A stretch of DNA of 55,910 nt from a virus. Taxonomy: Duplodnaviria; Caudoviricetes. The position numbers and the translations under genes were made by a program. The stretch covers positions 1 through 55,910 of IMG/VR virus record IMGVR_UViG_3300044954_000249. The stretch is one strand, 5' to 3'. Under the pieces are notes generated by a model. That model was not told the origin of the DNA. It ran no database searches and saw only the letters and a program-made list of their open reading frames with translations. This document shows, one piece after another, positions 1 through 55,910 of this stretch (its first letter is position 1; the number at the start of each line of letters is the position of its first letter).

Positions 1-50
1 CTCGATGACGAGCTTGGACTCGATGACGAGCTTGGACTCGATGACGAGCT
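1..50. repeat. 18-bp tandem repeat (ctcgatgacgagcttgga x2.8) encoding SSSSSP
   Basis: Copies at 1-18, 19-36 and a partial at 37-50, in frame with the minus-strand ORF; truncated by the window edge. Confidence 0.9.
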
Positions 51-2594
51 CGAGCTACAAGCGACATTAACGCAATTGTAATAATTTCCTACACTTACTC
101 CATATGTAGGGGTATATATATAAAAGCAACCATTTTCATTTTGGACTTGAAAAGATCTTTTGCATCCATTAGCTGTATATGTTCCATTAAAATCATAAGA
201 AGTTAATGGGCTTGATTGTTGTGAAAATAAAAGAGGATATCCGGCATTTGATGGATCACATTGATCGAGAGTGTAACAGCCACAAGTCAATGAAAGAGTT
301 GAAATTAATTGTGTATAATCTGGATCAGCATAAAGTCTGAACTCCCCAGATTCTACCTTTACATAATAAGTTGTACAACTAGATAAACTACTAGAGGAAC
401 TGCTAGATGAGCTAGAAACAACAGAAGAGCTCGAACTGCTAGAGACACTGGAACAAATTGAGGGCTCCGAGCAACAACCGTCATATTGTCTAAATTGAAT
501 ATGTAATCCAATGCTATTTGTTCCTGTTTGACTTGTCGCTTCACATACTTTATATTGACCATCTTTATTGAAAACAGAGAATGCTCTTAAAGTTATAGTG
601 TGGCTATTAACAAAAACATTTGTTTGCTGTAAAACGTTAAAATTAAGAAGCCTGCTATCTGTAGGAATCGGCATTGTATTCCTATCGAAAAGAATACTTC
701 CTCTAAGCGTGCCAAGTCCCTGCTCTGTAGCAAAACAACTAAAAACGGCGTCGGGGACTGCCGCACTAGTCTTCAATATCCAATATTCATTTTGATTATT
801 AGTTGTTGTTACTGAAGTTATTGATACCGGCGGTTGAGATAGGTCATTTAGTTGGGTATTTACATCAAACGTGTCTACGGGTCCAGCCCCTATAGAAGCA
901 ATGACGACATACTCTCTATTTGATTGACCATCTGGGTCCGAAACAGACAAGGTAAACGGCAAAAAAACTATACACCCATTGATATTCGTTACTTTAAATG
1001 TAAGGTAATAATCGCCAATTTCTCTTGGGGTTATCGAGGAACTACTGAGGTTTACGGTGAACGCATTAACGGGCGAAGTCAAGTATGATACAGTTAACCA
1101 GCTCGGAGCATTATATACTTCTACGTTCGTTGCTGAAAATATATCAGAAACAACAACGTCTTGATTAAGGGGTTTGCAAATATCAACAGTTAAACTGGAA
1201 ATGGAGAGCGACGGACTTGTTGAACAAGGACAATTCCCAGAAGTCACGCCTACTGGTAATAATATATCTTCAGCACATCCCAAAGAGTTAATTATTGTGA
1301 AGAGGATCGAATGACTTCCATCATCTAAATAAGTTATAGCTGATGGATCTACCCCTACGGTTATAGATGTGTCTCCCGGGAAGAAGGACCCACTTAGACT
1401 CAAATTTGCCAGAGAAGAAAAGAACGAAATCTCAGCTATACCATCTGGATCACTTATAGTAAAAGTACTCGCTATTGGGGCGCAAGAATTTATAGCTAAA
1501 GAACTTATAGATAAAGTAGCATTTGTAGTACTACAAGAAGAAACGGAGCTTAATGACGAGCTAGAATCCGACGAGCTAGAACTAGACGAGCTAGATGAAC
1601 TACTGACACATGAAGAATTTGGGTTTATTTTACATGCTTTTATTTTTATGGAGTATCCACAAGTGCTAGAAGGAACACTCGATTGAGAGAAATCAGAGCA
1701 AAGAGACTGGTCTTGAACACTGAAATAGTCTTGACCACATTCAACACAGTCGCTATAAGTCTTGGCAAAAACACGCCTACGTGCCTGTGAGATAAGTGGG
1801 GTGGGATCCCCATCAATAGGAACGCTTGGAGATAAAATTTCGAATTTATGACAAAAACTCCATCCACAAAACTTTAAGAATTCTCCGGCCTGAACTGGGG
1901 AGGTAGTAAATATGTAATAATCATACGCCCCCCGTAAAAAAAGTATCCTATACCTCAAGGAGCAATCACGCGAACTCCTCCAACGTTGAAGCTCCGTCCT
2001 AATTTTAGTCCTATAATAAACAGGTCCGGCGTAAGATGAAGATGACGAAGATGATGACGAAGAACAATCTCCGTCCCCAATTACATTTACTTCTTCACCG
2101 GCAATTATAGAATATCCACGAGAAGAATATACGCTAGAGAAAAGGCTTAGGGCATCATTTCTTGCTTCCGCCTCCGTATCACCACTCCCCACTATTGTTA
2201 TTACGCTATTCGATAAACAACAATCATCGGCAGCAGGATCTTCAGTAGCAAAAGTAACTCCATTTATCCCAGTGGCGGCTGCTCCAAGACCGAAAGGCCC
2301 CGCGCCATAATTCCAACCAGAAACATATGTTATCGCACTACTGAAAAAATTCACTCCATTTACAAGGGGTATCCATGCGGATTGAGCATTGTATGTGGGA
2401 TAGTATTGGCTTTGGTAATCAACCTCCTCCTGAGTCGCGCCTCTGAAAGAAACCGTTATGGCCGTATTAGGATCTGGAAGCGTATACCTATAGCAAAAGC
2501 TACGCCCATCGAAACCCTCAGCGCAAATTATAATCGAAGTAATATTAGAATTCGCTGACCTTGTAATCGTCGATGATTTGTTAGTTATAGGCAT
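3..2594 (-). CDS. Large Ser/Cys-rich virion or adhesin-like protein (partial, >=864 aa, runs off the left edge)
   Basis: Manual translation from ATG at 2594 (MPITNKSSTITRSANSNITSIIICAEGFDGRSFCY...) finds no stop to the window edge. Four poly-Ser tracts, many Cys, two Ig-like repeats (LSISSL..C..), and a DQCDPSNAGYPLLFS motif like those in phage fibre proteins. Confidence 0.85.
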   Translation of the reverse strand, partial: MPITNKSSTITRSANSNITSIIICAEGFDGRSFCYRYTLPDPNTAITVSFRGATQEEVDYQSQYYPTYNAQSAWIPLVNGVNFFSSAITYVSGWNYGAGPFGLGAAATGINGVTFATEDPAADDCCLSNSVITIVGSGDTEAEARNDALSLFSSVYSSRGYSIIAGEEVNVIGDGDCSSSSSSSSSSYAGPVYYRTKIRTELQRWRSSRDCSLRYRILFLRGAYDYYIFTTSPVQAGEFLKFCGWSFCHKFEILSPSVPIDGDPTPLISQARRRVFAKTYSDCVECGQDYFSVQDQSLCSDFSQSSVPSSTCGYSIKIKACKINPNSSCVSSSSSSSSSSSSDSSSSLSSVSSCSTTNATLSISSLAINSCAPIASTFTISDPDGIAEISFFSSLANLSLSGSFFPGDTSITVGVDPSAITYLDDGSHSILFTIINSLGCAEDILLPVGVTSGNCPCSTSPSLSISSLTVDICKPLNQDVVVSDIFSATNVEVYNAPSWLTVSYLTSPVNAFTVNLSSSSITPREIGDYYLTFKVTNINGCIVFLPFTLSVSDPDGQSNREYVVIASIGAGPVDTFDVNTQLNDLSQPPVSITSVTTTNNQNEYWILKTSAAVPDAVFSCFATEQGLGTLRGSILFDRNTMPIPTDSRLLNFNVLQQTNVFVNSHTITLRAFSVFNKDGQYKVCEATSQTGTNSIGLHIQFRQYDGCCSEPSICSSVSSSSSSSVVSSSSSSSSSSLSSCTTYYVKVESGEFRLYADPDYTQLISTLSLTCGCYTLDQCDPSNAGYPLLFSQQSSPLTSYDFNGTYTANGCKRSFQVQNENGCFYIYTPTYGVSVGNYYNCVNVACSSSSSSSPSSSSSPSSSS

Positions 2595-2609
2595 TCTTAT
2601 CCTATTATC

Positions 2610-2615
2610 TTACAC
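2610..2615 (-). promoter_or_regulatory. GTGTAA motif, putative phage-sigma (late) promoter
   Basis: ttttaGTGTAAgataatagg 15 nt upstream of ATG 2594; the motif recurs before other gene starts. Confidence 0.55.
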
Positions 2616-2633
2616 TAAAAGACTATTTTTAAA

Positions 2634-2663
2634 TAAAAAAACCCCCTATTGGAGGGGGGGGTT
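2634..2663 (-). terminator. Rho-independent terminator
   Basis: Minus strand aaccccc-ccctccaata-gggggtt followed by a T run, downstream of the 2688..2897 ORF. Confidence 0.7.
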
Positions 2664-2687
2664 ACTCTTTTCTTTATATTAATTCCC

Positions 2688-2897
2688 TTAGTAAAGGGTA
2701 AATTCATCACTTTTTATATCGTCCCACTGAATCTTGCCTTCGCTCTCTTTAGCTTTTTCCTCCCTCTTAAAGATAGAAAGACAAATAGCTACTCTTTGTT
2801 TGTCATTTTTAAATTCGCTCTTCATGCCCTCATCAGACATGCATCTTGAGATAAATTTATCCTTTTCTTCTTTATTATGTGGTTTAGGTAATGGCAT
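2688..2897 (-). CDS. Small conserved phage protein (MPLPxP...FISRCM type)
   Basis: 69-aa ORF with an N-terminal pattern recurrent in phage genomes. Confidence 0.75.
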   Translation of the reverse strand: MPLPKPHNKEEKDKFISRCMSDEGMKSEFKNDKQRVAICLSIFKREEKAKESEGKIQWDDIKSDEFTLY

Positions 2898-2900
2898 AAA

Positions 2901-3107
2901 TTAGTTCAACCAATTATTATAAATATGCTCTAATAGGGCGGCCATAGCTTCTTTAGGCGAGACTTTTGCCGAATTCTCTCCGCCAAGTAAATAAAGAGCC
3001 TCGGCTACCCCATCTTCGTAAAATCTTATAGCATTATATTGATATACATTTACCACTAAACTACAAAATAAGACGGCTGGCATTATATGTTTTCTAAGTA
3101 ATTCCAT
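2901..3107 (-). CDS. Hypothetical protein with N-terminal hydrophobic segment
   Basis: 68-aa ORF, 3 nt from the next gene, preceded by GTGTAA at 3118-3123. Confidence 0.65.
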   Translation of the reverse strand: MELLRKHIMPAVLFCSLVVNVYQYNAIRFYEDGVAEALYLLGGENSAKVSPKEAMAALLEHIYNNWLN

Positions 3108-3138
3108 CCCATATAGATTACACTAAAAATAGAAGGAA

Positions 3139-3212
3139 TGGTACGTACAGAAGGGGTCAAACCTCCGACTTGCTCGGTATAAACGAGCCGCTCTACCACT
3201 GAGCTTGCACGC
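3139..3212 (-). tRNA. tRNA-Ile (anticodon UAU), atypical, possibly degenerate
   Basis: Reverse complement GCGTGCA-A-GCTC-AGTGGTA-GAGC-G-GCTCG-TTTATAC-CGAGC-AAGTC-GGAGG-TTTGACC-CCTTC-TGTACGT-A-CCA folds as a cloverleaf with encoded CCA. U8 is missing and the T loop is non-canonical. Confidence 0.8.
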
Positions 3213-3490
3213 TAGAATGAGCAAAAAACTGCGCCGCCTTCACATATATCAACTGATTCTACGTTAAAATGAGTCTTTATCTCGCTTTTATCTGAATCAG
3301 TTAATATATTGCACACAGATCTAAATCCATTTATTGCTGAAATTTCTCTAGCTTTCCTATTACATCCACATCCACCAGATAGACCATTTATGAGGTTAAA
3401 AAGGGCTAATAGTCTCATGTTTTGAGTAGAAAACTTGACCGCTACAATTTCTTTACCGAATTCTAAATGACCGTTAATGATTTTTTTCAT
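3212..3490 (-). CDS. Hypothetical protein (GCGC motif)
   Basis: 92-aa ORF overlapping the upstream gene end. Confidence 0.65.
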   Translation of the reverse strand: MKKIINGHLEFGKEIVAVKFSTQNMRLLALFNLINGLSGGCGCNRKAREISAINGFRSVCNILTDSDKSEIKTHFNVESVDICEGGAVFCSF

Positions 3491-3827
3491 ATATCCTCTT
3501 AATAGAAAAGTAAATTAGTATCGTAATTAAATATGTCCCAGCAATATTTGTTAGTGAATTACCCCAACAAAAAATAAAACCAATCCAAAATCCAAAGCAA
3601 AAAGGACAAGATATCAATCTTGTAACGAAATTGTCCACCTTAATATTTAAAAAAATAGGATAATTGAGGAAAATATTAGACTGTTTAGTCTGAAGGTATT
3701 CTTCAAATAGGGTAATCTTCTTAAGGCCTAAAAGGTTTAGATACTCGGGTAAAGCGTCGGTTTCAAACCATACAGTAAGTAGAAACGCGGCCCAAATTGC
3801 GTTCTCTAAGCACGTAGATAATTCCAT
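3474..3827 (-). CDS. Membrane protein, DUF1360-like
   Basis: Hydrophobic helices plus LISCPFCFGFW (CPxC..W) motif. Confidence 0.65.
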   Translation of the reverse strand: MELSTCLENAIWAAFLLTVWFETDALPEYLNLLGLKKITLFEEYLQTKQSNIFLNYPIFLNIKVDNFVTRLISCPFCFGFWIGFIFCWGNSLTNIAGTYLITILIYFSIKRIYEKNH

Positions 3828-3834
3828 ATGCTTT

Positions 3835-3863
3835 ATAATATCAAGATCTTACCCGTAAGTCAA
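3835..3863 (-). promoter_or_regulatory. Sigma70-type promoter, leaderless
   Basis: TTGACT-17nt-TATTAT, then 7 nt to ATG 3827. Confidence 0.7.
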
Positions 3864-3898
3864 TTCTTCGTATAACCTAATGTGTTAACTTTTCTTTA

Positions 3899-4250
3899 GG
3901 AAGTAAAGCATAATATCCCCTAGAAAAATCTAGGAGATATTATGTGTGCCTACTTTCTTTGAGGCCCTGTTTTAGCAATGCGGATGGGACATACCGCGCA
4001 CACCATAATTAGCTTAACGCTAAAAGTGACTACCATTTTATAATGGCGAGAGAGACCGTACCACAAAGAACTCTGCTTACGTCACCTTACCCTGCTTACG
4101 CAAACGCTGGGATCGGCTCTAGTAATTAACTAGATGTCTTTTCTTCCTGTATGGACAGGAATAGTCATCCCTTGATCGGAAATAGACCAGTTTCCACCCT
4201 ACTTTACTTCGGTTATCTTGGGAAAACTTCACCGATTTCTCTCGGCAAGC
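3899..4250 (-). ncRNA. Candidate large structured ncRNA of unknown class
   Basis: ORF-free region with at least 7 hairpins and an 11-bp long-range helix (4200-4210 with 3900-3910). Plus-strand mismatches become G-U pairs on the minus strand. Confidence 0.55.
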
Positions 4251-4270
4251 TTAAAAAGGATTTCCTTTTT

Positions 4271-4750
4271 TTAAAGACCAGTACTTCCAAAACCATTTTG
4301 ACCTCTATCAGAAATATTTAATTCATTCTTTTCTTCCCACTCAATGTCATAATATTTTTCTATTATGAGCTGGGCAATCCTATCCCCCTTAGAGATAGAA
4401 AATGAATTGGAAGAACCAAATAAATTTTTATAAGCTGTTGCTGATGGAGATTTACTCTCTATTATTTGATTGAGATTGATGAGAACTACTCCAATTTCAT
4501 CTCTATATCCAGAATCAACTACTCCAGCAAGCACATCTATGCCTTTCTTTACTGCTAATCCGCTTCTTGGGGCGATTCTTCCGTAGTAGCCTTCTGGGAT
4601 TTCTATTGCTATACCAATAGGAATTACTCTTCTTTCGAGTGGCGGAATAATTGCTGATTCACAAGCAAATAAATCATAACCAGCGTCTCCGACCCTAGAC
4701 CTTGTCGGCAAAATGGCTTGTGGTTTTAGTTTTACTATTCCGACTTTCAT
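4271..4750 (-). CDS. dut: Trimeric dUTPase
   Basis: Motifs AGYDL, PRSGLA, GVVDSGYRDEI, GDRIAQL, RGQNGFGSTG. Confidence 0.97.
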   Translation of the reverse strand: MKVGIVKLKPQAILPTRSRVGDAGYDLFACESAIIPPLERRVIPIGIAIEIPEGYYGRIAPRSGLAVKKGIDVLAGVVDSGYRDEIGVVLINLNQIIESKSPSATAYKNLFGSSNSFSISKGDRIAQLIIEKYYDIEWEEKNELNISDRGQNGFGSTGL

Positions 4751-4757
4751 CTAAAAG

Positions 4758-4786
4758 ATAGTAGTGTTTTTCTTTAAATCTGTCAA
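4758..4786 (-). promoter_or_regulatory. Sigma70-type promoter, leaderless
   Basis: TTGACA-17nt-TACTAT, then 7 nt to the dut ATG. Confidence 0.75.
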
Positions 4787-5239
4787 TTGAAAATGGCGTC
4801 GAAGCCAAGTATGACAATTTTGGATGCATCAAATAAATTATTTCTTTGGTTTTCAGAAAGGGAAAGTTTTAACATAAACGAGCATTCCGATAAAGAAGAT
4901 TTCTTCGAAAGTAAAAAGTTCAGCAAAACTGACTTAGCGGCATTGATCGGCGCTCTAGATGAATTCGAAAAAATGGAAGTAATTAAAAAGATCGAAGTAG
5001 ACGGGCAAGCAATCTATATTCTAAAAAAGTCATTTGAATCATTTGAGCAGACTATAAAGTTCTCCCCAGAAACGTGCAGATCAATTTCTGAATTTATTAA
5101 TGGGTTTTGTGATATGATAAAGAATGAAACAGATAGATGTGACGTTAAAAACGTGACGGAGAAAGACGTGAAAAACCTCTTAATGATTGCAACTAACTTA
5201 CTTAAACTCGAAGCATCAAAAGAAAAGGGGAGCGAATAA
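4787..5239 (+). CDS. Hypothetical protein (true start may be 4793 or 4811)
   Basis: 150-aa ORF abutting the next gene. Confidence 0.7.
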   Translation: MKMASKPSMTILDASNKLFLWFSERESFNINEHSDKEDFFESKKFSKTDLAALIGALDEFEKMEVIKKIEVDGQAIYILKKSFESFEQTIKFSPETCRSISEFINGFCDMIKNETDRCDVKNVTEKDVKNLLMIATNLLKLEASKEKGSE

Positions 5240-5866
5240 ATGTATATAGGAATAAGCGGATTAGCGGGCGTTGGCAAAGATCTTTTCCTAAAGCTCTTTT
5301 CTGAAGAGATTTCTAAATTGCATCTTACATGCAAAAGATTTGCTTTAGCTGATGAACTCAAAAACGAAATAAATCCAATCCTTCTATCTAAGCATGGTAT
5401 TAATATATTCTCTTGTTCGCGAGAGCAGAAAGAAACAGTAAGACACCTACTTGTTTCTCATGCAAAAATCAAGAGAGAACAAACAAGCGGTCGATATTGG
5501 ATAAATAAGCTCGAAGAAAAAATTGAAAGAGAACAAAAGCCCATAGATTTCGTTTGTATTACTGACATTAGATACGATGAATATGAAAACGATGAAGTAT
5601 CTTGGCTTAAAAATGAAAAGAATGGAATTCTAGTTCATATCTCCAAATACAAAGAGGTTAATGGAAAAAAAATGTTCCAAAATCCACCGAATGACGAGGA
5701 GGCCAGAAATGATCCTAAGTTAAAAAGTCAAGCTGATTACAAAATTTGTTGGCCTCACATGGGTGAAAATAGTTTTAATCCCTTAATTAGAAAAGAGATA
5801 TTGAATTTCTCGAAATGGATTTCTATTAAACATGAGCGGAAACAAACCACATTGGAAAACCATTAA
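5240..5866 (+). CDS. Deoxynucleoside monophosphate kinase-like P-loop protein
   Basis: IGISGLAGVGKD P-loop, FALADELK and ITDIRY..NE motifs. Confidence 0.8.
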   Translation: MYIGISGLAGVGKDLFLKLFSEEISKLHLTCKRFALADELKNEINPILLSKHGINIFSCSREQKETVRHLLVSHAKIKREQTSGRYWINKLEEKIEREQKPIDFVCITDIRYDEYENDEVSWLKNEKNGILVHISKYKEVNGKKMFQNPPNDEEARNDPKLKSQADYKICWPHMGENSFNPLIRKEILNFSKWISIKHERKQTTLENH

Positions 5867-6293
5867 GGAACTCTTTAGCAGCCTAAAGAAGCAGAATATC
5901 CAAAAAGACCTGAAAATTGCTCCGGTCTTAGCGGTTTATTCTTCTGAGCCGGTTAAGTTAAGGGCCGAAGCTGGTAATATATTCAATATAGATACTAAAG
6001 GAAGTGAATATGTTTATCTTTTAAATGTCTTTAAATTTAAAGAGATTAAAACTTATTATCGGTGTTGCTTAGAGGTGGAGATTATCGGGCGAGACGAAGA
6101 TGAGAATGCTAATGAAGAAAAAATATATGGGCAAGACGAGCTAGACCAAGTAGCAGCTTTTATTACAATCCCTAATCGGTTATTTAACATAACCAATAAA
6201 AAGAAAAAGGTAATAACATTTAAAGATATTGAACTAGACTTTAAAGAATATATCAGATTTATTAATATATGGAAAAAAGAAAAGATGACATAA
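5832..6293 (+). CDS. Hypothetical protein
   Basis: 153-aa ORF packed in the operon. Confidence 0.65.
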   Translation: MSGNKPHWKTIKELFSSLKKQNIQKDLKIAPVLAVYSSEPVKLRAEAGNIFNIDTKGSEYVYLLNVFKFKEIKTYYRCCLEVEIIGRDEDENANEEKIYGQDELDQVAAFITIPNRLFNITNKKKKVITFKDIELDFKEYIRFINIWKKEKMT

Positions 6294-6877
6294 TTTTAAT
6301 TAATAAAATTAAAAAAAGAAACTGCGAGAAAAGCCTAAAAGATCTGATAGATAAACATTCGGCTTTATGTATTGATGTATATCGTAAATATGCAGCCCCG
6401 ATGATAAAATCAGGCGTTTGCATAGACCTTTCTTTTAAAGATAAGGATTTGCTTATTTATAAAGCCGCTCTGTCATTCAAAAGCAATAAGAAAACAAAGT
6501 TCTCGACGTGGCTTGGAAATCAAATCAGATATTTTTGTCTAAACTCCATAAATAAAAACGACTTGATTCCGACCGAAGAAGAAATCATCAACCACCACTT
6601 AAATAAAGAAAACTATATAACAGAGTCTAATAATAAGAGCGTGAAGGAGAATGTCGAATACGTTTTCAATATCCTCGACCAAATTAAGGATAAGAGGGTA
6701 GAAAGGGTTTTCTCCCAAAGATATTTTATAAATCCAAATAAAAAGTCTTCTTGGGCTTCTATAGCTAAAAACTTGGGGGTCACTACTCAAACCGTCATTA
6801 ATCTCCACAATAAGGGAATGAAGATCCTCAGAAAAAAAATGAACTCAAAAGATGAATTTGTCATTGACATAATTTAA
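6269..6877 (+). CDS. Phage RNA polymerase sigma factor (sigma70 family, regions 2 and 4)
   Basis: YKAALSFK...TKFSTWLGNQIR (region 2) and SWASIAKNLGVTTQTVINLH HTH (region 4). Confidence 0.8.
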   Translation: MEKRKDDIILINKIKKRNCEKSLKDLIDKHSALCIDVYRKYAAPMIKSGVCIDLSFKDKDLLIYKAALSFKSNKKTKFSTWLGNQIRYFCLNSINKNDLIPTEEEIINHHLNKENYITESNNKSVKENVEYVFNILDQIKDKRVERVFSQRYFINPNKKSSWASIAKNLGVTTQTVINLHNKGMKILRKKMNSKDEFVIDII

Positions 6878-6892
6878 AACTAATGTTATCTT
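6864..6892 (+). promoter_or_regulatory. Sigma70-type promoter
   Basis: TTGACA-17nt-TATCTT, then 9 nt to ATG 6902. Confidence 0.7.
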
Positions 6893-6901
6893 AATAAAAG
6901 C

Positions 6902-7219
6902 ATGAGCACAAATGCAACAACAACTAAATCAGATGGTGTATCTGACATGAAGCGCCGCGAGGTGGGTGCTTTGTGGAAGAAGGAAAGCAAGAGCACCGGT
7001 CAGAAGTTTTTGACTGGCCACGTTAAGTTCAATGAGTTTGGCGAGGAAAAGCTCGTCAAGATCATCGTCTTTTCCAACAAGAATAAGAAAGACAATGCGA
7101 AGGCTCCAGCCTTCATTATCTATCTTTCAAGAGAGGATGGCCAAACTTCGGCGGCTCCACGAGCCGCAGAGAGTAAGGACGCTCCTCCGCCAGAAAGCAC
7201 TGAAGAGAGCGTGCTCTGA
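6902..7219 (+). CDS. DUF736-like, putative ssDNA-binding protein
   Basis: VGALWKKES..GQKFLTG and NK.K....P.F motifs, acidic/Pro tail, own promoter and terminator. Confidence 0.55.
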   Translation: MSTNATTTKSDGVSDMKRREVGALWKKESKSTGQKFLTGHVKFNEFGEEKLVKIIVFSNKNKKDNAKAPAFIIYLSREDGQTSAAPRAAESKDAPPPESTEESVL

Positions 7220-7228
7220 TAACGTCAA

Positions 7229-7253
7229 CCCCTCAGTAAAATGAGGGGCTTTT
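7229..7253 (+). terminator. Rho-independent terminator
   Basis: cccctca-gtaaaa-tgagggg-ctttt just after the stop codon. Confidence 0.75.
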
Positions 7254-7261
7254 AATTTATT

Positions 7262-8344
7262 ATGATTAGCTTAAATTTGCCAATTAACGGGGTAAGTTTC
7301 GGACAAGTTTCAACTGGCTTTTTAAGAGAGCTCCATAGAAGAGAAGAAGAATCCATTCTATCTTTAATAGCCAATAACGCTGACCTATCCTCCCAAAAGG
7401 AAGATTCTAATTTTAATGAATGGATAAGAAGCGCCGTTTTTAATTTTCTTCCCTTCCATAATAGGAAGAATAAGATCTTTAAGCTTTGGCATATTAATGG
7501 TTCAATGGAGTCTTTCAGTGAAAAGCAGGTTTTACTCTCTTTTTATGAACTTGATAATCCAACCAGACACGAAGTTAATATTGTAAAGAACAATTACAAA
7601 GTCCTTTTCTCGGCTCAGGAGTCCGTAGACATTTTTAGAAATTTAGGGTGTGATAACGTTGAGTATATTCCTCTTTACTTTGACTCAGATAATTTTAAGA
7701 TTACCAATAAACAGTACTTTGAGGATGGCAGAATTGTTTTCAATGTAGCGGGTAAGCTCGAGAGAAGGAAGCATCATGTTAAGACAATAAGGGCTTGGGC
7801 TCGTAAGTATGGGAATAATCCAAAGTATTCTTTGCAATGCGCCATTTATAATAATTTCCTTACCCCGGAACAGAATCAAACCTTAGTAAATCAAATAACA
7901 GAGGGCAAAAAGTACTTCAATATTAATTTCTTGGGTTTCATGGGTAAGAATGAAATTTATAATGACTATTTAAATTCGGCAGATATTATTATTTCTATGT
8001 CTGGAGGCGAAGGATGGGGGCTCCCCGAATTCCAGTCTGTTGCAATGGGCAAACATTCAGTTACTCTTGATGCGTCCGGCTATAAGGGTTGGGCAAATAA
8101 AAAAAATTCAGTTCTAGTAAAGCCTTCTGGGAAGATCACTTCTGTCGATAATATATTCTTTAGAAATGGAGACTTATTTAATCAGGGCGACATCTACGAC
8201 TTTACAGAAGATAGTTTTATAGATGGATGTGAAGAGGCCATTAAAAGATTTGAGAAGTCCAAAGTCAATGGGGAGGGGCTAAAGCTCCAACAAGAATTTT
8301 CTGTGCAAAAATTTACTGACAAAATATTAAATTATTTAAAATAA
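7262..8344 (+). CDS. GT-B glycosyltransferase (GT4-like)
   Basis: GKLERRK and SGGEGWGLPEFQSVAMG motifs. Confidence 0.85.
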   Translation: MISLNLPINGVSFGQVSTGFLRELHRREEESILSLIANNADLSSQKEDSNFNEWIRSAVFNFLPFHNRKNKIFKLWHINGSMESFSEKQVLLSFYELDNPTRHEVNIVKNNYKVLFSAQESVDIFRNLGCDNVEYIPLYFDSDNFKITNKQYFEDGRIVFNVAGKLERRKHHVKTIRAWARKYGNNPKYSLQCAIYNNFLTPEQNQTLVNQITEGKKYFNINFLGFMGKNEIYNDYLNSADIIISMSGGEGWGLPEFQSVAMGKHSVTLDASGYKGWANKKNSVLVKPSGKITSVDNIFFRNGDLFNQGDIYDFTEDSFIDGCEEAIKRFEKSKVNGEGLKLQQEFSVQKFTDKILNYLK

Positions 8345-8345
8345 C

Positions 8346-8687
8346 ATGCCGATTTATATTTTTCAGAGCCCTAAGACTGGAGAAGTAAAGGAGATACTTC
8401 AAAATATAAATGATGATCATTCTTATTCTGAGGGAGGAGTAGTTTGGCAAAGGATTTTTACTGTCCCCAATGCGGCAATAGATACAAAAAATGACATTTT
8501 CGATTCAAAGGGGTTCGCTGCTAAAACAATGAATAAGAAGGGTAGTGTTGGAGATTTGTTTGATGCCGCAAAAGAAGCCAGTGAAAAAAGAGAAAAAATT
8601 ACTGGCAAAGACCCGATAAAGCAAGATTATTTTAAAAAATGGAGCGCCAAGAGAAAAGGTAAAAAGCATCCATTAGATAGGGGTTGA
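8346..8687 (+). CDS. FmdB-like small protein (zinc cysteines absent)
   Basis: MPIYIF...TGEVKE N-terminus. Confidence 0.55.
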   Translation: MPIYIFQSPKTGEVKEILQNINDDHSYSEGGVVWQRIFTVPNAAIDTKNDIFDSKGFAAKTMNKKGSVGDLFDAAKEASEKREKITGKDPIKQDYFKKWSAKRKGKKHPLDRG

Positions 8688-8781
8688 TACACTCTTTCCC
8701 GTTCAGTAAAAAAAAAATTCTTCTGTTAGTAGTTTTTTCTTTCTTTTTCCTCCCACTTGTTGTAAAGTATATAACTGAATT

Positions 8782-10419
8782 ATGAGTAAAGTCCTTCATG
8801 TCAAAAAGCGGAACGGTCGCCTCGAAAACCTCAATATTAATAAAATAAATTTATGCGTAGAAAGAGCCTGCTCTGGATTAGAAAACGTTTCTGTTAGTGA
8901 GATCATCCTTGACGCTCATGTTCAGCTTTATGATAAGATTCCGACCGCTGAGATAGATAAGGCGCTCATCATGTCTGCGCGGACTAAGATTGAAAAGGAG
9001 CCCAATTATGCCCACGCCGCTTCTCGTCTTCTATTAGCCACTATTCTTAAGGAGGTTTTCGGAGAAAATTGCGATAGGGACGCTTTTGAGCATCAATATA
9101 AATCTTCTTTTATTAAAAGCATTAAGATGCTCGTTAAGGAAGAGGTTATTAATCCGAAACTTCTTGAATTTGATCTTAAGAAAATATCAGATGCAATTAA
9201 GCCAGACCGAGATTTAAAATTTAAATATCTTGGTTTGCAGATTGTATATGATCGTTATCTGCTTCATTTGAAGGGCCGTAGGCTTGAAACCCCGCAGGGA
9301 TTCTGGATGCGCGTAGCAATGGGTCTAGCTCTAAACGAGCAGAATAAAGAAGAAAAGGCAATCCAATTTTATGATGCCTTTTCTCAGTTTTTACTTTGCC
9401 CAAGTACTCCGACTCTTTTTAATAGCGGGACTATGCACAGCCAACTTAGTTCTTGCTATCTAAATACCTTCGATGATTCTATTGACGGAATTTTTGAAGG
9501 CTTGTGGCAGGAGGCTCGCAAATCTAAATTCGCTGGCGGTTTGGGCTTCGACGTGACTAATTTCCGTGCCGCAAATGCCTACGTTAAAGGGACCAACGGC
9601 AAATCCTCCGGCTTGATTCCGTGGCTTAAGATTTACAATGATACACTAATCGCAGTTGATCAGGGAGGTAAGAGGCCCGGGGCGGGATGCGCTTATCTTG
9701 AGACGTGGCATTTGGACCTAGAGGATTTTCTCGACTTAAAGAAGAATACCGGTGATGAGCGTCGCCGCTGTCACGATATGAATACAGCGAACTGGATTCC
9801 CGATCTTTTCATGCGTAGAATCCAAGAGGATGGAGACTGGTATCTTTTTTCTCCAAGCGACGTTAGAGATTTGCATGAGACCTATGGGGAAGATTTCGAT
9901 AATAGATATTTAGGTTATTGTAAGAAGGCTGAAGCTGGAGAGCTTCTCAATTTCAGGAAAGTCAAGGCGAAGGAGTTGTGGAAGAAAATGCTCCGCGTAC
10001 TATTTGAAACTGGGCATCCGTGGATAACTTTTAAAGATAACGCCAATTTAAGATATTCAAATTCCCACGAAGGAACGGTTCATAGTTCAAACCTGTGTCT
10101 AACTGGTGATACTCAAATATATGCCTTAGTTGATAAAATGCCAACCCACATAAGCCTAAGAGAGCTAAACGACCTATTCTCACTTAGCAAAGACATGAAA
10201 GTGTTGAGCTATAATGAAAAAGAGCAAGCTTATGAATACAAGAGTATATTAGCTTCGGCCCTGACCAAGAAAAATGCAGATTTGATTAAAATTACCGATT
10301 CTCAGACCGGTAAATCCATTAAGTGTACGCCCGAACATAAAGTTTTTACAAAAAATAGAGGCTACATCCAAGCTAAAGATCTAGCTCCTATGGATGAGCT
10401 AGAAATTCTGGATAACTGA
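8782..10419 (+). CDS. nrdA: Ribonucleotide reductase alpha subunit, N-terminal part, fused to split intein N-fragment
   Basis: ATP cone (VKKRNG), STPTLFNSG, LSSC, QGGKRPGA; extein ends SSNL, followed by intein CLTGDT...CTPEH. Confidence 0.95.
   Translation: MSKVLHVKKRNGRLENLNINKINLCVERACSGLENVSVSEIILDAHVQLYDKIPTAEIDKALIMSARTKIEKEPNYAHAASRLLLATILKEVFGENCDRDAFEHQYKSSFIKSIKMLVKEEVINPKLLEFDLKKISDAIKPDRDLKFKYLGLQIVYDRYLLHLKGRRLETPQGFWMRVAMGLALNEQNKEEKAIQFYDAFSQFLLCPSTPTLFNSGTMHSQLSSCYLNTFDDSIDGIFEGLWQEARKSKFAGGLGFDVTNFRAANAYVKGTNGKSSGLIPWLKIYNDTLIAVDQGGKRPGAGCAYLETWHLDLEDFLDLKKNTGDERRRCHDMNTANWIPDLFMRRIQEDGDWYLFSPSDVRDLHETYGEDFDNRYLGYCKKAEAGELLNFRKVKAKELWKKMLRVLFETGHPWITFKDNANLRYSNSHEGTVHSSNLCLTGDTQIYALVDKMPTHISLRELNDLFSLSKDMKVLSYNEKEQAYEYKSILASALTKKNADLIKITDSQTGKSIKCTPEHKVFTKNRGYIQAKDLAPMDELEILDN
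10096..10416 (+). mobile_element. Split intein N-fragment in NrdA (107 aa)
   Basis: Block A CLTGDT, block B IKCTPEHKVFT, RGYIQAKDL, then stop. Confidence 0.93.
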
Positions 10420-10505
10420 CGGAACAATGACGGACATAAGAATTTCATCTTATCTAAAGACGACAAAAGAATTAAATAAAATAAACTTAAAGTAGGAAAA
10501 ATATC

Positions 10506-10604
10506 ATGCTGACAATTGAAAAGGTAAATTATCAAGAAGACGTGTTCGATATAACTGTGGAAGATAACCACAATTTTTTTGCAAATGATATATTGGTTCA
10601 TAAT
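10506..10604 (+). mobile_element. Split intein C-fragment in NrdA (33 aa)
   Basis: Blocks F and G ending His-Asn; the +1 Cys is at 10605-10607. Confidence 0.93.
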
Positions 10605-11726
10605 TGCACGGAGATCTTTTTACATACTAAGCCTTCTAAATACGAAGAGGGAGAAAAAAAGGAAGTCGGAGAAGCGGCCGTTTGCAATCTCTCTTCGGTT
10701 AATCTTAAAGAACACCTCAAGAACGGGAAGCTGGATTATCCTCTGCTAGCTAAAACTATCGCTACTCAAATTAGGGCTCTTGATAGCGTAATAGATTTAA
10801 ATTTTTATCCGACAAAAGAAGCCGCAAATTCTAATCTAAAGCACCGCCCAGTCGGGGCTGGTTCAATGGGGTGGGCTGACGTTTTTCATGCCTACAAGAT
10901 AGATTTTTCTTCTGAAGAGGCCATTCAATTCTCTGACGAACTACAGGAATTTATTTCTTATCATTGTATTCTGAATTCCTGCGCTTTAGCTAAGGAAAAG
11001 GGAAAATACTCCACTTACAATAATTCTCTTTGGTCTAAGGGGGTCTTACCAATTGATACTTATAAGTCCTTGATGAATTATCTCAAGCAAGATCCAATAG
11101 AATTTAAATCAAATAAATTCTCTCCTAAAGTCGATTGGGACACGCTTCGCGCCTCTATCAAAGAGCATGGGGTTCGCAACAGCAACACGATGGCTATTGC
11201 CCCTACGGCTACCATCTCTTATATTCAGGGGTGCTCTCCATGTATAGAGCCAGACTTCTCTACTCTATTCGTTTACGAAAATAAGAGCGGCAATTTAATG
11301 ATTACAAATGAATGGTTCGTAAATGAATGTAAAGAATTGGGGATCTGGAACAAGTCATTAATTGAAATGATTAAATCTGTTGATGGAGACTTATCTCAAT
11401 TAAACGGTTATATACCGGACGACTTGAAGAAGCGTTACTGTACCGCTTTTGACAGAGACCAATTCAAACTCGTCGATGCTGCCGCAGCCAGACAAAAGTG
11501 GATTGATATGGGGCAAAGTTTGAATTTATTCAACTCTAACACGTCTCTTAAGTTTCTAAATGATTTGTATATTCACGCTCGTAATAGAGGATTGAAAGCT
11601 ACTTATTATCTGCGTAATAAATCAGCGAGCAAAATCGAAAAGTCGGTGACCAAAACGCCAGAAACAAACAATAGCGAACCAAAAGCGTGCAGCATCTTAA
11701 ATCCGGGCTGTGAATCTTGTCAATAA
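10506..11726 (+). CDS. nrdA: Split intein C-fragment fused to ribonucleotide reductase alpha C-terminal part
   Basis: VFDITVEDNHNFFANDILVHN|CTEI, then VCNLSS, AIAPTATIS, GLKATYYLR and C-terminal redox Cys (CSILNPGCESCQ). Confidence 0.95.
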   Translation: MLTIEKVNYQEDVFDITVEDNHNFFANDILVHNCTEIFLHTKPSKYEEGEKKEVGEAAVCNLSSVNLKEHLKNGKLDYPLLAKTIATQIRALDSVIDLNFYPTKEAANSNLKHRPVGAGSMGWADVFHAYKIDFSSEEAIQFSDELQEFISYHCILNSCALAKEKGKYSTYNNSLWSKGVLPIDTYKSLMNYLKQDPIEFKSNKFSPKVDWDTLRASIKEHGVRNSNTMAIAPTATISYIQGCSPCIEPDFSTLFVYENKSGNLMITNEWFVNECKELGIWNKSLIEMIKSVDGDLSQLNGYIPDDLKKRYCTAFDRDQFKLVDAAAARQKWIDMGQSLNLFNSNTSLKFLNDLYIHARNRGLKATYYLRNKSASKIEKSVTKTPETNNSEPKACSILNPGCESCQ

Positions 11727-11731
11727 TTAAT

Positions 11732-12745
11732 ATGAGTAATAAAACCGGAGCATTAATGGGAGAAGATGTAGCTGGGGTAAATCAAATTTTACCGCATAAG
11801 CATCATTTTGCATGGGATCTATTTTTAAAAGGGGTTGCTAACTCTTGGAGCCCAGCAGAAGTTAATATGTCCACTGACGTTAGACAGTGGAAAGACGGAA
11901 CACTAACTGGAGACGAGAAGCTGCTTGTTAAGCGTTGTTTGGGTTTTTTTGCTGGAAGTGAATCTCTTGTAGGGAATAATCTTCTTCTAACGGTTTTTAG
12001 ATGGATTACGGACGCCGAGTGTCGTCAGTACGTTTTAAGACAAGCGTACGAAGAGTCTCTACATAACTGGACAGTTGTCACTTCTTGCGACTCCTTCTCA
12101 CTGAAAATTAATGAAGTATATGAGGCATATTTAAATATTCCAAGTATCAAGGCTAAGGATGATTTTCTATTATCTATTACAAGTGACGTAAATAGACCAG
12201 ACTTTAGTACTAAAACCATCGAAGGGAAAAGAGAGCTTCTCCGTAATTTAATTACTTATTATATTGTCTGCGAAGGAACCTTCTTCTTCTCTGGCTTTGC
12301 CATGCTTCTCGCTCTTGGCCGTCAGAATAAGCTACCCGGCCTTTCCGATCAAATCCGCTATACGTTAAGGGATGAAAGCTTGCATATCAAGTTCGGAACC
12401 TATTTAATTAATTCTATAAAAGAGCAGTATCCGTCCGTTTGGAATAAAAAGTTCGAGGAGGAGACCCTAGAACATATTAAAAAGGCCGTGGAGCTTGAAA
12501 TAACGTACGCACATGACGTTTTACCGAGGGGTATCCTCGGCCTAAACGCCGAAATGTTTGTTGATTATATGAAGTATATTGGTAATAGGCGCCTTGAATC
12601 AATTGGGATAGACTTTAGATTCGATAGCGATAAAAATCCGTTCCCGTGGCTCTCAGAGGTCATCGATATGGGCGCAATGACTAATTTTTTTGAGCGGAAA
12701 GTTAAGGATTATCAAAATTCAGGAGCTTTAGAGGACGATTTCTAA
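11732..12745 (+). CDS. nrdB: Ribonucleotide reductase beta subunit, class Ic-like (no radical Tyr)
   Basis: FFAGSESLVGNN, EESLHNWTV, EGTFFFSGF, RDESLH, NFFERKVKDYQ. ATG 11732 preferred over the track's TTG 11717. Confidence 0.93.
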   Translation: MSNKTGALMGEDVAGVNQILPHKHHFAWDLFLKGVANSWSPAEVNMSTDVRQWKDGTLTGDEKLLVKRCLGFFAGSESLVGNNLLLTVFRWITDAECRQYVLRQAYEESLHNWTVVTSCDSFSLKINEVYEAYLNIPSIKAKDDFLLSITSDVNRPDFSTKTIEGKRELLRNLITYYIVCEGTFFFSGFAMLLALGRQNKLPGLSDQIRYTLRDESLHIKFGTYLINSIKEQYPSVWNKKFEEETLEHIKKAVELEITYAHDVLPRGILGLNAEMFVDYMKYIGNRRLESIGIDFRFDSDKNPFPWLSEVIDMGAMTNFFERKVKDYQNSGALEDDF

Positions 12746-12752
12746 TAAAATT

Positions 12753-12758
12753 GTGTAA
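12753..12758 (+). promoter_or_regulatory. GTGTAA motif, putative phage-sigma promoter
   Basis: ttGTGTAAtttataacagaATG, ahead of the glycan cluster. Confidence 0.55.
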
Positions 12759-12769
12759 TTTATAACAGA

Positions 12770-13069
12770 ATGGAAGAGCTAGACTGGCAGATAATTATTA
12801 ATTTCTTTTTTGGCATAATTACCTTTCTTGGGGGGTGGATGCTAAAATTGATTTTCGGTCTAATGTCAAAAATGCAAGAGGACTATAAGGATCTTAATCA
12901 TTATTCTAGAGTGCAGCATGATAAACTAATAGACGACTTAACCGCCCTAGCCCTTAGTATCCCAGAAAAATACGTTTCAAAAGATGATTTCAATCAGTTA
13001 GTAAAGGCCGTCCACCATAGATTTGACAGGCTTGAAGAGAAGATTGATTCCCTAAAAAATCACGAATAG
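12770..13069 (+). CDS. Single-TM coiled-coil protein (possible lysis accessory)
   Basis: N-terminal TM helix, then YVSKDDF...FDRLEEKID pattern. Confidence 0.55.
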   Translation: MEELDWQIIINFFFGIITFLGGWMLKLIFGLMSKMQEDYKDLNHYSRVQHDKLIDDLTALALSIPEKYVSKDDFNQLVKAVHHRFDRLEEKIDSLKNHE

Positions 13070-13096
13070 CGCCTTTCCCTGACCTGTCTAAGTCGG

Positions 13097-13840
13097 GTGA
13101 ATTTTAAATTTGGTATAATCGGTTGCTTTTATAATTGCGCTGACTACCTCCCCGAAGTTCTTCCCCCTTGGTTTAAACTCAAAAAGGAATTTAATCTGGA
13201 GATGACTGCCGTAAATTGTCTTTTTACGGAATACGCCGCAATGGGAATGAAGAATGAAGATTCCAAGACGCGAGATATAATTAAATCTTTCCCATTCGAT
13301 TATACATTTATATCCCCTATACCGCAGCACGATTCAATTGTCAGAAATTCTGTTTTATCTTATCTTCTCTATAAAGAAGTTGATTTCGTATGGCTTTTGG
13401 ACGGAGACGAATTCTATACTGAAGAAGAAATAAGAAACATTATCTCTTTCGTAATTGAAAATAAGGATAAGTATTGGTTCTCTCTTAATTTCAAGAACTA
13501 CATTTTCGACGGCAAGACTTGGGTCGATGGATTCAGACCCCCAAGAATCTTTAATAACACCTTAAATAAAAAGATTGACAGGTTCTATTGGGAAAATGAT
13601 ATTGTTTATTCTGATGGAACAGATTATAAAAAATTAAGTAACATCGAAATTCCTATTGAGAAAGCCAGAGTAAGGCATATGACTTGGTTAAACAAAAATG
13701 GCAAAAGTAAAGTCGAGTATCAAATAAAACATTACGGTCACTGTTCTTACAAATGGAATGAAATCAAACAAGAATTAGAGTTCGATTTAGACTATTATAA
13801 GAAATTTGGGGTTCCGCTTCCTAATTTGATTAAAGATTAA
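13097..13840 (+). CDS. GT-A glycosyltransferase (GT2-like)
   Basis: DFVWLLDGDEFY DxD motif. Confidence 0.8.
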   Translation: MNFKFGIIGCFYNCADYLPEVLPPWFKLKKEFNLEMTAVNCLFTEYAAMGMKNEDSKTRDIIKSFPFDYTFISPIPQHDSIVRNSVLSYLLYKEVDFVWLLDGDEFYTEEEIRNIISFVIENKDKYWFSLNFKNYIFDGKTWVDGFRPPRIFNNTLNKKIDRFYWENDIVYSDGTDYKKLSNIEIPIEKARVRHMTWLNKNGKSKVEYQIKHYGHCSYKWNEIKQELEFDLDYYKKFGVPLPNLIKD

Positions 13841-13843
13841 AAT

Positions 13844-14644
13844 ATGTCTCAATCCCATTATAATATTCTAGTCTTAGATTATAATCGCCCAAAAGAGAGC
13901 GAGCTATGCTTGGAGAGCATTGAGAAGTTTGCCAAGTTCAATTATAAGGTTATATATCTGTCTAACGGCGGAGAGCAAGATTACGCTATAGATTTCTATA
14001 AAAGAGGTTTAATAGACAAACTCATTTTAAGAAAAAGTAATTCTGGGTGCGGACTTGGAACTAGAGAACTTTTCAATGATTTTGATTTAGATTCAGATTT
14101 TGTATTTTATGTTCAATGTGACCAATTTATGGTCAGAGATTTATCCCAAGAAGAGATAGATTTCTATATTTCAAAAATTAAAGATAATGTCGCTTACGTT
14201 GACTTGGCTGGAAATCAAGGGCGAGGCATTTATTCCGAGCGAGCTCATTTCATAAGTAAGAGTTTCTATAATAAAATTCCAAATACCATTGGAGGTCCGG
14301 GGCCATATGCAAATCAAAAATGGACAGAGCAATCTCTCCAAGAATACTTAAAAGAAAACGGCTTGAAATTCGCGACAATAAATCCATTAGTTTTTGCTGA
14401 CAATGGAAAATGTTCTCTAAGAGAATATCCATGTGGAGGGCAACTTCTAATGTATGCTGACACCAAGCAGGTTTTTGTTTTAAAACCCATAACGAAAAGA
14501 GTCGATTTTATAAACATTCATTTAACTGATTCTGAGTGGGAAGCCATATTAAGTAATAAGTGGCAGAACGGCACCATACCAGAGCAACACAGGGATTATA
14601 GCTTTAAGGTGTGGGAGAAGCCATACGATAAAGAGATTTTATAA
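13844..14644 (+). CDS. GT-A glycosyltransferase (GT2-like)
   Basis: ILVLDYNRP, CLESI, NSGCGLG, YVQCDQ. Confidence 0.75.
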   Translation: MSQSHYNILVLDYNRPKESELCLESIEKFAKFNYKVIYLSNGGEQDYAIDFYKRGLIDKLILRKSNSGCGLGTRELFNDFDLDSDFVFYVQCDQFMVRDLSQEEIDFYISKIKDNVAYVDLAGNQGRGIYSERAHFISKSFYNKIPNTIGGPGPYANQKWTEQSLQEYLKENGLKFATINPLVFADNGKCSLREYPCGGQLLMYADTKQVFVLKPITKRVDFINIHLTDSEWEAILSNKWQNGTIPEQHRDYSFKVWEKPYDKEIL

Positions 14645-14645
14645 C

Positions 14646-15497
14646 ATGAAAATATACCTTGGATTAACTACTCAAAATCAAGCCCATAATATAGATGAGC
14701 TAACAAAAGGATGCTTTGAATATTTTGACGGGATCATCAGTGTCGATGGTGGGTCTAACGATGGTACCATTGAGATATTAGAGTCTAGAAAAAAGGAGGG
14801 ATGCGTTATCCATAGAAAATGGACAAACGACCACGACTTTCAAAACAACGAGATACTAAGGCAAGGGCCAGCTAGAATAGGAGATTGGATTTTCTTAAGA
14901 GATTCAATGGAAAGATTCAATCTTGATTTCGTTAAGAATATCAGGCAATTCGTAGGATTTTGCAAGGTTAATGACGTAAGGTATACTCATTGTCATGGTA
15001 AGGGTTTCGGGTTTGAATATTATGACGACTTATTCTTTCTCGGAAGTCCACATTGGGGGCTAAAAGGAGTGCGGCCTAAATTTTTAAATATGTTTGATCT
15101 TTATCCAATCGAAAAAGATTTTGCGTATAGAATTCATGATGGGGAGCCCGGCGGAAGACCAAAGCATAATTTCATAGATCATTTCTTAAAATACTATTAC
15201 GTTTATGGAAGAACAAACCATTTACTACTTGGTAGAGAGGGGAAACAAGAAGAATTTAATAAGCACGAAATGAATCGCCAAAAATTCAGAATTCATTGTA
15301 TGAATCTCGGCTTAGATTTTACTATTGATTCCCTTAAGAATTATCTGGCGAAAGATGATTGGAAAAAAGACAAAGAGTTTGTTGAGATGTTCAATATGGA
15401 AGAAATATTAAAAACCTTTTATAGATGGCATATCTTAAAGCACGATTTAGAAACAATTCAAAAAGATAGAGAGACTTGGAATTTGGAAATCCAATGA
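14646..15497 (+). CDS. GT-A glycosyltransferase (GT2-like)
   Basis: ISVDGGSNDGTIEIL, W...DF..N, DWIFLRDSME. Confidence 0.8.
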   Translation: MKIYLGLTTQNQAHNIDELTKGCFEYFDGIISVDGGSNDGTIEILESRKKEGCVIHRKWTNDHDFQNNEILRQGPARIGDWIFLRDSMERFNLDFVKNIRQFVGFCKVNDVRYTHCHGKGFGFEYYDDLFFLGSPHWGLKGVRPKFLNMFDLYPIEKDFAYRIHDGEPGGRPKHNFIDHFLKYYYVYGRTNHLLLGREGKQEEFNKHEMNRQKFRIHCMNLGLDFTIDSLKNYLAKDDWKKDKEFVEMFNMEEILKTFYRWHILKHDLETIQKDRETWNLEIQ

Positions 15498-16252
15498 AAC
15501 TGCCTTTAAATCTAGCCGTTTTTACTACTTCCGTCGGACACTATGGTAGGAAGGACATATATAAATCCACCGTAAATAATCTTTTTTCTAAAGTAGACAA
15601 GAATATATTTTCTGGCCTTATTACCCATATAAAAGTCCGATCCGGAGAAGAAGATGTAGCTAATGAAGCCGAATTGTTCTTTAATGAATTAGGCTTTAAT
15701 GTTTTAAGAACTGACAGCAACTTCAAGCGTAGTGATCATTTAAGGCATGGTCAAGAATACATAAATGACATATATAAAACTTTTTCTAGCGCCGAAATCC
15801 AGAGAAACCAATATACTCTTTGGTTAGAAGATGACTGGATTATCGATGTTAAAGAGAAGGATTTATATTACTATCTTGAAAAGGCCTGCAATCTTCTCTC
15901 CGAAAATAGAGATTTAATGACATTAAGAATAAACTCAAAAAGTACGCAAGACTTTAATGAGGGACAAGTAATAAGAAAGAGGGATTATATTCTTCAAAAT
16001 GTTAATTTTACTCAATACGGTCCTTGTTTTACATTTCAACCCAATATCTCGAGGTCAAGAGATTTATGGTTAGGTTGGAGGACTATTCTTGCTAATAATG
16101 ACAGGGTAGGACATTTACATATAGAATTGAAGTCCGGGATGGGCATGAAGGCATTATGCGACTCCCAAACTCCTTTTGGATTTTTCGATTTTAATTCAAT
16201 AAAATCAATACATATAGGCGAACCCCCATTTGAAAAGCTGGCAGATTTATGA
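15494..16252 (+). CDS. GT-A glycosyltransferase-like protein
   Basis: YTLWLEDDW, FTFQP and HIG motifs; ATG 15494 overlaps the upstream stop (ATGA). Confidence 0.7.
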   Translation: MKLPLNLAVFTTSVGHYGRKDIYKSTVNNLFSKVDKNIFSGLITHIKVRSGEEDVANEAELFFNELGFNVLRTDSNFKRSDHLRHGQEYINDIYKTFSSAEIQRNQYTLWLEDDWIIDVKEKDLYYYLEKACNLLSENRDLMTLRINSKSTQDFNEGQVIRKRDYILQNVNFTQYGPCFTFQPNISRSRDLWLGWRTILANNDRVGHLHIELKSGMGMKALCDSQTPFGFFDFNSIKSIHIGEPPFEKLADL

Positions 16253-17043
16253 AGATTAGCATATACTCAACCGCATTTAACATTGTAAAGAACAACTTCG
16301 ATTACGAAGACGCATTAAGAAATTTTCTTTATTATGCCGACGAGGTTTGTCTTGCGATAAATAAAAGTGAAGATGATACTCTAAATGTAGTATCTAAGTA
16401 TGTCGCCGACAATAAGTTAAATGTCAAAATAATAGCAACGGAATTTGAATATGATGATCCATTCTGTTATGGAAAAATAGTTAATGCTGGCCTACAAGGA
16501 TGCACTGGCAATATCTGCATTTTGCAAGACTTGGATGAGCGGTTTGGCGGCAAGAAAGAATACCTAACGAAAGTGTGCGAGCAATTTTTAGTTCTCAATG
16601 AAACTAAGGCTCTTTTCGTTCCGGTTATGGATCTTTACGGAGACTTCGAGCATTATAAGGCCATAAATTTTAAATGGTATATTCATAAAAGCGGCTTGTA
16701 CAGAGGCGCAGTTAACTTTGGCATAAAAGAAGATGGCAGGCCAGACTATCATAAAACAAGTACGGACGAATTAATAGACAAAGATGGAAATCTAGTTCCT
16801 ACTATTAATATGGTTAATTCTTTGGGTCTACAAGATCCATATGAATATATAAAAAGAGGATATCCATTTGTCTACCATCTTGGATATACCGATCTTCATA
16901 AACGAGTTTTAAGAAATCACTTTTGGAAAGCCTATTGGGAAAAGGCTACTGGGGGCGATAAGAATAACCATTCACTCGACATAAACGACTTACTCGGCAA
17001 AGAATATCCGAGGCATAATCTGCCACTTTGGAATAAGATTTAA
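16249..17043 (+). CDS. GT-A glycosyltransferase (GT2-like)
   Basis: ADEV, SEDDT, ILQDLDE, YHLGY. Confidence 0.8.
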   Translation: MKISIYSTAFNIVKNNFDYEDALRNFLYYADEVCLAINKSEDDTLNVVSKYVADNKLNVKIIATEFEYDDPFCYGKIVNAGLQGCTGNICILQDLDERFGGKKEYLTKVCEQFLVLNETKALFVPVMDLYGDFEHYKAINFKWYIHKSGLYRGAVNFGIKEDGRPDYHKTSTDELIDKDGNLVPTINMVNSLGLQDPYEYIKRGYPFVYHLGYTDLHKRVLRNHFWKAYWEKATGGDKNNHSLDINDLLGKEYPRHNLPLWNKI

Positions 17044-17044
17044 T

Positions 17045-17722
17045 ATGAAATTAGATACTACGCAAAAGGTGGAAAAGATCTTTGAAATTGAAAATTCAAT
17101 CTTATTAGCTCAATTTAATAAATCCGGTATTGACCCGAAGATAATTGAAAAAGAGGGAGCCTCTGGTACGTTCGGTAGACATTTACATAATAATCTTGGA
17201 AGAATTTTTGGTAAAGATCTTTCTTACTTAGAGATTGGAACTCAAAGGGGGTTGTCATTCTGCACGGCGCTCATTAATAATGAATATTCTTACGCTTGCG
17301 TTATTGACAATTGGTGTCAGGGCGAATTCCGTAAAGAGTTCAACGAAAACGTAGAGCAATTCTTAAAAGATAAGAAGTTTGATTTATACGACCAAGACTG
17401 CTGGGCTATAGATCTTAAAGAACAAATAAAGCAAAAAATAAATTTCTATTTTTATGACGGATGCCACGAACAACCGTCTCACGAAAAAGCTTTTACTTAT
17501 TATAATGAGGCGTTGGATGACACTTTCTTATGCATGATAGACGACTGGAACTGTGAACGAGTAAGGGCGGGTACTAGAGGCGCGTTTGCAAAATTGAATT
17601 ATAAGATATTGCATGAGCGTAGCCTTTTTACTGAAAATTATGACAGCAGAATGGGGTGGGGGGTGGGTGATCCCAGAACTTGGTGGAATGGTTTATTTGT
17701 CGCATTAATAGAGAAGAATTGA
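17045..17722 (+). CDS. Class I SAM-dependent methyltransferase (Methyltransf_24-like)
   Basis: YLEIGTQRGLS, FYDGCH, IDDWN. Confidence 0.85.
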   Translation: MKLDTTQKVEKIFEIENSILLAQFNKSGIDPKIIEKEGASGTFGRHLHNNLGRIFGKDLSYLEIGTQRGLSFCTALINNEYSYACVIDNWCQGEFRKEFNENVEQFLKDKKFDLYDQDCWAIDLKEQIKQKINFYFYDGCHEQPSHEKAFTYYNEALDDTFLCMIDDWNCERVRAGTRGAFAKLNYKILHERSLFTENYDSRMGWGVGDPRTWWNGLFVALIEKN

Positions 17723-17734
17723 TATAATAGATAT

Positions 17735-18631
17735 ATGAAATCTCTTGTAACAGGTGGTGCGGGCTTCATAGGGAGCCATATCGTAGATAAACTCATAAAC
17801 TTGGGTCATGAAGTTCGGGTAATTGATGACGAGTCCGCCGAATGTAATGAGACATTCTATAAAAATCCTAAAGCGCAACATCATAAAATAGATATATGCG
17901 ATTTCGATGGAATTCTACCTATATTTAGCGGTATAGATTACGTATTTCATTTAGCGGCGGAATCAAGAATCCAACCCACCTTAGCTAGACCACAACGCGC
18001 ATGTCAAGTTAATGTAACGGGTACATGTAACGTCCTTCAGGCCGCAAGAATTAACAATGCAAAGAAGGTCGTTTATTCTTCTACCTCTTCCGCATATGGC
18101 TTAAAGAATGTCCCTCCCCTCAAAGAGGATATGAGTAGGGATTGCTTAAATCCATATTCTGTCACTAAGGTTGCTGCGGAAGATTTATGCAAAATGTATT
18201 ATAGTCTTTTTAATTTACCTACTGTTATCTTTAGATATTTTAATGTATATGGGGAGCGTCAGCCACTCAAGGGGCAATATGCCCCAGTTATTGGAATATT
18301 TTTAAGACAAAAAGCCGCCGGAGAATCAATGACGGTAGTGGGGGATGGATTACAAAGGAGAGACTTTACGCACGTAAGTGACGTTGTAGACGCGAACATA
18401 AACGCGGCTTTTGATACAAACCCAGAAAATCTAGGTCAAATTTTTAATATTGGTACCGGAAGAAACCATAATATGTTGGAGCTATGCGAGATGATTGGTG
18501 GCAAATATAAGTTCATCGCGCCCAGACTTGGTGAAGCGAGGATTACATTGGCAGATATATCGAAGGCAGAAAAGTCACTAAACTATTATCCCAAAGTCAC
18601 TCTAGAAAAATGGATCCAAGAAAACAGATAG
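17735..18631 (+). CDS. NAD-dependent nucleotide-sugar epimerase/dehydratase
   Basis: VTGGAGFIGSH, YSVTK (YxxxK), RYFNVYG, GDGLQRRDFTHV. Confidence 0.93.
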   Translation: MKSLVTGGAGFIGSHIVDKLINLGHEVRVIDDESAECNETFYKNPKAQHHKIDICDFDGILPIFSGIDYVFHLAAESRIQPTLARPQRACQVNVTGTCNVLQAARINNAKKVVYSSTSSAYGLKNVPPLKEDMSRDCLNPYSVTKVAAEDLCKMYYSLFNLPTVIFRYFNVYGERQPLKGQYAPVIGIFLRQKAAGESMTVVGDGLQRRDFTHVSDVVDANINAAFDTNPENLGQIFNIGTGRNHNMLELCEMIGGKYKFIAPRLGEARITLADISKAEKSLNYYPKVTLEKWIQENR

Positions 18632-18637
18632 TTCAAA

Positions 18638-19777
18638 ATGGACCTGCTTTTCAGAAATTTTCATTTGGAAAATGTTTCTTCCTTCCGCGAAGCGTTAAAA
18701 CTTAAAGGGGAGAGGGTCCTCATCTATTTCCCTCATGGGCTTGGAGACTGGGTTATGTTCAATAACATAATTCAATTCTTAGATAATTCAAATGATTTTT
18801 TTATTACAAAATTGGGGGATGACTATACGAGCATACAAGAGGGATCAATAATAAAACCGGTATATTGTGGCATAAATAACCTACAAAATTTAAATAATAC
18901 AGAAATTAATAATCTGAATTTTAAACATAAGACTAATCTTAGATTAACTGGGGCGTTAGAGTCTTTATGTAAAAAACATAATATAAAATATCTTTATTAT
19001 GAACCTTTTCCAGAAGGGAGAACTTCATGGCCATATAATTCAAAACCCAGAAGCCTAGTCGGAGGATCGTGTGACCAAATTAGTGAAGAAAAAAAGAAAC
19101 TTTTGACATCAGTCCTAAAAAATTCAATTTCAATAGAAGATAATCAATTCATTTCAAATTTCGTTTTTTCTAGATTAAGTTCTTATACAAATTTTACATA
19201 TGGATCTAAATTAGTACTTATCGGTAGACATGGAGCGTCTCAAGCTGGTAAAAACTGGGGACATCTTTTTAGAAACGAAAAATATAAGGAGGAGGGAGAC
19301 GAGGCGCGGGAGTTCATAGATTTGTGTTTGAAGAAAAATAAAGATACCTTTTTTATATCTTTAGAACATAGTGGTCTCAAAGGAAAAGATTCTTTAACAG
19401 ATCACAGTAAAAATACCTATACTTACGACGAGCTTTTCGGTCTCGCGGAAAGCCATAAGTCTTTACCGTTTGCGGTAGTCCTAAAGTCGCTCTGTAATTT
19501 TGCCTCCGTCTTTGTCGGTGTTCCATCCGGTCCGATGGGGGTTGCTTCTCTATATGAAAATTTATTTTCTATCAATCTTTGGATCGGGCTTTTTCCATGT
19601 TGGTATTTTGAACCCAAGAAAAATGAAATAAATTTAATATCTAGTAACGTACAAGTGCAAAAAGACCAAATGACCTTCGATTCAATGGGGGACATAAAAT
19701 ATAATAATCATTATCTTAACGAGCGCTATATAGGCGGACAAACAGTTTTTAATTTTGCGGAGGGGTTATTGTGCTAA
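18638..19777 (+). CDS. GT9 (heptosyltransferase)-like glycosyltransferase
   Basis: PHGLGDWVM and VFVGVPSGPM motifs. Confidence 0.65.
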   Translation: MDLLFRNFHLENVSSFREALKLKGERVLIYFPHGLGDWVMFNNIIQFLDNSNDFFITKLGDDYTSIQEGSIIKPVYCGINNLQNLNNTEINNLNFKHKTNLRLTGALESLCKKHNIKYLYYEPFPEGRTSWPYNSKPRSLVGGSCDQISEEKKKLLTSVLKNSISIEDNQFISNFVFSRLSSYTNFTYGSKLVLIGRHGASQAGKNWGHLFRNEKYKEEGDEAREFIDLCLKKNKDTFFISLEHSGLKGKDSLTDHSKNTYTYDELFGLAESHKSLPFAVVLKSLCNFASVFVGVPSGPMGVASLYENLFSINLWIGLFPCWYFEPKKNEINLISSNVQVQKDQMTFDSMGDIKYNNHYLNERYIGGQTVFNFAEGLLC

Positions 19778-20388
19778 AGAATTATATAAAGCTCGCAAAT
19801 GGATTAATTAAGCAGGAGTATTATGAAAAAATCCAATATGGATATGACTACTCTCAAAAAAGAAACTACGGTATAGATGGAGTTAAAATATCATATCTAA
19901 GATTAGGATTTATTATTGGAGTAATAAAAAAGACCCCATCTGACATATTAGATGTCGGATATGGAAGTGGAGAATTTTTGTCTGCGGCGAAAGTGATTGT
20001 TCCGAATTGTTACGGATTTGATATATCGAGTTACCCTGTTCCTGACGGAGTTGAAAAATTAAATCAAATTTCCAATTTCGATGGAGAAGTGATCACTATG
20101 TTCGATGTGTTAGAGCATTTTGGCGACATCTATGTCATTAAGGATTTCAAGTGCAAATATTTAATTGTCTCTTTACCTAATTGTCATTACTTCTCTGATG
20201 AATGGTTTGAAAATTGGAAACATAGAAGGCCGAATGAACATTTGTGGCATTTCAATGAAAAATCATTAATAAACTTCATGGAAGAGGCGGGCTATAAATT
20301 TATATCTTCATGCAACTTAGAAGATTCCGTGAGGCTTTCTCAAGGTCCATACCCAAACATTTTGACAGCGGCATTTAAGAAAGTCTGA
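19771..20388 (+). CDS. Class I SAM-dependent methyltransferase
   Basis: ILDVGYGSGEFL, FDVLEH, EHLWHF. Confidence 0.88.
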   Translation: MLKNYIKLANGLIKQEYYEKIQYGYDYSQKRNYGIDGVKISYLRLGFIIGVIKKTPSDILDVGYGSGEFLSAAKVIVPNCYGFDISSYPVPDGVEKLNQISNFDGEVITMFDVLEHFGDIYVIKDFKCKYLIVSLPNCHYFSDEWFENWKHRRPNEHLWHFNEKSLINFMEEAGYKFISSCNLEDSVRLSQGPYPNILTAAFKKV

Positions 20389-20389
20389 A

Positions 20390-20839
20390 ATGATAATAGA
20401 AGATTTAAAACTCTGGCGAGGCTCACTTACTGATAAAAGATTAGTAGTTACGAATGGATGCTTCGATATTTTACATGCGGGCCATGTCCATTACTTAAGC
20501 GAAGCAAAGTCTTTTGGAGACTACCTTTTGGTGGGCATAAATTCAGATTCAAGCATTAAGAAATTAAAGGGCAAAAGTCGGCCGATTAACCCACAATCCC
20601 ATCGTGCATATGTATTAGATAATTTAAAATGCGTAGATTTTGTATACGTGTTTAATGAGTTGAGATGCACGGATTTTTTAAAAATCTCTCAGCCCGACAT
20701 ATATGTAAAAGGGGGGGATTATGCCCTTGACACCCTAAATAATGAAGAAAAGCAAATTTTAATAGAAAATAAGTCTGATATCAAATTCATAAAATTTAAA
20801 TTTGACATATCAACTACAAATATACTAAGTAAGATTTGA
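20390..20839 (+). CDS. hldC: Heptose-1-phosphate adenylyltransferase (RfaE domain II / HldC-like)
   Basis: TNGCFDILHAGH, GINSDSSI..LKG..RP, YVKGGDY, STT. Confidence 0.85.
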   Translation: MIIEDLKLWRGSLTDKRLVVTNGCFDILHAGHVHYLSEAKSFGDYLLVGINSDSSIKKLKGKSRPINPQSHRAYVLDNLKCVDFVYVFNELRCTDFLKISQPDIYVKGGDYALDTLNNEEKQILIENKSDIKFIKFKFDISTTNILSKI

Positions 20840-20894
20840 ATTTCCCCCAAATCAAGAATATTAACTCTAACCCCACTGTCAAATAGATACTTAA

Positions 20895-21944
20895 ATGAAA
20901 AAGATTTTAATAACTGGAATACTCGGGCAAGACGGTGCTAATATGGCGGAATTTCTACTTAAAAATACCAGCAATGAAATCTATGGCATGATGCGCCGCT
21001 CATCAAATCCTAATTTCATTAATATTGAAAACTTCAAGAATAACCCCCGATTCAAACTGGTTTTCGGCGATCTTGTGGATGAAGTAAGCTTAAATAATTT
21101 AGTAAAAGAAATCCAGCCTGATTATTTTGTGAATTTCGCCGCCAACTCTTTTGTCGGGATAAGTTGGGACATGCCAATTCAAGTATTCGAAGCGAATACT
21201 TTAGGAGTAATTAGAAGTTTAGAGGCCATCCGCAAGTTTAAACCAGATTGTCGTTTCTATAGCGCAGGAAGCAGCGAGGAGTGGGGAAACGTCGATTATT
21301 CTCCCCAAGACATAAGCCACCCTATCAAGCCAAGAAGCCCATATGGAGCTTCTAAAGCTGCTGCTCGGCATATAGTAAAAGTTTATAGAGAATCTTACAA
21401 TATGTATGCAGTACATGGTATTTTGCTAAATCATGAAGGCGTCAAGCGCGGGCAAGAATTTGTAACGAGAAAAATAAGCAAGGGAGTATCCAGAATTTAT
21501 CATTCTTTGAAAGCCGGTAACTTAAGCTTTGAACCAATTAAGTTAGGCAATGTATTCTCGAAGAGGGATTGGAGTGACAGTGAAGATTTCGTGGAAGGGG
21601 TTTGGCTAATGCTAAATCAGGATAAACCGAAAGACTATGTCCTTTCTTCTGGAGAAACACATAGTATAAAAGAGTTTGTAGAAAGAGCTTTCCATACGGC
21701 TAAAATTATTGGATGTTGGCTTAAAGAAAATGAGCCAGATAAAATGATTTACGCTATGCCAGTACTGGATGATTTAGAGCATGTTCCATTAGTCATTATA
21801 GATCCCAAATTCTATCGTCCGGCAGAAGTAGATTTACTATTAGGAGATTCTACCCCGATAAGGAAAGAGTTAGGGTGGGCCCCGAAAGTTACCTTTAGTG
21901 ATCTAGTCGAAAAAATGGTAAAATATGACATAAATAACCCTTGA
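20895..21944 (+). CDS. gmd: GDP-mannose 4,6-dehydratase
   Basis: ITGILGQDG, SSEEWG, PRSPYGASK, FVTRKI, KRDW, YRPAEVDLLLGD. Confidence 0.93.
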   Translation: MKKILITGILGQDGANMAEFLLKNTSNEIYGMMRRSSNPNFINIENFKNNPRFKLVFGDLVDEVSLNNLVKEIQPDYFVNFAANSFVGISWDMPIQVFEANTLGVIRSLEAIRKFKPDCRFYSAGSSEEWGNVDYSPQDISHPIKPRSPYGASKAAARHIVKVYRESYNMYAVHGILLNHEGVKRGQEFVTRKISKGVSRIYHSLKAGNLSFEPIKLGNVFSKRDWSDSEDFVEGVWLMLNQDKPKDYVLSSGETHSIKEFVERAFHTAKIIGCWLKENEPDKMIYAMPVLDDLEHVPLVIIDPKFYRPAEVDLLLGDSTPIRKELGWAPKVTFSDLVEKMVKYDINNP

Positions 21945-21969
21945 CTTGTTCTAATAATTGAATTATCAT
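21941..21969 (+). promoter_or_regulatory. Sigma70-type promoter, leaderless
   Basis: TTGACT-17nt-TATCAT; ATGs at 21973 and 21976. Confidence 0.7.
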
Positions 21970-21972
21970 CTA

Positions 21973-22314
21973 ATGATGGTAAAAGAGCCCAGCGATCATA
22001 AATTTTGCCTTTTTCTAATTAAAAAGTTCATTTCTTCTCCTAAAATAAATTGGGGGAAAGAGATCAAAATAGCGAAAAATATTTTAAAACGCTATGACGA
22101 CAAACGTTTTTGGTCAGAAATCTCCATAGACTTTAAAATATGTTCGTTGGCATGGTTCCTAACAAATGAAGGAAAATTTTTTGTTTCTGCGCTCCAAAGC
22201 AAATGGACCCTTGCAAATTCTCAGAAAAAGACATACCTTATACAAGAACATAAAATTGGAGAAGACGTTGAAGTAAGTAGGAAGAACAAAACAATTAAAG
22301 ATTTTTTAAAATAA
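21973..22314 (+). CDS. Hypothetical protein
   Basis: ORF directly before recA; start moved to the ATG downstream of the promoter. Confidence 0.7.
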   Translation: MMVKEPSDHKFCLFLIKKFISSPKINWGKEIKIAKNILKRYDDKRFWSEISIDFKICSLAWFLTNEGKFFVSALQSKWTLANSQKKTYLIQEHKIGEDVEVSRKNKTIKDFLK

Positions 22315-22318
22315 AAAT

Positions 22319-23443
22319 ATGGCTAGACCAAAGAAAGATCAAGAAGATACCCCGCAAGGAGTATCTACGGTTTCTCAAATTCAGTCTTATTTAAAGACTA
22401 ATAAGGAAGATCATTATAATTTTGAAGAGCCCCAATTATATACTGTGTCTAGCGGAAGTTTAATTTTGGATATGGAGATGGGCGGCGGGATTAGGCCCGG
22501 CATTCTTAGATTTTCTGGCGTTTCTGAGGGGGGTAAAACTTCAGCGGCCCTTTCTTTTGCTAGAAACTTTCAAAAGAGTATAGATAATTCCTTCGTAATA
22601 TATATTAAATCAGAGGGAAGACTTTCTAAAGAAGTTCTTGAAAGGTCTGGGGTTGATTTATCAGAAAGCAAATGGTTTGAATATAAATCAAATGTATATG
22701 AGTCCGTTATCTCCCTGATGAGACAACTTGTTAAGAGTAACCCAGACGGCAAAAAGTATCTTTTTATTATTGACTCGATGGACGCCCTTGTTCCACGAGC
22801 TGACTTGGAGAGACCATTTGAAGAGGCAAATAAAGTTGCTGGTGGCTCTTTATTAAGTTCTGACTTCTTAAGAAAGATGGCCCTTGGTCTTTCCTCCAAG
22901 GGACACACTTGCATAATGATTAGTCAGGTGAGAAGCGCAGTTACTATTAACCCTTATGCTAAAACTGATCCAAAAATTACAAATGCTTCGGGCGGCAACG
23001 CTCTTCTTCATTATAGCGATTGGATTCTAGAGTTCCAGCAAAGACATAAGGCCGATTTAATTTTCGGAGAATCTTCTGGTCCTAAAATTAATAAAAATAA
23101 AGAAGATATTTTAGGTCATTATTGTAAAATCGTTTTTAGGAAATCTATTAACGAAAAGACAAACAAGGAAGTAAGATATCCTATTAAATATGGTCGTAAA
23201 AACGGCCAAAGTGTATGGGTAGAGCAGGAGATAAAAGATGTATTGTTGATGTGGAATCTGGTTAAAGCGAGCGGCGCTTGGATTACTATCTCTGATGATT
23301 TAATCAAGGAACTCTCTAGTAAAAATATTGAAGTTGAAAAGCAGCATCAGGGGGAGGATAATTTCGTCAACTATCTTGAAAAGAATACCAAAATGACAGA
23401 GTATCTTTTTGATAAGTTCAGAAAGATTTTTGAGAATCAATGA
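22319..23443 (+). CDS. recA: RecA/UvsX-like recombinase
   Basis: SSGSLILD..MGGG, GVSEGGKT (Walker A), FIIDS (Walker B), ISQVR, SGGNAL, KASGAW. Confidence 0.92.
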   Translation: MARPKKDQEDTPQGVSTVSQIQSYLKTNKEDHYNFEEPQLYTVSSGSLILDMEMGGGIRPGILRFSGVSEGGKTSAALSFARNFQKSIDNSFVIYIKSEGRLSKEVLERSGVDLSESKWFEYKSNVYESVISLMRQLVKSNPDGKKYLFIIDSMDALVPRADLERPFEEANKVAGGSLLSSDFLRKMALGLSSKGHTCIMISQVRSAVTINPYAKTDPKITNASGGNALLHYSDWILEFQQRHKADLIFGESSGPKINKNKEDILGHYCKIVFRKSINEKTNKEVRYPIKYGRKNGQSVWVEQEIKDVLLMWNLVKASGAWITISDDLIKELSSKNIEVEKQHQGEDNFVNYLEKNTKMTEYLFDKFRKIFENQ

Positions 23444-23859
23444 GACTCTATAATATAAACGGAAAGCTTTCAAATAAGAATGTCTCAAAATATTTAATAA
23501 ATTGGGATAAAAAATCTAAGTCTTTCCCTCAATTTAAAACTAAGCAATTTTTAAAACCCTATTGGTTTGGACATATCGTTTATGAAGAGTTTCCTGTCTA
23601 TGGCAGCTTATTAAAGGTAGATTTCTTAAATGCTACTAAAAAAATAGCAATAGAAGTAAATGGGCCCCAGCATGACTCTTTCAATCCGTTCTTCCATAAT
23701 AATTCCAGAATGGACTATCTGAAGAGCATAAAAAGAGACTATACTAAAAGCCAATGGCTTGAAAAAAATGAGTTTTTATTGCTGCAAATAAACACTGACG
23801 AGATAAATAAGCTATCAGTCTCTTTCTTTAAAAATACATTTAATGTAGATATTGTGTAA
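23440..23859 (+). CDS. PD-(D/E)xK / DUF559-like endonuclease
   Basis: VDF...IAIEVNGPQH and RDYTK..W motifs. Confidence 0.75.
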   Translation: MRLYNINGKLSNKNVSKYLINWDKKSKSFPQFKTKQFLKPYWFGHIVYEEFPVYGSLLKVDFLNATKKIAIEVNGPQHDSFNPFFHNNSRMDYLKSIKRDYTKSQWLEKNEFLLLQINTDEINKLSVSFFKNTFNVDIV

Positions 23860-23862
23860 ATT

Positions 23863-24144
23863 ATGAACATGAGCAAAAAGAAATTCGTTTTCCCCAAGCA
23901 ATTACTACGTCAGATTAATGAGTGCTCTAATGGGGGTTTTGTCCTTTTCAGACTTAATAATGAAGGAATACCGGAGATATTTAGTAATTTCGATGATTAT
24001 CCTTCCGCTATGGCTTTAAATTACTACATTTCTAATTGGGCTAAAGCGATAGAGGCTTATAACATAGAAAAAACTATTGAGAGCATTTCTCGCAATGAGA
24101 ATAAAGACAAAGACTCTTCGGACAAAGACGACGAAGACCCTTGA
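23863..24144 (+). CDS. Hypothetical protein with acidic tail
   Basis: 93-aa ORF; GTGTAA at 23854-23859 suggests a start at 23869. Confidence 0.7.
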   Translation: MNMSKKKFVFPKQLLRQINECSNGGFVLFRLNNEGIPEIFSNFDDYPSAMALNYYISNWAKAIEAYNIEKTIESISRNENKDKDSSDKDDEDP

Positions 24145-24169
24145 CTTCTATTAAAAAGAGACTTAATAT
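24141..24169 (+). promoter_or_regulatory. Sigma70-type promoter
   Basis: TTGACT-17nt-TAATAT, then 8 nt to the dnaB ATG. Confidence 0.65.
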
Positions 24170-24177
24170 AAGAAAAT

Positions 24178-25662
24178 ATGATTTATTCTCTTCAGGTCGA
24201 GAGGCACGCCCTCAGCGGCCTCTTAAAGTTCCCAGAGATTTTTGTAGAAGTAGACGGCTTCGTGACGGAAACAGATTTTTATAACGAAGTCCACAGTACC
24301 ATCTTCCTCGTAATCAAATCTACCATATACAAAAATGAAAAAGTAGATAGAGTCATCATAGCCTCCAAAATCAAAGACCTTGGAATTTCTTTTAAAGATG
24401 ACATTAATATTTTTGACTATATTGAGACTCTTTACTTAAGTCAAATTAACAAGGAGGCCGTAGTCAAGTCGTTCAAGGAACTAATCAAATACAGGGTCCG
24501 TAGAGAAATAGCTTCCACGGGAAGCAAGCTCATAGAAGAAGTCAAAAACATTGGCGAAAAATCTCTAGAAGAAATTGTTTCGTCTTGTGATTCAATTTAT
24601 AATAAGAAAATTTCCGTTTATTCAAATACGGAAATGCCGGAAAAAATTACCGACGAAATATCCGACCTCATAGAGGAGAGAGGCAATTCGCCCGAATCAG
24701 AATCCGGCTTACTCAGTCCCTATTCAGAATTTAATAGAATGTATGGCGGCTTCAGAGCTGGTCACGTTTATGCTATTGCTTCTCGTCCGGGCGAAGGCAA
24801 AACATCTTGGATCAATGATGTATGTTTTAAGTCTGCTTCTCAGAATAAAGTGAAGGCTTTAATTCTCGACACCGAGATGCAGACTAAAGAAATAAAATTC
24901 AGAATGGCAGCCGCTTTAACTGGCGTTCCAGTGTGGTATCTTGAAACTGGTAATTGGCGTAAAAATCCAGAAATGTTTAAAAAAGTTAGAGAATGTAGCC
25001 TTCTCAAAGAAGATAAAGATTATTATCATTATCACGTAAGTAATAAAAGCATTGATGAGATTTGCTCCATCATTAAGAGATGGTATTACAATAAGGTCGG
25101 TCGCGGTAATCCATGTATTGTCGCTTATGACTATGTTAAGTTAACGGGGGAAAAAGTTTCCGCCAACTGGGCCGAACATCAAGCCATTGGCGAGAAGATC
25201 AATAAGCTGAAAGAAATTTCTGTTGAAGTAAACGCCCCACTAATTACTGCAATGCAGCTAAATAGGTCTGGAGAAAATAGAAATAAAGCTTCATCAAATC
25301 TTATAGATGACGCCTCTGCTATCTCTTTGTCTGACAGATTGCAATGGTACGCGGCTTTCACTGCTATTTTTAGAAGAAAGACTTTAGATGAGATAGAGCT
25401 TGACGGGCAAGACTTTGGTACGCACAAAATGATTCCATTAAAATCCCGCTTTCAAGGCAAAGATGCAATGGGCCACCAAGATTATATAAGGAGAAGATTC
25501 CCTGATGGCTCTGAGAAGTATGTTATGAACTATCTAAATTTTGAAGTAAATAACTTCAACATTATAGAAAAGGGCTCTTTACGACACGTTTGTGAGAGAG
25601 CTAAAGAGATGTATTCACTGAAAGAGAATGGCGGGAAGGAAGACGATGGATCACTCGAATAA
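24178..25662 (+). CDS. dnaB: Replicative DNA helicase
   Basis: ASRPGEGKT, LDTEM, YDYVKL, AMQLNR, KSRFQG; no intein. Confidence 0.93.
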   Translation: MIYSLQVERHALSGLLKFPEIFVEVDGFVTETDFYNEVHSTIFLVIKSTIYKNEKVDRVIIASKIKDLGISFKDDINIFDYIETLYLSQINKEAVVKSFKELIKYRVRREIASTGSKLIEEVKNIGEKSLEEIVSSCDSIYNKKISVYSNTEMPEKITDEISDLIEERGNSPESESGLLSPYSEFNRMYGGFRAGHVYAIASRPGEGKTSWINDVCFKSASQNKVKALILDTEMQTKEIKFRMAAALTGVPVWYLETGNWRKNPEMFKKVRECSLLKEDKDYYHYHVSNKSIDEICSIIKRWYYNKVGRGNPCIVAYDYVKLTGEKVSANWAEHQAIGEKINKLKEISVEVNAPLITAMQLNRSGENRNKASSNLIDDASAISLSDRLQWYAAFTAIFRRKTLDEIELDGQDFGTHKMIPLKSRFQGKDAMGHQDYIRRRFPDGSEKYVMNYLNFEVNNFNIIEKGSLRHVCERAKEMYSLKENGGKEDDGSLE

Positions 25663-26569
25663 TTATAAAGAAATCCTAATAAATTTAGGATATACTAATA
25701 TTACAGAAAACGCTAAGGAATTCCGAACTAAGCCCATCTACAGAGATTCGGATAACGATACGGTACTCCGTGTTAGAAAAGACAACGGATGTTTTGTAGA
25801 TTTCGCTCGAAATATTAGTGGCTCATTTGAGGAGTTAGTTAGACTTTCATTAAATTTGACTAATATTGATGATGCAAAGAAATGGATACTTGGCAAGTAC
25901 CAAAACTTTAATACAGAAAAGAGGCTCGTAAAACCAGAAATTAAAATGGTAAGAACTTTTGATAAAGAAAATCTCTTAAAACTAGTCCACGACCACTCTT
26001 ATTGGATAAATAGGGGGATCTCAGAAGAAACAATCAGGACATTCAAAGGCGGCGTCATTACAAGCGGGAAAATGAAAGACAGATATGTTTTTCCTATCTT
26101 TAATCATAAAGAAGATTTAATAGGCGTTTCTGGCAGAGATTTAATAAATACTAAAGATGGCACCAGACCCAAATGGAAGCATGTAGGTGATAAGACTGAG
26201 TGGAAATTTCCATGCTATATAAATCACTCAGAAATAAAAGAAGAAAAGAAAGTAATTGTAGTTGAAAGCATAGGCGACATGCTTGCGCTATGGGATTGCA
26301 ATATTAAAAATGTAGTCGTATCATTTGGTCTCGATATAAGCGTTCCATTGATAAATATGTTTCTTAGATTTGATTTGTCTAAAATCTATTTGTCTTTTAA
26401 TAACGATTCAGAGAATAACTCCGCTGGGAATATCGCCTCAGAGAAAAATAAAAATAAGTTATTAAGATATTTTGATCAAAACCAAGTTGATATTGTGCTC
26501 CCCAGCAAAAAAGACTTTGGCGAAATGACGAAGGAAGAAATTTATCAATGGAAAACCCAGATAAAGTAA
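25646..26569 (+). CDS. dnaG: DNA primase (TOPRIM)
   Basis: YWINRGI, RYVFPI, GVSGR, PKWKH, VVESIGD, FNND, KDFGEM; the usual N-terminal zinc cysteines are not evident. Confidence 0.85.
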   Translation: MDHSNNYKEILINLGYTNITENAKEFRTKPIYRDSDNDTVLRVRKDNGCFVDFARNISGSFEELVRLSLNLTNIDDAKKWILGKYQNFNTEKRLVKPEIKMVRTFDKENLLKLVHDHSYWINRGISEETIRTFKGGVITSGKMKDRYVFPIFNHKEDLIGVSGRDLINTKDGTRPKWKHVGDKTEWKFPCYINHSEIKEEKKVIVVESIGDMLALWDCNIKNVVVSFGLDISVPLINMFLRFDLSKIYLSFNNDSENNSAGNIASEKNKNKLLRYFDQNQVDIVLPSKKDFGEMTKEEIYQWKTQIK

Positions 26570-27507
26570 AGAGATTTTTATCAGCGTCAAGAATTAAACA
26601 GTTAGAGACCTGTTCTTGGCAGTATTGGGCCAAGTATCATCTTAGTGTGCCAGATAAATCTAACGCTGGTGCCCTCAGAGGAACATGCTGTCATTTAATT
26701 TTCGAGCTCTTACTGAATAAGAGACATAAGCACCATTTTGACAAGATATTATCTAAAAACTCTATTACGGGGAGCCCCGCGATAAATAGACTAGTGATAA
26801 AAAACCTCATAAATGCCGGTATATATGATGAGGAAAATTATCAAATGGTTGATGAGATGATAATCGTTGGGCTTAAAAATGATTTTTATGGCGAGCCGGG
26901 CGCCAAAATAGATGGCCCAGAGCAGGAATTTGAGATAGTAAATGAGAAACCGGAATACAGAATTAAAGGCTTTATTGATAAGCCCATTCAATACCCAAAA
27001 GACAAAACGGTAAGAATAGTTGATTACAAGTCCAGTAAAGCCAAGTTTAAGGGAGACGATTTAACGGCAAACACTCAAGGGATGATGTATTCCTTAGCGG
27101 CACGGAAACTTTGGCCTAAGCAAAAAAGATATATTGTCGATTTTCTTTTCTTAAGGTTCCCGAAGCAGCCCGTCCAGTCGCTAGAGTTCACTAAAGATCA
27201 ATTATTGGGCTTTGAGTTATATCTTGAGCACGTAAATAAGATTGTAGATGAATTTAATGAAGAAAAAGCTAAATCAAATTATGCCGCCGATAAGGAAAAA
27301 AGTAAATGGTTATGTTCGGCTGGCAAATGGGTTTGCCCGGTAAAGAATCCCTTTTCTTACTTTGGTTTATACAACGATAAGAATGAATTAGTAAAAACAT
27401 CTCTTACAAATAATTTTTCCCCGAAAGAAGGAGAGAAAGTAAAAGAAATTCATTACTCTGGATGCCCAAAATTCTCTCAATCTCAGGATAATTTGTTTGA
27501 CTTTTAA
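26548..27507 (+). CDS. PD-(D/E)xK exonuclease, Cas4/AddB-like
   Basis: LSASRI...C, RGTCCH, GFIDK, IVDYKSS, QGMMY and C-terminal Cys cluster. Confidence 0.85.
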   Translation: MENPDKVKRFLSASRIKQLETCSWQYWAKYHLSVPDKSNAGALRGTCCHLIFELLLNKRHKHHFDKILSKNSITGSPAINRLVIKNLINAGIYDEENYQMVDEMIIVGLKNDFYGEPGAKIDGPEQEFEIVNEKPEYRIKGFIDKPIQYPKDKTVRIVDYKSSKAKFKGDDLTANTQGMMYSLAARKLWPKQKRYIVDFLFLRFPKQPVQSLEFTKDQLLGFELYLEHVNKIVDEFNEEKAKSNYAADKEKSKWLCSAGKWVCPVKNPFSYFGLYNDKNELVKTSLTNNFSPKEGEKVKEIHYSGCPKFSQSQDNLFDF

Positions 27508-27525
27508 AAGTAATTATAGTAGATT
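27497..27525 (+). promoter_or_regulatory. Sigma70-type promoter, leaderless
   Basis: TTGACT-17nt-TAGATT, then 6 nt to GTG 27532. Confidence 0.65.
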
Positions 27526-27531
27526 AAGACT

Positions 27532-28287
27532 GTGGTTATTCCGCTATTTAAATCTCACTATTCAATTGGCAGAAGCATTCTTACTCTAGAGAAGGCTGGT
27601 TCCTCGGACGCAGAATCGCCCGCTTCAATTATTGATATTTGTACTGAATCAAAGATTAAGAATCTGTATCTTGTCGAAGATAACATGAGCGGATTTCTTG
27701 AGGCGTACTTAAATTCAAAAAGCTCCGACATTTCTCTCCGCTTCGGCTTGCGGCTAACTGTTTGCCCTAATCATCTGACCCAAGACGAAGACTCACTCTA
27801 TAGGCAAAGTAAATACATCATATTCGCAAATAATAAAGAGGGATATAGGCGATTGATTAAAATTTATAGCTTTTCAGCGAAGAACGGCTTCTATTATGAG
27901 CCAAGAATTGACTTTGATACATTGAAGACTCTATGGGACGATAAAGACTTATCCTTAGCTGTCCCATTCTATGATTCGTTTTTACATAAGAATTCTCTTT
28001 ATGGTTCAATCTGCTTGCCGGATTTTAGTTTTAGTAAGCCTACTTTCTTCGTAGAAGATAACGATTTACCGTTTGATCCAATACTCACTAAACTGGTAAA
28101 TGATTACGCTAACAAAAAATATGAGATCGTAAGGACGAAAAGCATTTTCTATAAAAACAGAAAAGACTTTAAATCGTATCTAACTTTTAAGTGCATTAAC
28201 AAAAGAACGACCTTAGATAAGCCAGAAATAGAGCATATGTGCAGCAACGAATTTTCTTTCGAGGGGTGGAAGGAGCAAAACGTTTAA
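27532..28287 (+). CDS. dnaE: Stand-alone PHP domain of DNA polymerase III alpha
   Basis: KSHYSIGRS, EDNMSG, FANNKEGYRRLIKIYS and GFYYEPRIDF match the DnaE N-terminal PHP domain. Confidence 0.85.
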   Translation: MVIPLFKSHYSIGRSILTLEKAGSSDAESPASIIDICTESKIKNLYLVEDNMSGFLEAYLNSKSSDISLRFGLRLTVCPNHLTQDEDSLYRQSKYIIFANNKEGYRRLIKIYSFSAKNGFYYEPRIDFDTLKTLWDDKDLSLAVPFYDSFLHKNSLYGSICLPDFSFSKPTFFVEDNDLPFDPILTKLVNDYANKKYEIVRTKSIFYKNRKDFKSYLTFKCINKRTTLDKPEIEHMCSNEFSFEGWKEQNV

Positions 28288-28288
28288 T

Positions 28289-28927
28289 ATGGACGAGCAT
28301 TTATTAAGATTCAATAAAGATAAAACCCTTGTCTTTTTTGATGCAGAAACGTTGAATTTGTGCTTAAATTCTTGCCATAATTTGCCTTGGCAGATTGGTA
28401 TGATTAAAGTGGCTGGAGATAAAAAAATAGATGAAAAGAATTTTTTTATTAAATGGAATACGGACTTAAAGATAAGTGAGGACGCCGCTAGAATTACCAA
28501 ATACGACCAAAAGAAGATAGACAGAGTTGGGGTGTCTCCCGAAGAAATATTCCCCACTGTTGAAGAGTGGTTAGATAAAGCTGATTATATCGTTGGCCAC
28601 AACGTCATAGCCTTTGACATTTATTTAATTCGTGATTTCTATAAATACATGAAAAAATCGGCTAAACATCTTTATAAAAAATTTATAGACACAAATGCAA
28701 TTGCCAAAGGGGTGAAGCTTGGTTTCCCTTTCAAAAATGGAGATGATTTACAAGAGTATCAATACAGAGCATATCACAGAAAGCAAAAGGGAATTAGAAC
28801 TAACCTTACGGCGTTAGGTAAGGAAATGTCCATCGATCATGATTATGATAATCTACATGATGCACTCGTTGATTTAGAGCTCAACTTAAAGGTTTGGAAT
28901 AAATTAAAATATCAAATCGAAATATAA
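28289..28927 (+). CDS. dnaQ: DEDDh 3'-5' exonuclease (epsilon-like)
   Basis: FFDAET, VGHNVIAFD, IDT, LHDALVD. Confidence 0.9.
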   Translation: MDEHLLRFNKDKTLVFFDAETLNLCLNSCHNLPWQIGMIKVAGDKKIDEKNFFIKWNTDLKISEDAARITKYDQKKIDRVGVSPEEIFPTVEEWLDKADYIVGHNVIAFDIYLIRDFYKYMKKSAKHLYKKFIDTNAIAKGVKLGFPFKNGDDLQEYQYRAYHRKQKGIRTNLTALGKEMSIDHDYDNLHDALVDLELNLKVWNKLKYQIEI

Positions 28928-28930
28928 TTT

Positions 28931-29167
28931 ATGGCTTCTCTTGACTTTGTAATAGATCTGCTGGAAAAAATAGAGTCTCAAAAAATGGGATATTATCTTC
29001 TAATCTCTCAAAGAGAAAAAAAGGGATATAAGTTTGATGCCTTTTATTCCCTTGATAGTGATTATGAAGTGGAAAATTTTGTGAAGGTGAACGACAAGGT
29101 GGTTAAAGATTTAAAAAAGAAGTACGGAATACGGGACACCAAGAAAAAAGGAAACAGAAAGAAATGA
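28931..29167 (+). CDS. Hypothetical protein
   Basis: 78-aa ORF coupled to dnaE by an ATGA overlap. Confidence 0.65.
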   Translation: MASLDFVIDLLEKIESQKMGYYLLISQREKKGYKFDAFYSLDSDYEVENFVKVNDKVVKDLKKKYGIRDTKKKGNRKK

Positions 29168-30942
29168 ACTTTGTAGAAAAATTTTCCGATTATAAATTAG
29201 AAATCCACGGAGTTAGACTCCCCTCATTCGAGATCGAGAAGAAATATAAGCGAGCGATTGGTGTCAGTGAGGACGTTGACAACTACGAATTTCTTCGCGC
29301 CCTTTGCCTTAATGGGTTTAAGTCTCTAAATCTTGCTAAAGATACTCCTGAGTATAAAAAGTATGCCGAAAGAGTTAAATACGAATTAGAAATCATTAAA
29401 GAATTAGGCTTTATTGATTACATTCTCTTAGTATGGGATGTCATCAATTTTTGTAAAGAAAATGATATTCCAACTGGGTTTGGCAGAGGTAGTGCGGCGG
29501 GGAGCCTTATCCTTTTTCTTGTGGGCGTAACGAAAATCGATCCTATAAAATATGATTTGTATTTTGAAAGATTCATCTCTAAAAGTCGCGCCAAAAAACA
29601 AGTTGTAGATGGAGTAACTTACCTTGATGGATCGTTAATGTGCGATGTCGATTTAGATATATGCTATTATAGTCGCTACAAAGTTATTGAGTATCTCGAG
29701 CAGAAGTTTAAAGGAAGAACTGCCAAAGTCTTGACCCTCAATACATTAAGCGGTAAACTCTTAATGAAAGAGTGTGGCAAGATAATATCAAATAAACCAG
29801 AGTCAGAGATGAATGAAGTGTCAGCCCTAATCCCTAAAACATTCGGGCAAGTAAAAGACATTAAAGACGCCTACAAAGACGAAGGGAAGTTCAAAAGCTG
29901 GTGCGATAATAATAAAGAAATTTATAATATAGCACTCGGTCTCCGTGGTTTGATTAAGAATAAGGGCGTACACCCTTCTGCCGTGTTATTATCTTATGAT
30001 TTAATGGAAGATTCTTGTCCAACCGAATTAACATCAAGTAAGGACAGCGAAGTCTCTTCTTATGATATGAATTGGACAAGTGTATTCAATGTGAAATTGG
30101 ACTTACTTGGTCTTAGAAGCGTTTCAGTTGTTGATGACACATGTAAAAATATTGGCATAAAAATGTCGGATATCGATTTTAACGAACCATCGATATACCA
30201 AAACCTACAGGAACTCAAAAGTCCCCACGGTCTTTTCCAAATTGAAGCGGATACCAACTTTAAAGTATGCAATAAAGTAAAACCTAAGAATCTCGACGAA
30301 TTAAGCGCGGTTTTGGCGCTAGCGCGTCCCGGCGCGTTAGATTATGTTGATCAATACGCTCTATTCTCTAATACAAATACAATTCAGTCAATCCATCCAT
30401 TCTTTGACGATATTCTAAATAAGACTGGGGGAGTCGCTCTTTATCAGGAGCAAATGATGAAAATGGCCAATAAAATAGGGTTTACTCTTGATGAGGCGGA
30501 GATATTAAGAAGAATTGTAGGTAAGAAAAAGATTGAAGAAGTCAAGGCATGGAAAGAGAAAATCTCTCTCAAAATTAAAGAGAATAAATTACAACCAGAA
30601 ATAGGTGATATTCTTTGGAAAGTACTGGAGGATTCTGCAAATTACAGTTTCAACAGGTGTCTCTCGGAAGATACCGTTGTAGAAACGGATCATGGGAATA
30701 AAATGCTTTCTGAGGTGAAGAAGGGGGATAAAGTGTTAGCCTATTCTGTAAAAGACGAAAAAGATCATTACGTAGAAGTCCTTGATATTCATAAAAACCT
30801 TAAGGAACTATTCGAAGTAGAACTAGAAGACGGCAGGAAAATCAAATGCTCTATGGAGCATAAATTTTTATGTGAGGATAAGAAAATGAGGCCCCTCAAA
30901 GATATCATTTCTCAAAACCATAGCATTGTATGCAATTATTAA
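29164..30942 (+). CDS. dnaE: DNA polymerase III alpha core (no PHP) fused to split intein N-fragment
   Basis: GRGSAAGS, FERF, DVDLD, HPSAV, KLDLLGL, LFQIE, YQEQ; extein ends YSFNR, followed by CLSEDT. Confidence 0.95.
   Translation: MNFVEKFSDYKLEIHGVRLPSFEIEKKYKRAIGVSEDVDNYEFLRALCLNGFKSLNLAKDTPEYKKYAERVKYELEIIKELGFIDYILLVWDVINFCKENDIPTGFGRGSAAGSLILFLVGVTKIDPIKYDLYFERFISKSRAKKQVVDGVTYLDGSLMCDVDLDICYYSRYKVIEYLEQKFKGRTAKVLTLNTLSGKLLMKECGKIISNKPESEMNEVSALIPKTFGQVKDIKDAYKDEGKFKSWCDNNKEIYNIALGLRGLIKNKGVHPSAVLLSYDLMEDSCPTELTSSKDSEVSSYDMNWTSVFNVKLDLLGLRSVSVVDDTCKNIGIKMSDIDFNEPSIYQNLQELKSPHGLFQIEADTNFKVCNKVKPKNLDELSAVLALARPGALDYVDQYALFSNTNTIQSIHPFFDDILNKTGGVALYQEQMMKMANKIGFTLDEAEILRRIVGKKKIEEVKAWKEKISLKIKENKLQPEIGDILWKVLEDSANYSFNRCLSEDTVVETDHGNKMLSEVKKGDKVLAYSVKDEKDHYVEVLDIHKNLKELFEVELEDGRKIKCSMEHKFLCEDKKMRPLKDIISQNHSIVCNY
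30658..30939 (+). mobile_element. Split intein N-fragment in DnaE (94 aa)
   Basis: Block A CLSEDT, VKKGDKVL, block B LEDGRKIKCSMEHKFL, then stop. Confidence 0.92.
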
Positions 30943-30969
30943 TGATGGAATATTTAAATAAGATTTAAA

Positions 30970-31083
30970 ATGCAAACTCTTAAAATTAAATCTATTACTC
31001 CAATAGGCATTAAGCCGACTTTGGATTTGGAGGTTAACCATCCAGATCATAATTTTTACGCTGAAGGAATCGTCACTTCTAAT
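30970..31083 (+). mobile_element. Split intein C-fragment in DnaE (38 aa)
   Basis: Blocks F and G ending Ser-Asn; the +1 Ser is at 31084-31086. Confidence 0.92.
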
Positions 31084-32166
31084 TCCCATAGCGTTGCTTA
31101 TTCAGCTTTGGCGGCCGCTACAATTTATCTTAAATTTAAACATCCTCAAAATTTCTTTTTATCTTTATTGAAAATGACGAGGCATGAGCCTGATCCGACC
31201 TCCGAAATATCTAAAATCCATAAAGAGATGGATTTGTTCTCTATTAAGTTGCTGCCTCCCCATTTGACTAAATCGAAAATAGATTTCTCCGCAGAGAATG
31301 AGAATATAAGATTTGGTCTCTTATCAATTAAGGGAATTTCAGAAAAGTCTATAGAAAAGATTAACAACTTCAGGAATGACTTCTCTAACAAATTTGAAAT
31401 ATTTAAAGCGGCAGAAGAAGCTGGTTTAAATATTGGCATTCTCTGTGCTCTAATTCAAGCTGGTACGCTAGAAGGATTTAAGCAGACTAGAAGCAGGGTT
31501 GTGCTAGAGGCTCAATTATGGCATGTCCTTTCTGAAAGAGAAAGAAAGCACGCAATGATGTTCGCCGAGCAAAAGGATTTCGATTTAGTTGAGATAATTA
31601 AATTCTTAAGGACCTTCAAGGACGAGAAGGGCAAGCCTATAATTAGAGACTCTCGTTATGAAACTATAAAGAAAAATTATCAGCCGTATCTTGAAATTTA
31701 CAATAAGAATAAAAGCTCAGAGAATTTCGCAAACTGGTATTACGAAAAAATGTTACTCGGATATACTTATAATAAAACATTAAAAGATATCTTTTCTGAG
31801 AAACGACCAGACTTATTATCTGTAAGAGAGATAAATCAACGCGCAAAAGGTGAAGAGGTAGTGTTCGTCGGGAGAGTCGAAGATTGCTATGAGGGCACGT
31901 CCAAAGAAAAGAAAACTAAATATTATAAGACTATCGCTTCTGATGAGACCGGCTCTATCAAGGTGATGATCTTCGGAGACAGAAAAGAAGAATGCAGCAA
32001 AATGAATAATGGCCTCCCAGAAGAAGGGAATATTGTGATAGTTAGAGGACGCAAGATGGATGAGGTAGTTTTTGCCGATATTATTGGAATTCAAGACAAT
32101 AAAGTCTATACAAAGTTGTCTGAAATTAAAAGAACCATAGAAAAAGAGAAAAATTTACAAAAATAA
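30970..32166 (+). CDS. dnaE: Split intein C-fragment fused to DNA polymerase III alpha C-terminal part
   Basis: TLDLEVNHPDHNFYAEGIVTSN|SHSVAY, YLKFKHP, IRFGLLSIKGI (HhH), OB fold. Confidence 0.95.
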   Translation: MQTLKIKSITPIGIKPTLDLEVNHPDHNFYAEGIVTSNSHSVAYSALAAATIYLKFKHPQNFFLSLLKMTRHEPDPTSEISKIHKEMDLFSIKLLPPHLTKSKIDFSAENENIRFGLLSIKGISEKSIEKINNFRNDFSNKFEIFKAAEEAGLNIGILCALIQAGTLEGFKQTRSRVVLEAQLWHVLSERERKHAMMFAEQKDFDLVEIIKFLRTFKDEKGKPIIRDSRYETIKKNYQPYLEIYNKNKSSENFANWYYEKMLLGYTYNKTLKDIFSEKRPDLLSVREINQRAKGEEVVFVGRVEDCYEGTSKEKKTKYYKTIASDETGSIKVMIFGDRKEECSKMNNGLPEEGNIVIVRGRKMDEVVFADIIGIQDNKVYTKLSEIKRTIEKEKNLQK

Positions 32167-32167
32167 A

Positions 32168-32195
32168 TTGACTTTTCCCCCAAAAAGAGCATCAT
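32168..32195 (+). promoter_or_regulatory. Sigma70-type promoter, leaderless (weak match)
   Basis: TTGACT-16nt-CATCAT, then 6 nt to ATG 32202. Confidence 0.5.
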
Positions 32196-32201
32196 TTAAA
32201 C

Positions 32202-32765
32202 ATGATACAATTTTATAAACCCAATCCCAAAGTCACAGGAAGCGCTTGTTCGTTCTGGAAGAACAGAGACGGGTCGATAATGACCTCTTTTATTAAGCAG
32301 GACTCTTGGAATGACGCTAAGAAGACTGGCAGTTTTTCTAAAAACAAGGATAACCCAAGAGCTAGAGTTATCGTTAAGTTAAACAGAATTGAAGTCGCCG
32401 GTCTTATCGACTCAATTGAATCTAACCGCGATTTCTCAGTCTACCATACCAGCGAGAAGCAAACGCTTCAAATTAAGTTCTGCGCCTATCTAGACAAGTC
32501 GACTAATTCCCAAAAAGGCTTTTCTTTCTCTGTTAATAAGCAGGATAAGGAAGATTCTACTAATAAGCTCGGATTCATAATTGGATTCACCTTTCCAGAG
32601 GCTAGACTCTTAAAAAATGATTTAACCCTCATGCTCAATGAAACGTATAATCTAAGAGCTGAGAAACCAGAGGAGAAGGAGCCAGAAACTACCCAGCAAG
32701 AGATAGCTAAGGCTAAAGCTCCTCCCCAGCCAGCCGCCAAAAACGAAGAAGACGATGTCTGGTAA
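32202..32765 (+). CDS. Hypothetical protein, candidate ssDNA-binding protein
   Basis: Aromatic beta-rich core, Pro/Ala linker, acidic-aromatic tail EEDDVW; follows dnaE. Confidence 0.5.
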   Translation: MIQFYKPNPKVTGSACSFWKNRDGSIMTSFIKQDSWNDAKKTGSFSKNKDNPRARVIVKLNRIEVAGLIDSIESNRDFSVYHTSEKQTLQIKFCAYLDKSTNSQKGFSFSVNKQDKEDSTNKLGFIIGFTFPEARLLKNDLTLMLNETYNLRAEKPEEKEPETTQQEIAKAKAPPQPAAKNEEDDVW

Positions 32766-34685
32766 GTGATGAAAAAAAAGAAAATCCTTTTCCAAAGCGA
32801 TTTTGCATTGGCAAAAACTGGGTTTGGTCGTCACGCAAGAACCCTGCTTTCATATTTATACAGGACTGGTAAATATGACTTAGTGCAGTATTCCTGCGGG
32901 ATGAACTATTCAAACTCGCTTTTTTCCAAAACCCCTTGGAAAACAATAGGCTCTTTGCCCGATAACCAGCAAGAGCTACAGGAATTAAATAAAGATCCTC
33001 ATAACGCAAGATTAGCGTCTTACGGGGCCTATTATATAGATAAGGTCATTAAGGAGGAAAAGCCAGACATCTATATTGCAGTCCAAGATATATGGGGCAT
33101 AGATTTTGCCATAAATAAGCCTTGGTTTAATAAAATAAATTCTATTCTTTGGACTACGCTAGATTCCTTACCTATATTGCCTTCGGCAGTAGATGCAGCT
33201 AAAAAATGCCCCCATTTTTGGATTTGGAGTAGCTTTGCAACAAAAGCAATGCACGAAATGGGTATTACTAACGTGAAAACAGTTCACGGCGCAGTAGATG
33301 ACTCCAGCTTCTTTAAATTGCCCCAAGATCATCGCAATAAATTAAGATTAAATTTTGGGATTTTACCAGAAGACTTTGTCATTGGATTTGTTTTTAGAAA
33401 TCAACTTAGAAAAAGTGTTCCAAATCTTTTAGAGGGGTATAAAATTTGGAAGCAAAAAGGTGGAAACGGCAAAAAGTCAAAATTATTACTCCATACTCAC
33501 TTTGGGGAGGGTTGGAATATCCATAAATTAGCTGATGAATATAGCATTGATAAAAACGATATTCTAACTACGTATCTTTGTAAAAATTGCAGGAACTACG
33601 AGGTTAAGCCTTTTGCTGGATCAGATTTAACTTGTAAATTTTGCAACTCAGAGAAAGCTCAGGGAACGACCAACGTATCCTTCGGAGTGACGGAAGACCA
33701 ACTCAATGAAGTTTATAATTTAATGGATGTATATGTCCACCCATTTACAAGTGGCGGACAAGAAATACCTATCCAAGAAGCTAAGTTTGTTGAGTTAATA
33801 ACTTTAGTAACTAATTATAGTTGTGGGGAAGAAATGTGCAAAGAGGGTGCAGCTTCTCTACCATTAGCTTGGACCGAATATAGAGAACACCAAACCGAGT
33901 TCAGAAAAGCCTCTACATCTCCAGAATCTATTGCCGAACAGTTAGATAAAGTATATAAAATGCCCGCGTCGGAGAGAGAGGAGATGGGGCGTATGGCAAG
34001 AAAATGGGTTATAGAAAATTACTCTATAAACAATGTGGGTAGATCTATCGAATCCATGCTCGACGCTCTTCCTGATATCGATTATTCTTTTAATATCTCT
34101 GCTCAAGAAAAAGATCCGTATTGTCAAATAGAAAATACAAAAGACGATAAGGAATGGGTTCTTTCTCTATACAAGAATATCCTGAAAATGGATATGCAAG
34201 AAAATGATGATGGGCTTAAATACTGGTTGGGAGAAATATCTAAGGGCGCTAAGAGGGAAGATATAGAGAGGTATTTCCGTAATGAAGCCCTTAAAGAAAA
34301 TCAAAAAAACAAAAAAATTGATTTCTCCGAACTCCTCGATAAAGATGATCAAAAGAGATTGCTAGTTATATTGCCCGAAAGTATTGGGGATATTTTCTTG
34401 GCGACCTCTTTATTCGAGTCGATAAGAGATAGATATCCAAGGCCAGAGTGGAAATTCTATTTCAGTTGTAAGCAAGAATACTTTGAGATACTTGAAGGGA
34501 ATCCTCACATAGATAAGCTTTTAAATTATGTTCCCCAAATGGATAATCTGGTTTGGCTCGAGGGTATTGGTGATAATAAAGGATATTTTGACGTAGTATA
34601 CCCCATACATTTTCCCACGCAAAGACTCTTATCTTACCTTCATAATGGAATTGATAAAATAGATTTAGAATTAAAATGCACCTAA
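32766..34685 (+). CDS. Multidomain glycosyltransferase: GT4 with CxxC-CxxC insert, DUF4214-like segment, GT9 N-terminal half
   Basis: TGFGR, RNQLRK, SGGQEIPIQEA; CKNC...CKFC; LYKNILK...DDGLKYW; ESIGDIFLATS...GNPHID. Confidence 0.8.
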   Translation: MMKKKKILFQSDFALAKTGFGRHARTLLSYLYRTGKYDLVQYSCGMNYSNSLFSKTPWKTIGSLPDNQQELQELNKDPHNARLASYGAYYIDKVIKEEKPDIYIAVQDIWGIDFAINKPWFNKINSILWTTLDSLPILPSAVDAAKKCPHFWIWSSFATKAMHEMGITNVKTVHGAVDDSSFFKLPQDHRNKLRLNFGILPEDFVIGFVFRNQLRKSVPNLLEGYKIWKQKGGNGKKSKLLLHTHFGEGWNIHKLADEYSIDKNDILTTYLCKNCRNYEVKPFAGSDLTCKFCNSEKAQGTTNVSFGVTEDQLNEVYNLMDVYVHPFTSGGQEIPIQEAKFVELITLVTNYSCGEEMCKEGAASLPLAWTEYREHQTEFRKASTSPESIAEQLDKVYKMPASEREEMGRMARKWVIENYSINNVGRSIESMLDALPDIDYSFNISAQEKDPYCQIENTKDDKEWVLSLYKNILKMDMQENDDGLKYWLGEISKGAKREDIERYFRNEALKENQKNKKIDFSELLDKDDQKRLLVILPESIGDIFLATSLFESIRDRYPRPEWKFYFSCKQEYFEILEGNPHIDKLLNYVPQMDNLVWLEGIGDNKGYFDVVYPIHFPTQRLLSYLHNGIDKIDLELKCT

Positions 34686-35857
34686 TAGAAACATATGCCC
34701 TTTCTTCCGGTTCTAAGATAGGAAAACCTTATATCTACGAGAAGTTTTTTCCTCTTTCTGTCGATAAATATATAACGATTCATCCAGTCAGCAAATATGA
34801 TTCGAAAAGCTATAGCTATTGGCAAGAGGTCATTGGCCTTTTGAAACCCTCTCTCTCTAAGAGGAATATTAATATTATTCAAATAGGCACCAAAGAAGAC
34901 AGAAAACTTAAAGGCTGCATTAATTTAAATGGACTTACTAATATAAATCAAATAGCATATATTTTAAGCAAAGCGGAGCTCCATTTAGGAGTAGATAGTT
35001 TCCCTACCCATGTAGCTTCGAGCTATAATAAAAAAATTGTCTGTCTATATTCTAATAATTACATAAACGTAGTCAGACCGTATTGGGGGAACTCCTCAAA
35101 CCATGTGTTGTTACAAGAATTAGCCGGTAAAAAGCCGTCTTTTTCAGCGAGCGAATCCCCTAAATCAATTGATAATATAAAACCCGAAGATATTGCGGGC
35201 AGCGTATTCTCTCTTTTGGGAATTGAGGACGGAGCCAAATACAAAACCGCCATAAGAGGAACGAGTTATTTTCACCGCAGGGTTGAATCTGTTCCTGATG
35301 GGGTAATTAATAATCTCGCTGATATTGGTCTTGATACAATCATCATGAGAATGGATTTACTTTTTAATGAAGAAATTCTAGCCCAGCAGTTGTCCGTTTC
35401 TAATTGCTGTATTATTACAAAATTACCAATTAATATTGACCTATTGAAACATTTCGCCCCGAAAATAAAGCAGTTCATTTATATTCTAGATGAAAATCAT
35501 AATCCGGCCTTTGTTCAAGAGCTTCAAAATCTAGGGATCTCATATCATCTTCAATCCGAAATGACAGAAGACGAGCTCAATTCTATCAAACTTTATTATC
35601 TGGATTCAGGAATAATTGAAAGAAAGTTAAAAATAGACCCAAAATTAGTAAATTCTATTAAGAGTGAGGGATTGGATAAATTATTCTACAGATCAAATAA
35701 ATTTTTAATATCTAAGGGAAGCATCTATCAAAGCATTTCTGCCTATGAAAAAGGCATTCCGTGTCATAATTTTGATCCAGAATTCTCTCCAGTCATAGAC
35801 AGCGACTCCTTTTGGAATGAGTTGGATTTCTTTTTCATAATGAAAAAGCTTGACTAA
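34676..35857 (+). CDS. GT9 C-terminal half plus unknown domain
   Basis: KSYSYWQEV, IIQIG, GLTNINQ, HLGVDSFPTHVA. Confidence 0.75.
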   Translation: MHLIETYALSSGSKIGKPYIYEKFFPLSVDKYITIHPVSKYDSKSYSYWQEVIGLLKPSLSKRNINIIQIGTKEDRKLKGCINLNGLTNINQIAYILSKAELHLGVDSFPTHVASSYNKKIVCLYSNNYINVVRPYWGNSSNHVLLQELAGKKPSFSASESPKSIDNIKPEDIAGSVFSLLGIEDGAKYKTAIRGTSYFHRRVESVPDGVINNLADIGLDTIIMRMDLLFNEEILAQQLSVSNCCIITKLPINIDLLKHFAPKIKQFIYILDENHNPAFVQELQNLGISYHLQSEMTEDELNSIKLYYLDSGIIERKLKIDPKLVNSIKSEGLDKLFYRSNKFLISKGSIYQSISAYEKGIPCHNFDPEFSPVIDSDSFWNELDFFFIMKKLD

Positions 35858-35878
35858 AAAAGGTAATTGTAGTAAAGT
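35850..35878 (+). promoter_or_regulatory. Sigma70-type promoter, leaderless
   Basis: TTGACT-17nt-TAAAGT, then 5 nt to ATG 35884. Confidence 0.7.
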
Positions 35879-35883
35879 TAGGT

Positions 35884-36591
35884 ATGTCGAATATTAAGCC
35901 GCCAAAGATTGTCTCCAGAAATGAATATGGTCTAATTGATGAACTAGATTATGTCTTCAATGAAGACGGATTCATTGACTGGCGCAAAATGATAAAGCAG
36001 AAGTTCTTAGTCCCGAATAGAGATAAGACGGGCGAATCCGACGTTACCAAGTTAAAGGACTCCGACCTTCTAATCCTTATTAGCGGCATCAAGGAGCTCG
36101 CCCAAATTAGAGGCTTTACTGAGGTTAATTATAATTTAGTTAGTCCTTCCCCAGACTATGTCGCTGCTATTTGCCAAATAAAATGGATCCCAAATTATGA
36201 AACAGAAAATAAGGAAGTAGTATTTTCTGGTATAGGCGACGCAAATCTGTCAAATACAGATAACTTTGCTCGGAATTTCTTGGCTGCAATAGCTGAGAAT
36301 AGAGCCTTTGTCCGCTGCGTAAGAAACTTCTTAAAAATTAATATTGTTGGCAAGGAAGAAATGGGACCAAATGATAAAAACATTAGACAAGCCGCCGTTG
36401 CATCGGATAATTTTGCAGACCCAAGAAATTTCCTGCAAATTCTGATGAATGAAAAGAAGATCTCCTTTGAAGAACTGAAAAAGAAACTGACAAAGGAAGG
36501 GGTCGAGGGGGCAAATGAATTTGTCTCCATTGTTGATGTTCCTATCATTAAAGTCTTGGAGCTTATAGAGAGAATTAAAAAGATTAAATAA
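35884..36591 (+). CDS. Hypothetical protein, possible Rad52/Sak-like annealing protein
   Basis: FSGIGDA...AIAENRAFVRCVRNFLKI...EEM resembles the single-strand annealing protein core. Confidence 0.5.
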   Translation: MSNIKPPKIVSRNEYGLIDELDYVFNEDGFIDWRKMIKQKFLVPNRDKTGESDVTKLKDSDLLILISGIKELAQIRGFTEVNYNLVSPSPDYVAAICQIKWIPNYETENKEVVFSGIGDANLSNTDNFARNFLAAIAENRAFVRCVRNFLKINIVGKEEMGPNDKNIRQAAVASDNFADPRNFLQILMNEKKISFEELKKKLTKEGVEGANEFVSIVDVPIIKVLELIERIKKIK

Positions 36592-36592
36592 T

Positions 36593-36928
36593 ATGAATAT
36601 TCATAAAATTTTAGAATTAAACTATCAAAATCAACAATGGGCCGTTGGAGAAGATTATGATAGTTTGACGTGGGATGAGGGAAACTCTATTCTAAAGCCC
36701 TCCAGAGAGGAGTTGGAGACCATATGGAATTCATTAGAGTTTAAATCAAAAATGCAAAACGATGACGCAAATTTTCATCGTAAAATAGAGATCTTGAGTA
36801 AATGGCCTATTCATAAGCAGTTTGAGGCCATAACCGAATTTCACATGAATAGAACTGAAAAAATGAATGAGCTTATCTCATTCATAAATGAGACTAAGCA
36901 GAAGTATCCTAAGACGCAAACTCTGTAA
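36593..36928 (+). CDS. XkdW-like tail fibre assembly protein
   Basis: W...KPSREEL, WPIHKQFEA and TKQKYPK motifs. Confidence 0.6.
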   Translation: MNIHKILELNYQNQQWAVGEDYDSLTWDEGNSILKPSREELETIWNSLEFKSKMQNDDANFHRKIEILSKWPIHKQFEAITEFHMNRTEKMNELISFINETKQKYPKTQTL

Positions 36929-37682
36929 TATTTATATTAGAAGCGGCCCCCGCACCATATATAGTTGAATATGTTACGCTTCTATTTAAGTGTATGTTGG
37001 CTATATAGTCTGGCGTTCTTCCTAATCTGACCCTCCACGTTTGTGGGGCTACTGCCGCGCCAGACGTAATATAGCTGAATTTGAAAACGGTCCCGACACT
37101 TGAATCATATAAGAGTTGGTTCCAAACTCTTCTAGGGGTAGTTTCTGCGTCCTTGTAGAGAGCGACTACCGCGCCCGCAAAAGAAGAAGAATAAAGATTT
37201 AATTCGCACTCGATCTTAAGCGTGCTTTCTGCTCTTGACGGGGTGAATGTTATATTTTTAATCTCAAAACCCTGAGTATTATTAGTTCCAGTGGGCTGTA
37301 TTACTGAATTTAAAAATATTCTGTCTGTAAAAGACCTAGAGTGTAGTTTAACGCCTTCCGCCAGCCCGCCGCTCATTGGCATATAGAAGCAGCATTTAGA
37401 AGCAGAACCGGCTTCGTTTTCGACCATCACTTCATAAAATCCACGAGAAGGATGTAAATTTGGAATTATACCAGAAATAGCATAAGAAGAGGAAGCGGCG
37501 TCATAATAAGCCGAAAAACTTGTACTCGTTTTCTTTTCAAATGGATCAAGGAAATGTAGGCCCGTAGCATCCAATAAATTGGCGCCACTAATTAGTATAT
37601 ATTGACCCGCTGCGCCAGACTGGGGAGTAAAACCAGATAACGCCATCGGCCTTAGTATTTGTAATAAATTGCTCATGCCCAA
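36909..37682 (-). CDS. IPT/TIG-domain virion protein
   Basis: SGFTPQSGAAGQYILISGANL and a fibre-like C-terminal domain. Confidence 0.7.
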   Translation of the reverse strand: MGMSNLLQILRPMALSGFTPQSGAAGQYILISGANLLDATGLHFLDPFEKKTSTSFSAYYDAASSSYAISGIIPNLHPSRGFYEVMVENEAGSASKCCFYMPMSGGLAEGVKLHSRSFTDRIFLNSVIQPTGTNNTQGFEIKNITFTPSRAESTLKIECELNLYSSSFAGAVVALYKDAETTPRRVWNQLLYDSSVGTVFKFSYITSGAAVAPQTWRVRLGRTPDYIANIHLNRSVTYSTIYGAGAASNINITEFAS

Positions 37683-39508
37683 GTATAATAAGGGATACCT
37701 AATAAGAAACTTCCGCTCTTACCAAGGTAATTGAATTTTTCTATATCCACTGTAATTGTATGGCTTTTTTCGTAAGAATTTAATTCTAATCCAGTTCTTG
37801 TAGTCTCTATTTTTAAATCTGAAGGGTAGGGATTTATTTCAGCAATTGGGATTTGGCTATCAAAATACCCGTCCGTAAATCTTATACCCGTTATGCCAAA
37901 GAAGTAATTTCCAGTAATAAATAGTGTTCCAGTGGGACCAGTTCTCTCCAAATTTAGCGCCCTCACAAATGGCCTTTTGCCACTTATCTCTACCTGCCTA
38001 GAGACTTCGTCTAATCTTTCCTTGCCGAACGGAAATGCTAAATTAAAATCATCTAATAAGGATATGTAATGTAAATGAGAGACCGGACTATCAATAGAGG
38101 AAATTTCGTTCTTAGAAACTAAGAACGCTTTACCGAGTCCAAAATAATTAGAGTTTATTATCCCGGTCATTTTCATGTTCCCGGTAGTCAAACTTTGCGG
38201 ATAGCTCGCTAAAAGCTCAGAAAAATCAAAACCAATATCTCCAAAATATTTTTGTTGTTTGTTTGGATCTTGCCCGCGAACAATTTGAATTGGTATATTC
38301 TCAGTATTTCTATTAGCGATTATATGATTTGCTTCTGTTGAGAAACCAGACACAAAAAGGGCTGGGAATGATTCTGCAATGTTTATTCCACTTAAACTAA
38401 ACAATGTACCGATTTGAAGGTTCTGATTTTCAAAACCGACGATAGAAGGAAGTGGCGTAAATGAACTTAACGAATGCGTTAAAGATATACCGCTAACATA
38501 AATGGCCCCTTTGACAATGTTTTTAGGAACAATGAGTTCTGCTTTATTATTATTAATAATATTAGTGGATATTGGGGATATGTAGTTTCTATCTCCAGTA
38601 TTAAACCCCTCAAAGAAAAAAGAGGCATGATTAAATCCATTTCCACTTATTGTAATTATATCTCCATATAAGCCATCTTGTGGTGAGATATTATTTATAT
38701 ATTCATTTAGTATAATTAAGTCTTGAGATGAGTAAGCAGTTTCAGCAATCAATGGATTGAAGAAGCCGCCAGTTGTTAAATCTTGCGCATATTGGACAGA
38801 AACTTTTTTGTTTGTAATAGACCCCGTGGGAATTTTTACATATACACCAGTAGTATTTACCGTAGTGAAGTCCATAACGGTAAGATTGTTTTCAATTCCA
38901 GAAAATGTCACTTGGCTAACATTATCTAAAGATGTACCAGAAATTAGTATAGTATCTCCATATTTTCCAGAGATGGGGGAAATTTTTAAAATGTTAAGAC
39001 TTGGCTTTTTAACGGTTAAAATCGGATAATCTCCACTTGAGATTGTCGATCCACCAGTCGCAGTTAATGAAATTTTATTAGATTTCGATTCATCTGGGAT
39101 AACAAAAGAAAGCAAATTCTCATTTGAAACACTATATTCTTTTACTTCTGTTCCTCCTATAAATATACTTTTAACTCTTACAAAATTTTCACCAGATAGG
39201 ATAATGGTATCTCTCCAAAAACCAGTTGAAGGGGTTATGGTTTTTATACTCGGTTCGCCTATAAAAACAAAATTAACATTATCTAATAGGCCAGAATCAG
39301 CCGTGTTATAATAATAAATAGTATTATTTTTAGGCAAAGAAGAGGGCACTTCAAATTTAAAAAGGCTGTTTCCAGAGAAAGAGCCCAATATCGGCCTTAC
39401 CCTCCCCGAGTCATTAATAGCATTGAAATAAATAGCTGACTCTGGGGTATTATACAAATTTGACCCAGTTATTGTTACTATGTCTCCCCTTGTTCCAGTA
39501 ATGTCCAT
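37673..39508 (-). CDS. Multi-IPT/TIG repeat virion protein
   Basis: Repeated (I)SPxSG..GD.I.ISG.N units. Confidence 0.78.
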   Translation of the reverse strand: MDITGTRGDIVTITGSNLYNTPESAIYFNAINDSGRVRPILGSFSGNSLFKFEVPSSLPKNNTIYYYNTADSGLLDNVNFVFIGEPSIKTITPSTGFWRDTIILSGENFVRVKSIFIGGTEVKEYSVSNENLLSFVIPDESKSNKISLTATGGSTISSGDYPILTVKKPSLNILKISPISGKYGDTILISGTSLDNVSQVTFSGIENNLTVMDFTTVNTTGVYVKIPTGSITNKKVSVQYAQDLTTGGFFNPLIAETAYSSQDLIILNEYINNISPQDGLYGDIITISGNGFNHASFFFEGFNTGDRNYISPISTNIINNNKAELIVPKNIVKGAIYVSGISLTHSLSSFTPLPSIVGFENQNLQIGTLFSLSGINIAESFPALFVSGFSTEANHIIANRNTENIPIQIVRGQDPNKQQKYFGDIGFDFSELLASYPQSLTTGNMKMTGIINSNYFGLGKAFLVSKNEISSIDSPVSHLHYISLLDDFNLAFPFGKERLDEVSRQVEISGKRPFVRALNLERTGPTGTLFITGNYFFGITGIRFTDGYFDSQIPIAEINPYPSDLKIETTRTGLELNSYEKSHTITVDIEKFNYLGKSGSFLLGIPYYTWA

Positions 39509-39511
39509 TTT

Positions 39512-40408
39512 TTATACTTTATTGAGGGTTAATTGACAAGACCCCCCAACCGTATATACGGGGAGGCTATTGTAAGAATAATTACCAGCGGTAAGTTGAT
39601 TGTTCGCGACTATATTTACTTGATTTGAATTAAAGTCTGTTTGCGTTGCTGTCCCATAGAAATAGAGCACTTGGTGGAAATATGTCATATCATAAACAGC
39701 CACGGTCCATTCTGTGCCGTTTTGAGTTACTTCTGCCCGCACTTCTCTGTATGAATCGTCTGTGTTCGTATTCGAGCATGGATCCCAAAATTGGAAATGG
39801 CCAGCTTGATAATTTTCGCTTATTCCCGCCGATATAGCCCTCGTGTTATTTAAGCTAATTAAATCCGGGAAATAATGGAATCCATAGGAGAACGGAGAAC
39901 ATATTCCATCAAAATTTGTTTGAGACTGTATGTTCGAGAAGACGCCTTGGGCGACTTCATAAGTGGAGGGTTCTTCTGAGCTCGAAGAAGATGACGAGCT
40001 GGAGCTGGAAGAAGACGTAGGTTGAGCTTCGATCTTAGAGAAAAACACCTTCGGTTTTTGAAGGGTCACCAACGCATTATTTAAGGTAGATTCTCCATAC
40101 TGATTTACTACCTTTAAATGGTATGTACCAGTTACCGCTTTTGGCGCGGTGAACATTAAACTTGTATTAGAATAAGAAATCCCGCCTCTGGAAACTCCGA
40201 AGTCTCCCGTTCCTAGACTTAATAAATCAACAAAGTCCAATGGGTTTCCTGAGTTAATAAGGTGAACTTCTGAAAGGTTAAAGAAATTTATACCAGAGTA
40301 ATAATGCTCGGTTGGTCCATTCAAAGTAAAAATGTTTTTTCCGCTCTGGAAGGGATTTCCATAAATCTGCGGCGGGTTTTTCTGAATATTTAAAAGCGCT
40401 TTTGACAT
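39512..40408 (-). CDS. Ig-like protein with poly-Ser linker
   Basis: N-terminal TIG-like domain (VVNQYGES), Ser tract, distinct C-terminal domain. Confidence 0.7.
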   Translation of the reverse strand: MSKALLNIQKNPPQIYGNPFQSGKNIFTLNGPTEHYYSGINFFNLSEVHLINSGNPLDFVDLLSLGTGDFGVSRGGISYSNTSLMFTAPKAVTGTYHLKVVNQYGESTLNNALVTLQKPKVFFSKIEAQPTSSSSSSSSSSSSSEEPSTYEVAQGVFSNIQSQTNFDGICSPFSYGFHYFPDLISLNNTRAISAGISENYQAGHFQFWDPCSNTNTDDSYREVRAEVTQNGTEWTVAVYDMTYFHQVLYFYGTATQTDFNSNQVNIVANNQLTAGNYSYNSLPVYTVGGSCQLTLNKV

Positions 40409-40409
40409 A

Positions 40410-41102
40410 TTATAGTATTACCTTTACTTCTCCAGATATTGCGCCAGTTGGGATTATACCAGTTAATAAAAAATATTGGACTATACCAAATAAACCCGTC
40501 GCATTTTCTCCATTGAATTGTACTGGAAAATACCCAGTATGACCACTTAAAGAAAGATCATTTAAAAAATATTTTCCAGAAATCCTTAACTCTTCTCCCG
40601 TTCTGGGGTTAGTCGGATAAAAGCCAGTAATTTCAACAACAGGAATAAAATTAAAATTAGATTCAGTAATTAATTCATTTTGCCCTATAACCTTTAACTT
40701 ACCACGAACATTCCCAGAAGGAACGTCAAATGTTAAATTGTTATTATCTACAGAAGAAAAGGAGCACGCCAAATCATTAAGAAATACGCCTGAGACTTGG
40801 GTCAAAGCATCTCCATATAAGTTAATTGTCTTTTGAAAATAGCCCGTATAATAATCCAAGTAATTAATAACAGGATATGGTGAAAAAAAATCGGTAGTCT
40901 CTCCGCTTACAGGTGGTTCGGAGAGTCTTGATACCAATGTAATTTTACCATAAGCCGCCCCGGCTGGAACCCTTATGCTTAACGAACTATCATCTATAGT
41001 TTCAAATGTAGCCCGCTGGTTTTGAAAAAATACATCTGTTACGATGCTCAAGCTTGAGCCAGTAATACTAATTAATTCTCCTATTTTTCCTGTAATTGGC
41101 AT
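40410..41102 (-). CDS. IPT/TIG repeat virion protein
   Basis: Three units, GELISITG...VPAGAAYGKITL. Confidence 0.78.
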   Translation of the reverse strand: MPITGKIGELISITGSSLSIVTDVFFQNQRATFETIDDSSLSIRVPAGAAYGKITLVSRLSEPPVSGETTDFFSPYPVINYLDYYTGYFQKTINLYGDALTQVSGVFLNDLACSFSSVDNNNLTFDVPSGNVRGKLKVIGQNELITESNFNFIPVVEITGFYPTNPRTGEELRISGKYFLNDLSLSGHTGYFPVQFNGENATGLFGIVQYFLLTGIIPTGAISGEVKVIL

Positions 41103-41103
41103 A

Positions 41104-42099
41104 TTAGGCTATTATAGAGCTTGATATTGATATTGACGAAGTAGTCCTTGTTTCTCCGCCTAAATTTATTACTGTAATCGGCCCAGAAATAGACCCCATA
41201 GGTAATTCTGCCCGTATTTGAGAATCGCCATCGATGATAACCTTGGGGCTTTTCACATTTGGGTGAAATAGGACTGAGGTCGTTGTCGAAAGGTTTTGGC
41301 CTTGTATAGTCACAAGATTTCCATATATATGTGGCGAAGTAAAAGAAGATATTATAGGAACTGACCCCAAAAGATTTTGTTTAAATGACAGTTCTGTCGT
41401 CATTTTCTGTCCTAAATCGAAATTGAGTTTCTTGGTGTCAAATACCCCATTGAATCCATAACTCTGCCCGCCCATTATAATATTAAATGAAGCAGCGGCG
41501 CCAGAATAAAAGAGGCCCCCACCAACAGAATAAGTCTTCAAATTTAAAGTTGTTTGTTTTTCTGTAAATCTGATATCGGAGGGGGTAATCTGGCCAGCCA
41601 AAATTTTTGGATCTAAATTAGAAGAATAAGAATAAGATATGCCCAAAATATTATCTGAAATATTAACTCCCGTATGGTAAAAAGACACGTCGCTAGAAGT
41701 TAAAATGCCGGTAATATTTTCTTGATTTTTTGAGCTAGAGAATGAGCCGTTTATATCGCCCCAAAAATCTATATTAGCAGTTATTCTAATGGGTTGAAAC
41801 TGCTCCAAATCAAAGCTATAAGAAGATAAATATCCTTTATCTATTTTTAGGCCGCCAACATCTATTGAAAATGACTTCTCCGATGAGATGAAATTAGATA
41901 GGTAATCTTTACCCGTAATTGGATACGAAATTTGAATAGACCCCTTCAGAGATTCCTCAGTTACATAATTGAAACTGGACTTTCTATTAAGTAGGTAATT
42001 CGGAGAAAGGGAGGCGGAATGGTCAATAGAAACCGACTCAGCTAAGAAAGACGCGGAATCGATCTTCACATTAACATTGTTGTAATTCGTATAAGACAT
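41104..42099 (-). CDS. Tail-tube-like protein with C-terminal IPT/TIG domain
   Basis: Beta-rich N-terminal part; PIISSFT...VTIQGQNL...SGPITV. Confidence 0.55.
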   Translation of the reverse strand: MSYTNYNNVNVKIDSASFLAESVSIDHSASLSPNYLLNRKSSFNYVTEESLKGSIQISYPITGKDYLSNFISSEKSFSIDVGGLKIDKGYLSSYSFDLEQFQPIRITANIDFWGDINGSFSSSKNQENITGILTSSDVSFYHTGVNISDNILGISYSYSSNLDPKILAGQITPSDIRFTEKQTTLNLKTYSVGGGLFYSGAAASFNIIMGGQSYGFNGVFDTKKLNFDLGQKMTTELSFKQNLLGSVPIISSFTSPHIYGNLVTIQGQNLSTTTSVLFHPNVKSPKVIIDGDSQIRAELPMGSISGPITVINLGGETRTTSSISISSSIIA

Positions 42100-42200
42100 T
42101 ACCTTTTTCCTTTTGCCATACTATTATTACACTTTTAAGGTCTTTTTTAAGAAAAAAAGCGCGTTTTTGTGTAAAATATTTAGGTAAAAGGGAAAAGGCT
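42100..42200. promoter_or_regulatory. Divergent promoter pair with GTGTAA motifs
   Basis: GTGTAA at 42127-42132 (-) and 42169-42174 (+), each followed by GG(C/T)AAAAGG(A/G)AAAAGG before the ATG. Confidence 0.65.
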
Positions 42201-42713
42201 ATGCCATCTATATATAATATTCCTACTTGGAATTCTTCTGTTACTTATAGAAAGAACGAGGCGGTAATATATTTTAATAAATTCTTCTATAGTTTAATAG
42301 ATAATAATCTCAATGAGCCACCTGCTTTTAATTCAATTTATTGGGGGGGGGTGGTCTCGTATAACGGTAAAGAGCGCCCCAATTTCTTTTGGACGCCATC
42401 ATATAACGCCGCAGTAAACCAAGAACCAATTGTAAAAACCATCAAATTTGGAGATGGATACGAGCAAAGAATACCGGATGGAATCCATAATAATTTAATA
42501 AAGATAGATTTAAGTTTTGATAAAAGAGAGACCTACGAAACGGCAGCCATAATCCACTTTCTTACCCTTAGAAAGGGTTCAGAAGCTTTCGTCTTTTCGC
42601 TTCCAGAACCATATACTTCCTCTAGATTAGTCATTTGTAGAAACTGGTCTAACAACTACAATTTCAGTAATAACTATAATATAAAAGCGACGTTTGAGGA
42701 GGTAGTAAATTAA
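42201..42713 (+). CDS. Minor tail protein, lambda gpM-like (distal tail), with N-terminal CBM-like module
   Basis: KFGDGYEQRIPDGI and ATFEEV motifs. Confidence 0.88.
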   Translation: MPSIYNIPTWNSSVTYRKNEAVIYFNKFFYSLIDNNLNEPPAFNSIYWGGVVSYNGKERPNFFWTPSYNAAVNQEPIVKTIKFGDGYEQRIPDGIHNNLIKIDLSFDKRETYETAAIIHFLTLRKGSEAFVFSLPEPYTSSRLVICRNWSNNYNFSNNYNIKATFEEVVN

Positions 42714-43840
42714 TGAACACAAATCAGGCCCAAATTTCAATAAAGAAGATAAATACTGAGGTGGTAAAATTAAACCCTTCAGCGATAGTCACTTTATTCG
42801 AAATAGACTTAACCGATATAGCAACAGCGGAGCAGCTTTCAATAAATACTTTTTTTAATCAAGGGACCCAACTAAACTCTAATAAAATATTCAGATTCCA
42901 TAATAATTTAAAGCTGATTAGAAGTTCTATATATTTTGGCGGCAAAGAATTTACAGCCCTTCCCATTCAAGCCGAAGGATTTGAAACCACATCTAAAGGA
43001 ACGGCTGCGTCGCCGAAGCTTTCCATGACTTCTTCTGGCGAGGGCCTCGAAGGGGAATCGTTCGGGCTCTTTAAAAGATACCTCAAAGACTTGGGGGATT
43101 TAGTCGGTTCGAAGGTGGTAAGAATAAAAACGTTTGCGAAGCATTTAGATAGAATAAACTTTTATAAATCAAGCAACCCATCTGATTCAAATTATAATGT
43201 TTTATGGTCTTCCTTTGCGCCCGCCCCAGACGATTTTGACCCAGATCCAAATGCCCACTTTCCTCCGGATATTTATTTTATAGACAGAAAATCCGTCGAG
43301 ACTAAGACGACTTTAGAATTTGAACTTAGTTCTATTTTTGATATGCAGGAAGTGAAGCTGCCTAGCAGAGTTCTATTCCAAAAAAATTGTACTTGGCAGT
43401 ATCGCGGAGAAGGGTGTTGCTATGAATCTTCTTCAAATAAAATTAATGCAACTCATGGTAATGCTACTCTTTTAAATTCTGCCCCACCTGTAGCTGATGA
43501 AAAAGACGTAAACATACTCCAATCTATAAGACTAATAAGTCCAAGTGCTGTATTAACATATAAAGGGAGATGGGAGACTCAGAAAGCTTATGTAATCGGC
43601 GATTATGTATTTATTACTGTAAATAATTTAAACTACTATTTTGCTTGTAAAAAGGATACATCTTCAAATTCTCCGCCTAATTTAACCTATTGGATTCAAG
43701 ATCAATGCTCGAAAAGCCTTGCAGGATGTAAATTAAGATGGGGAGCGAGCAGCCCAGCTCAAAATACATCTATTAATGGATCTAATCCTCAAAATGGCAA
43801 TTTACCATTCGGAGGTTTCCCCGGATTATCTAAAGAATAA
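42713..43840 (+). CDS. Minor tail protein, lambda gpL-like
   Basis: LFEID, PIQAEGFE, CTWQYRGEGC, DQCSKSLAGCKLRW, LPFGGFPG. Confidence 0.92.
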   Translation: MNTNQAQISIKKINTEVVKLNPSAIVTLFEIDLTDIATAEQLSINTFFNQGTQLNSNKIFRFHNNLKLIRSSIYFGGKEFTALPIQAEGFETTSKGTAASPKLSMTSSGEGLEGESFGLFKRYLKDLGDLVGSKVVRIKTFAKHLDRINFYKSSNPSDSNYNVLWSSFAPAPDDFDPDPNAHFPPDIYFIDRKSVETKTTLEFELSSIFDMQEVKLPSRVLFQKNCTWQYRGEGCCYESSSNKINATHGNATLLNSAPPVADEKDVNILQSIRLISPSAVLTYKGRWETQKAYVIGDYVFITVNNLNYYFACKKDTSSNSPPNLTYWIQDQCSKSLAGCKLRWGASSPAQNTSINGSNPQNGNLPFGGFPGLSKE

Positions 43841-44562
43841 TGAATTTAACGAGAGAAATTAAGGCTAAAATAATTAAGCATTCTATTAGGGAGTCTCCGA
43901 GAGAATGCTGCGGATTTCTCATGGAAAAAGACGGCAACAGCTTCACGCTAGAATGCCTAAATAGTTCCCGAGATCCAGAAAATTTTTTCCAAATATCTCC
44001 CCAAGATTATCTTCGTAGTGAAAATCATGGCCGTATAAAGGCAGTTTATCACTCTCATATAAAAGAGCACTCTTTCTCCGAATATGATAAGTTCGTAAGT
44101 ATAAGTCATAAAATGCCCTTTATTCTTTATTGTTTGGCTAATAATTCCTTTCAATTTTTTGACCCAGAGATGTCCAACCTAGGAAAATACTTGGGTAGAA
44201 AATTTGATTATAGTAAAAATAATTGCAGTACATTGATTAGGGATTTTTATACTGAAGAGCTTGACAAAAAACTTGGTAATTACATTTCGAGCCCATCTCG
44301 ATTTGATGAAGACGTAAGAGGTATAGAAAAGACCCTCGAAGCTGAAAATTTTCAACAAGTTCCAGCAAATGAACCATATAAGAAATATGACATTCTGGCA
44401 ATGAAAAAAAGAAATCAAAATTTTATTTCGCACTTGGCTTTATATATGGGGAAGGATTTAATTCTCCACCAACCGATGAACGCCGCCTCTAAAATAGAAA
44501 GCTATTCTGAATTCTATAAAAAATTAACCTTAAAAACTTTTAGGCACAAATCTTTGTTATGA
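43840..44562 (+). CDS. Tail assembly protein, lambda gpK-like (JAB + NlpC/P60)
   Basis: PRECCG, YHSH...S..D; NCSTLI, HLALY, ILHQ. Confidence 0.9.
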   Translation: MNLTREIKAKIIKHSIRESPRECCGFLMEKDGNSFTLECLNSSRDPENFFQISPQDYLRSENHGRIKAVYHSHIKEHSFSEYDKFVSISHKMPFILYCLANNSFQFFDPEMSNLGKYLGRKFDYSKNNCSTLIRDFYTEELDKKLGNYISSPSRFDEDVRGIEKTLEAENFQQVPANEPYKKYDILAMKKRNQNFISHLALYMGKDLILHQPMNAASKIESYSEFYKKLTLKTFRHKSLL

Positions 44563-45170
44563 GCAATCTATCAAAAGTCAGATTACATGGATATCTTGGG
44601 GAAAAATTTGGGCATGAATGGGAGTTGGATATTAAAAATGTAGCCGAGGCATTAAGGGCTATTGACGTAAATAGGGGAGATTTTTTGAAAACCCTCATGG
44701 AAAATGATTGTAAGGGCATAAGATATAAATTAATTATTAATAGCACTTCTTTCTATGATGAATCTTACGAGCAAAGTAAAAATCTTAATCGATTGAAGGA
44801 TACTGAGTTGTTCATTAATAAAAGAATTGAAACCTTAGATATAGTCCCTTGCTTAGAGGGCGCTGGAGGATTCGCGTCGATTTTCTTCGGCGCCACCTTA
44901 AGTTATGTAGGATATTCTTTTAGCTCCTCCTTCTTACTAACGGCGGGATTAGGTTTAGTGTTTCAAGGCGTGTCAAACCTACTAGCGACACCACCAAAAT
45001 TTGAAGAATTTAGAGAGATACAACAAATAAATAAAAGACAATCCTATTTATTCAATGGCCCTCAAAATTCAGTAAGTGAAGGCGGCCCAATACCAATAGG
45101 ATATGGAAGATTAATAATAGGTTCTCAATTAGTAAGCTATAATACTACAACTTTCGATAAGGCTTTTTAA
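44559..45170 (+). CDS. Tail assembly protein, lambda gpI-like
   Basis: VRLHGYLGEKFG, EALRAI, SYLFNGPQN, PIGYGRLIIGS. Confidence 0.9.
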   Translation: MSNLSKVRLHGYLGEKFGHEWELDIKNVAEALRAIDVNRGDFLKTLMENDCKGIRYKLIINSTSFYDESYEQSKNLNRLKDTELFINKRIETLDIVPCLEGAGGFASIFFGATLSYVGYSFSSSFLLTAGLGLVFQGVSNLLATPPKFEEFREIQQINKRQSYLFNGPQNSVSEGGPIPIGYGRLIIGSQLVSYNTTTFDKAF

Positions 45171-45173
45171 TTT

Positions 45174-48100
45174 ATGTCTACGGAATTCATACTGATGAAT
45201 AATGGCGCAAGCGGCTTCGCTGTTTCAAGCGGCGTAATAACCGATTTGCTTTGCGAGGGTGAAATAGAAGGGGTCGTGAATTATGAATATACAGACCTCA
45301 AAGGGACACGCGGTTCTGTCGGCTTCGATTCTGTAGTTACTACCAATATCGATTACTTAAGATCAATTTATTTTAACGAAGAGCCAATCAAGGATAAACA
45401 AGGACTTTTTAATTTTCAACAAGTAGATATCCGGACAACCAAGGGCACCCCGAACGGAGATACTTCTTCTCCATCTTCAGTATTAAAGCCGGACATTTCT
45501 TATACGAGAAGTATAAACGAAAGATTAAGGGGCCGCACAAATGGTAATTCGTCAGAAGATACTTTTGCTAAATATTATTCCATCATTAACAAGAACGTCT
45601 CCAAAATAAAAGTAAACTTAAAAGTCTTATCTTTGTCTTCAGTTACGGGCACTGGCGATGTCGGGAGTACGTCTGTTTCTATTAACACCTATTGCCGCCC
45701 AATTTATATTGACGCCACGTCCCAAGGGTTTAGCGAGGCTGGCAATCCATATACTTTAATAACCGGCATCTCGTCTTCCCCCTATATAAGATCAATTACC
45801 TTAGATTTAGCCAGTTTGATTACTCGATTAGATTTAAAATCCAATAAGAATTTCGTGGGATGGGAGGTAAAAGTATATCGTACCACTTTGGAGCCCACGG
45901 ACACTAAGATAAGAAACCAGACTTATGTTGACAGCATAACTGAAATATATGAAACGCAATTAAGTTATCCCAATACATCGGTCGTTTACGCTGGCTTTAA
46001 CGCGGAATACTTCTCCGAGATTCCAGATAGATATTATGACGTAAGAATGCTTAAAGTAAGCGTGCCTAATAACTATGATGTAGTACGTAGAAAGTATAAT
46101 GGAGATTGGAATGGCGCGTTTGCCATGACGAAGCAGTGGACGGATAATCCAGCTTGGTGTTTTTACGATTTAATATCAAATCCTAGATACGGATTAGGTA
46201 AATATCTTACTTCAGATTTAATAGACAAATGGTCTTTATATAAAATAGCTCAATATTGCGATCAGCTCGTAGATGATGGATACGGGGGGTTGGAGCCAAG
46301 ATTTACTTGTAACCTACTCATCCAAAGCAGAGAGGAAGCTTTCAAAGTAATAAATGATATGGCCAGCGTTTTCAGGGCTATTAATTATTATTGCGCTGGA
46401 AATATTTATACAGTTCAAGATGCTCCCAAATCTCCGATATATCAATTCGCTAATGCGAACGTAAATAATGGGGAATTTTCTTATTCAAACTCAAGCAGAA
46501 AAGTCAGACATACCGTAGCTGTAATAAGATATAACGATAAAAACAATTTCTATAAGCCCGCTGTTGAATACGTAGAAGATATTGATGGAATTAGAAAATA
46601 TGGATACAGAGAAATAGAAGCTACGGCATTCGGTTGTACCAGTAGAGGGCAAGCTATTCGCTTCGGCAGATGGACTCTTCTAACCGAAACATTAGAAACA
46701 GAAAGCGTTAACTTTAAAACTGGACCAGAGGGTGGACTCTTAAGGCCCGGAGATGTAATCGACATCATAGATTCAAATAGAAAAATAAGCCAAAGAAGTG
46801 GGCGTACTTTCTTAATTGAAAATAACGTAGCTGGTCAAACCTTAAATGTAACTCTAGATAGAGAATTAAAAGGGTTAGATTCAAATGTGTTTTATAATTT
46901 AAGTTTATCGACGCCTACATTTAATTACGATTCAATATCTGGAGCGGTAATAAGCTCTAGTCAAACACAAGACATAAGAAAAAATCAGATTTTAAATTTT
47001 TCTTTTTCTCCCGCGAATATTACCTCTATTCCAATACGAACTGGGGAAGAGGGCCCCGTTTATGCTTCGAGAATCAATTTCTCAAATAAGTATATAGATA
47101 CAAATGTTTATAATATAATACAAGATACTGTCTGGGGGGTTTTTACTACTGGCATCTCATCTAATCCTAATGTCTCCTTTGAAGAAGGAGTACTCCAAGA
47201 AGAGAAATATAGAGTAATTAACATTAACGAAGACGCAGATAATAATTTTTCAATATCTGCAATTGAATATAACGAATTAAAATATTCAGCAATAGAGTCT
47301 GGCATAGCATTTGATACATTGGGGGCTCAAAATATTTCGCAATTCCCTAAGCCTCCAGCGATACAAGATTTTTCCATATCTCACAGCTCTCTAACTCAAA
47401 ATACTTTTAAATTTAATATTAGTATAATACCCCCCAAGAAAGCAAATGGGGAAACTAATGATGATAATATATCTTATTATGTAATTTACGCTAGGCAATC
47501 TGATGGAAGCTCCAGCCCATTTACAAGCTCTATCCCATCCGATCCACTCACATTAGCCGCCTCAGTTACAAAAGGCGCGAATCCAGTCGGAATTTTAATA
47601 CCAAATAAAGGTGGCAAGTGGTGGTTCAGAGTATATTCTGTAAATCCGCTAGGAGAACGATCTGATCCATCTCCTCAAGATAAAAACTATCAAATCCCAG
47701 AGATTTATCCGATAAAAGACGTACAAGTTAAATCCTTAAGACTGGCAGAGGATATTTTGATTTCTAATGCCCCCGGTTCAAATGACGCATCGCTCAAAAT
47801 TTTTACGACTAACCAACCCAACTTCGCGTGGGAGTCAGTAAATCCAAATAATTTAGGAGACATAAAATACGCAATCAAAATAAAGAAAGACGACGGGACT
47901 TATTCTTTAATAATAGATGAGTGGGAAGATTCCGATTTCACATTTGATGCTCTTTCTAATTTAAGACTGGCTACTAGGGGGGGGAAAACTTACATCAACG
48001 AATATAAAAGAAATTTCTCTTTATATGTAGAAGCGCACGATATAAATAAAAACAGCTCAAAAGGAGACACGGTTTCTAGCAATATTTTTACTTCTCCTAA

Positions 48101-49451
48101 TAATGGATATGATTTTGTTATAGTCCAAAATCCGGAATTGGATATTAGTAAATTCTCTTCATTCGGGGCTAGTCTTGGAGTTGATGGATTAGTTAGTATA
48201 TATAACTTGCCTAAAGATACAGACGCGGAAGGATTTTATGTTCTATATAGCTTGAATGACTTCTCTTATTCAAGTGATTTAAAAAATAATCCAGTTTCCG
48301 CTTTAATAAATAAAAAAGTTTTTATCAAAAAGTTCCAAGGCGTAAATGACGTATCTTTTAGTTTGCATAGTAATTCTGATCTGAGCGTATTGGGCGGCTT
48401 CCCAAGTGTAGCAGCTGACACAATATATGTTGCTATTGCTCCATTTGATGCTATAGATAAACTCAAAGATTCAATTTTCGCTCAATACGTTGGAAAAGAA
48501 TCTACAATTGGCCTTTCCCCGTTTGAGCCTTCAAGTTGGATAGAAGTAACAGCCTTGAACGGCACCTCGTCTAAACAAATAAAAAGAAACTCGACAGGAG
48601 TATCTAATTCTGTTGGGCAGGGCTTCAAAGCGTGGATAAGAATAAAAGATGATGGTACTTGGGTCGGTAAGGGCATTAAAATGGTTAAGAGGATAAATAG
48701 CTCTACTGTTTATCCAAACTATAAAGGATACTCTCCATTTAATTGTTCTCCAACGAAACGAACATCAACTTTCGCAGAGGTAGGATTTTACGGAGGGATA
48801 GACGCTGAAGGTTTTGATATCGTTGACTGGAAAAATATAAATATAACTGACACCGACCATTATTGCGGTTGGGCTTCAAATCCTTGGAACAGTAGTACCT
48901 ATTTAAATGATTCAAATTCAGAGGCATTCAGGAGCACCCTCCTATTCGACTATAAAGCAAACAAAGAATATAGCGATCAATTTAACTCTGAATCAAGCAA
49001 AGACGGCTTCAGAAGATATAGAATCTATTTTAATGATGATTCTCTACCAAAAGACGCGGCTTACGCAGTTATAGGCATGAACGCTTATAACGGAAACTAT
49101 CTTCCTTTCCCAAAAATTGTAGAAAAATACAAACTTAATCAATATGTTAATGCAGATATAACTGGCAAATTTAAAGACGTAGAAAGTCTGGGGCTCGCTG
49201 TGGCTGGCGGGAACACCTCAATCAAACCAATCTATGATAATGAAATTTTTTCTGATTCCCCTTGGTGGAAGAATCATCCAGCGGGATTCGGTCAAGGATG
49301 GGGCGGATTAAATAAAACTCAACAATTTTTTGACGTACATATGGGTCATTTAGTTGATTTCTCTTATCTCCAAGAAGGGTTCTTTGCTGTCGTGAGCCAA
49401 GATGATGTTGGCAATACATTTAACGCCGTAAGTGCTGGTAACGTAACATAA
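45174..49451 (+). CDS. Central tail fibre / host specificity protein, lambda gpJ-like
   Basis: DLLCEGEIEG, YPNT, WTDNPAWCFYD, RYGLG, EPRFTCN, AFGCTSRGQA.R.GRW, FN3-like segments. Confidence 0.93.
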   Translation: MSTEFILMNNGASGFAVSSGVITDLLCEGEIEGVVNYEYTDLKGTRGSVGFDSVVTTNIDYLRSIYFNEEPIKDKQGLFNFQQVDIRTTKGTPNGDTSSPSSVLKPDISYTRSINERLRGRTNGNSSEDTFAKYYSIINKNVSKIKVNLKVLSLSSVTGTGDVGSTSVSINTYCRPIYIDATSQGFSEAGNPYTLITGISSSPYIRSITLDLASLITRLDLKSNKNFVGWEVKVYRTTLEPTDTKIRNQTYVDSITEIYETQLSYPNTSVVYAGFNAEYFSEIPDRYYDVRMLKVSVPNNYDVVRRKYNGDWNGAFAMTKQWTDNPAWCFYDLISNPRYGLGKYLTSDLIDKWSLYKIAQYCDQLVDDGYGGLEPRFTCNLLIQSREEAFKVINDMASVFRAINYYCAGNIYTVQDAPKSPIYQFANANVNNGEFSYSNSSRKVRHTVAVIRYNDKNNFYKPAVEYVEDIDGIRKYGYREIEATAFGCTSRGQAIRFGRWTLLTETLETESVNFKTGPEGGLLRPGDVIDIIDSNRKISQRSGRTFLIENNVAGQTLNVTLDRELKGLDSNVFYNLSLSTPTFNYDSISGAVISSSQTQDIRKNQILNFSFSPANITSIPIRTGEEGPVYASRINFSNKYIDTNVYNIIQDTVWGVFTTGISSNPNVSFEEGVLQEEKYRVININEDADNNFSISAIEYNELKYSAIESGIAFDTLGAQNISQFPKPPAIQDFSISHSSLTQNTFKFNISIIPPKKANGETNDDNISYYVIYARQSDGSSSPFTSSIPSDPLTLAASVTKGANPVGILIPNKGGKWWFRVYSVNPLGERSDPSPQDKNYQIPEIYPIKDVQVKSLRLAEDILISNAPGSNDASLKIFTTNQPNFAWESVNPNNLGDIKYAIKIKKDDGTYSLIIDEWEDSDFTFDALSNLRLATRGGKTYINEYKRNFSLYVEAHDINKNSSKGDTVSSNIFTSPNNGYDFVIVQNPELDISKFSSFGASLGVDGLVSIYNLPKDTDAEGFYVLYSLNDFSYSSDLKNNPVSALINKKVFIKKFQGVNDVSFSLHSNSDLSVLGGFPSVAADTIYVAIAPFDAIDKLKDSIFAQYVGKESTIGLSPFEPSSWIEVTALNGTSSKQIKRNSTGVSNSVGQGFKAWIRIKDDGTWVGKGIKMVKRINSSTVYPNYKGYSPFNCSPTKRTSTFAEVGFYGGIDAEGFDIVDWKNINITDTDHYCGWASNPWNSSTYLNDSNSEAFRSTLLFDYKANKEYSDQFNSESSKDGFRRYRIYFNDDSLPKDAAYAVIGMNAYNGNYLPFPKIVEKYKLNQYVNADITGKFKDVESLGLAVAGGNTSIKPIYDNEIFSDSPWWKNHPAGFGQGWGGLNKTQQFFDVHMGHLVDFSYLQEGFFAVVSQDDVGNTFNAVSAGNVT

Positions 49452-50161
49452 TGAATAACATTTTAATAATATCATTTAAAGACCGAGAAAATGAATATTA
49501 TAGTTTTCCATTAGATACTAGTGAAGAGAGCGCCTTGAAGATGGCGTTGAGTAACGGGGAAGAGGGGCAATTTTTATCCCATCAATATATTAGAAACTCC
49601 GCTCATTCACTAGATCATTATAAAAATGGGTCCCCCAAAGACAAGTTAGATGAAAAAAAGCTGGCCGCCCAGAAGAGAATAGGAAGAATAAAAGAATACC
49701 GCAACGCTTTCCTTCAATTATTAGATGTCGAGTTTTTAAAATCTTTAGAGCTTGATGACCCGGCCCTCAAAAATCATATTATAAAACTTAAATCTCATTT
49801 ACGAGATTTGCCCCAATTCCTCAAATTTAACAGAATAGAAAAAATAGAAGATATTTTTAGATATAATCCATTTAATAATATTACTGGAATAATTTTGTTG
49901 GCTACGGGTGAGAACTATACAAGTCCGCCGACTATTAAAATAGAAAGCCCTTCTGGTAAGTATTATGGGTTTTCCCCCAAGGCTACCTGCTTCATAAAAG
50001 ATGGGCGCGTAGTTAAAATTGAAGTCACTGAGTTCGGGTGTGGATATGATAAAATACCCAAAATAGAAATAGAGCCCCCGAAAGATAAAGATGGGAATAT
50101 AGTGAGCGGCCCCACTGCTATAGCTGTTTGTGCCCCGATTGAATTACCTATAGATTTTTAG
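49451..50161 (+). CDS. Tail fibre assembly chaperone-like protein
   Basis: RNAFLQLLDVEF...K..LRDLP followed by GENYTSPPTI and GCGYDKIP repeats. Confidence 0.65.
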   Translation: MNNILIISFKDRENEYYSFPLDTSEESALKMALSNGEEGQFLSHQYIRNSAHSLDHYKNGSPKDKLDEKKLAAQKRIGRIKEYRNAFLQLLDVEFLKSLELDDPALKNHIIKLKSHLRDLPQFLKFNRIEKIEDIFRYNPFNNITGIILLATGENYTSPPTIKIESPSGKYYGFSPKATCFIKDGRVVKIEVTEFGCGYDKIPKIEIEPPKDKDGNIVSGPTAIAVCAPIELPIDF

Positions 50162-53100
50162 CTTCCTTGATAGAGGAGACCGCCCGGCTTCTTTTGTTGT
50201 ATAATCGTGCTTAATACTGAGGAGTTAATTCTGTCGGCTAAGAGTCTTCCGTCTTGGTCAGATAATCCTCCAGCATTAGTAGAGCTAGATGTTACATTGC
50301 CGCCGTTGTCGATATTGACGACGATATTGATATTGTTGCTGGCGCCAAATTCGGAGGCTTTCTCTCCGCCCATGGCTCCGGCACCGCCGACTAATCCTCC
50401 CTCGGCATACCCCCTTAAAGAGCCGTTGTTTAGTCTGTTAAAGAAGCTTAATCCATATTTATCTACGGCGTCTTTTCTTATGACGTATTCGCCGCCAGTT
50501 AGGAGAGCGGGGACGTTATCTTGATAAATAGTGCCTCCAGAGGCCCTCTTAATTGCTTTTGATAATCCGTACGTTCCCAATCCAATGGCCGTTTGGAGAA
50601 CCGCGCCTAAAGAAGATCTCCTTCGCTGCGCTTTGAATGCTTGCATCGCTTCGGCTTTATATTTTTCATATTCAGCTTTTTCTTTTAGATATTGATCAAG
50701 GTCATCCGCGTATTGGAATTTCAATATGTTTTGAGGATTTGTTTCTGTGGTGAGGGCATATGCCGATAAAAGTTTATCTACATCATATTCGCCGCGAGTT
50801 GGACGCTTAAGATCGTCGTAAAGATAAGAGTTTCTTAAAGAGAACCGGGCGTAGTCTTCTTTAATATCTGAATATGATTCTTGTAATTTACTTCTATCGA
50901 TTTGCTTTGCATCAGCCGCTTGAGCTTGAGTTAATACAGCCTTCTCGACTTCCGGTTCTAGAAGACCGCCGACCTGCCTCGTGGCGACTGTTTGGTTGTT
51001 GAGCGCGGATAAGAAATCTAATCCATACTTATTAACAGAAGATTTTCTTAGGACGAATTCACCCTTTGAGAGATAAGCTGGAACGTCGTCTCTGATCCCA
51101 GAGCCGCCAGTCACTGAGCCTCCAGAACTAAACCCTTTGACTTGTCCGCCAGAGTTAAATTTAAGCGACGAACCAAATACTCCCCCCTGTCCTAATAAAC
51201 TGCTAAGTAAAGAGTTTACGCCGATTTGGAGTACTCTATTTTGGATCATGGTCGCGATGTCTCCAAAGACATCAGAGAAAGCCTGCTTAAGAGACTTCGT
51301 GCCTTTTATACCTTCGGCGAAAGCGCTAGATATCCCGCTTCTAAACGAGGAGGTAAATTCCTTACCTGTTGCGTCGATGTCATTTAAGGCATTCTTCGTA
51401 TTATACGTGAACCCGGAAGATAAAGTGTCAAAGAAATCAGAAGGGGAATAGTCTCCCTTTTGAATTCTTAGGGCGGCTCCTTTTTGTACGACCGCCTGAA
51501 GCTCTTCGGTGGACGCCACGCCCTTCTCAAATAGCTTTGCTATGTTTTTCACTTCTTCATCAGCAATTGCAAGGCTCGATTTTAGAGCCTCTGTTCTCGC
51601 TTTAGCCGTAAACTCAATAGCTTTTTCTCTCGTTAACGTCCCGTCCTTTACCGCATTTTCGAATTGTTTTCTAATTTTATCTGTCGAAGTAATTAGGCCA
51701 TTTTTAATTTTCTTGTTCTTGGGAAGAAATTGCGTAAAATCAATTCCAGATAATCTATCTGCTAATTGCTGACTATTTACGCCCATTTTTAAAGCGTCTT
51801 CGGCTATTTTTTCTAATTGCCCAGAGACTTCGATTTTAGCTGACTCTGTGTGATTTTTGCGAATTGACTCTCGTAGCTTTGATACTGTTTCATCATTTTT
51901 CAATAATTCTTTATTACTTTTTGCATTTTCTATTGCGGCTTTTAATTGTGTGTATAAGTTTTCTTCTTCTTTCTGCCGATCGGCTTTGTGTCTTTCTCTA
52001 GATTCTTCGGTTATTTCTTTGGTCGTCTTGCCTCCGAATACTCCAGCGGGGCTAGGGGCTGCAATCGGGCCAGCGAAAGGAAGACTCCCCGCTGGCGGCG
52101 TTACTAAAGGTTTAGCTAATAAGTTCTCAAGTTGATTGATAAATCTATTTAATGGAGTCGTTAATTCTTTATGGGTATCTCCAAATCTCGGTATTACCCC
52201 TTTTAGATCTACTAAATTAAATCCGACATCTTTCCCTTCGGATATACCCTTAACTATCGCGTCTACTAATTTTTGCGCCTCTAAGCTTTTTGTTTTCAAG
52301 TAGTCGGCTGTTATATCCTCTGAGAATATATCACTCAACGTTTTTATATGAATTTTTTGCAAGTTTTTGAATGACTGAAGAGACGCTCTCTTCTCCTCCC
52401 CCGACCCCCTAACGAAGTCATTATACGCCTCGGACATGTCTTTTCTAACTTTTTCTTCCTTCTGAACGAGTTCTTTTTTTCTTGTTGAACTAGGAGATAA
52501 GGCGGCGCCTAATATTTCTGATGCGGTTTTCTTCAACTCAGTTTCTCCAGCTATTTTAGCTTGAAGTCTGACAATTTCATCCAATGGCTTTAATAAATTA
52601 TTAATACTGCTAGTTATATTATTAGATAAAATTTGATCGTTGTTTTGTATGCTTTGGCTTAATCCTCCAATAGCAGTAAATAAAGGACCCTGAAAAGCTT
52701 CCTTATTCGCGCTAGCTATATTATTTTGAAAGTGGCCCGCCAGATCATTGGCGACTTTAGCCTCGACTAATAAATCACTTACATCTTTAGGAAGATGTTC
52801 TAATTTAAGTTGGGCGGCTATTTGTTTTAAAGCTATATCTTCTGCGTTTATATCAGGGACTTTGGCGTCTGGATTTAATATTTTGAAAAGCTCAGTAAAC
52901 TCACGAGTTTGATTTCTGATATCCTCGGTGCGCCCTTGTATACCAGCAGCAATTAAAGGCGATAAGGCACCGATGTTTTCCTTAGATCTATCTAAATTTA
53001 AATTACTAAGAGCAAAATCAGCAAACTGAGTTGAAGCCCTGCCAAGCTCAATTTTCCCTCTCGAACCTGAAATTGATAAACCCCTCAAAATTCCTTCGCT

Positions 53101-55908
53101 TATTGTTACTAGCTTATCTAGATTTTGGGAAGAACCGAACTTGCCTTCGCCAGAAAGGAAATCTTGAATACCGCCGAAAGAAGATACTTGCTTTTGGAGT
53201 TGTAAGGCTTTTTCTTGATAGGAGGTTTGGATTCTTTGGAGTTGTAAGGCGTATTCTTCATTTCTTTTTATTGCGACTAATTCTGCGGCTGTTTTATCTT
53301 TTAATGCTACTATCTCATTCGTCATTTGTTGCGCGACTGCTCTGGCCCTTTCTTGACCTACGCCTTGATTATTAAGTGCTTTCGTAATTTCGTTCAGGAC
53401 ATTTTCCTGAGTTATATTTCCAGCGCCAAACGCTTCAAAAGCCTTTAAAGTTACCCCTTTCAAAGCATCTCTAATAGCGGTATTTTGTGCGAAGTCTGCT
53501 TTGGCTTGAGCATTATCCCCTTCTCCGCCCAAGGTCGTTAAGGCTTCAGTGGTATTTGTAACTGATTTTTCAAATTGTTTAGTAAAAATATCTAAAGCAG
53601 ACCTTTGGGAATTAGATATCGCTTGGTTTATATCGTTAATTGATTTTTGCTTGATTTCGAACTCCGAAAGTCCGGATTGCAATCTTAAACTAGACTCCTC
53701 CGATAAGAACGGTCTTGCCGCCTCAACTCCACCCCTCGCCCTAGCTCCAGCCACAGCCAAATCTTGAGATACTCTGGCGTTTCTCGCTTCTTGTATGGCA
53801 AATAAACCAACCTTTGTTCTTTCGAAGGCGGTTGATAAAGAGATGGTTGCGTCATCTAGTCCGCGCTTTAATTCTCTAATACTTAAATTAAATCTCTTAT
53901 TAGAGTCAGTAACTCTTTTTATTATCTCAGCAGATTTTTTGCTTTGGGCGGCCGCTTCTCTGGTTTCTTTAGTAAACTCTTCTAAGAAGTCAACTAAAAA
54001 TTTTACGTTATCTACGGAAGGTGGTACGGTCTCTAAATGTTTTATAGTCTCAGCCGGGAAGAAATTTTTAGCTTTATCTATTAACTCTTTTTTAGTTTTT
54101 GCGGAGAAGGCGTTTTCTGGAAGTACTTTGTCTAGATTTCCTTCTTCTATTGCTTTGGCTATTTTAGTCTTATCGAAAGTTCCTTTTAATAGTGAAGTAA
54201 AAGCGATTTGGGCTTTTACGGCTTCTGTTTTAGTTGTAAAAAGGGCGTCTTTGTCAAATAAACTTTCATTGCTTTCAGACCTAAGGGAGTGCCGTCCTTC
54301 TTTAACTGCCGTTAGCGCGGCGGTACCCAGTTCTATTGCGAGCCTTTGTCTTTCAAGATTCGACGAGATTTCATTAAACGTATCTCTAATTTTCTGTACG
54401 TCCCCGCCCGCCTCTCTTATTTTATCTCTAAATTCGCTTGGAACTTGTAAGAGCGATTCAGAAATTTGTTTTCTAATTCTGGTTAAATCCCCTTCTTTAA
54501 TTGAATCAGATTCTAAAGTAGATTTTAAATTTTCCAATCCAGAAATATAGCCCTGCATACCAGAAGAGAATGAAGATAATTTTTCATTTGCTTGTTGGCC
54601 TGCGAGACTTAATTCTTCTATTCTTTGATCTAATTCTGCATTTGCAAATTTCTTAGCCCCCTCTGCTGCGCCTAGTAGTGCTCCGGCGGCAGCACCGATG
54701 GCGGCTCCATAAGGGCCGCCAATTGAGGCGCCTATTCCAGCAAATGTCGTTGCGGTGCTTAATGCTCCCGTAGCAGCCTCAACCCCAGCGGCCCCCTGCT
54801 TTCCGCCGACGGAACTAGTTGGAATAAATTGTTGAGCTATACTTCCTACCTGTTGAATCCCGAAGCCAGCTGTAAAAGCGGCGCTGCTTCCAAGGAATTT
54901 TACTGCCCTACCTCCTTTACCAAGAAATTTGGACAGTGGGGCGCTTAGGCTTGAAATTTCAGTCTCAGATTTTTTGATCTCTGCTAATTTTTCGTTGCGC
55001 TCTTTATTTAATACTTGTATTTCTTTATCTATTTTAGCTTGTTTGCTTTTAACCCCCTTCGTTTCTGCTACTTTTAATTTATCTTCTCCTTTTTCAGTTA
55101 TTAGCCCCTCGATTTTTTTGATCTCTGCTAATTTTTTGTCGCGCCCTTTATTTAATGCTTGTATTTCTTTATCTATTTCAGCTTGTTTGCTTTTAGCCCC
55201 CTTCGTTCCTGCTACTTTTAATTTATCTTTTCCTTTTTCAGTTATTAGCCCCTCGATTTTTTTGATCTCTGCTAATTTTTTGTCGCGCCCTTTATTTAAT
55301 GCTTGTATTTCTTTATCTATTTCAGCCCCCTTCGTTTCTGCTACTTTTAATTTATCTTTTCCTTTTTCAGTTATTAGCCCCTCGATTACCCTGCTTCTCT
55401 CTTCTGCTTCCCTTTTTATTACCTCAAGCTCCTTAAGCCTTGTTTTAGTTTCTTCAGACACTACGCCCCTCAAGTCATCAATTGTCTTTTTGAAGCCGCC
55501 AGCTGAACCAGCCAAACTAGAAATTAAAAGAGTGATACTTGCTATATCAATCGTATCAAGCCCACCTTCAGCAAAATTAGGCACGAATCCACTCGCGGCG
55601 CCTTTTGTTTTTGGATTTATTCCAGCTTCGCGTGCAAATTTTATTCCTTGTTTTAAATTTCTTTCTTGAAGAGTATTGAAGACTCCAAGACCTAATGGAT
55701 TTCGGGGGCCCATTAAGGATTTATCTCTTCCAATTTTTATATTGCTTAAGGGAATTCCGGCGGCACTTTCTCTCGCTATGGCGTCTTGAATCGGGTCTTG
55801 TCTATAAGGGAACTTTCTATTAGCAGCTTCAAAAACTTTTTTCGTTAATTCTGGGGGGGCGAAATTAGGAATAAAGCCGTCAAAGCTTCTTCTCTTGGGG
55901 GCTCTTTG
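50158..55908 (-). CDS. Tail tape measure protein (partial, start beyond the right edge)
   Basis: Frame stays open past 55713 to the edge (QRAPKRRSFDGFIPNFA...). Helical A/K/E-rich body, Gly/Ala hydrophobic segment, two DxVPAxLxxGE(F/Y)V motifs, two GF(I/V)PNFA motifs. Confidence 0.9.
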   Translation of the reverse strand, partial: QRAPKRRSFDGFIPNFAPPELTKKVFEAANRKFPYRQDPIQDAIARESAAGIPLSNIKIGRDKSLMGPRNPLGLGVFNTLQERNLKQGIKFAREAGINPKTKGAASGFVPNFAEGGLDTIDIASITLLISSLAGSAGGFKKTIDDLRGVVSEETKTRLKELEVIKREAEERSRVIEGLITEKGKDKLKVAETKGAEIDKEIQALNKGRDKKLAEIKKIEGLITEKGKDKLKVAGTKGAKSKQAEIDKEIQALNKGRDKKLAEIKKIEGLITEKGEDKLKVAETKGVKSKQAKIDKEIQVLNKERNEKLAEIKKSETEISSLSAPLSKFLGKGGRAVKFLGSSAAFTAGFGIQQVGSIAQQFIPTSSVGGKQGAAGVEAATGALSTATTFAGIGASIGGPYGAAIGAAAGALLGAAEGAKKFANAELDQRIEELSLAGQQANEKLSSFSSGMQGYISGLENLKSTLESDSIKEGDLTRIRKQISESLLQVPSEFRDKIREAGGDVQKIRDTFNEISSNLERQRLAIELGTAALTAVKEGRHSLRSESNESLFDKDALFTTKTEAVKAQIAFTSLLKGTFDKTKIAKAIEEGNLDKVLPENAFSAKTKKELIDKAKNFFPAETIKHLETVPPSVDNVKFLVDFLEEFTKETREAAAQSKKSAEIIKRVTDSNKRFNLSIRELKRGLDDATISLSTAFERTKVGLFAIQEARNARVSQDLAVAGARARGGVEAARPFLSEESSLRLQSGLSEFEIKQKSINDINQAISNSQRSALDIFTKQFEKSVTNTTEALTTLGGEGDNAQAKADFAQNTAIRDALKGVTLKAFEAFGAGNITQENVLNEITKALNNQGVGQERARAVAQQMTNEIVALKDKTAAELVAIKRNEEYALQLQRIQTSYQEKALQLQKQVSSFGGIQDFLSGEGKFGSSQNLDKLVTISEGILRGLSISGSRGKIELGRASTQFADFALSNLNLDRSKENIGALSPLIAAGIQGRTEDIRNQTREFTELFKILNPDAKVPDINAEDIALKQIAAQLKLEHLPKDVSDLLVEAKVANDLAGHFQNNIASANKEAFQGPLFTAIGGLSQSIQNNDQILSNNITSSINNLLKPLDEIVRLQAKIAGETELKKTASEILGAALSPSSTRKKELVQKEEKVRKDMSEAYNDFVRGSGEEKRASLQSFKNLQKIHIKTLSDIFSEDITADYLKTKSLEAQKLVDAIVKGISEGKDVGFNLVDLKGVIPRFGDTHKELTTPLNRFINQLENLLAKPLVTPPAGSLPFAGPIAAPSPAGVFGGKTTKEITEESRERHKADRQKEEENLYTQLKAAIENAKSNKELLKNDETVSKLRESIRKNHTESAKIEVSGQLEKIAEDALKMGVNSQQLADRLSGIDFTQFLPKNKKIKNGLITSTDKIRKQFENAVKDGTLTREKAIEFTAKARTEALKSSLAIADEEVKNIAKLFEKGVASTEELQAVVQKGAALRIQKGDYSPSDFFDTLSSGFTYNTKNALNDIDATGKEFTSSFRSGISSAFAEGIKGTKSLKQAFSDVFGDIATMIQNRVLQIGVNSLLSSLLGQGGVFGSSLKFNSGGQVKGFSSGGSVTGGSGIRDDVPAYLSKGEFVLRKSSVNKYGLDFLSALNNQTVATRQVGGLLEPEVEKAVLTQAQAADAKQIDRSKLQESYSDIKEDYARFSLRNSYLYDDLKRPTRGEYDVDKLLSAYALTTETNPQNILKFQYADDLDQYLKEKAEYEKYKAEAMQAFKAQRRRSSLGAVLQTAIGLGTYGLSKAIKRASGGTIYQDNVPALLTGGEYVIRKDAVDKYGLSFFNRLNNGSLRGYAEGGLVGGAGAMGGEKASEFGASNNINIVVNIDNGGNVTSSSTNAGGLSDQDGRLLADRINSSVLSTIIQQKKPGGLLYQGS
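54968..55386. repeat. Three near-identical in-frame tandem repeats (144, 144 and 129 bp) in the tape measure gene
   Basis: Anchor cccctcga at 55105, 55249 and 55378; unit IEGLITEKGKDKLKVAETKG[AKSKQ]AEIDKEIQALNKGRDKKLAEIKK. Confidence 0.92.
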
Positions 55909-55910
55909 TA

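What the first reader, a model, noticed from the sequence alone, without database searches (positions are those of the whole stretch)
3899..4250. Unannotated ~350-nt multi-helix RNA between dut and the tRNA-containing operon
Seen: the longest non-coding gap of a densely packed window. Hairpins at 3909-3944 (16 bp), 3980-3997, 4009-4023, 4033-4046, 4118-4134, 4144-4161, 4178-4195 and 4232-4245. Enclosing helices 4024-4030/4081-4087 and 4109-4113/4167-4171, plus an 11-bp closing helix 4200-4210/3900-3910. Direct repeats ctgcttacg (4073, 4092) and cctacttt (3949, 4198). Three helices are perfect only on the minus strand through G-U pairs, which points to selection on RNA. Established: large phage ncRNAs such as GOLLD and ROOL often lie near tRNAs. 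I cannot match this one to tmRNA, RNase P or an intron core, so it may be a new class.
Basis: partly seen in the sequence, partly recalled or inferred. Interest (0 to 1): 0.78.

Follow-up and report, generated by a model that had tools for sequence, protein, structure and literature searches.

The report
New large structured phage RNA family
The gap after the dUTPase gene encodes, on the minus strand, a roughly 370-nucleotide intricately folded non-coding RNA that belongs to a previously uncatalogued family shared by about thirty uncultured large phages, and whose function is still unknown.

Summary
Window 4270-3900 (minus strand) encodes a ~370-nt structured RNA that starts at the dut stop codon and ends in an intrinsic terminator.

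I found full-length relatives in 29 other IMG/VR contigs and one MAG contig, giving 26 distinct sequences with a median identity of 49%.

- **Covariation:** in the central domain 97.9% of cells pair, against 77.8% in shuffles and 33-57% in slid controls. 137 cells are double-compensated against 46 expected.
- **Strand:** 82 G-U cells place the RNA on the minus strand.
- **Conservation:** the RNA is better conserved than the neighbouring protein in 208 of 210 pairs.
- **Known families:** nothing in Rfam 15 matches, even at E<=10. No tmRNA was found, no conserved ORF, and no cultured phage carries it.
eight hairpins and one enclosing helix are conserved. The 11-bp "closing helix" and helix 4109-4113/4167-4171 are not.

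The downstream gene varies and has its own promoter, so this is not a leader.

One feature is unexplained. A 20-32-nt segment just before the terminator recurs as a direct repeat just after it, in every member, and the two copies change together lineage by lineage.

Most likely this is a trans-acting stable RNA released from the 3' end of an early transcript. No transcript data exist.

The parts
4253..4270 (-). P0: a 7-bp A/U-rich hairpin that starts directly after the dut stop codon (4271-4273)
   Evidence: Sequence and MFE. In the family, 3 of 6 pairs show changes on both sides and 86.8% of cells pair.
4224..4252 (-). P1: a 10-bp bulged hairpin. It was the sequence anchor used to find the family.
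   Evidence: 93.6% of cells paired and 4 of 10 pairs compensatory. The pattern scan found 11 viral contigs.
4169..4222 (-). Pa: a long-range helix (CCC..GAU at 4222-4215 with AUC..GGG at 4176-4169). It closes a junction that holds P2 (4213-4196) and P3 (4195-4178).
   Evidence: Per-sequence MFE folds. The CCY/RGG part covaries, with UA 7, CG 6 and UG 6 at one pair. The second segment differs between subtypes but stays complementary.
4162..4189 (-). Tentative pseudoknot PK1: the P3 loop (4189-4185) with the segment after Pa (4166-4162)
   Evidence: Complementary pairs of differing sequence are seen in several members. This is not significant in duplex-versus-shuffle tests, where 5 of 25 reach p<=0.05.
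4144..4161 (-). P5 hairpin, followed by the conserved A-rich linker at 4143-4136
   Evidence: Compensatory change against L002.
4118..4134 (-). H6 hairpin
   Evidence: 5 of 6 pairs compensatory and 98.7% of cells paired.
4090..4110 (-). H7: a short conserved helix. In the window and L002 only, it carries an inserted hairpin.
   Evidence: The pairs are nearly invariant, so there is no covariation support.
4024..4087 (-). H8 (4087-4081 with 4030-4024). It encloses H8a (4074-4051), whose 16-nt loop is among the most conserved sequence of the family, and H8b (4047-4032).
   Evidence: H8: 6 of 7 pairs compensatory. H8a closing pair: UA 10, AU 8, GC 6, CG 1. The loop motif alone retrieved 25 viral contigs.
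4009..4023 (-). H8c hairpin. It has a GNRA tetraloop in many relatives.
3940..4008 (-). H9: a long-range helix (4008-3998 with 3949-3940). It encloses H9a (3997-3980) and a possible loop pseudoknot PK2 (CCC at 3988-3986 with GGG at 3967-3965).
   Evidence: H9 appears in most single-sequence MFE folds with different stem sequences. For PK2, 22-23 of 26 pair but are nearly invariant.
3945..3964 (-). M1: the repeat copy inside the RNA. Its purine-rich 5' half is unpaired and its 3' half is the 3' strand of H9.
3900..3944 (-). T: an intrinsic terminator, hairpin 3944-3909 plus a U-rich tail
   Evidence: It is the only terminator-like site in 3100-5300. Equivalent sites occur in L066 and L072. A GC-rich stem plus U run is present in all 26 sequences.
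3881..3900 (-). M2: the direct-repeat copy of M1 (16 of 20 identical). It lies just past the terminator and just upstream of the next promoter-like site.
3835..3863 (-). Promoter-like site (TTGACT, 17 nt, TATTAT, TG-extended) for the DUF1360-like gene
   Evidence: This is a consensus match only.
4271..4750 (-). dut (dUTPase), probably co-transcribed with the RNA. A promoter-like site lies at 4786-4758.
4811..5239 (+). ORF150: a small winged-helix-like protein, divergent from dut here, that is always near the RNA
   Evidence: A homologue lies within 2.4 kb in 29 of 29 loci. Model pLDDT 91.8. Fold hits are weak only.

Best explanation
Window 4270-3900 (minus strand) is the gene for a ~370-nt independently folding non-coding RNA. 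It is a member of a previously uncatalogued family carried by uncultured large tailed phages.

**Architecture**
- 5' domain: P0 and P1, then Pa closing a junction with P2 and P3, then P5.
- Central domain: H6, H7, and H8 enclosing H8a and H8b.
- 3' domain: H8c, then H9 enclosing H9a.
- Two tentative loop pseudoknots.
- Several unpaired stretches conserved in 90% or more of the sequences, some of them invariant.

**Proposed way of working (inferred)**
1. The RNA is made as the 3' continuation of the preceding early gene. That gene is dut here and a small winged-helix-like ORF in most relatives.
2. Transcription stops at the RNA's own intrinsic terminator.
3. The released RNA acts in trans as a stable structured RNA, as a protein or RNA partner, a scaffold or a catalyst. 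It does not act as a leader for a particular gene.

**Status of each step**
- Shown: conserved structure, strand, family, synteny, and a terminator-like 3' end.
- Inferred: co-transcription and trans action.
- Unknown: the molecular target.

My confidence in a real structured RNA family on this strand is about 0.9. For trans action it is about 0.45.
For: **Family**
- Two sequence patterns retrieved 11 and 25 viral contigs.
- 27 of the 33 loci L063-L095 are full-length nhmmer hits, E 1e-39 to 1e-111.
- Two more members come from a third pattern.
- Together this gives 26 distinct sequences.
- A covariance model of the central domain finds exactly one full-length hit of 77-120 bits in each of 31 family sources, out of 91 sources (771 kb) searched. 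Nothing else scores above 19.2 bits.

**Structure**
- Central domain: 23 pairs, 97.9% of cells paired against 77.8% shuffled (0 of 500 shuffles as high). 137 double-change cells against 46.3. Slid controls give 33-57%.
- 5' block: 90.8% against 85.5%, and 33 double-change cells against 8.7.
- The window and L002 alone already show 9 compensatory pairs among 83 predicted.

**Strand**
- 82 G-U cells.
- The MFE is better on the minus strand.
- The terminator is detected on the minus strand only.

**Selection**
- The RNA block is 73-90% identical to L002, while the flanks are 43-82% and mostly 50-70%.
- RNA nucleotide identity exceeds ORF150 amino-acid identity in 208 of 210 pairs.
- GC is 0.433 against 0.381 in the flanks, and higher in 25 of 26.

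**Not coding**
- The longest ORFs have a median of 40 aa, at varying positions.

**Not a leader**
- The downstream gene differs between loci: DUF1360-like, dNMP kinase, a convergent sulfotransferase, or GT2.
- A promoter-like site follows the RNA in 3 of 3 loci scanned.

**Co-transcription**
- The RNA starts within 82 nt of the ORF150 gene in 20 loci, and within 238 nt of dut (mostly 31 nt or less) in 9 loci.
- A 10-11 of 12 promoter match lies upstream of the preceding ORF in the window and L066.
Against: - **No transcript evidence.** Only 4 DNA runs hold the sequence, so neither expression nor the RNA ends are shown.
- **No partner, target or activity is known.**
- **An RNA-specific promoter inside the upstream ORF cannot be excluded.** Weak 9 of 12 matches exist.
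- **The M1/M2 repeat is not explained by a purely trans-acting RNA.** M2 also sits next to the next promoter. Both hint at a local, cis or DNA-level, role for at least the 3' module.
- **The covariation statistics use related sequences and MAFFT alignments.** R-scape-type significance was not computed.
- **PK1 and PK2 are unproven**.
Confidence: 0.6

Rival explanations
1. The element is cis-acting and controls read-through or expression of its neighbours. In this reading the RNA, or its 3' module M1-T-M2, modulates termination at T or activity of the promoter just downstream. The winged-helix-like ORF150 protein might bind the paired M1 and M2 sites as DNA operators.
For: - M1 and M2 flank the terminator in 26 of 26 sequences and change together lineage by lineage: score 28.7 within a genome, 16.8 between lineages, 14.2 shuffled.
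- M2 ends 1-12 nt upstream of a -35-like hexamer in 3 of 3 loci.
- An ORF150 homologue lies within 2.4 kb in 29 of 29 loci.
- The ORF150 model (pLDDT 91.8) resembles winged-helix DNA binders, though only weakly, with best E 0.012.
Against: - About 300 nt of conserved multi-domain structure upstream of M1 is far more than a terminator switch or operator needs.
- The downstream gene is not constant, and in L064 and L066 it is convergent.
- M2 shows no better pairing with the H9 5' strand than shuffles, -7.1 against -7.7.
- M1-to-M2 spacing varies continuously from 57 to 73 nt.
- Binding by ORF150 is untested.
Confidence: 0.2
2. The RNA is a replication-origin primer. In this reading a structured transcript, comparable in principle to ColE1 RNA II, forms a persistent hybrid near its 3' end. 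Because M1 is identical to the non-template strand of M2, the RNA could pair with the template strand there.
For: - The RNA sits among nucleotide-metabolism and replication genes: dut, dNMP kinase, RNR, helicase and polymerase in the same window.
- M1 RNA is complementary to the M2 template strand, which follows.
Against: - There is no GC-skew switch at the locus. The cumulative skew minimum lies near 4700-4800, at the divergent promoters.
- If M1 paired at M2, the terminator hairpin would be left as an unpaired 3' flap that could not prime. This is inference.
- No iteron array is present, and there are no other M copies in 55.9 kb.
Confidence: 0.07
3. The region is a DNA-level element, such as a protein-binding array, a recombination site or a packaging site, and its apparent RNA structure is incidental.
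For: - Direct repeats flank an inverted repeat.
Against: - Compensatory changes preserve pairing in at least 22 pairs across two alignments.
- 82 G-U cells are tolerated on one strand only.
- A DNA site would not select for either feature.
Confidence: 0.04
4. The RNA is a very divergent or permuted member of a known family, such as RNase P RNA, tmRNA, a group I intron, GOLLD, ROOL or phi29-type pRNA.
For: The size and complexity are in the range of such RNAs.
Against: - No Rfam 15 family reaches its gathering score anywhere in the window except the tRNA.
- At E<=10 only 8 and 5 chance-level hits occur in the window, all far below their gathering scores. None occur in the L002 homologue.
- ARAGORN finds no tmRNA.
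- No gene is interrupted. dut and the next ORF are complete.
Confidence: 0.03

Closest known systems
GOLLD and ROOL RNAs (large phage- or prophage-associated ncRNAs of unknown function)
   Same: - All are large, multi-helix, phage-borne RNAs of unknown function.
- In the window and L002 a tRNA lies about 0.7 kb downstream.
- Weinberg et al. 2017 describe GOLLD and ROOL as often lying near tRNAs and in prophages (passages read in PMC5737381).
   Different: - There is no match to either Rfam model.
- This RNA is about 370-400 nt, and I recall those RNAs as larger.
- tRNA proximity is not general: 7 of 11 loci have no tRNA in the flanks.
- This family has fixed synteny with ORF150, dut and dNMP kinase, and carries the M1-T-M2 repeat.
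- Oligomerisation was not tested.
P4 CI RNA and P1/P7 c4 RNA (immunity RNAs flanked by repeated target sequences; recalled, not read here)
   Same: In both cases a phage RNA gene is flanked by short direct repeats whose sequence is lineage-specific.
   Different: - In those systems the repeats are complementary to a loop of the RNA. Here no consistent complement of M of 8 nt or more exists within 3 kb on either side.
- Here one repeat is itself part of the RNA.
- This RNA is several times larger.
- No Rfam hit.
ColE1 RNA II (structured replication primer; recalled)
   Same: Both are long, highly folded transcripts whose 3' region could hybridise with nearby DNA.
   Different: There is no evidence of an origin here, no antisense partner was identified, and the RNA ends in an intrinsic terminator.
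csRNAs of Fremin et al. 2023 (IMG/VR-wide catalogue of candidate structured RNAs, PMC10690425)
   Same: They use the same data source and the same kind of evidence, namely covariation in phage intergenic regions.
   Different: - Their 8495 IMG/VR candidates are 29-151 bases long, with a mean of 67 (passages read), so the whole ~370-nt RNA is not one of them.
- Single hairpins or the terminator could be.

Membership tests
Any Rfam 15 family (4227 models) | Score at or above the family's gathering threshold | tested here: not met
   - The only hit in the whole window is the tRNA.
- At E<=10 the best hits in the gap are sroB at 24.8 bits against 44, and PyrD_leader at 23.4 against 47.
- The L002 homologue gives 0 hits at E<=10.
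GOLLD / ROOL | Match to the family covariance model | tested here: not met
GOLLD / ROOL | Frequent location next to tRNA genes | tested here: inconclusive
   A tRNA lies within 0.7 kb in the window and L002. tRNAs lie 4-5 kb away in 4 loci. 7 of 11 loci have none in the flanks.
tmRNA | tRNA-like domain plus tag reading frame, as detected by ARAGORN | tested here: not met
   No tmRNA in the window, in L002, or in 11 family loci.
Group I / group II intron | Interrupts a host gene and matches an intron model | tested here: not met
   dut ends with its own stop codon at 4271 and the next ORF starts at 3827. No intron model hit.
Riboswitch or 5' leader | A constant downstream gene controlled in cis | tested here: not met
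   The downstream gene is DUF1360-like in 9 loci and dNMP kinase within 68 nt in 10 loci. It is a convergent sulfotransferase or GT2 in others. A promoter-like site follows the RNA in 3 of 3 loci.
Intrinsic (Rho-independent) terminator, for the 3' hairpin only | A GC-containing stem followed by a U run | tested here: met
   Window 3944-3909 plus tail. L066 10128-10158 and L072 8587-8613.
c4 / CI-type antisense immunity RNA | The flanking repeats are complementary to a loop of the RNA | tested here: not met
   No consistent complement of 8 nt or more within 3 kb on either side. M2 does not pair with the H9 5' strand above chance.
The new family itself (working definition) | Full-length hit to model R1 (the central domain, H6 to H8) | tested here: met
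   Window 4021-4143 minus, 77.1 bits, E 1.3e-12. It is the lowest of 31 full-length hits, because of an inserted hairpin in H7.
Replication primer RNA (RNA II-like) | A persistent RNA-DNA hybrid at an origin | not testable with these tools
   Only composition could be examined.

The most novel reading that the evidence does not exclude
This is a new class of large phage RNA, a ribozyme or RNP core, with a self-referential 3' module. The last ~25 nt of the RNA before its terminator (M1) are mirrored in the DNA just past the terminator (M2), directly upstream of the next promoter.

In this reading the finished RNA acts as a decoy or competitor for a co-evolving sequence-specific factor that also reads M2. 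The neighbouring winged-helix-like ORF150 is the obvious candidate. Accumulation of the RNA would thereby be coupled to the switch-on of the next early or middle transcription unit.
Probability: 0.12. Interest if true: 0.9.

Novelty: categorically new. Interest (0 to 1): 0.74.

Why it matters
New structured RNAs of more than 300 nt with many covarying helices are rare. The few known ones (ribosomal RNAs, RNase P, group I and II introns, tmRNA, OLE, GOLLD, ROOL) are either catalytic, parts of large RNPs, or form unexpected assemblies.

This family is confined, as far as I searched, to one lineage of uncultured lake and marine phages with genomes up to about 160 kb. It sits in their early nucleotide-metabolism region and is better conserved than the neighbouring ORF150 protein. 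It therefore probably does something important during infection.

The M1-terminator-M2 arrangement has no counterpart among the systems I compared it with (GOLLD/ROOL, P4 CI and P1 c4, ColE1 RNA II), the latter three from recall. It gives a concrete experimental handle.

The family is now defined well enough, with an alignment, a covariance model and coordinates in 30 contigs, for probing, cryo-EM or metatranscriptome mining.

"Categorically new" is meant here at the level of RNA class. Pieces of the RNA may already sit unnamed in the IMG/VR csRNA catalogue, whose supplements I could not open.

Tried and rejected
**Searches that found no further members**
- Three exact-word scans of viral contigs with conserved stretches re-found only L002's contig.
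- The single metagenome scan gave 8 contigs. Two are copies of L002's sequence and six are unrelated chance matches.
- Of 37 dut-linked loci, only L002 carries the RNA.
- Cultured-phage searches with three family members found nothing relevant.
- The third pattern gave 4 GC-rich chance hits among viral contigs. None of the genome-contig loci scanned carried the RNA, and the MAG contig L091, matched again, was already known.
- The RNA was not found in 150 other genomes of the order of the MAG that holds L091.

**Transcript evidence**
- No RNA holder is listed among sequencing runs. The four DNA runs showed no variants.

**Hypotheses about M1 and M2 that failed**
- The P0 region as a third M copy: score 12.7-13.9 within genomes against 13.4 shuffled.
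- M2 as an alternative partner of the H9 5' strand: no better than shuffles.
- A hairpin formed by the post-terminator region: mean z +0.29.
- M as a multi-copy promoter: there is no other copy in the window.
- A complementary partner of M within 3 kb on either side: none is consistent.

**Weak or unproductive tests**
- Pa, H9 and PK1 tested by duplex energy against shuffles gave weak per-sequence p values: 7 of 26, 2 of 26 and 5 of 25 at p<=0.05. These helices therefore rest on the pattern of covarying stems rather than on energy.
- MAFFT misaligns H9 and H9a between subtypes, so tool-based pair counts for the 3' domain are weak: 75% paired against 69.4%.

- Supplements of PMC10690425 could not be read.

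**Ideas set aside**
- Resemblances to RNase P and T-box motifs that I recalled from memory were not borne out by Rfam, and I dropped them.

Full report
**Observation**

The window is a 55.9-kb fragment of an uncultured virus record, estimated 36% complete by CheckV. It carries dut, dNMP kinase, ribonucleotide reductase, a DnaB-like helicase, a DnaE-like polymerase, a UvsX-like recombinase and a lambda-J-like tail protein.

Between dut (4271-4750, minus) and a DUF1360-like ORF (3474-3827, minus) lies a 443-nt gap that holds only ORFs of 56 aa or less. Several measures set it apart:
- GC is 0.43 against 0.27-0.37 around it.
- As minus-strand RNA it folds to -129.9 kcal/mol (z -3.87). As plus-strand RNA it folds to -111.6 (z -3.13). 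In both cases 0 of 100 shuffles fold as well.

**Not a known RNA**

- Rfam 15 at gathering thresholds finds only the tRNA-Ile(TAT) at 3139-3212 in the whole window.
- With permissive filters and E<=10, the gap gives only chance-level hits far below their gathering scores.
- The closest homologue gives no hits at all.
- ARAGORN finds no tmRNA.

**Finding relatives**

- Of 37 viral loci found through dut, only L002 has the element. The match is 82% identical over 378 nt, although the two dUTPases are only 67% identical in amino acids.
- Along a 2.6-kb alignment, the block 4254-3928 is 73-90% identical, while the flanks are 43-82% and mostly 50-70%. The two sequences alone show 9 compensatory pairs among 83 predicted.
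- Exact-word scans and the one metagenome scan added nothing new.
- A search through the DUF1360-like neighbour gave a divergent third copy, L049.
- From the three sequences I derived a degenerate pattern for the 5' hairpin, which hit 11 viral contigs.
- A pattern for a conserved loop hit 25 viral contigs, and a third pattern added two more.
- All are full-length by nhmmer, E 1e-39 to 1e-111.
- The total is 30 IMG/VR contigs of 12-162 kb, counting the window, plus one 44-kb contig binned into a MAG. This gives 26 distinct sequences among the 29 first analysed, with pairwise identity 35-99% and median 49%.
- No cultured phage has it.
- It was not found in 150 other genomes of the MAG's order.

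**Structure**

Central domain (alignment A6):
- RNAalifold predicts 23 pairs, 13 of them with compensatory changes.
- On that structure 97.9% of cells pair, against 77.8% after shuffling partners (0 of 500 shuffles as high) and 33-57% when partners are slid by 1-3 columns.
- 137 cells carry changes on both sides, against 46 expected.
- H6 has 5 of 6 covarying pairs and H8 has 6 of 7.

5' block:
- P0, P1 and the CCY/RGG part of Pa give 90.8% paired against 85.5%, and 33 double-change cells against 8.7.

Single-sequence folds show the same architecture in three subtypes of the 5' domain. Pa closes a junction with P2 and P3, followed by P5.

The 3' domain shows H8c, the long-range helix H9, and H9a inside it. 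By my reading, H9's stem sequence differs from lineage to lineage while staying complementary.

Two loop pseudoknots are plausible but unproven.

Of 388 well-occupied columns, 42 are invariant and 89 are conserved in 90% or more of the sequences. By my reading, many of these lie in loops and junctions.

A covariance model of the central domain finds one full-length copy in each of 31 family sources, and nothing above 19.2 bits in the other 60 sources or the rest of the window.

**Strand, and not coding**

- 82 of the 574 cells are G-U. On the plus strand these would be A-C.
- The 3' hairpin scores as a terminator on the minus strand only.
- The longest ORFs in the 26 sequences have a median of 40 aa (sense) and 44 aa (antisense), at inconsistent positions.

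**Context**

- In 20 of 29 loci the RNA begins within 82 nt of the end of a ~140-aa ORF with no Pfam family, here called ORF150.
- In 9 loci, including the window, it follows dut, and ORF150 lies divergently within 2.4 kb.
- The gene after the RNA varies. In 3 of 3 loci scanned, that position is preceded by a near-consensus promoter match lying after the RNA.
- Strong promoter matches lie upstream of the preceding ORF in the window and L066.
- Taken together, this fits an RNA transcribed as the tail of an early mRNA and ended by its own terminator. It does not fit a leader.
- The ORF150 model is confident (pLDDT 91.8). Its fold hits are weak (best E 0.012, none at or below 0.001), and most of the top-ranked ones are winged-helix DNA-binding proteins.

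**The unexplained repeat**

In every member, the 20-32 nt just 5' of the terminator (M1, window 3964-3945) recur as a direct repeat (M2, window 3900-3881). M2 starts 8-20 nt, mostly 14-16 nt, after the terminator stem. Per-genome identity runs from 16 of 20 to 26 of 33.

The two copies track each other:
- The local score averages 28.7 within a genome, 16.8 between lineages and 14.2 for shuffles.
- A genome's own M2 ranks first in 11 of 22 lineages and in the top four in 21 of 22.
- A constant indel pattern separates the copies, which argues against simple homogenisation.

M1's 3' half is the 3' strand of H9.

Four simple explanations failed:
- alternative pairing of M2 with H9
- a post-terminator hairpin
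- a genome-wide promoter motif
- a nearby complementary target

M2 abuts the next -35-like hexamer in 3 of 3 loci. The leading ideas are paired operators, or an RNA decoy, for a co-evolving factor. Neither is tested.

**Comparison and verdict**

The RNA behaves like the orphan large phage RNAs GOLLD and ROOL in size class and in our ignorance of its function, but it fails every membership test I could run. tRNA proximity is also not a family trait.

Literature searches and passages read in PMC5737381 and PMC10690425 show no description of it. The IMG/VR csRNA catalogue holds only 29-151-nt motifs. Its supplements, which could contain fragments of this RNA, were closed.

I conclude that this is a real, new class of large structured phage RNA. 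Its mechanism is open. No transcript data exist, because no RNA run holds the sequence.

Noticed in passing
window 8782-10419 and 10506-11726 (+): The ribonucleotide reductase large subunit is split into two adjacent ORFs that match consecutive parts of PHROG 84 (positions 60-493 and 488-794), with an 86-nt gap between them. A split gene, an intron or an intein remnant was not examined.
   Followed up: no
window 29164-30942 and 30970-32166 (+): The DnaE-like DNA polymerase is likewise in two ORFs that match consecutive parts of PHROG 405 (312-793 and 793-1099), 27 nt apart.
   Followed up: no
window 4811-5239 (+) and homologues in 29 of 29 loci: A ~140-aa protein family with no Pfam match is always within 2.4 kb of the RNA. 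The model is confident (pLDDT 91.8), with an N-terminal winged-helix-like part and two long C-terminal helices. Fold hits are weak only.
   Followed up: partly
window 6269-6877 (+): A 202-aa sigma-factor-like ORF gives weak PHROG 351/36 hits. tblastn found a homologue near the RNA in 15 of the 29 loci tabulated.
   Followed up: no
window 3139-3212 (-): tRNA-Ile with anticodon TAT directly abuts the stop of ORF 3212-3490. L002 has tRNA-Val and tRNA-Ser at the corresponding place instead.
   Followed up: no
L091 (MAG contig CAZYHH010000001.1, 44 kb): A contig binned as an uncultured Pseudomonadales MAG carries the same RNA and the same gene order as viral contigs L073 and L088. It is probably a phage contig in the bin. 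None of 150 other genomes of that order has the RNA.
   Followed up: partly
window 4090-4110 (-), and L002: Only the window and L002 carry an extra ~11-nt hairpin inserted in helix H7.
   Followed up: partly

Follow-up and report, generated by a model that had tools for sequence, protein, structure and literature searches.

Genes fractured by split inteins are known from aquatic, phage-like metagenomic sequences, and the consulted sections of Dassa 2009 (PMC2677866) describe among them an NrdA broken at the thiyl-radical site, three DnaE loci, and gp41-7, which lacks an endonuclease and belongs to step III of the model given there. The solved split inteins nearest to those reported below are NrdJ-1 (8ubs), the cyanobacterial DnaE inteins (Npu and Ssp; 4kl5, 7qil and 1zd7) and gp41-1 (6qaz). 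According to the part of the Beyer preprint consulted (10.1101/546465), the IntC of gp41-1 is negatively charged and that of Npu positively charged.

The window analysed here, the whole of a 55,910-nt stretch of a lake-water tailed phage genome (IMGVR_UViG_3300044954_000249), contains two genes that are each cut into two ORFs by split inteins. Both nrdA (class I ribonucleotide reductase (RNR) large subunit) and dnaE (Pol III alpha-type) are essential genes, and each is present as two adjacent ORFs (Table 1). An earlier note on this DNA had claimed these cuts and their places; all coordinates and numbers reproduce, including intein halves of 107 + 33 aa for NrdA and 94 + 38 aa for DnaE, and a six-frame PF14890 scan of the whole 55.9-kb record recovers the nrdA and dnaE loci and no others. 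Pfam finds RNR domains in the NrdA exteins and Pol III alpha domains in the DnaE exteins; Intein_splicing matches three of the four intein pieces, none of which reaches the gathering score by itself. The arrangement resembles the Dassa 2009 set in its host enzymes (NrdA and DnaE), in an NrdA site directly N-terminal to the thiyl-radical Cys, in having adjacent halves on one strand, in a break that parts the N-terminal from the C-terminal intein blocks at the region of endonuclease insertion, and in relatives, found here, whose free-standing endonucleases are of the same kinds (GIY-YIG and Vsr/DUF559-like). It differs in that the gaps here (86 and 27 nt) contain no endonuclease gene, and in that the nrdA and dnaE loci lie together on one 55.9-kb contig.

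Table 1. Features of the nrdA and dnaE loci, with positions counted from the first nucleotide of the window.
Feature	Position	Strand	Basis
nrdA N-half ORF, 438-aa extein + 107-aa IntN	8782-10419	+	
nrdA N-extein, 438 aa: ATP-cone, all-alpha domain, first part of RNR barrel; ends ...SSNL	8782..10095	+	Pfam; junction in intein-less relatives
NrdA IntN, 107 aa: Cys1 (CLTGDTQ), block B KCTPEHK; stop TGA 10417-10419	10096..10416	+	Pfam, family alignment
nrdA spacer, 86 nt; IntC out of frame with IntN	10420..10505	+	
nrdA C-half ORF, own ATG	10506-11726	+	
NrdA IntC, 33 aa: DITVEDNHNFFAN; ends HN, then CTEI	10506..10604	+	
nrdA C-extein, 373 aa; begins at +1 Cys of NLC|TEI	10605..11726	+	Pfam; relatives
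nrdB (RNR small subunit), in same operon-like gene run as nrdA	11717..12745	+	Pfam Ribonuc_red_sm E 3.3e-74
PHP-domain ORF, separate, 5' of PHP-less dnaE core	27532-28287	+	
DnaQ-like exonuclease ORF, 5' of dnaE core	28289-28927	+	
dnaE N-half ORF, 498-aa extein + 94-aa IntN	29164-30942	+	
dnaE N-extein, 498 aa: Pol III alpha NTPase + finger domains; ends ...NYSFNR	29164..30657	+	Pfam; junction in relatives
DnaE IntN, 94 aa: Cys1 (CLSEDT), block B KCSMEHK; stop TAA 30940-30942	30658..30939	+	Pfam, alignment
dnaE spacer, 27 nt, AT-rich	30943..30969	+	
dnaE C-half ORF, own ATG	30970-32166	+	
DnaE IntC, 38 aa: DLEVNHPDHNFYA; ends SN, then SHSVAY	30970..31083	+	
dnaE C-extein, 360 aa: HHH_6 + OB fold; begins at +1 Ser (SHSVAY)	31084..32166	+	Pfam; relatives

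At the nrdA locus the IntN matches Pfam Intein_splicing (E 3.7e-7) and has NrdJ-1 (8ubs, E 2.3e-15) as its best solved relative, with which it has in common the block B pattern C-T-P-[ED]-H and membership of the RNR-targeting, phage-type class. The IntC (7 acidic and 1 basic residues) scores 38.1 bits in the PF14890 scan, above the cut-off, and has 59-69% identity to its counterparts in split and contiguous relatives; an AGGA lies 9 nt ahead of its ATG, and the spacer holds no endonuclease gene or ORF. This intein may be similar to the NrdA-2 metagenomic split intein, and the +1 Cys of the C-extein is taken, after Dassa 2009, to be the thiyl-radical Cys. In contrast to NrdJ-1, the host protein is a class I NrdA, the intein sequence is diverged, and the insertion site lies one residue N-terminal of the NrdJ site as given in the consulted part of PMC2677866.

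The DnaE IntN is matched by Pfam Intein_splicing (9.1e-7) and Hint (1.2e-4), with a DnaE intein (7qil, 2.6e-6) and gp41-1 (6qaz, 3.1e-6) as its best solved relatives. Its host protein family is that of the cyanobacterial DnaE split inteins, to which E-values run from 2.6e-6 to 2e-9, and the two share a penultimate Ser ('FIASN' of Npu aligned to 'LVVSN') and the same polarity, a negative IntN strand facing a positive IntC lead. The insertion site appears to lie some four residues C-terminal to that of the cyanobacterial inteins. Differences are a +1 Ser where the cyanobacterial inteins have Cys, halves that are 27 nt apart rather than at separate chromosomal loci, and a block B of C-S-M-E-H, as in gp41-1. 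In this block Ser replaces the usual Thr while the His is kept, in all five aligned family members; gp41-1 has C-S-E-E-H, and thus the same C-S-x-E-H pattern. Like gp41-1, which is also of phage metagenomic origin, the DnaE intein uses Ser+1 (the native gp41-1 junction being SSS in the consulted part of PMC7090010), but its host gene is different and its IntC lead is positive where the gp41-1 IntC is mostly negative; the gp41-1-like polarity in this window belongs instead to the NrdA intein. Although Pfam does not recognise the DnaE IntC (4 acidic and 3 basic residues, the first 18 residues net +3), it is 50-68% identical to the IntC of relatives. It is in frame with the IntN behind three in-frame stops (TAA, TGA, TAA), and the 27-nt spacer contains no endonuclease gene or ORF and no clear Shine-Dalgarno sequence ahead of the C-half. 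A sibling protein (P0005) is 83% identical over the intein region, stops at the same residue and is also 592 aa long. The order PHP ORF, DnaQ-like ORF, dnaE is kept at 61 of the 68 relatives' loci.

Comparison with intein-less homologues places both insertions precisely and in frame at the predicted junctions. The NrdA junction ...SSNL|CTEIFLHT is uninterrupted in 79 of 80 intein-less relatives' loci, the remaining one being cut by a contig end, and the DnaE junction ...YSFNK|SHS... is uninterrupted in 59 of 68 (six carry the intein and three are cut by a contig end). Such exact abutment of the exteins at both sites is far beyond chance. The splicing residues are likewise in place: Cys1 is invariant in the five-member alignment of each family, the C-terminal Asn and following nucleophile (HN|C in NrdA, SN|S in DnaE) are conserved across relatives, and block B reads T-P-E-H in NrdA and S-M-E-H in DnaE. 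Each gene has the layout of a split intein, with a stop after the IntN, a separate ATG for the IntC and one extein on each half, and both breaks, which part the N-terminal from the C-terminal intein blocks, coincide in place with the endonuclease ORFs of relatives.

From these features we infer, with a probability of about 0.88, that the two halves of NrdA and of DnaE are joined post-translationally by naturally split class-1 inteins, of different families, that have reached the endonuclease-less end state of fractured genes. Each pair of ORFs would be co-transcribed and the C-half translated from its own ATG; IntN and IntC would then form a HINT domain together, their association probably being guided by charge complementarity. 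Formation of a thioester at Cys1, attack by the +1 Cys (NrdA) or +1 Ser (DnaE) and cyclisation of the terminal Asn would yield an 811-aa NrdA (...SSNL-CTEI...) and an 858-aa DnaE core (...YSFNR-SHSVAY...).

That the splits are an assembly error, or that the 27-nt in-frame dnaE gap is bypassed or read through to give a cis-splicing intein, is extremely improbable. The DnaE IntN and IntC do share a frame, and bypassing was raised as a formal alternative in Dassa 2009 (PMC2677866, as consulted), but the ribosome would need to get past three in-frame stops, and the IntC starts with an ATG, its N-terminus (MQTLKIKS) being homologous to relatives' IntC ORFs placed in another frame or downstream of an endonuclease gene. 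Moreover, 46 of 56 DnaE-type protein clusters, like 51 of 67 NrdA-type clusters, are of N-half length and stop a few residues past the same conserved motif. At nrdA the two intein halves are in different frames, and a 1091-bp contig from a second lake-water run (X2), of a different sample and study, spans positions 10045-11135 with 0 differences and 0 gaps. The assembly error against which the earlier note had warned is thereby countered by an independent contig that bridges the gap identically, a check that covers the nrdA gap alone; for a 3-kb dnaE stretch, the share of sampled words found was 1.00 in run X1, possibly the source sample, and 0.85 in X2, both runs being represented by assembled contigs, in which rare variants drop out. 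It is also hardly credible that the halves are decaying pseudogenes, or that they function without covalent joining, the intein pieces serving as dimerisation modules in the manner of the intein-less split Aeh1 NrdA. Fragmented phage NrdA is reported to assemble non-covalently (PMC3045599 and PMC2677866, in the parts consulted), whereas here no splicing residue (Cys1, block B His, terminal Asn, +1 nucleophile) has been lost in either intein or among relatives with 37-63% IntN identity; the exteins are uninterrupted and full-length, and the NrdA break lies directly before the catalytic Cys, inside the barrel.

The earlier note had further suggested a control point on replication. Regulated trans-splicing, for example redox- or timing-dependent, that gates dNTP supply and replication has some appeal, as NrdA and DnaE each perform a rate-limiting function in replication, the first intein residue is Cys at either locus and the +1 residue is also Cys in NrdA, and conditional splicing is documented for other inteins (PMC6195587, consulted part). 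We nevertheless regard it as very unlikely. Neither gap contains a promoter-like or terminator-like site or an RNA fold better than shuffled sequences (z 0.75 and -0.09), so that the suggestion finds no sign of separate control there; most close relatives manage without inteins, and the inteins are distributed in the manner of selfish mobile elements aimed at conserved sites.

That distribution is sporadic among relatives for both inteins. The closest extein relatives (72-80% identity) are without inteins, and the closest intein relatives lie in exteins that are further removed: the intein of L049 is 63% identical to the DnaE intein but its exteins only 40-53% identical to those of the window, and the NrdA intein is 48-50% identical to inteins in RNRs whose exteins are 26-28% identical. 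The closest database relative of the NrdA intein, P0061, is 74% identical over the intein region. Relatives of each family also cover other states, namely contiguous mini-inteins, inteins split with a free-standing endonuclease, and split inteins with an endonuclease remnant. Among the DnaE type, the intein is a contiguous mini-intein in L049 and L200/L201. In L065 the two halves are separated by a 316-aa NUMOD3/PD-(D/E)XK-like ORF, of which L041/L063 retain only the C-terminal remnant, and L061/L062 have an in-frame fusion of the IntN to NUMOD4-HNH_3, with the IntC on an ORF of its own behind it. Among the NrdA type, L173/L174 are contiguous, the halves flank a GIY-YIG ORF in L164 and L166-L170 and, in L171/L172, a 312-aa ORF in which an HNH-like motif was read by eye and Pfam gave no match, and L178 is split with the endonuclease deleted. 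A free-standing endonuclease between the halves, the fractured gene in the sense of Dassa 2009, is thus present in L065, L164 and L166-L172 and absent at both loci of the window, which match the endonuclease-loss state (step III of that model, cf. gp41-7). A free-standing homing endonuclease may have invaded and split a mini-intein at each locus and been deleted later, the two loci then being the endonuclease-less end state of this pathway.

The differences listed in the earlier note between the two inteins, in the +1 residue (Cys against Ser), the penultimate residue (His against Ser) and the charge of the IntC, are all borne out, and the inteins also come from different families, one NrdA/NrdJ-1-like and the other DnaE/gp41-1-like. 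Their IntN are 29% identical over 70 aa, their IntC share 6 of 14 residues, and their nearest solved families differ (NrdJ-1 as against DnaE/gp41-1). With the segments IntN strand and IntC lead delimited by our own definition, not by structure, net charges are -3 and +3 in the DnaE intein and +2 and -2 in the NrdA intein. Given different families and opposite charge polarity, the two inteins are likely to be orthogonal, with little predicted cross-reaction. Orthogonality is in any case the default expectation, since 15 of 16 unrelated split inteins were mutually orthogonal in Pinto 2020 (PMC7090010, consulted part); charge complementarity alone did not decide it in the published Npu experiments, as far as the consulted part of the preprint describes them (10.1101/546465).

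Whether these traits amount to a naturally evolved orthogonal pair, as the earlier note proposed, is another matter. We consider it unlikely that selection in this phage, or in phages with several split inteins generally, shaped the orthogonality, co-residence having driven the NrdA type to the opposite polarity. Opposite polarities in this window would fit, as would a bimodal strand charge in split NrdA-type inteins (negative in 17 of 32 and positive in 15 of 32), the differing polarities (+2, 0 and -3) of three split inteins in the viral record G007, and the NrdA-type strand of G008, which at -5 (L173) has the sign of the DnaE type, inteins of both families being contiguous and cis-splicing there. 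However, the motif search scored 38 of 68 NrdA-type and 27 of 57 DnaE-type proteins, on the self-defined segments, and a positive strand is common to the closest NrdA-type relatives, P0061 (+4), P0064 (+2) and P0066 (+3), which are on other contigs; it therefore predates this genome. The strand is negative in all 22 scored split DnaE-type proteins, and penultimate Ser with Ser+1 occurs in all five aligned DnaE-type members. One gene of L170 contains two split inteins whose polarities run in the same direction, so polarity is no general rule, and unrelated split inteins are orthogonal by default. The distinguishing traits are thus family or subfamily traits found in other genomes too, and the predicted orthogonality is inherited, through descent from unrelated mobile elements, rather than a trait demonstrably evolved in this genome.

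The double split-intein arrangement is real, yet common among related phages; neither split forms nor co-residence of split inteins is rare. The view that fractured phage genes occur mostly as single loci, also held in the earlier note, does not agree with G007, which has at least three split inteins (in helicase, RNR and clamp loader genes), or with contigs L168-L170, where a single RNR gene is in three pieces with two split inteins. G008 has the DnaE-type and NrdA-type families together as contiguous versions.

The window's nrdA and dnaE genes are each divided into two ORFs that carry the halves of an intein at the break, IntN at the end of the N-half and IntC at the start of the C-half. The N-half tails begin with Cys and are 107 aa (NrdA) and 94 aa (DnaE) long; the C-half heads comprise 33 aa ending in HN, followed by Cys, in NrdA (7 acidic and 1 basic residues), and 38 aa ending in SN, followed by Ser, in DnaE (4 acidic and 3 basic). 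A gap of 86 nt divides nrdA, whose IntC lies in a different frame from its IntN, while the 27-nt dnaE gap separates halves that share a frame, with three in-frame stops between them. In Pfam searches the exteins matched RNR and Pol III alpha domains and, of the four intein pieces, three matched Intein_splicing; a six-frame PF14890 scan of the whole record returned these two loci only. The coordinates, half lengths, HN and SN ends, Cys and Ser +1 residues and IntC charges that the earlier note had read from the DNA were all reproduced. Judged from sequence, the two split inteins in this one phage are real and probably active.

Positions of the split genes and of other features in the window
Feature	Position	Strand	Remarks
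tRNA-Ile, anticodon TAT	3139-3212	-	sparsely coding left end of window
dUTPase gene	4271-4750	-	sparsely coding left end of window
Sugar-related genes	7262-8344, 14646-21944, 32766-35857		large set, interleaved with nrd and replication genes
nrdA halves	8782-10419 and 10506-11726		N-half and C-half ORFs
139-aa ORF	23440-23859	+	between uvsX-like and dnaB genes
dnaE halves	29164-30942 and 30970-32166		N-half and C-half ORFs

Among the NrdA relatives compared (the best 80 of 439 on viral contigs), ...SSNL is joined directly to CTEIFLHT in 79, the remaining one ending at its contig end. At the DnaE site ...YSFNK runs directly into SHS... in 59 of 68 relatives; six have an intein there and three are cut. 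Since relatives are uninterrupted at both junctions, deleting the predicted inteins gives back, residue for residue, the ordinary proteins. In NrdA the site falls immediately before the Cys of NLC. According to Dassa et al. 2009 (PMC2677866) this is the thiyl-radical site, the most frequent intein site in RNRs and the one used by their seven fractured NrdA loci. The nearest extein relatives among those listed, 72-80% identical, are without these inteins. On viral contigs the nearest DnaE-type intein is 63% identical and sits in DnaE exteins just 40-53% identical to the window's, and the nearest NrdA-type inteins (48-50% identical in IntN, 66-69% in IntC) are hosted by RNR exteins only 26-28% identical. 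Both inteins are mobile and sporadically distributed.

Assembly error was considered as the cause of the splits, the earlier note having proposed read coverage across the gaps as a check. Window sequence was found in four runs, all lake-water metagenomes and all as assembled contigs rather than raw reads; no RNA data set was among them. An independent contig in X2, a run from a different sample and study, spans 10045-11135 across the nrdA gap with no differences and no gaps and so upholds the split; a contig in X1, possibly the source sample, likewise spans this gap without difference or gap. For the dnaE stretch, 0.85 of sampled words are present in X2, and a sibling protein from the protein collection (P0005, likewise 592 aa) stops at the same position as the window's DnaE N-half and is 83% identical over the DnaE intein region. 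In the 5.8-billion-protein collection the N-half length occurs in 46 of 56 DnaE-type and 51 of 67 NrdA-type clusters. The X2 contig, P0005 and these clusters argue against assembly error, and we rejected it.

The two inteins differ in sequence, as had been claimed, and belong to two families with different nearest solved structures. Their IntN pieces are 29% identical over 70 aa and their IntC pieces share 6 of 14 residues; the NrdA IntN is nearest to the NrdJ-1 intein (8ubs, E 2.3e-15), and the DnaE IntN to a DnaE intein (7qil), gp41-1 (6qaz) and Npu DnaE. The penultimate Ser picked out as a distinguishing feature is indeed present in DnaE but is not unusual, being normal for the DnaE type and common to Npu DnaE, whose FIASN aligns with LVVSN of the window. 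Charge was scored over segments of our own definition (24 residues before block B for IntN, the lead before the D-x-x-V motif for IntC), and the motif search gave scores for only 38 of 68 NrdA-type and 27 of 57 DnaE-type proteins. On this measure the DnaE pair is -3/+3 (IntN/IntC), the polarity described for Npu DnaE in a preprint (10.1101/546465), and the NrdA pair is +2/-2, described there for gp41-1. The IntN strand is negative in all 22 scored split DnaE-type proteins and bimodal among split NrdA-type forms (17 of 32 negative, 15 positive).

Relatives cover the whole fractured-gene cycle in both families, from no intein through contiguous inteins, splits with an endonuclease and endonuclease remnants to bare splits. 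Among DnaE-type loci, the mini-intein of L049 and L200/L201 is contiguous, in a single frame, L065 is split around a free-standing 316-aa ORF with NUMOD3 and a weak PD-(D/E)XK/Vsr-like match, and L041/L063 retain just the C-terminal remnant of an endonuclease ORF of that kind. In L061/L062 the N-half carries its IntN as an in-frame fusion with NUMOD4-HNH_3, and a separate IntC ORF follows after the stop; this unusual fused N-half is a 773-aa ORF in L061 (3977-6298), with the IntC-DnaE-C ORF in another frame. The NrdA type is contiguous in L173/L174, split around a GIY-YIG ORF in L164 and L166-L170, split around a 312-aa ORF with an HNH-like motif by eye and no Pfam match in L171/L172, and split with the endonuclease deleted in L178, where a 73-nt gap resembles that of the window. 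Family alignments show conserved blocks in both the DnaE type (C1, KCSM[EN]HKF, DHNFY, SN then SH) and the NrdA type (C1, KCTPEHK, DITV..NF, ILVHN then C[ST]EI); from this sequence conservation of the catalytic blocks we argue that splicing is maintained. The series matches the pathway of Dassa et al. (PMC2677866), whose step III is endonuclease loss, a state for which they had a single locus, gp41-7. Compared with that pathway, both window loci are step-III states, and the window represents its clean end state in two genes of one genome.

The window's 139-aa ORF has a weak DUF559/Vsr-like match (Pfam, E 0.0018) and aligns by BLASTP with the endonuclease lying between the DnaE intein halves of L065 (29% over 118 aa, E 0.05); it gave no match to the endonuclease of G007, a viral record described below. 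The ORF could encode a free-standing homing endonuclease or be a decayed one. With weak signals only, a relationship to the fractured-gene endonucleases was not accepted.

Fractured phage genes had been thought to occur mostly as single loci, which other genomes contradict. G007 (L211, L212), an IMG/VR record of 58.8 kb, contains three or more split inteins: one in a DnaB-like helicase, split around a DUF559/Vsr-like ORF and with a further intein upstream, and others in the RNR large subunit and in an AAA+ clamp-loader gene with an endonuclease-less 28-nt gap. The nrdB of this record encodes an N-terminal ATP-cone. In L168-L170 (911-5162 in L170) the RNR large-subunit gene is in three ORFs with two different split inteins. 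The gap of the first, at ...GLPIS then C, contains a 315-aa antisense ORF; that of the second, which lies at the NLC site, contains a GIY-YIG ORF. A split DnaE intein accompanies a large intein, LAGLIDADG-type by eye, at the same RNR site in records G001 and G002, and inteins of the terminase large subunit (identified by eye) in G002 and G004. By eye, the terminase-like ORF of G002 (L157/L163) has two large LAGLIDADG-like inteins in a 1481-aa frame, and the terminase-large-subunit-like ORF of G004 (L152) has one. Contiguous mini-inteins of both families occur together in G008 (L173/L174 for RNR, L200/L201 for DnaE), a 186-kb record with terminal repeats that is rated 100% complete. To judge by these records, co-residence is not rare; it follows from known biology, and phages with several split inteins are already in public data. 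A literature search, which covered sources other than subscription journals and supplements, found no paper describing split inteins co-resident in one phage.

By analogy with characterised inteins the NrdA and DnaE pair is likely to be orthogonal, and this orthogonality is probably inherited by descent. Pinto et al. 2020 (PMC7090010) chose low-homology inteins with different exteins, for which orthogonality was expected, and cross-reaction was negligible for 15 of 16. According to the charge preprint (10.1101/546465), Npu DnaE was not made orthogonal by charge swapping alone. Given the family-level polarity and the 15 of 16 orthogonal inteins in PMC7090010, the pair is therefore expected to be orthogonal. 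For the proposal of a naturally evolved orthogonal pair, no sign of shaping by this genome was seen; the positive charge of the window's NrdA-type IntN strand is common to its closest relatives on other contigs. We consider it quite unlikely that selection keeps split inteins mutually orthogonal in phages that accumulate several in the replication module; the NrdA-type bimodality would then be the footprint of polarity switches that co-residence with the always-negative split DnaE type had driven, and the window would hold a natural, pre-optimised Cys+1/Ser+1 pair. Orthogonality between unrelated inteins is expected and no biological surprise. As a candidate orthogonal Cys+1/Ser+1 pair for protein engineering, the NrdA and DnaE types are of modest but real value. 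The abundant DnaE-type family (56 clusters) combines Ser+1, a penultimate Ser and Npu-like polarity, and no characterisation of it was found in the literature searched.

The suggestion that splicing provides a control point on replication is unsupported. Neither the nrdA nor the dnaE gap shows a promoter-like or terminator-like site or an RNA fold better than shuffles, promoter counts over the whole region are at or below shuffle expectation, and most relatives replicate without these inteins. In the Pol III alpha of the window's lineage (window 27532-30942; L004-L071) the PHP domain is absent from the polymerase core. The PHP domain has a 251-aa ORF of its own, which matches residues 98-250 of Taq Pol III alpha (E 7.8e-5); between this ORF and the core are an ORF for a DnaQ-like RNase_T exonuclease and one of 78 aa. 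In 61 of 68 relatives' loci dnaE is likewise preceded by PHP and exonuclease ORFs in that order, so that the replicase is also divided without inteins.

The window is an entire IMG/VR virus record, linear and 55,910 bp long, with a G+C content of 35-42% and a CheckV completeness estimate of 36%. It is a tailed phage, with genes for a J-like central tail fibre, a minor tail protein and a tape-measure-like protein; other genes encode a UvsX-like recombinase, DnaB, primase, a PD-(D/E)XK nuclease, NrdB and many sugar-modifying enzymes. In INPHARED, megablast with the nrdA locus gave no match and the best tblastn matches were 52% (NrdA) and ~30% (DnaE) identical; these searches identified no close phage genome. 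The sugar-related set includes several glycosyltransferases, a GDP-mannose-dehydratase/epimerase-like gene, a cytidylyltransferase, two methyltransferases and a nucleotide-sugar epimerase-like gene, and a role in DNA or surface glycan modification is possible. A contig in X3, a further metagenome run, matches 10573-10605, the final ~33 nt of IntC in NrdA as far as the junction at 10604/10605, then continues past it into other sequence before a short match near 27823 (27823-27941 region). In X1 and X2, 27832-27941 is missing from a contig of high depth. These odd matches are probably from other organisms or related inteins.
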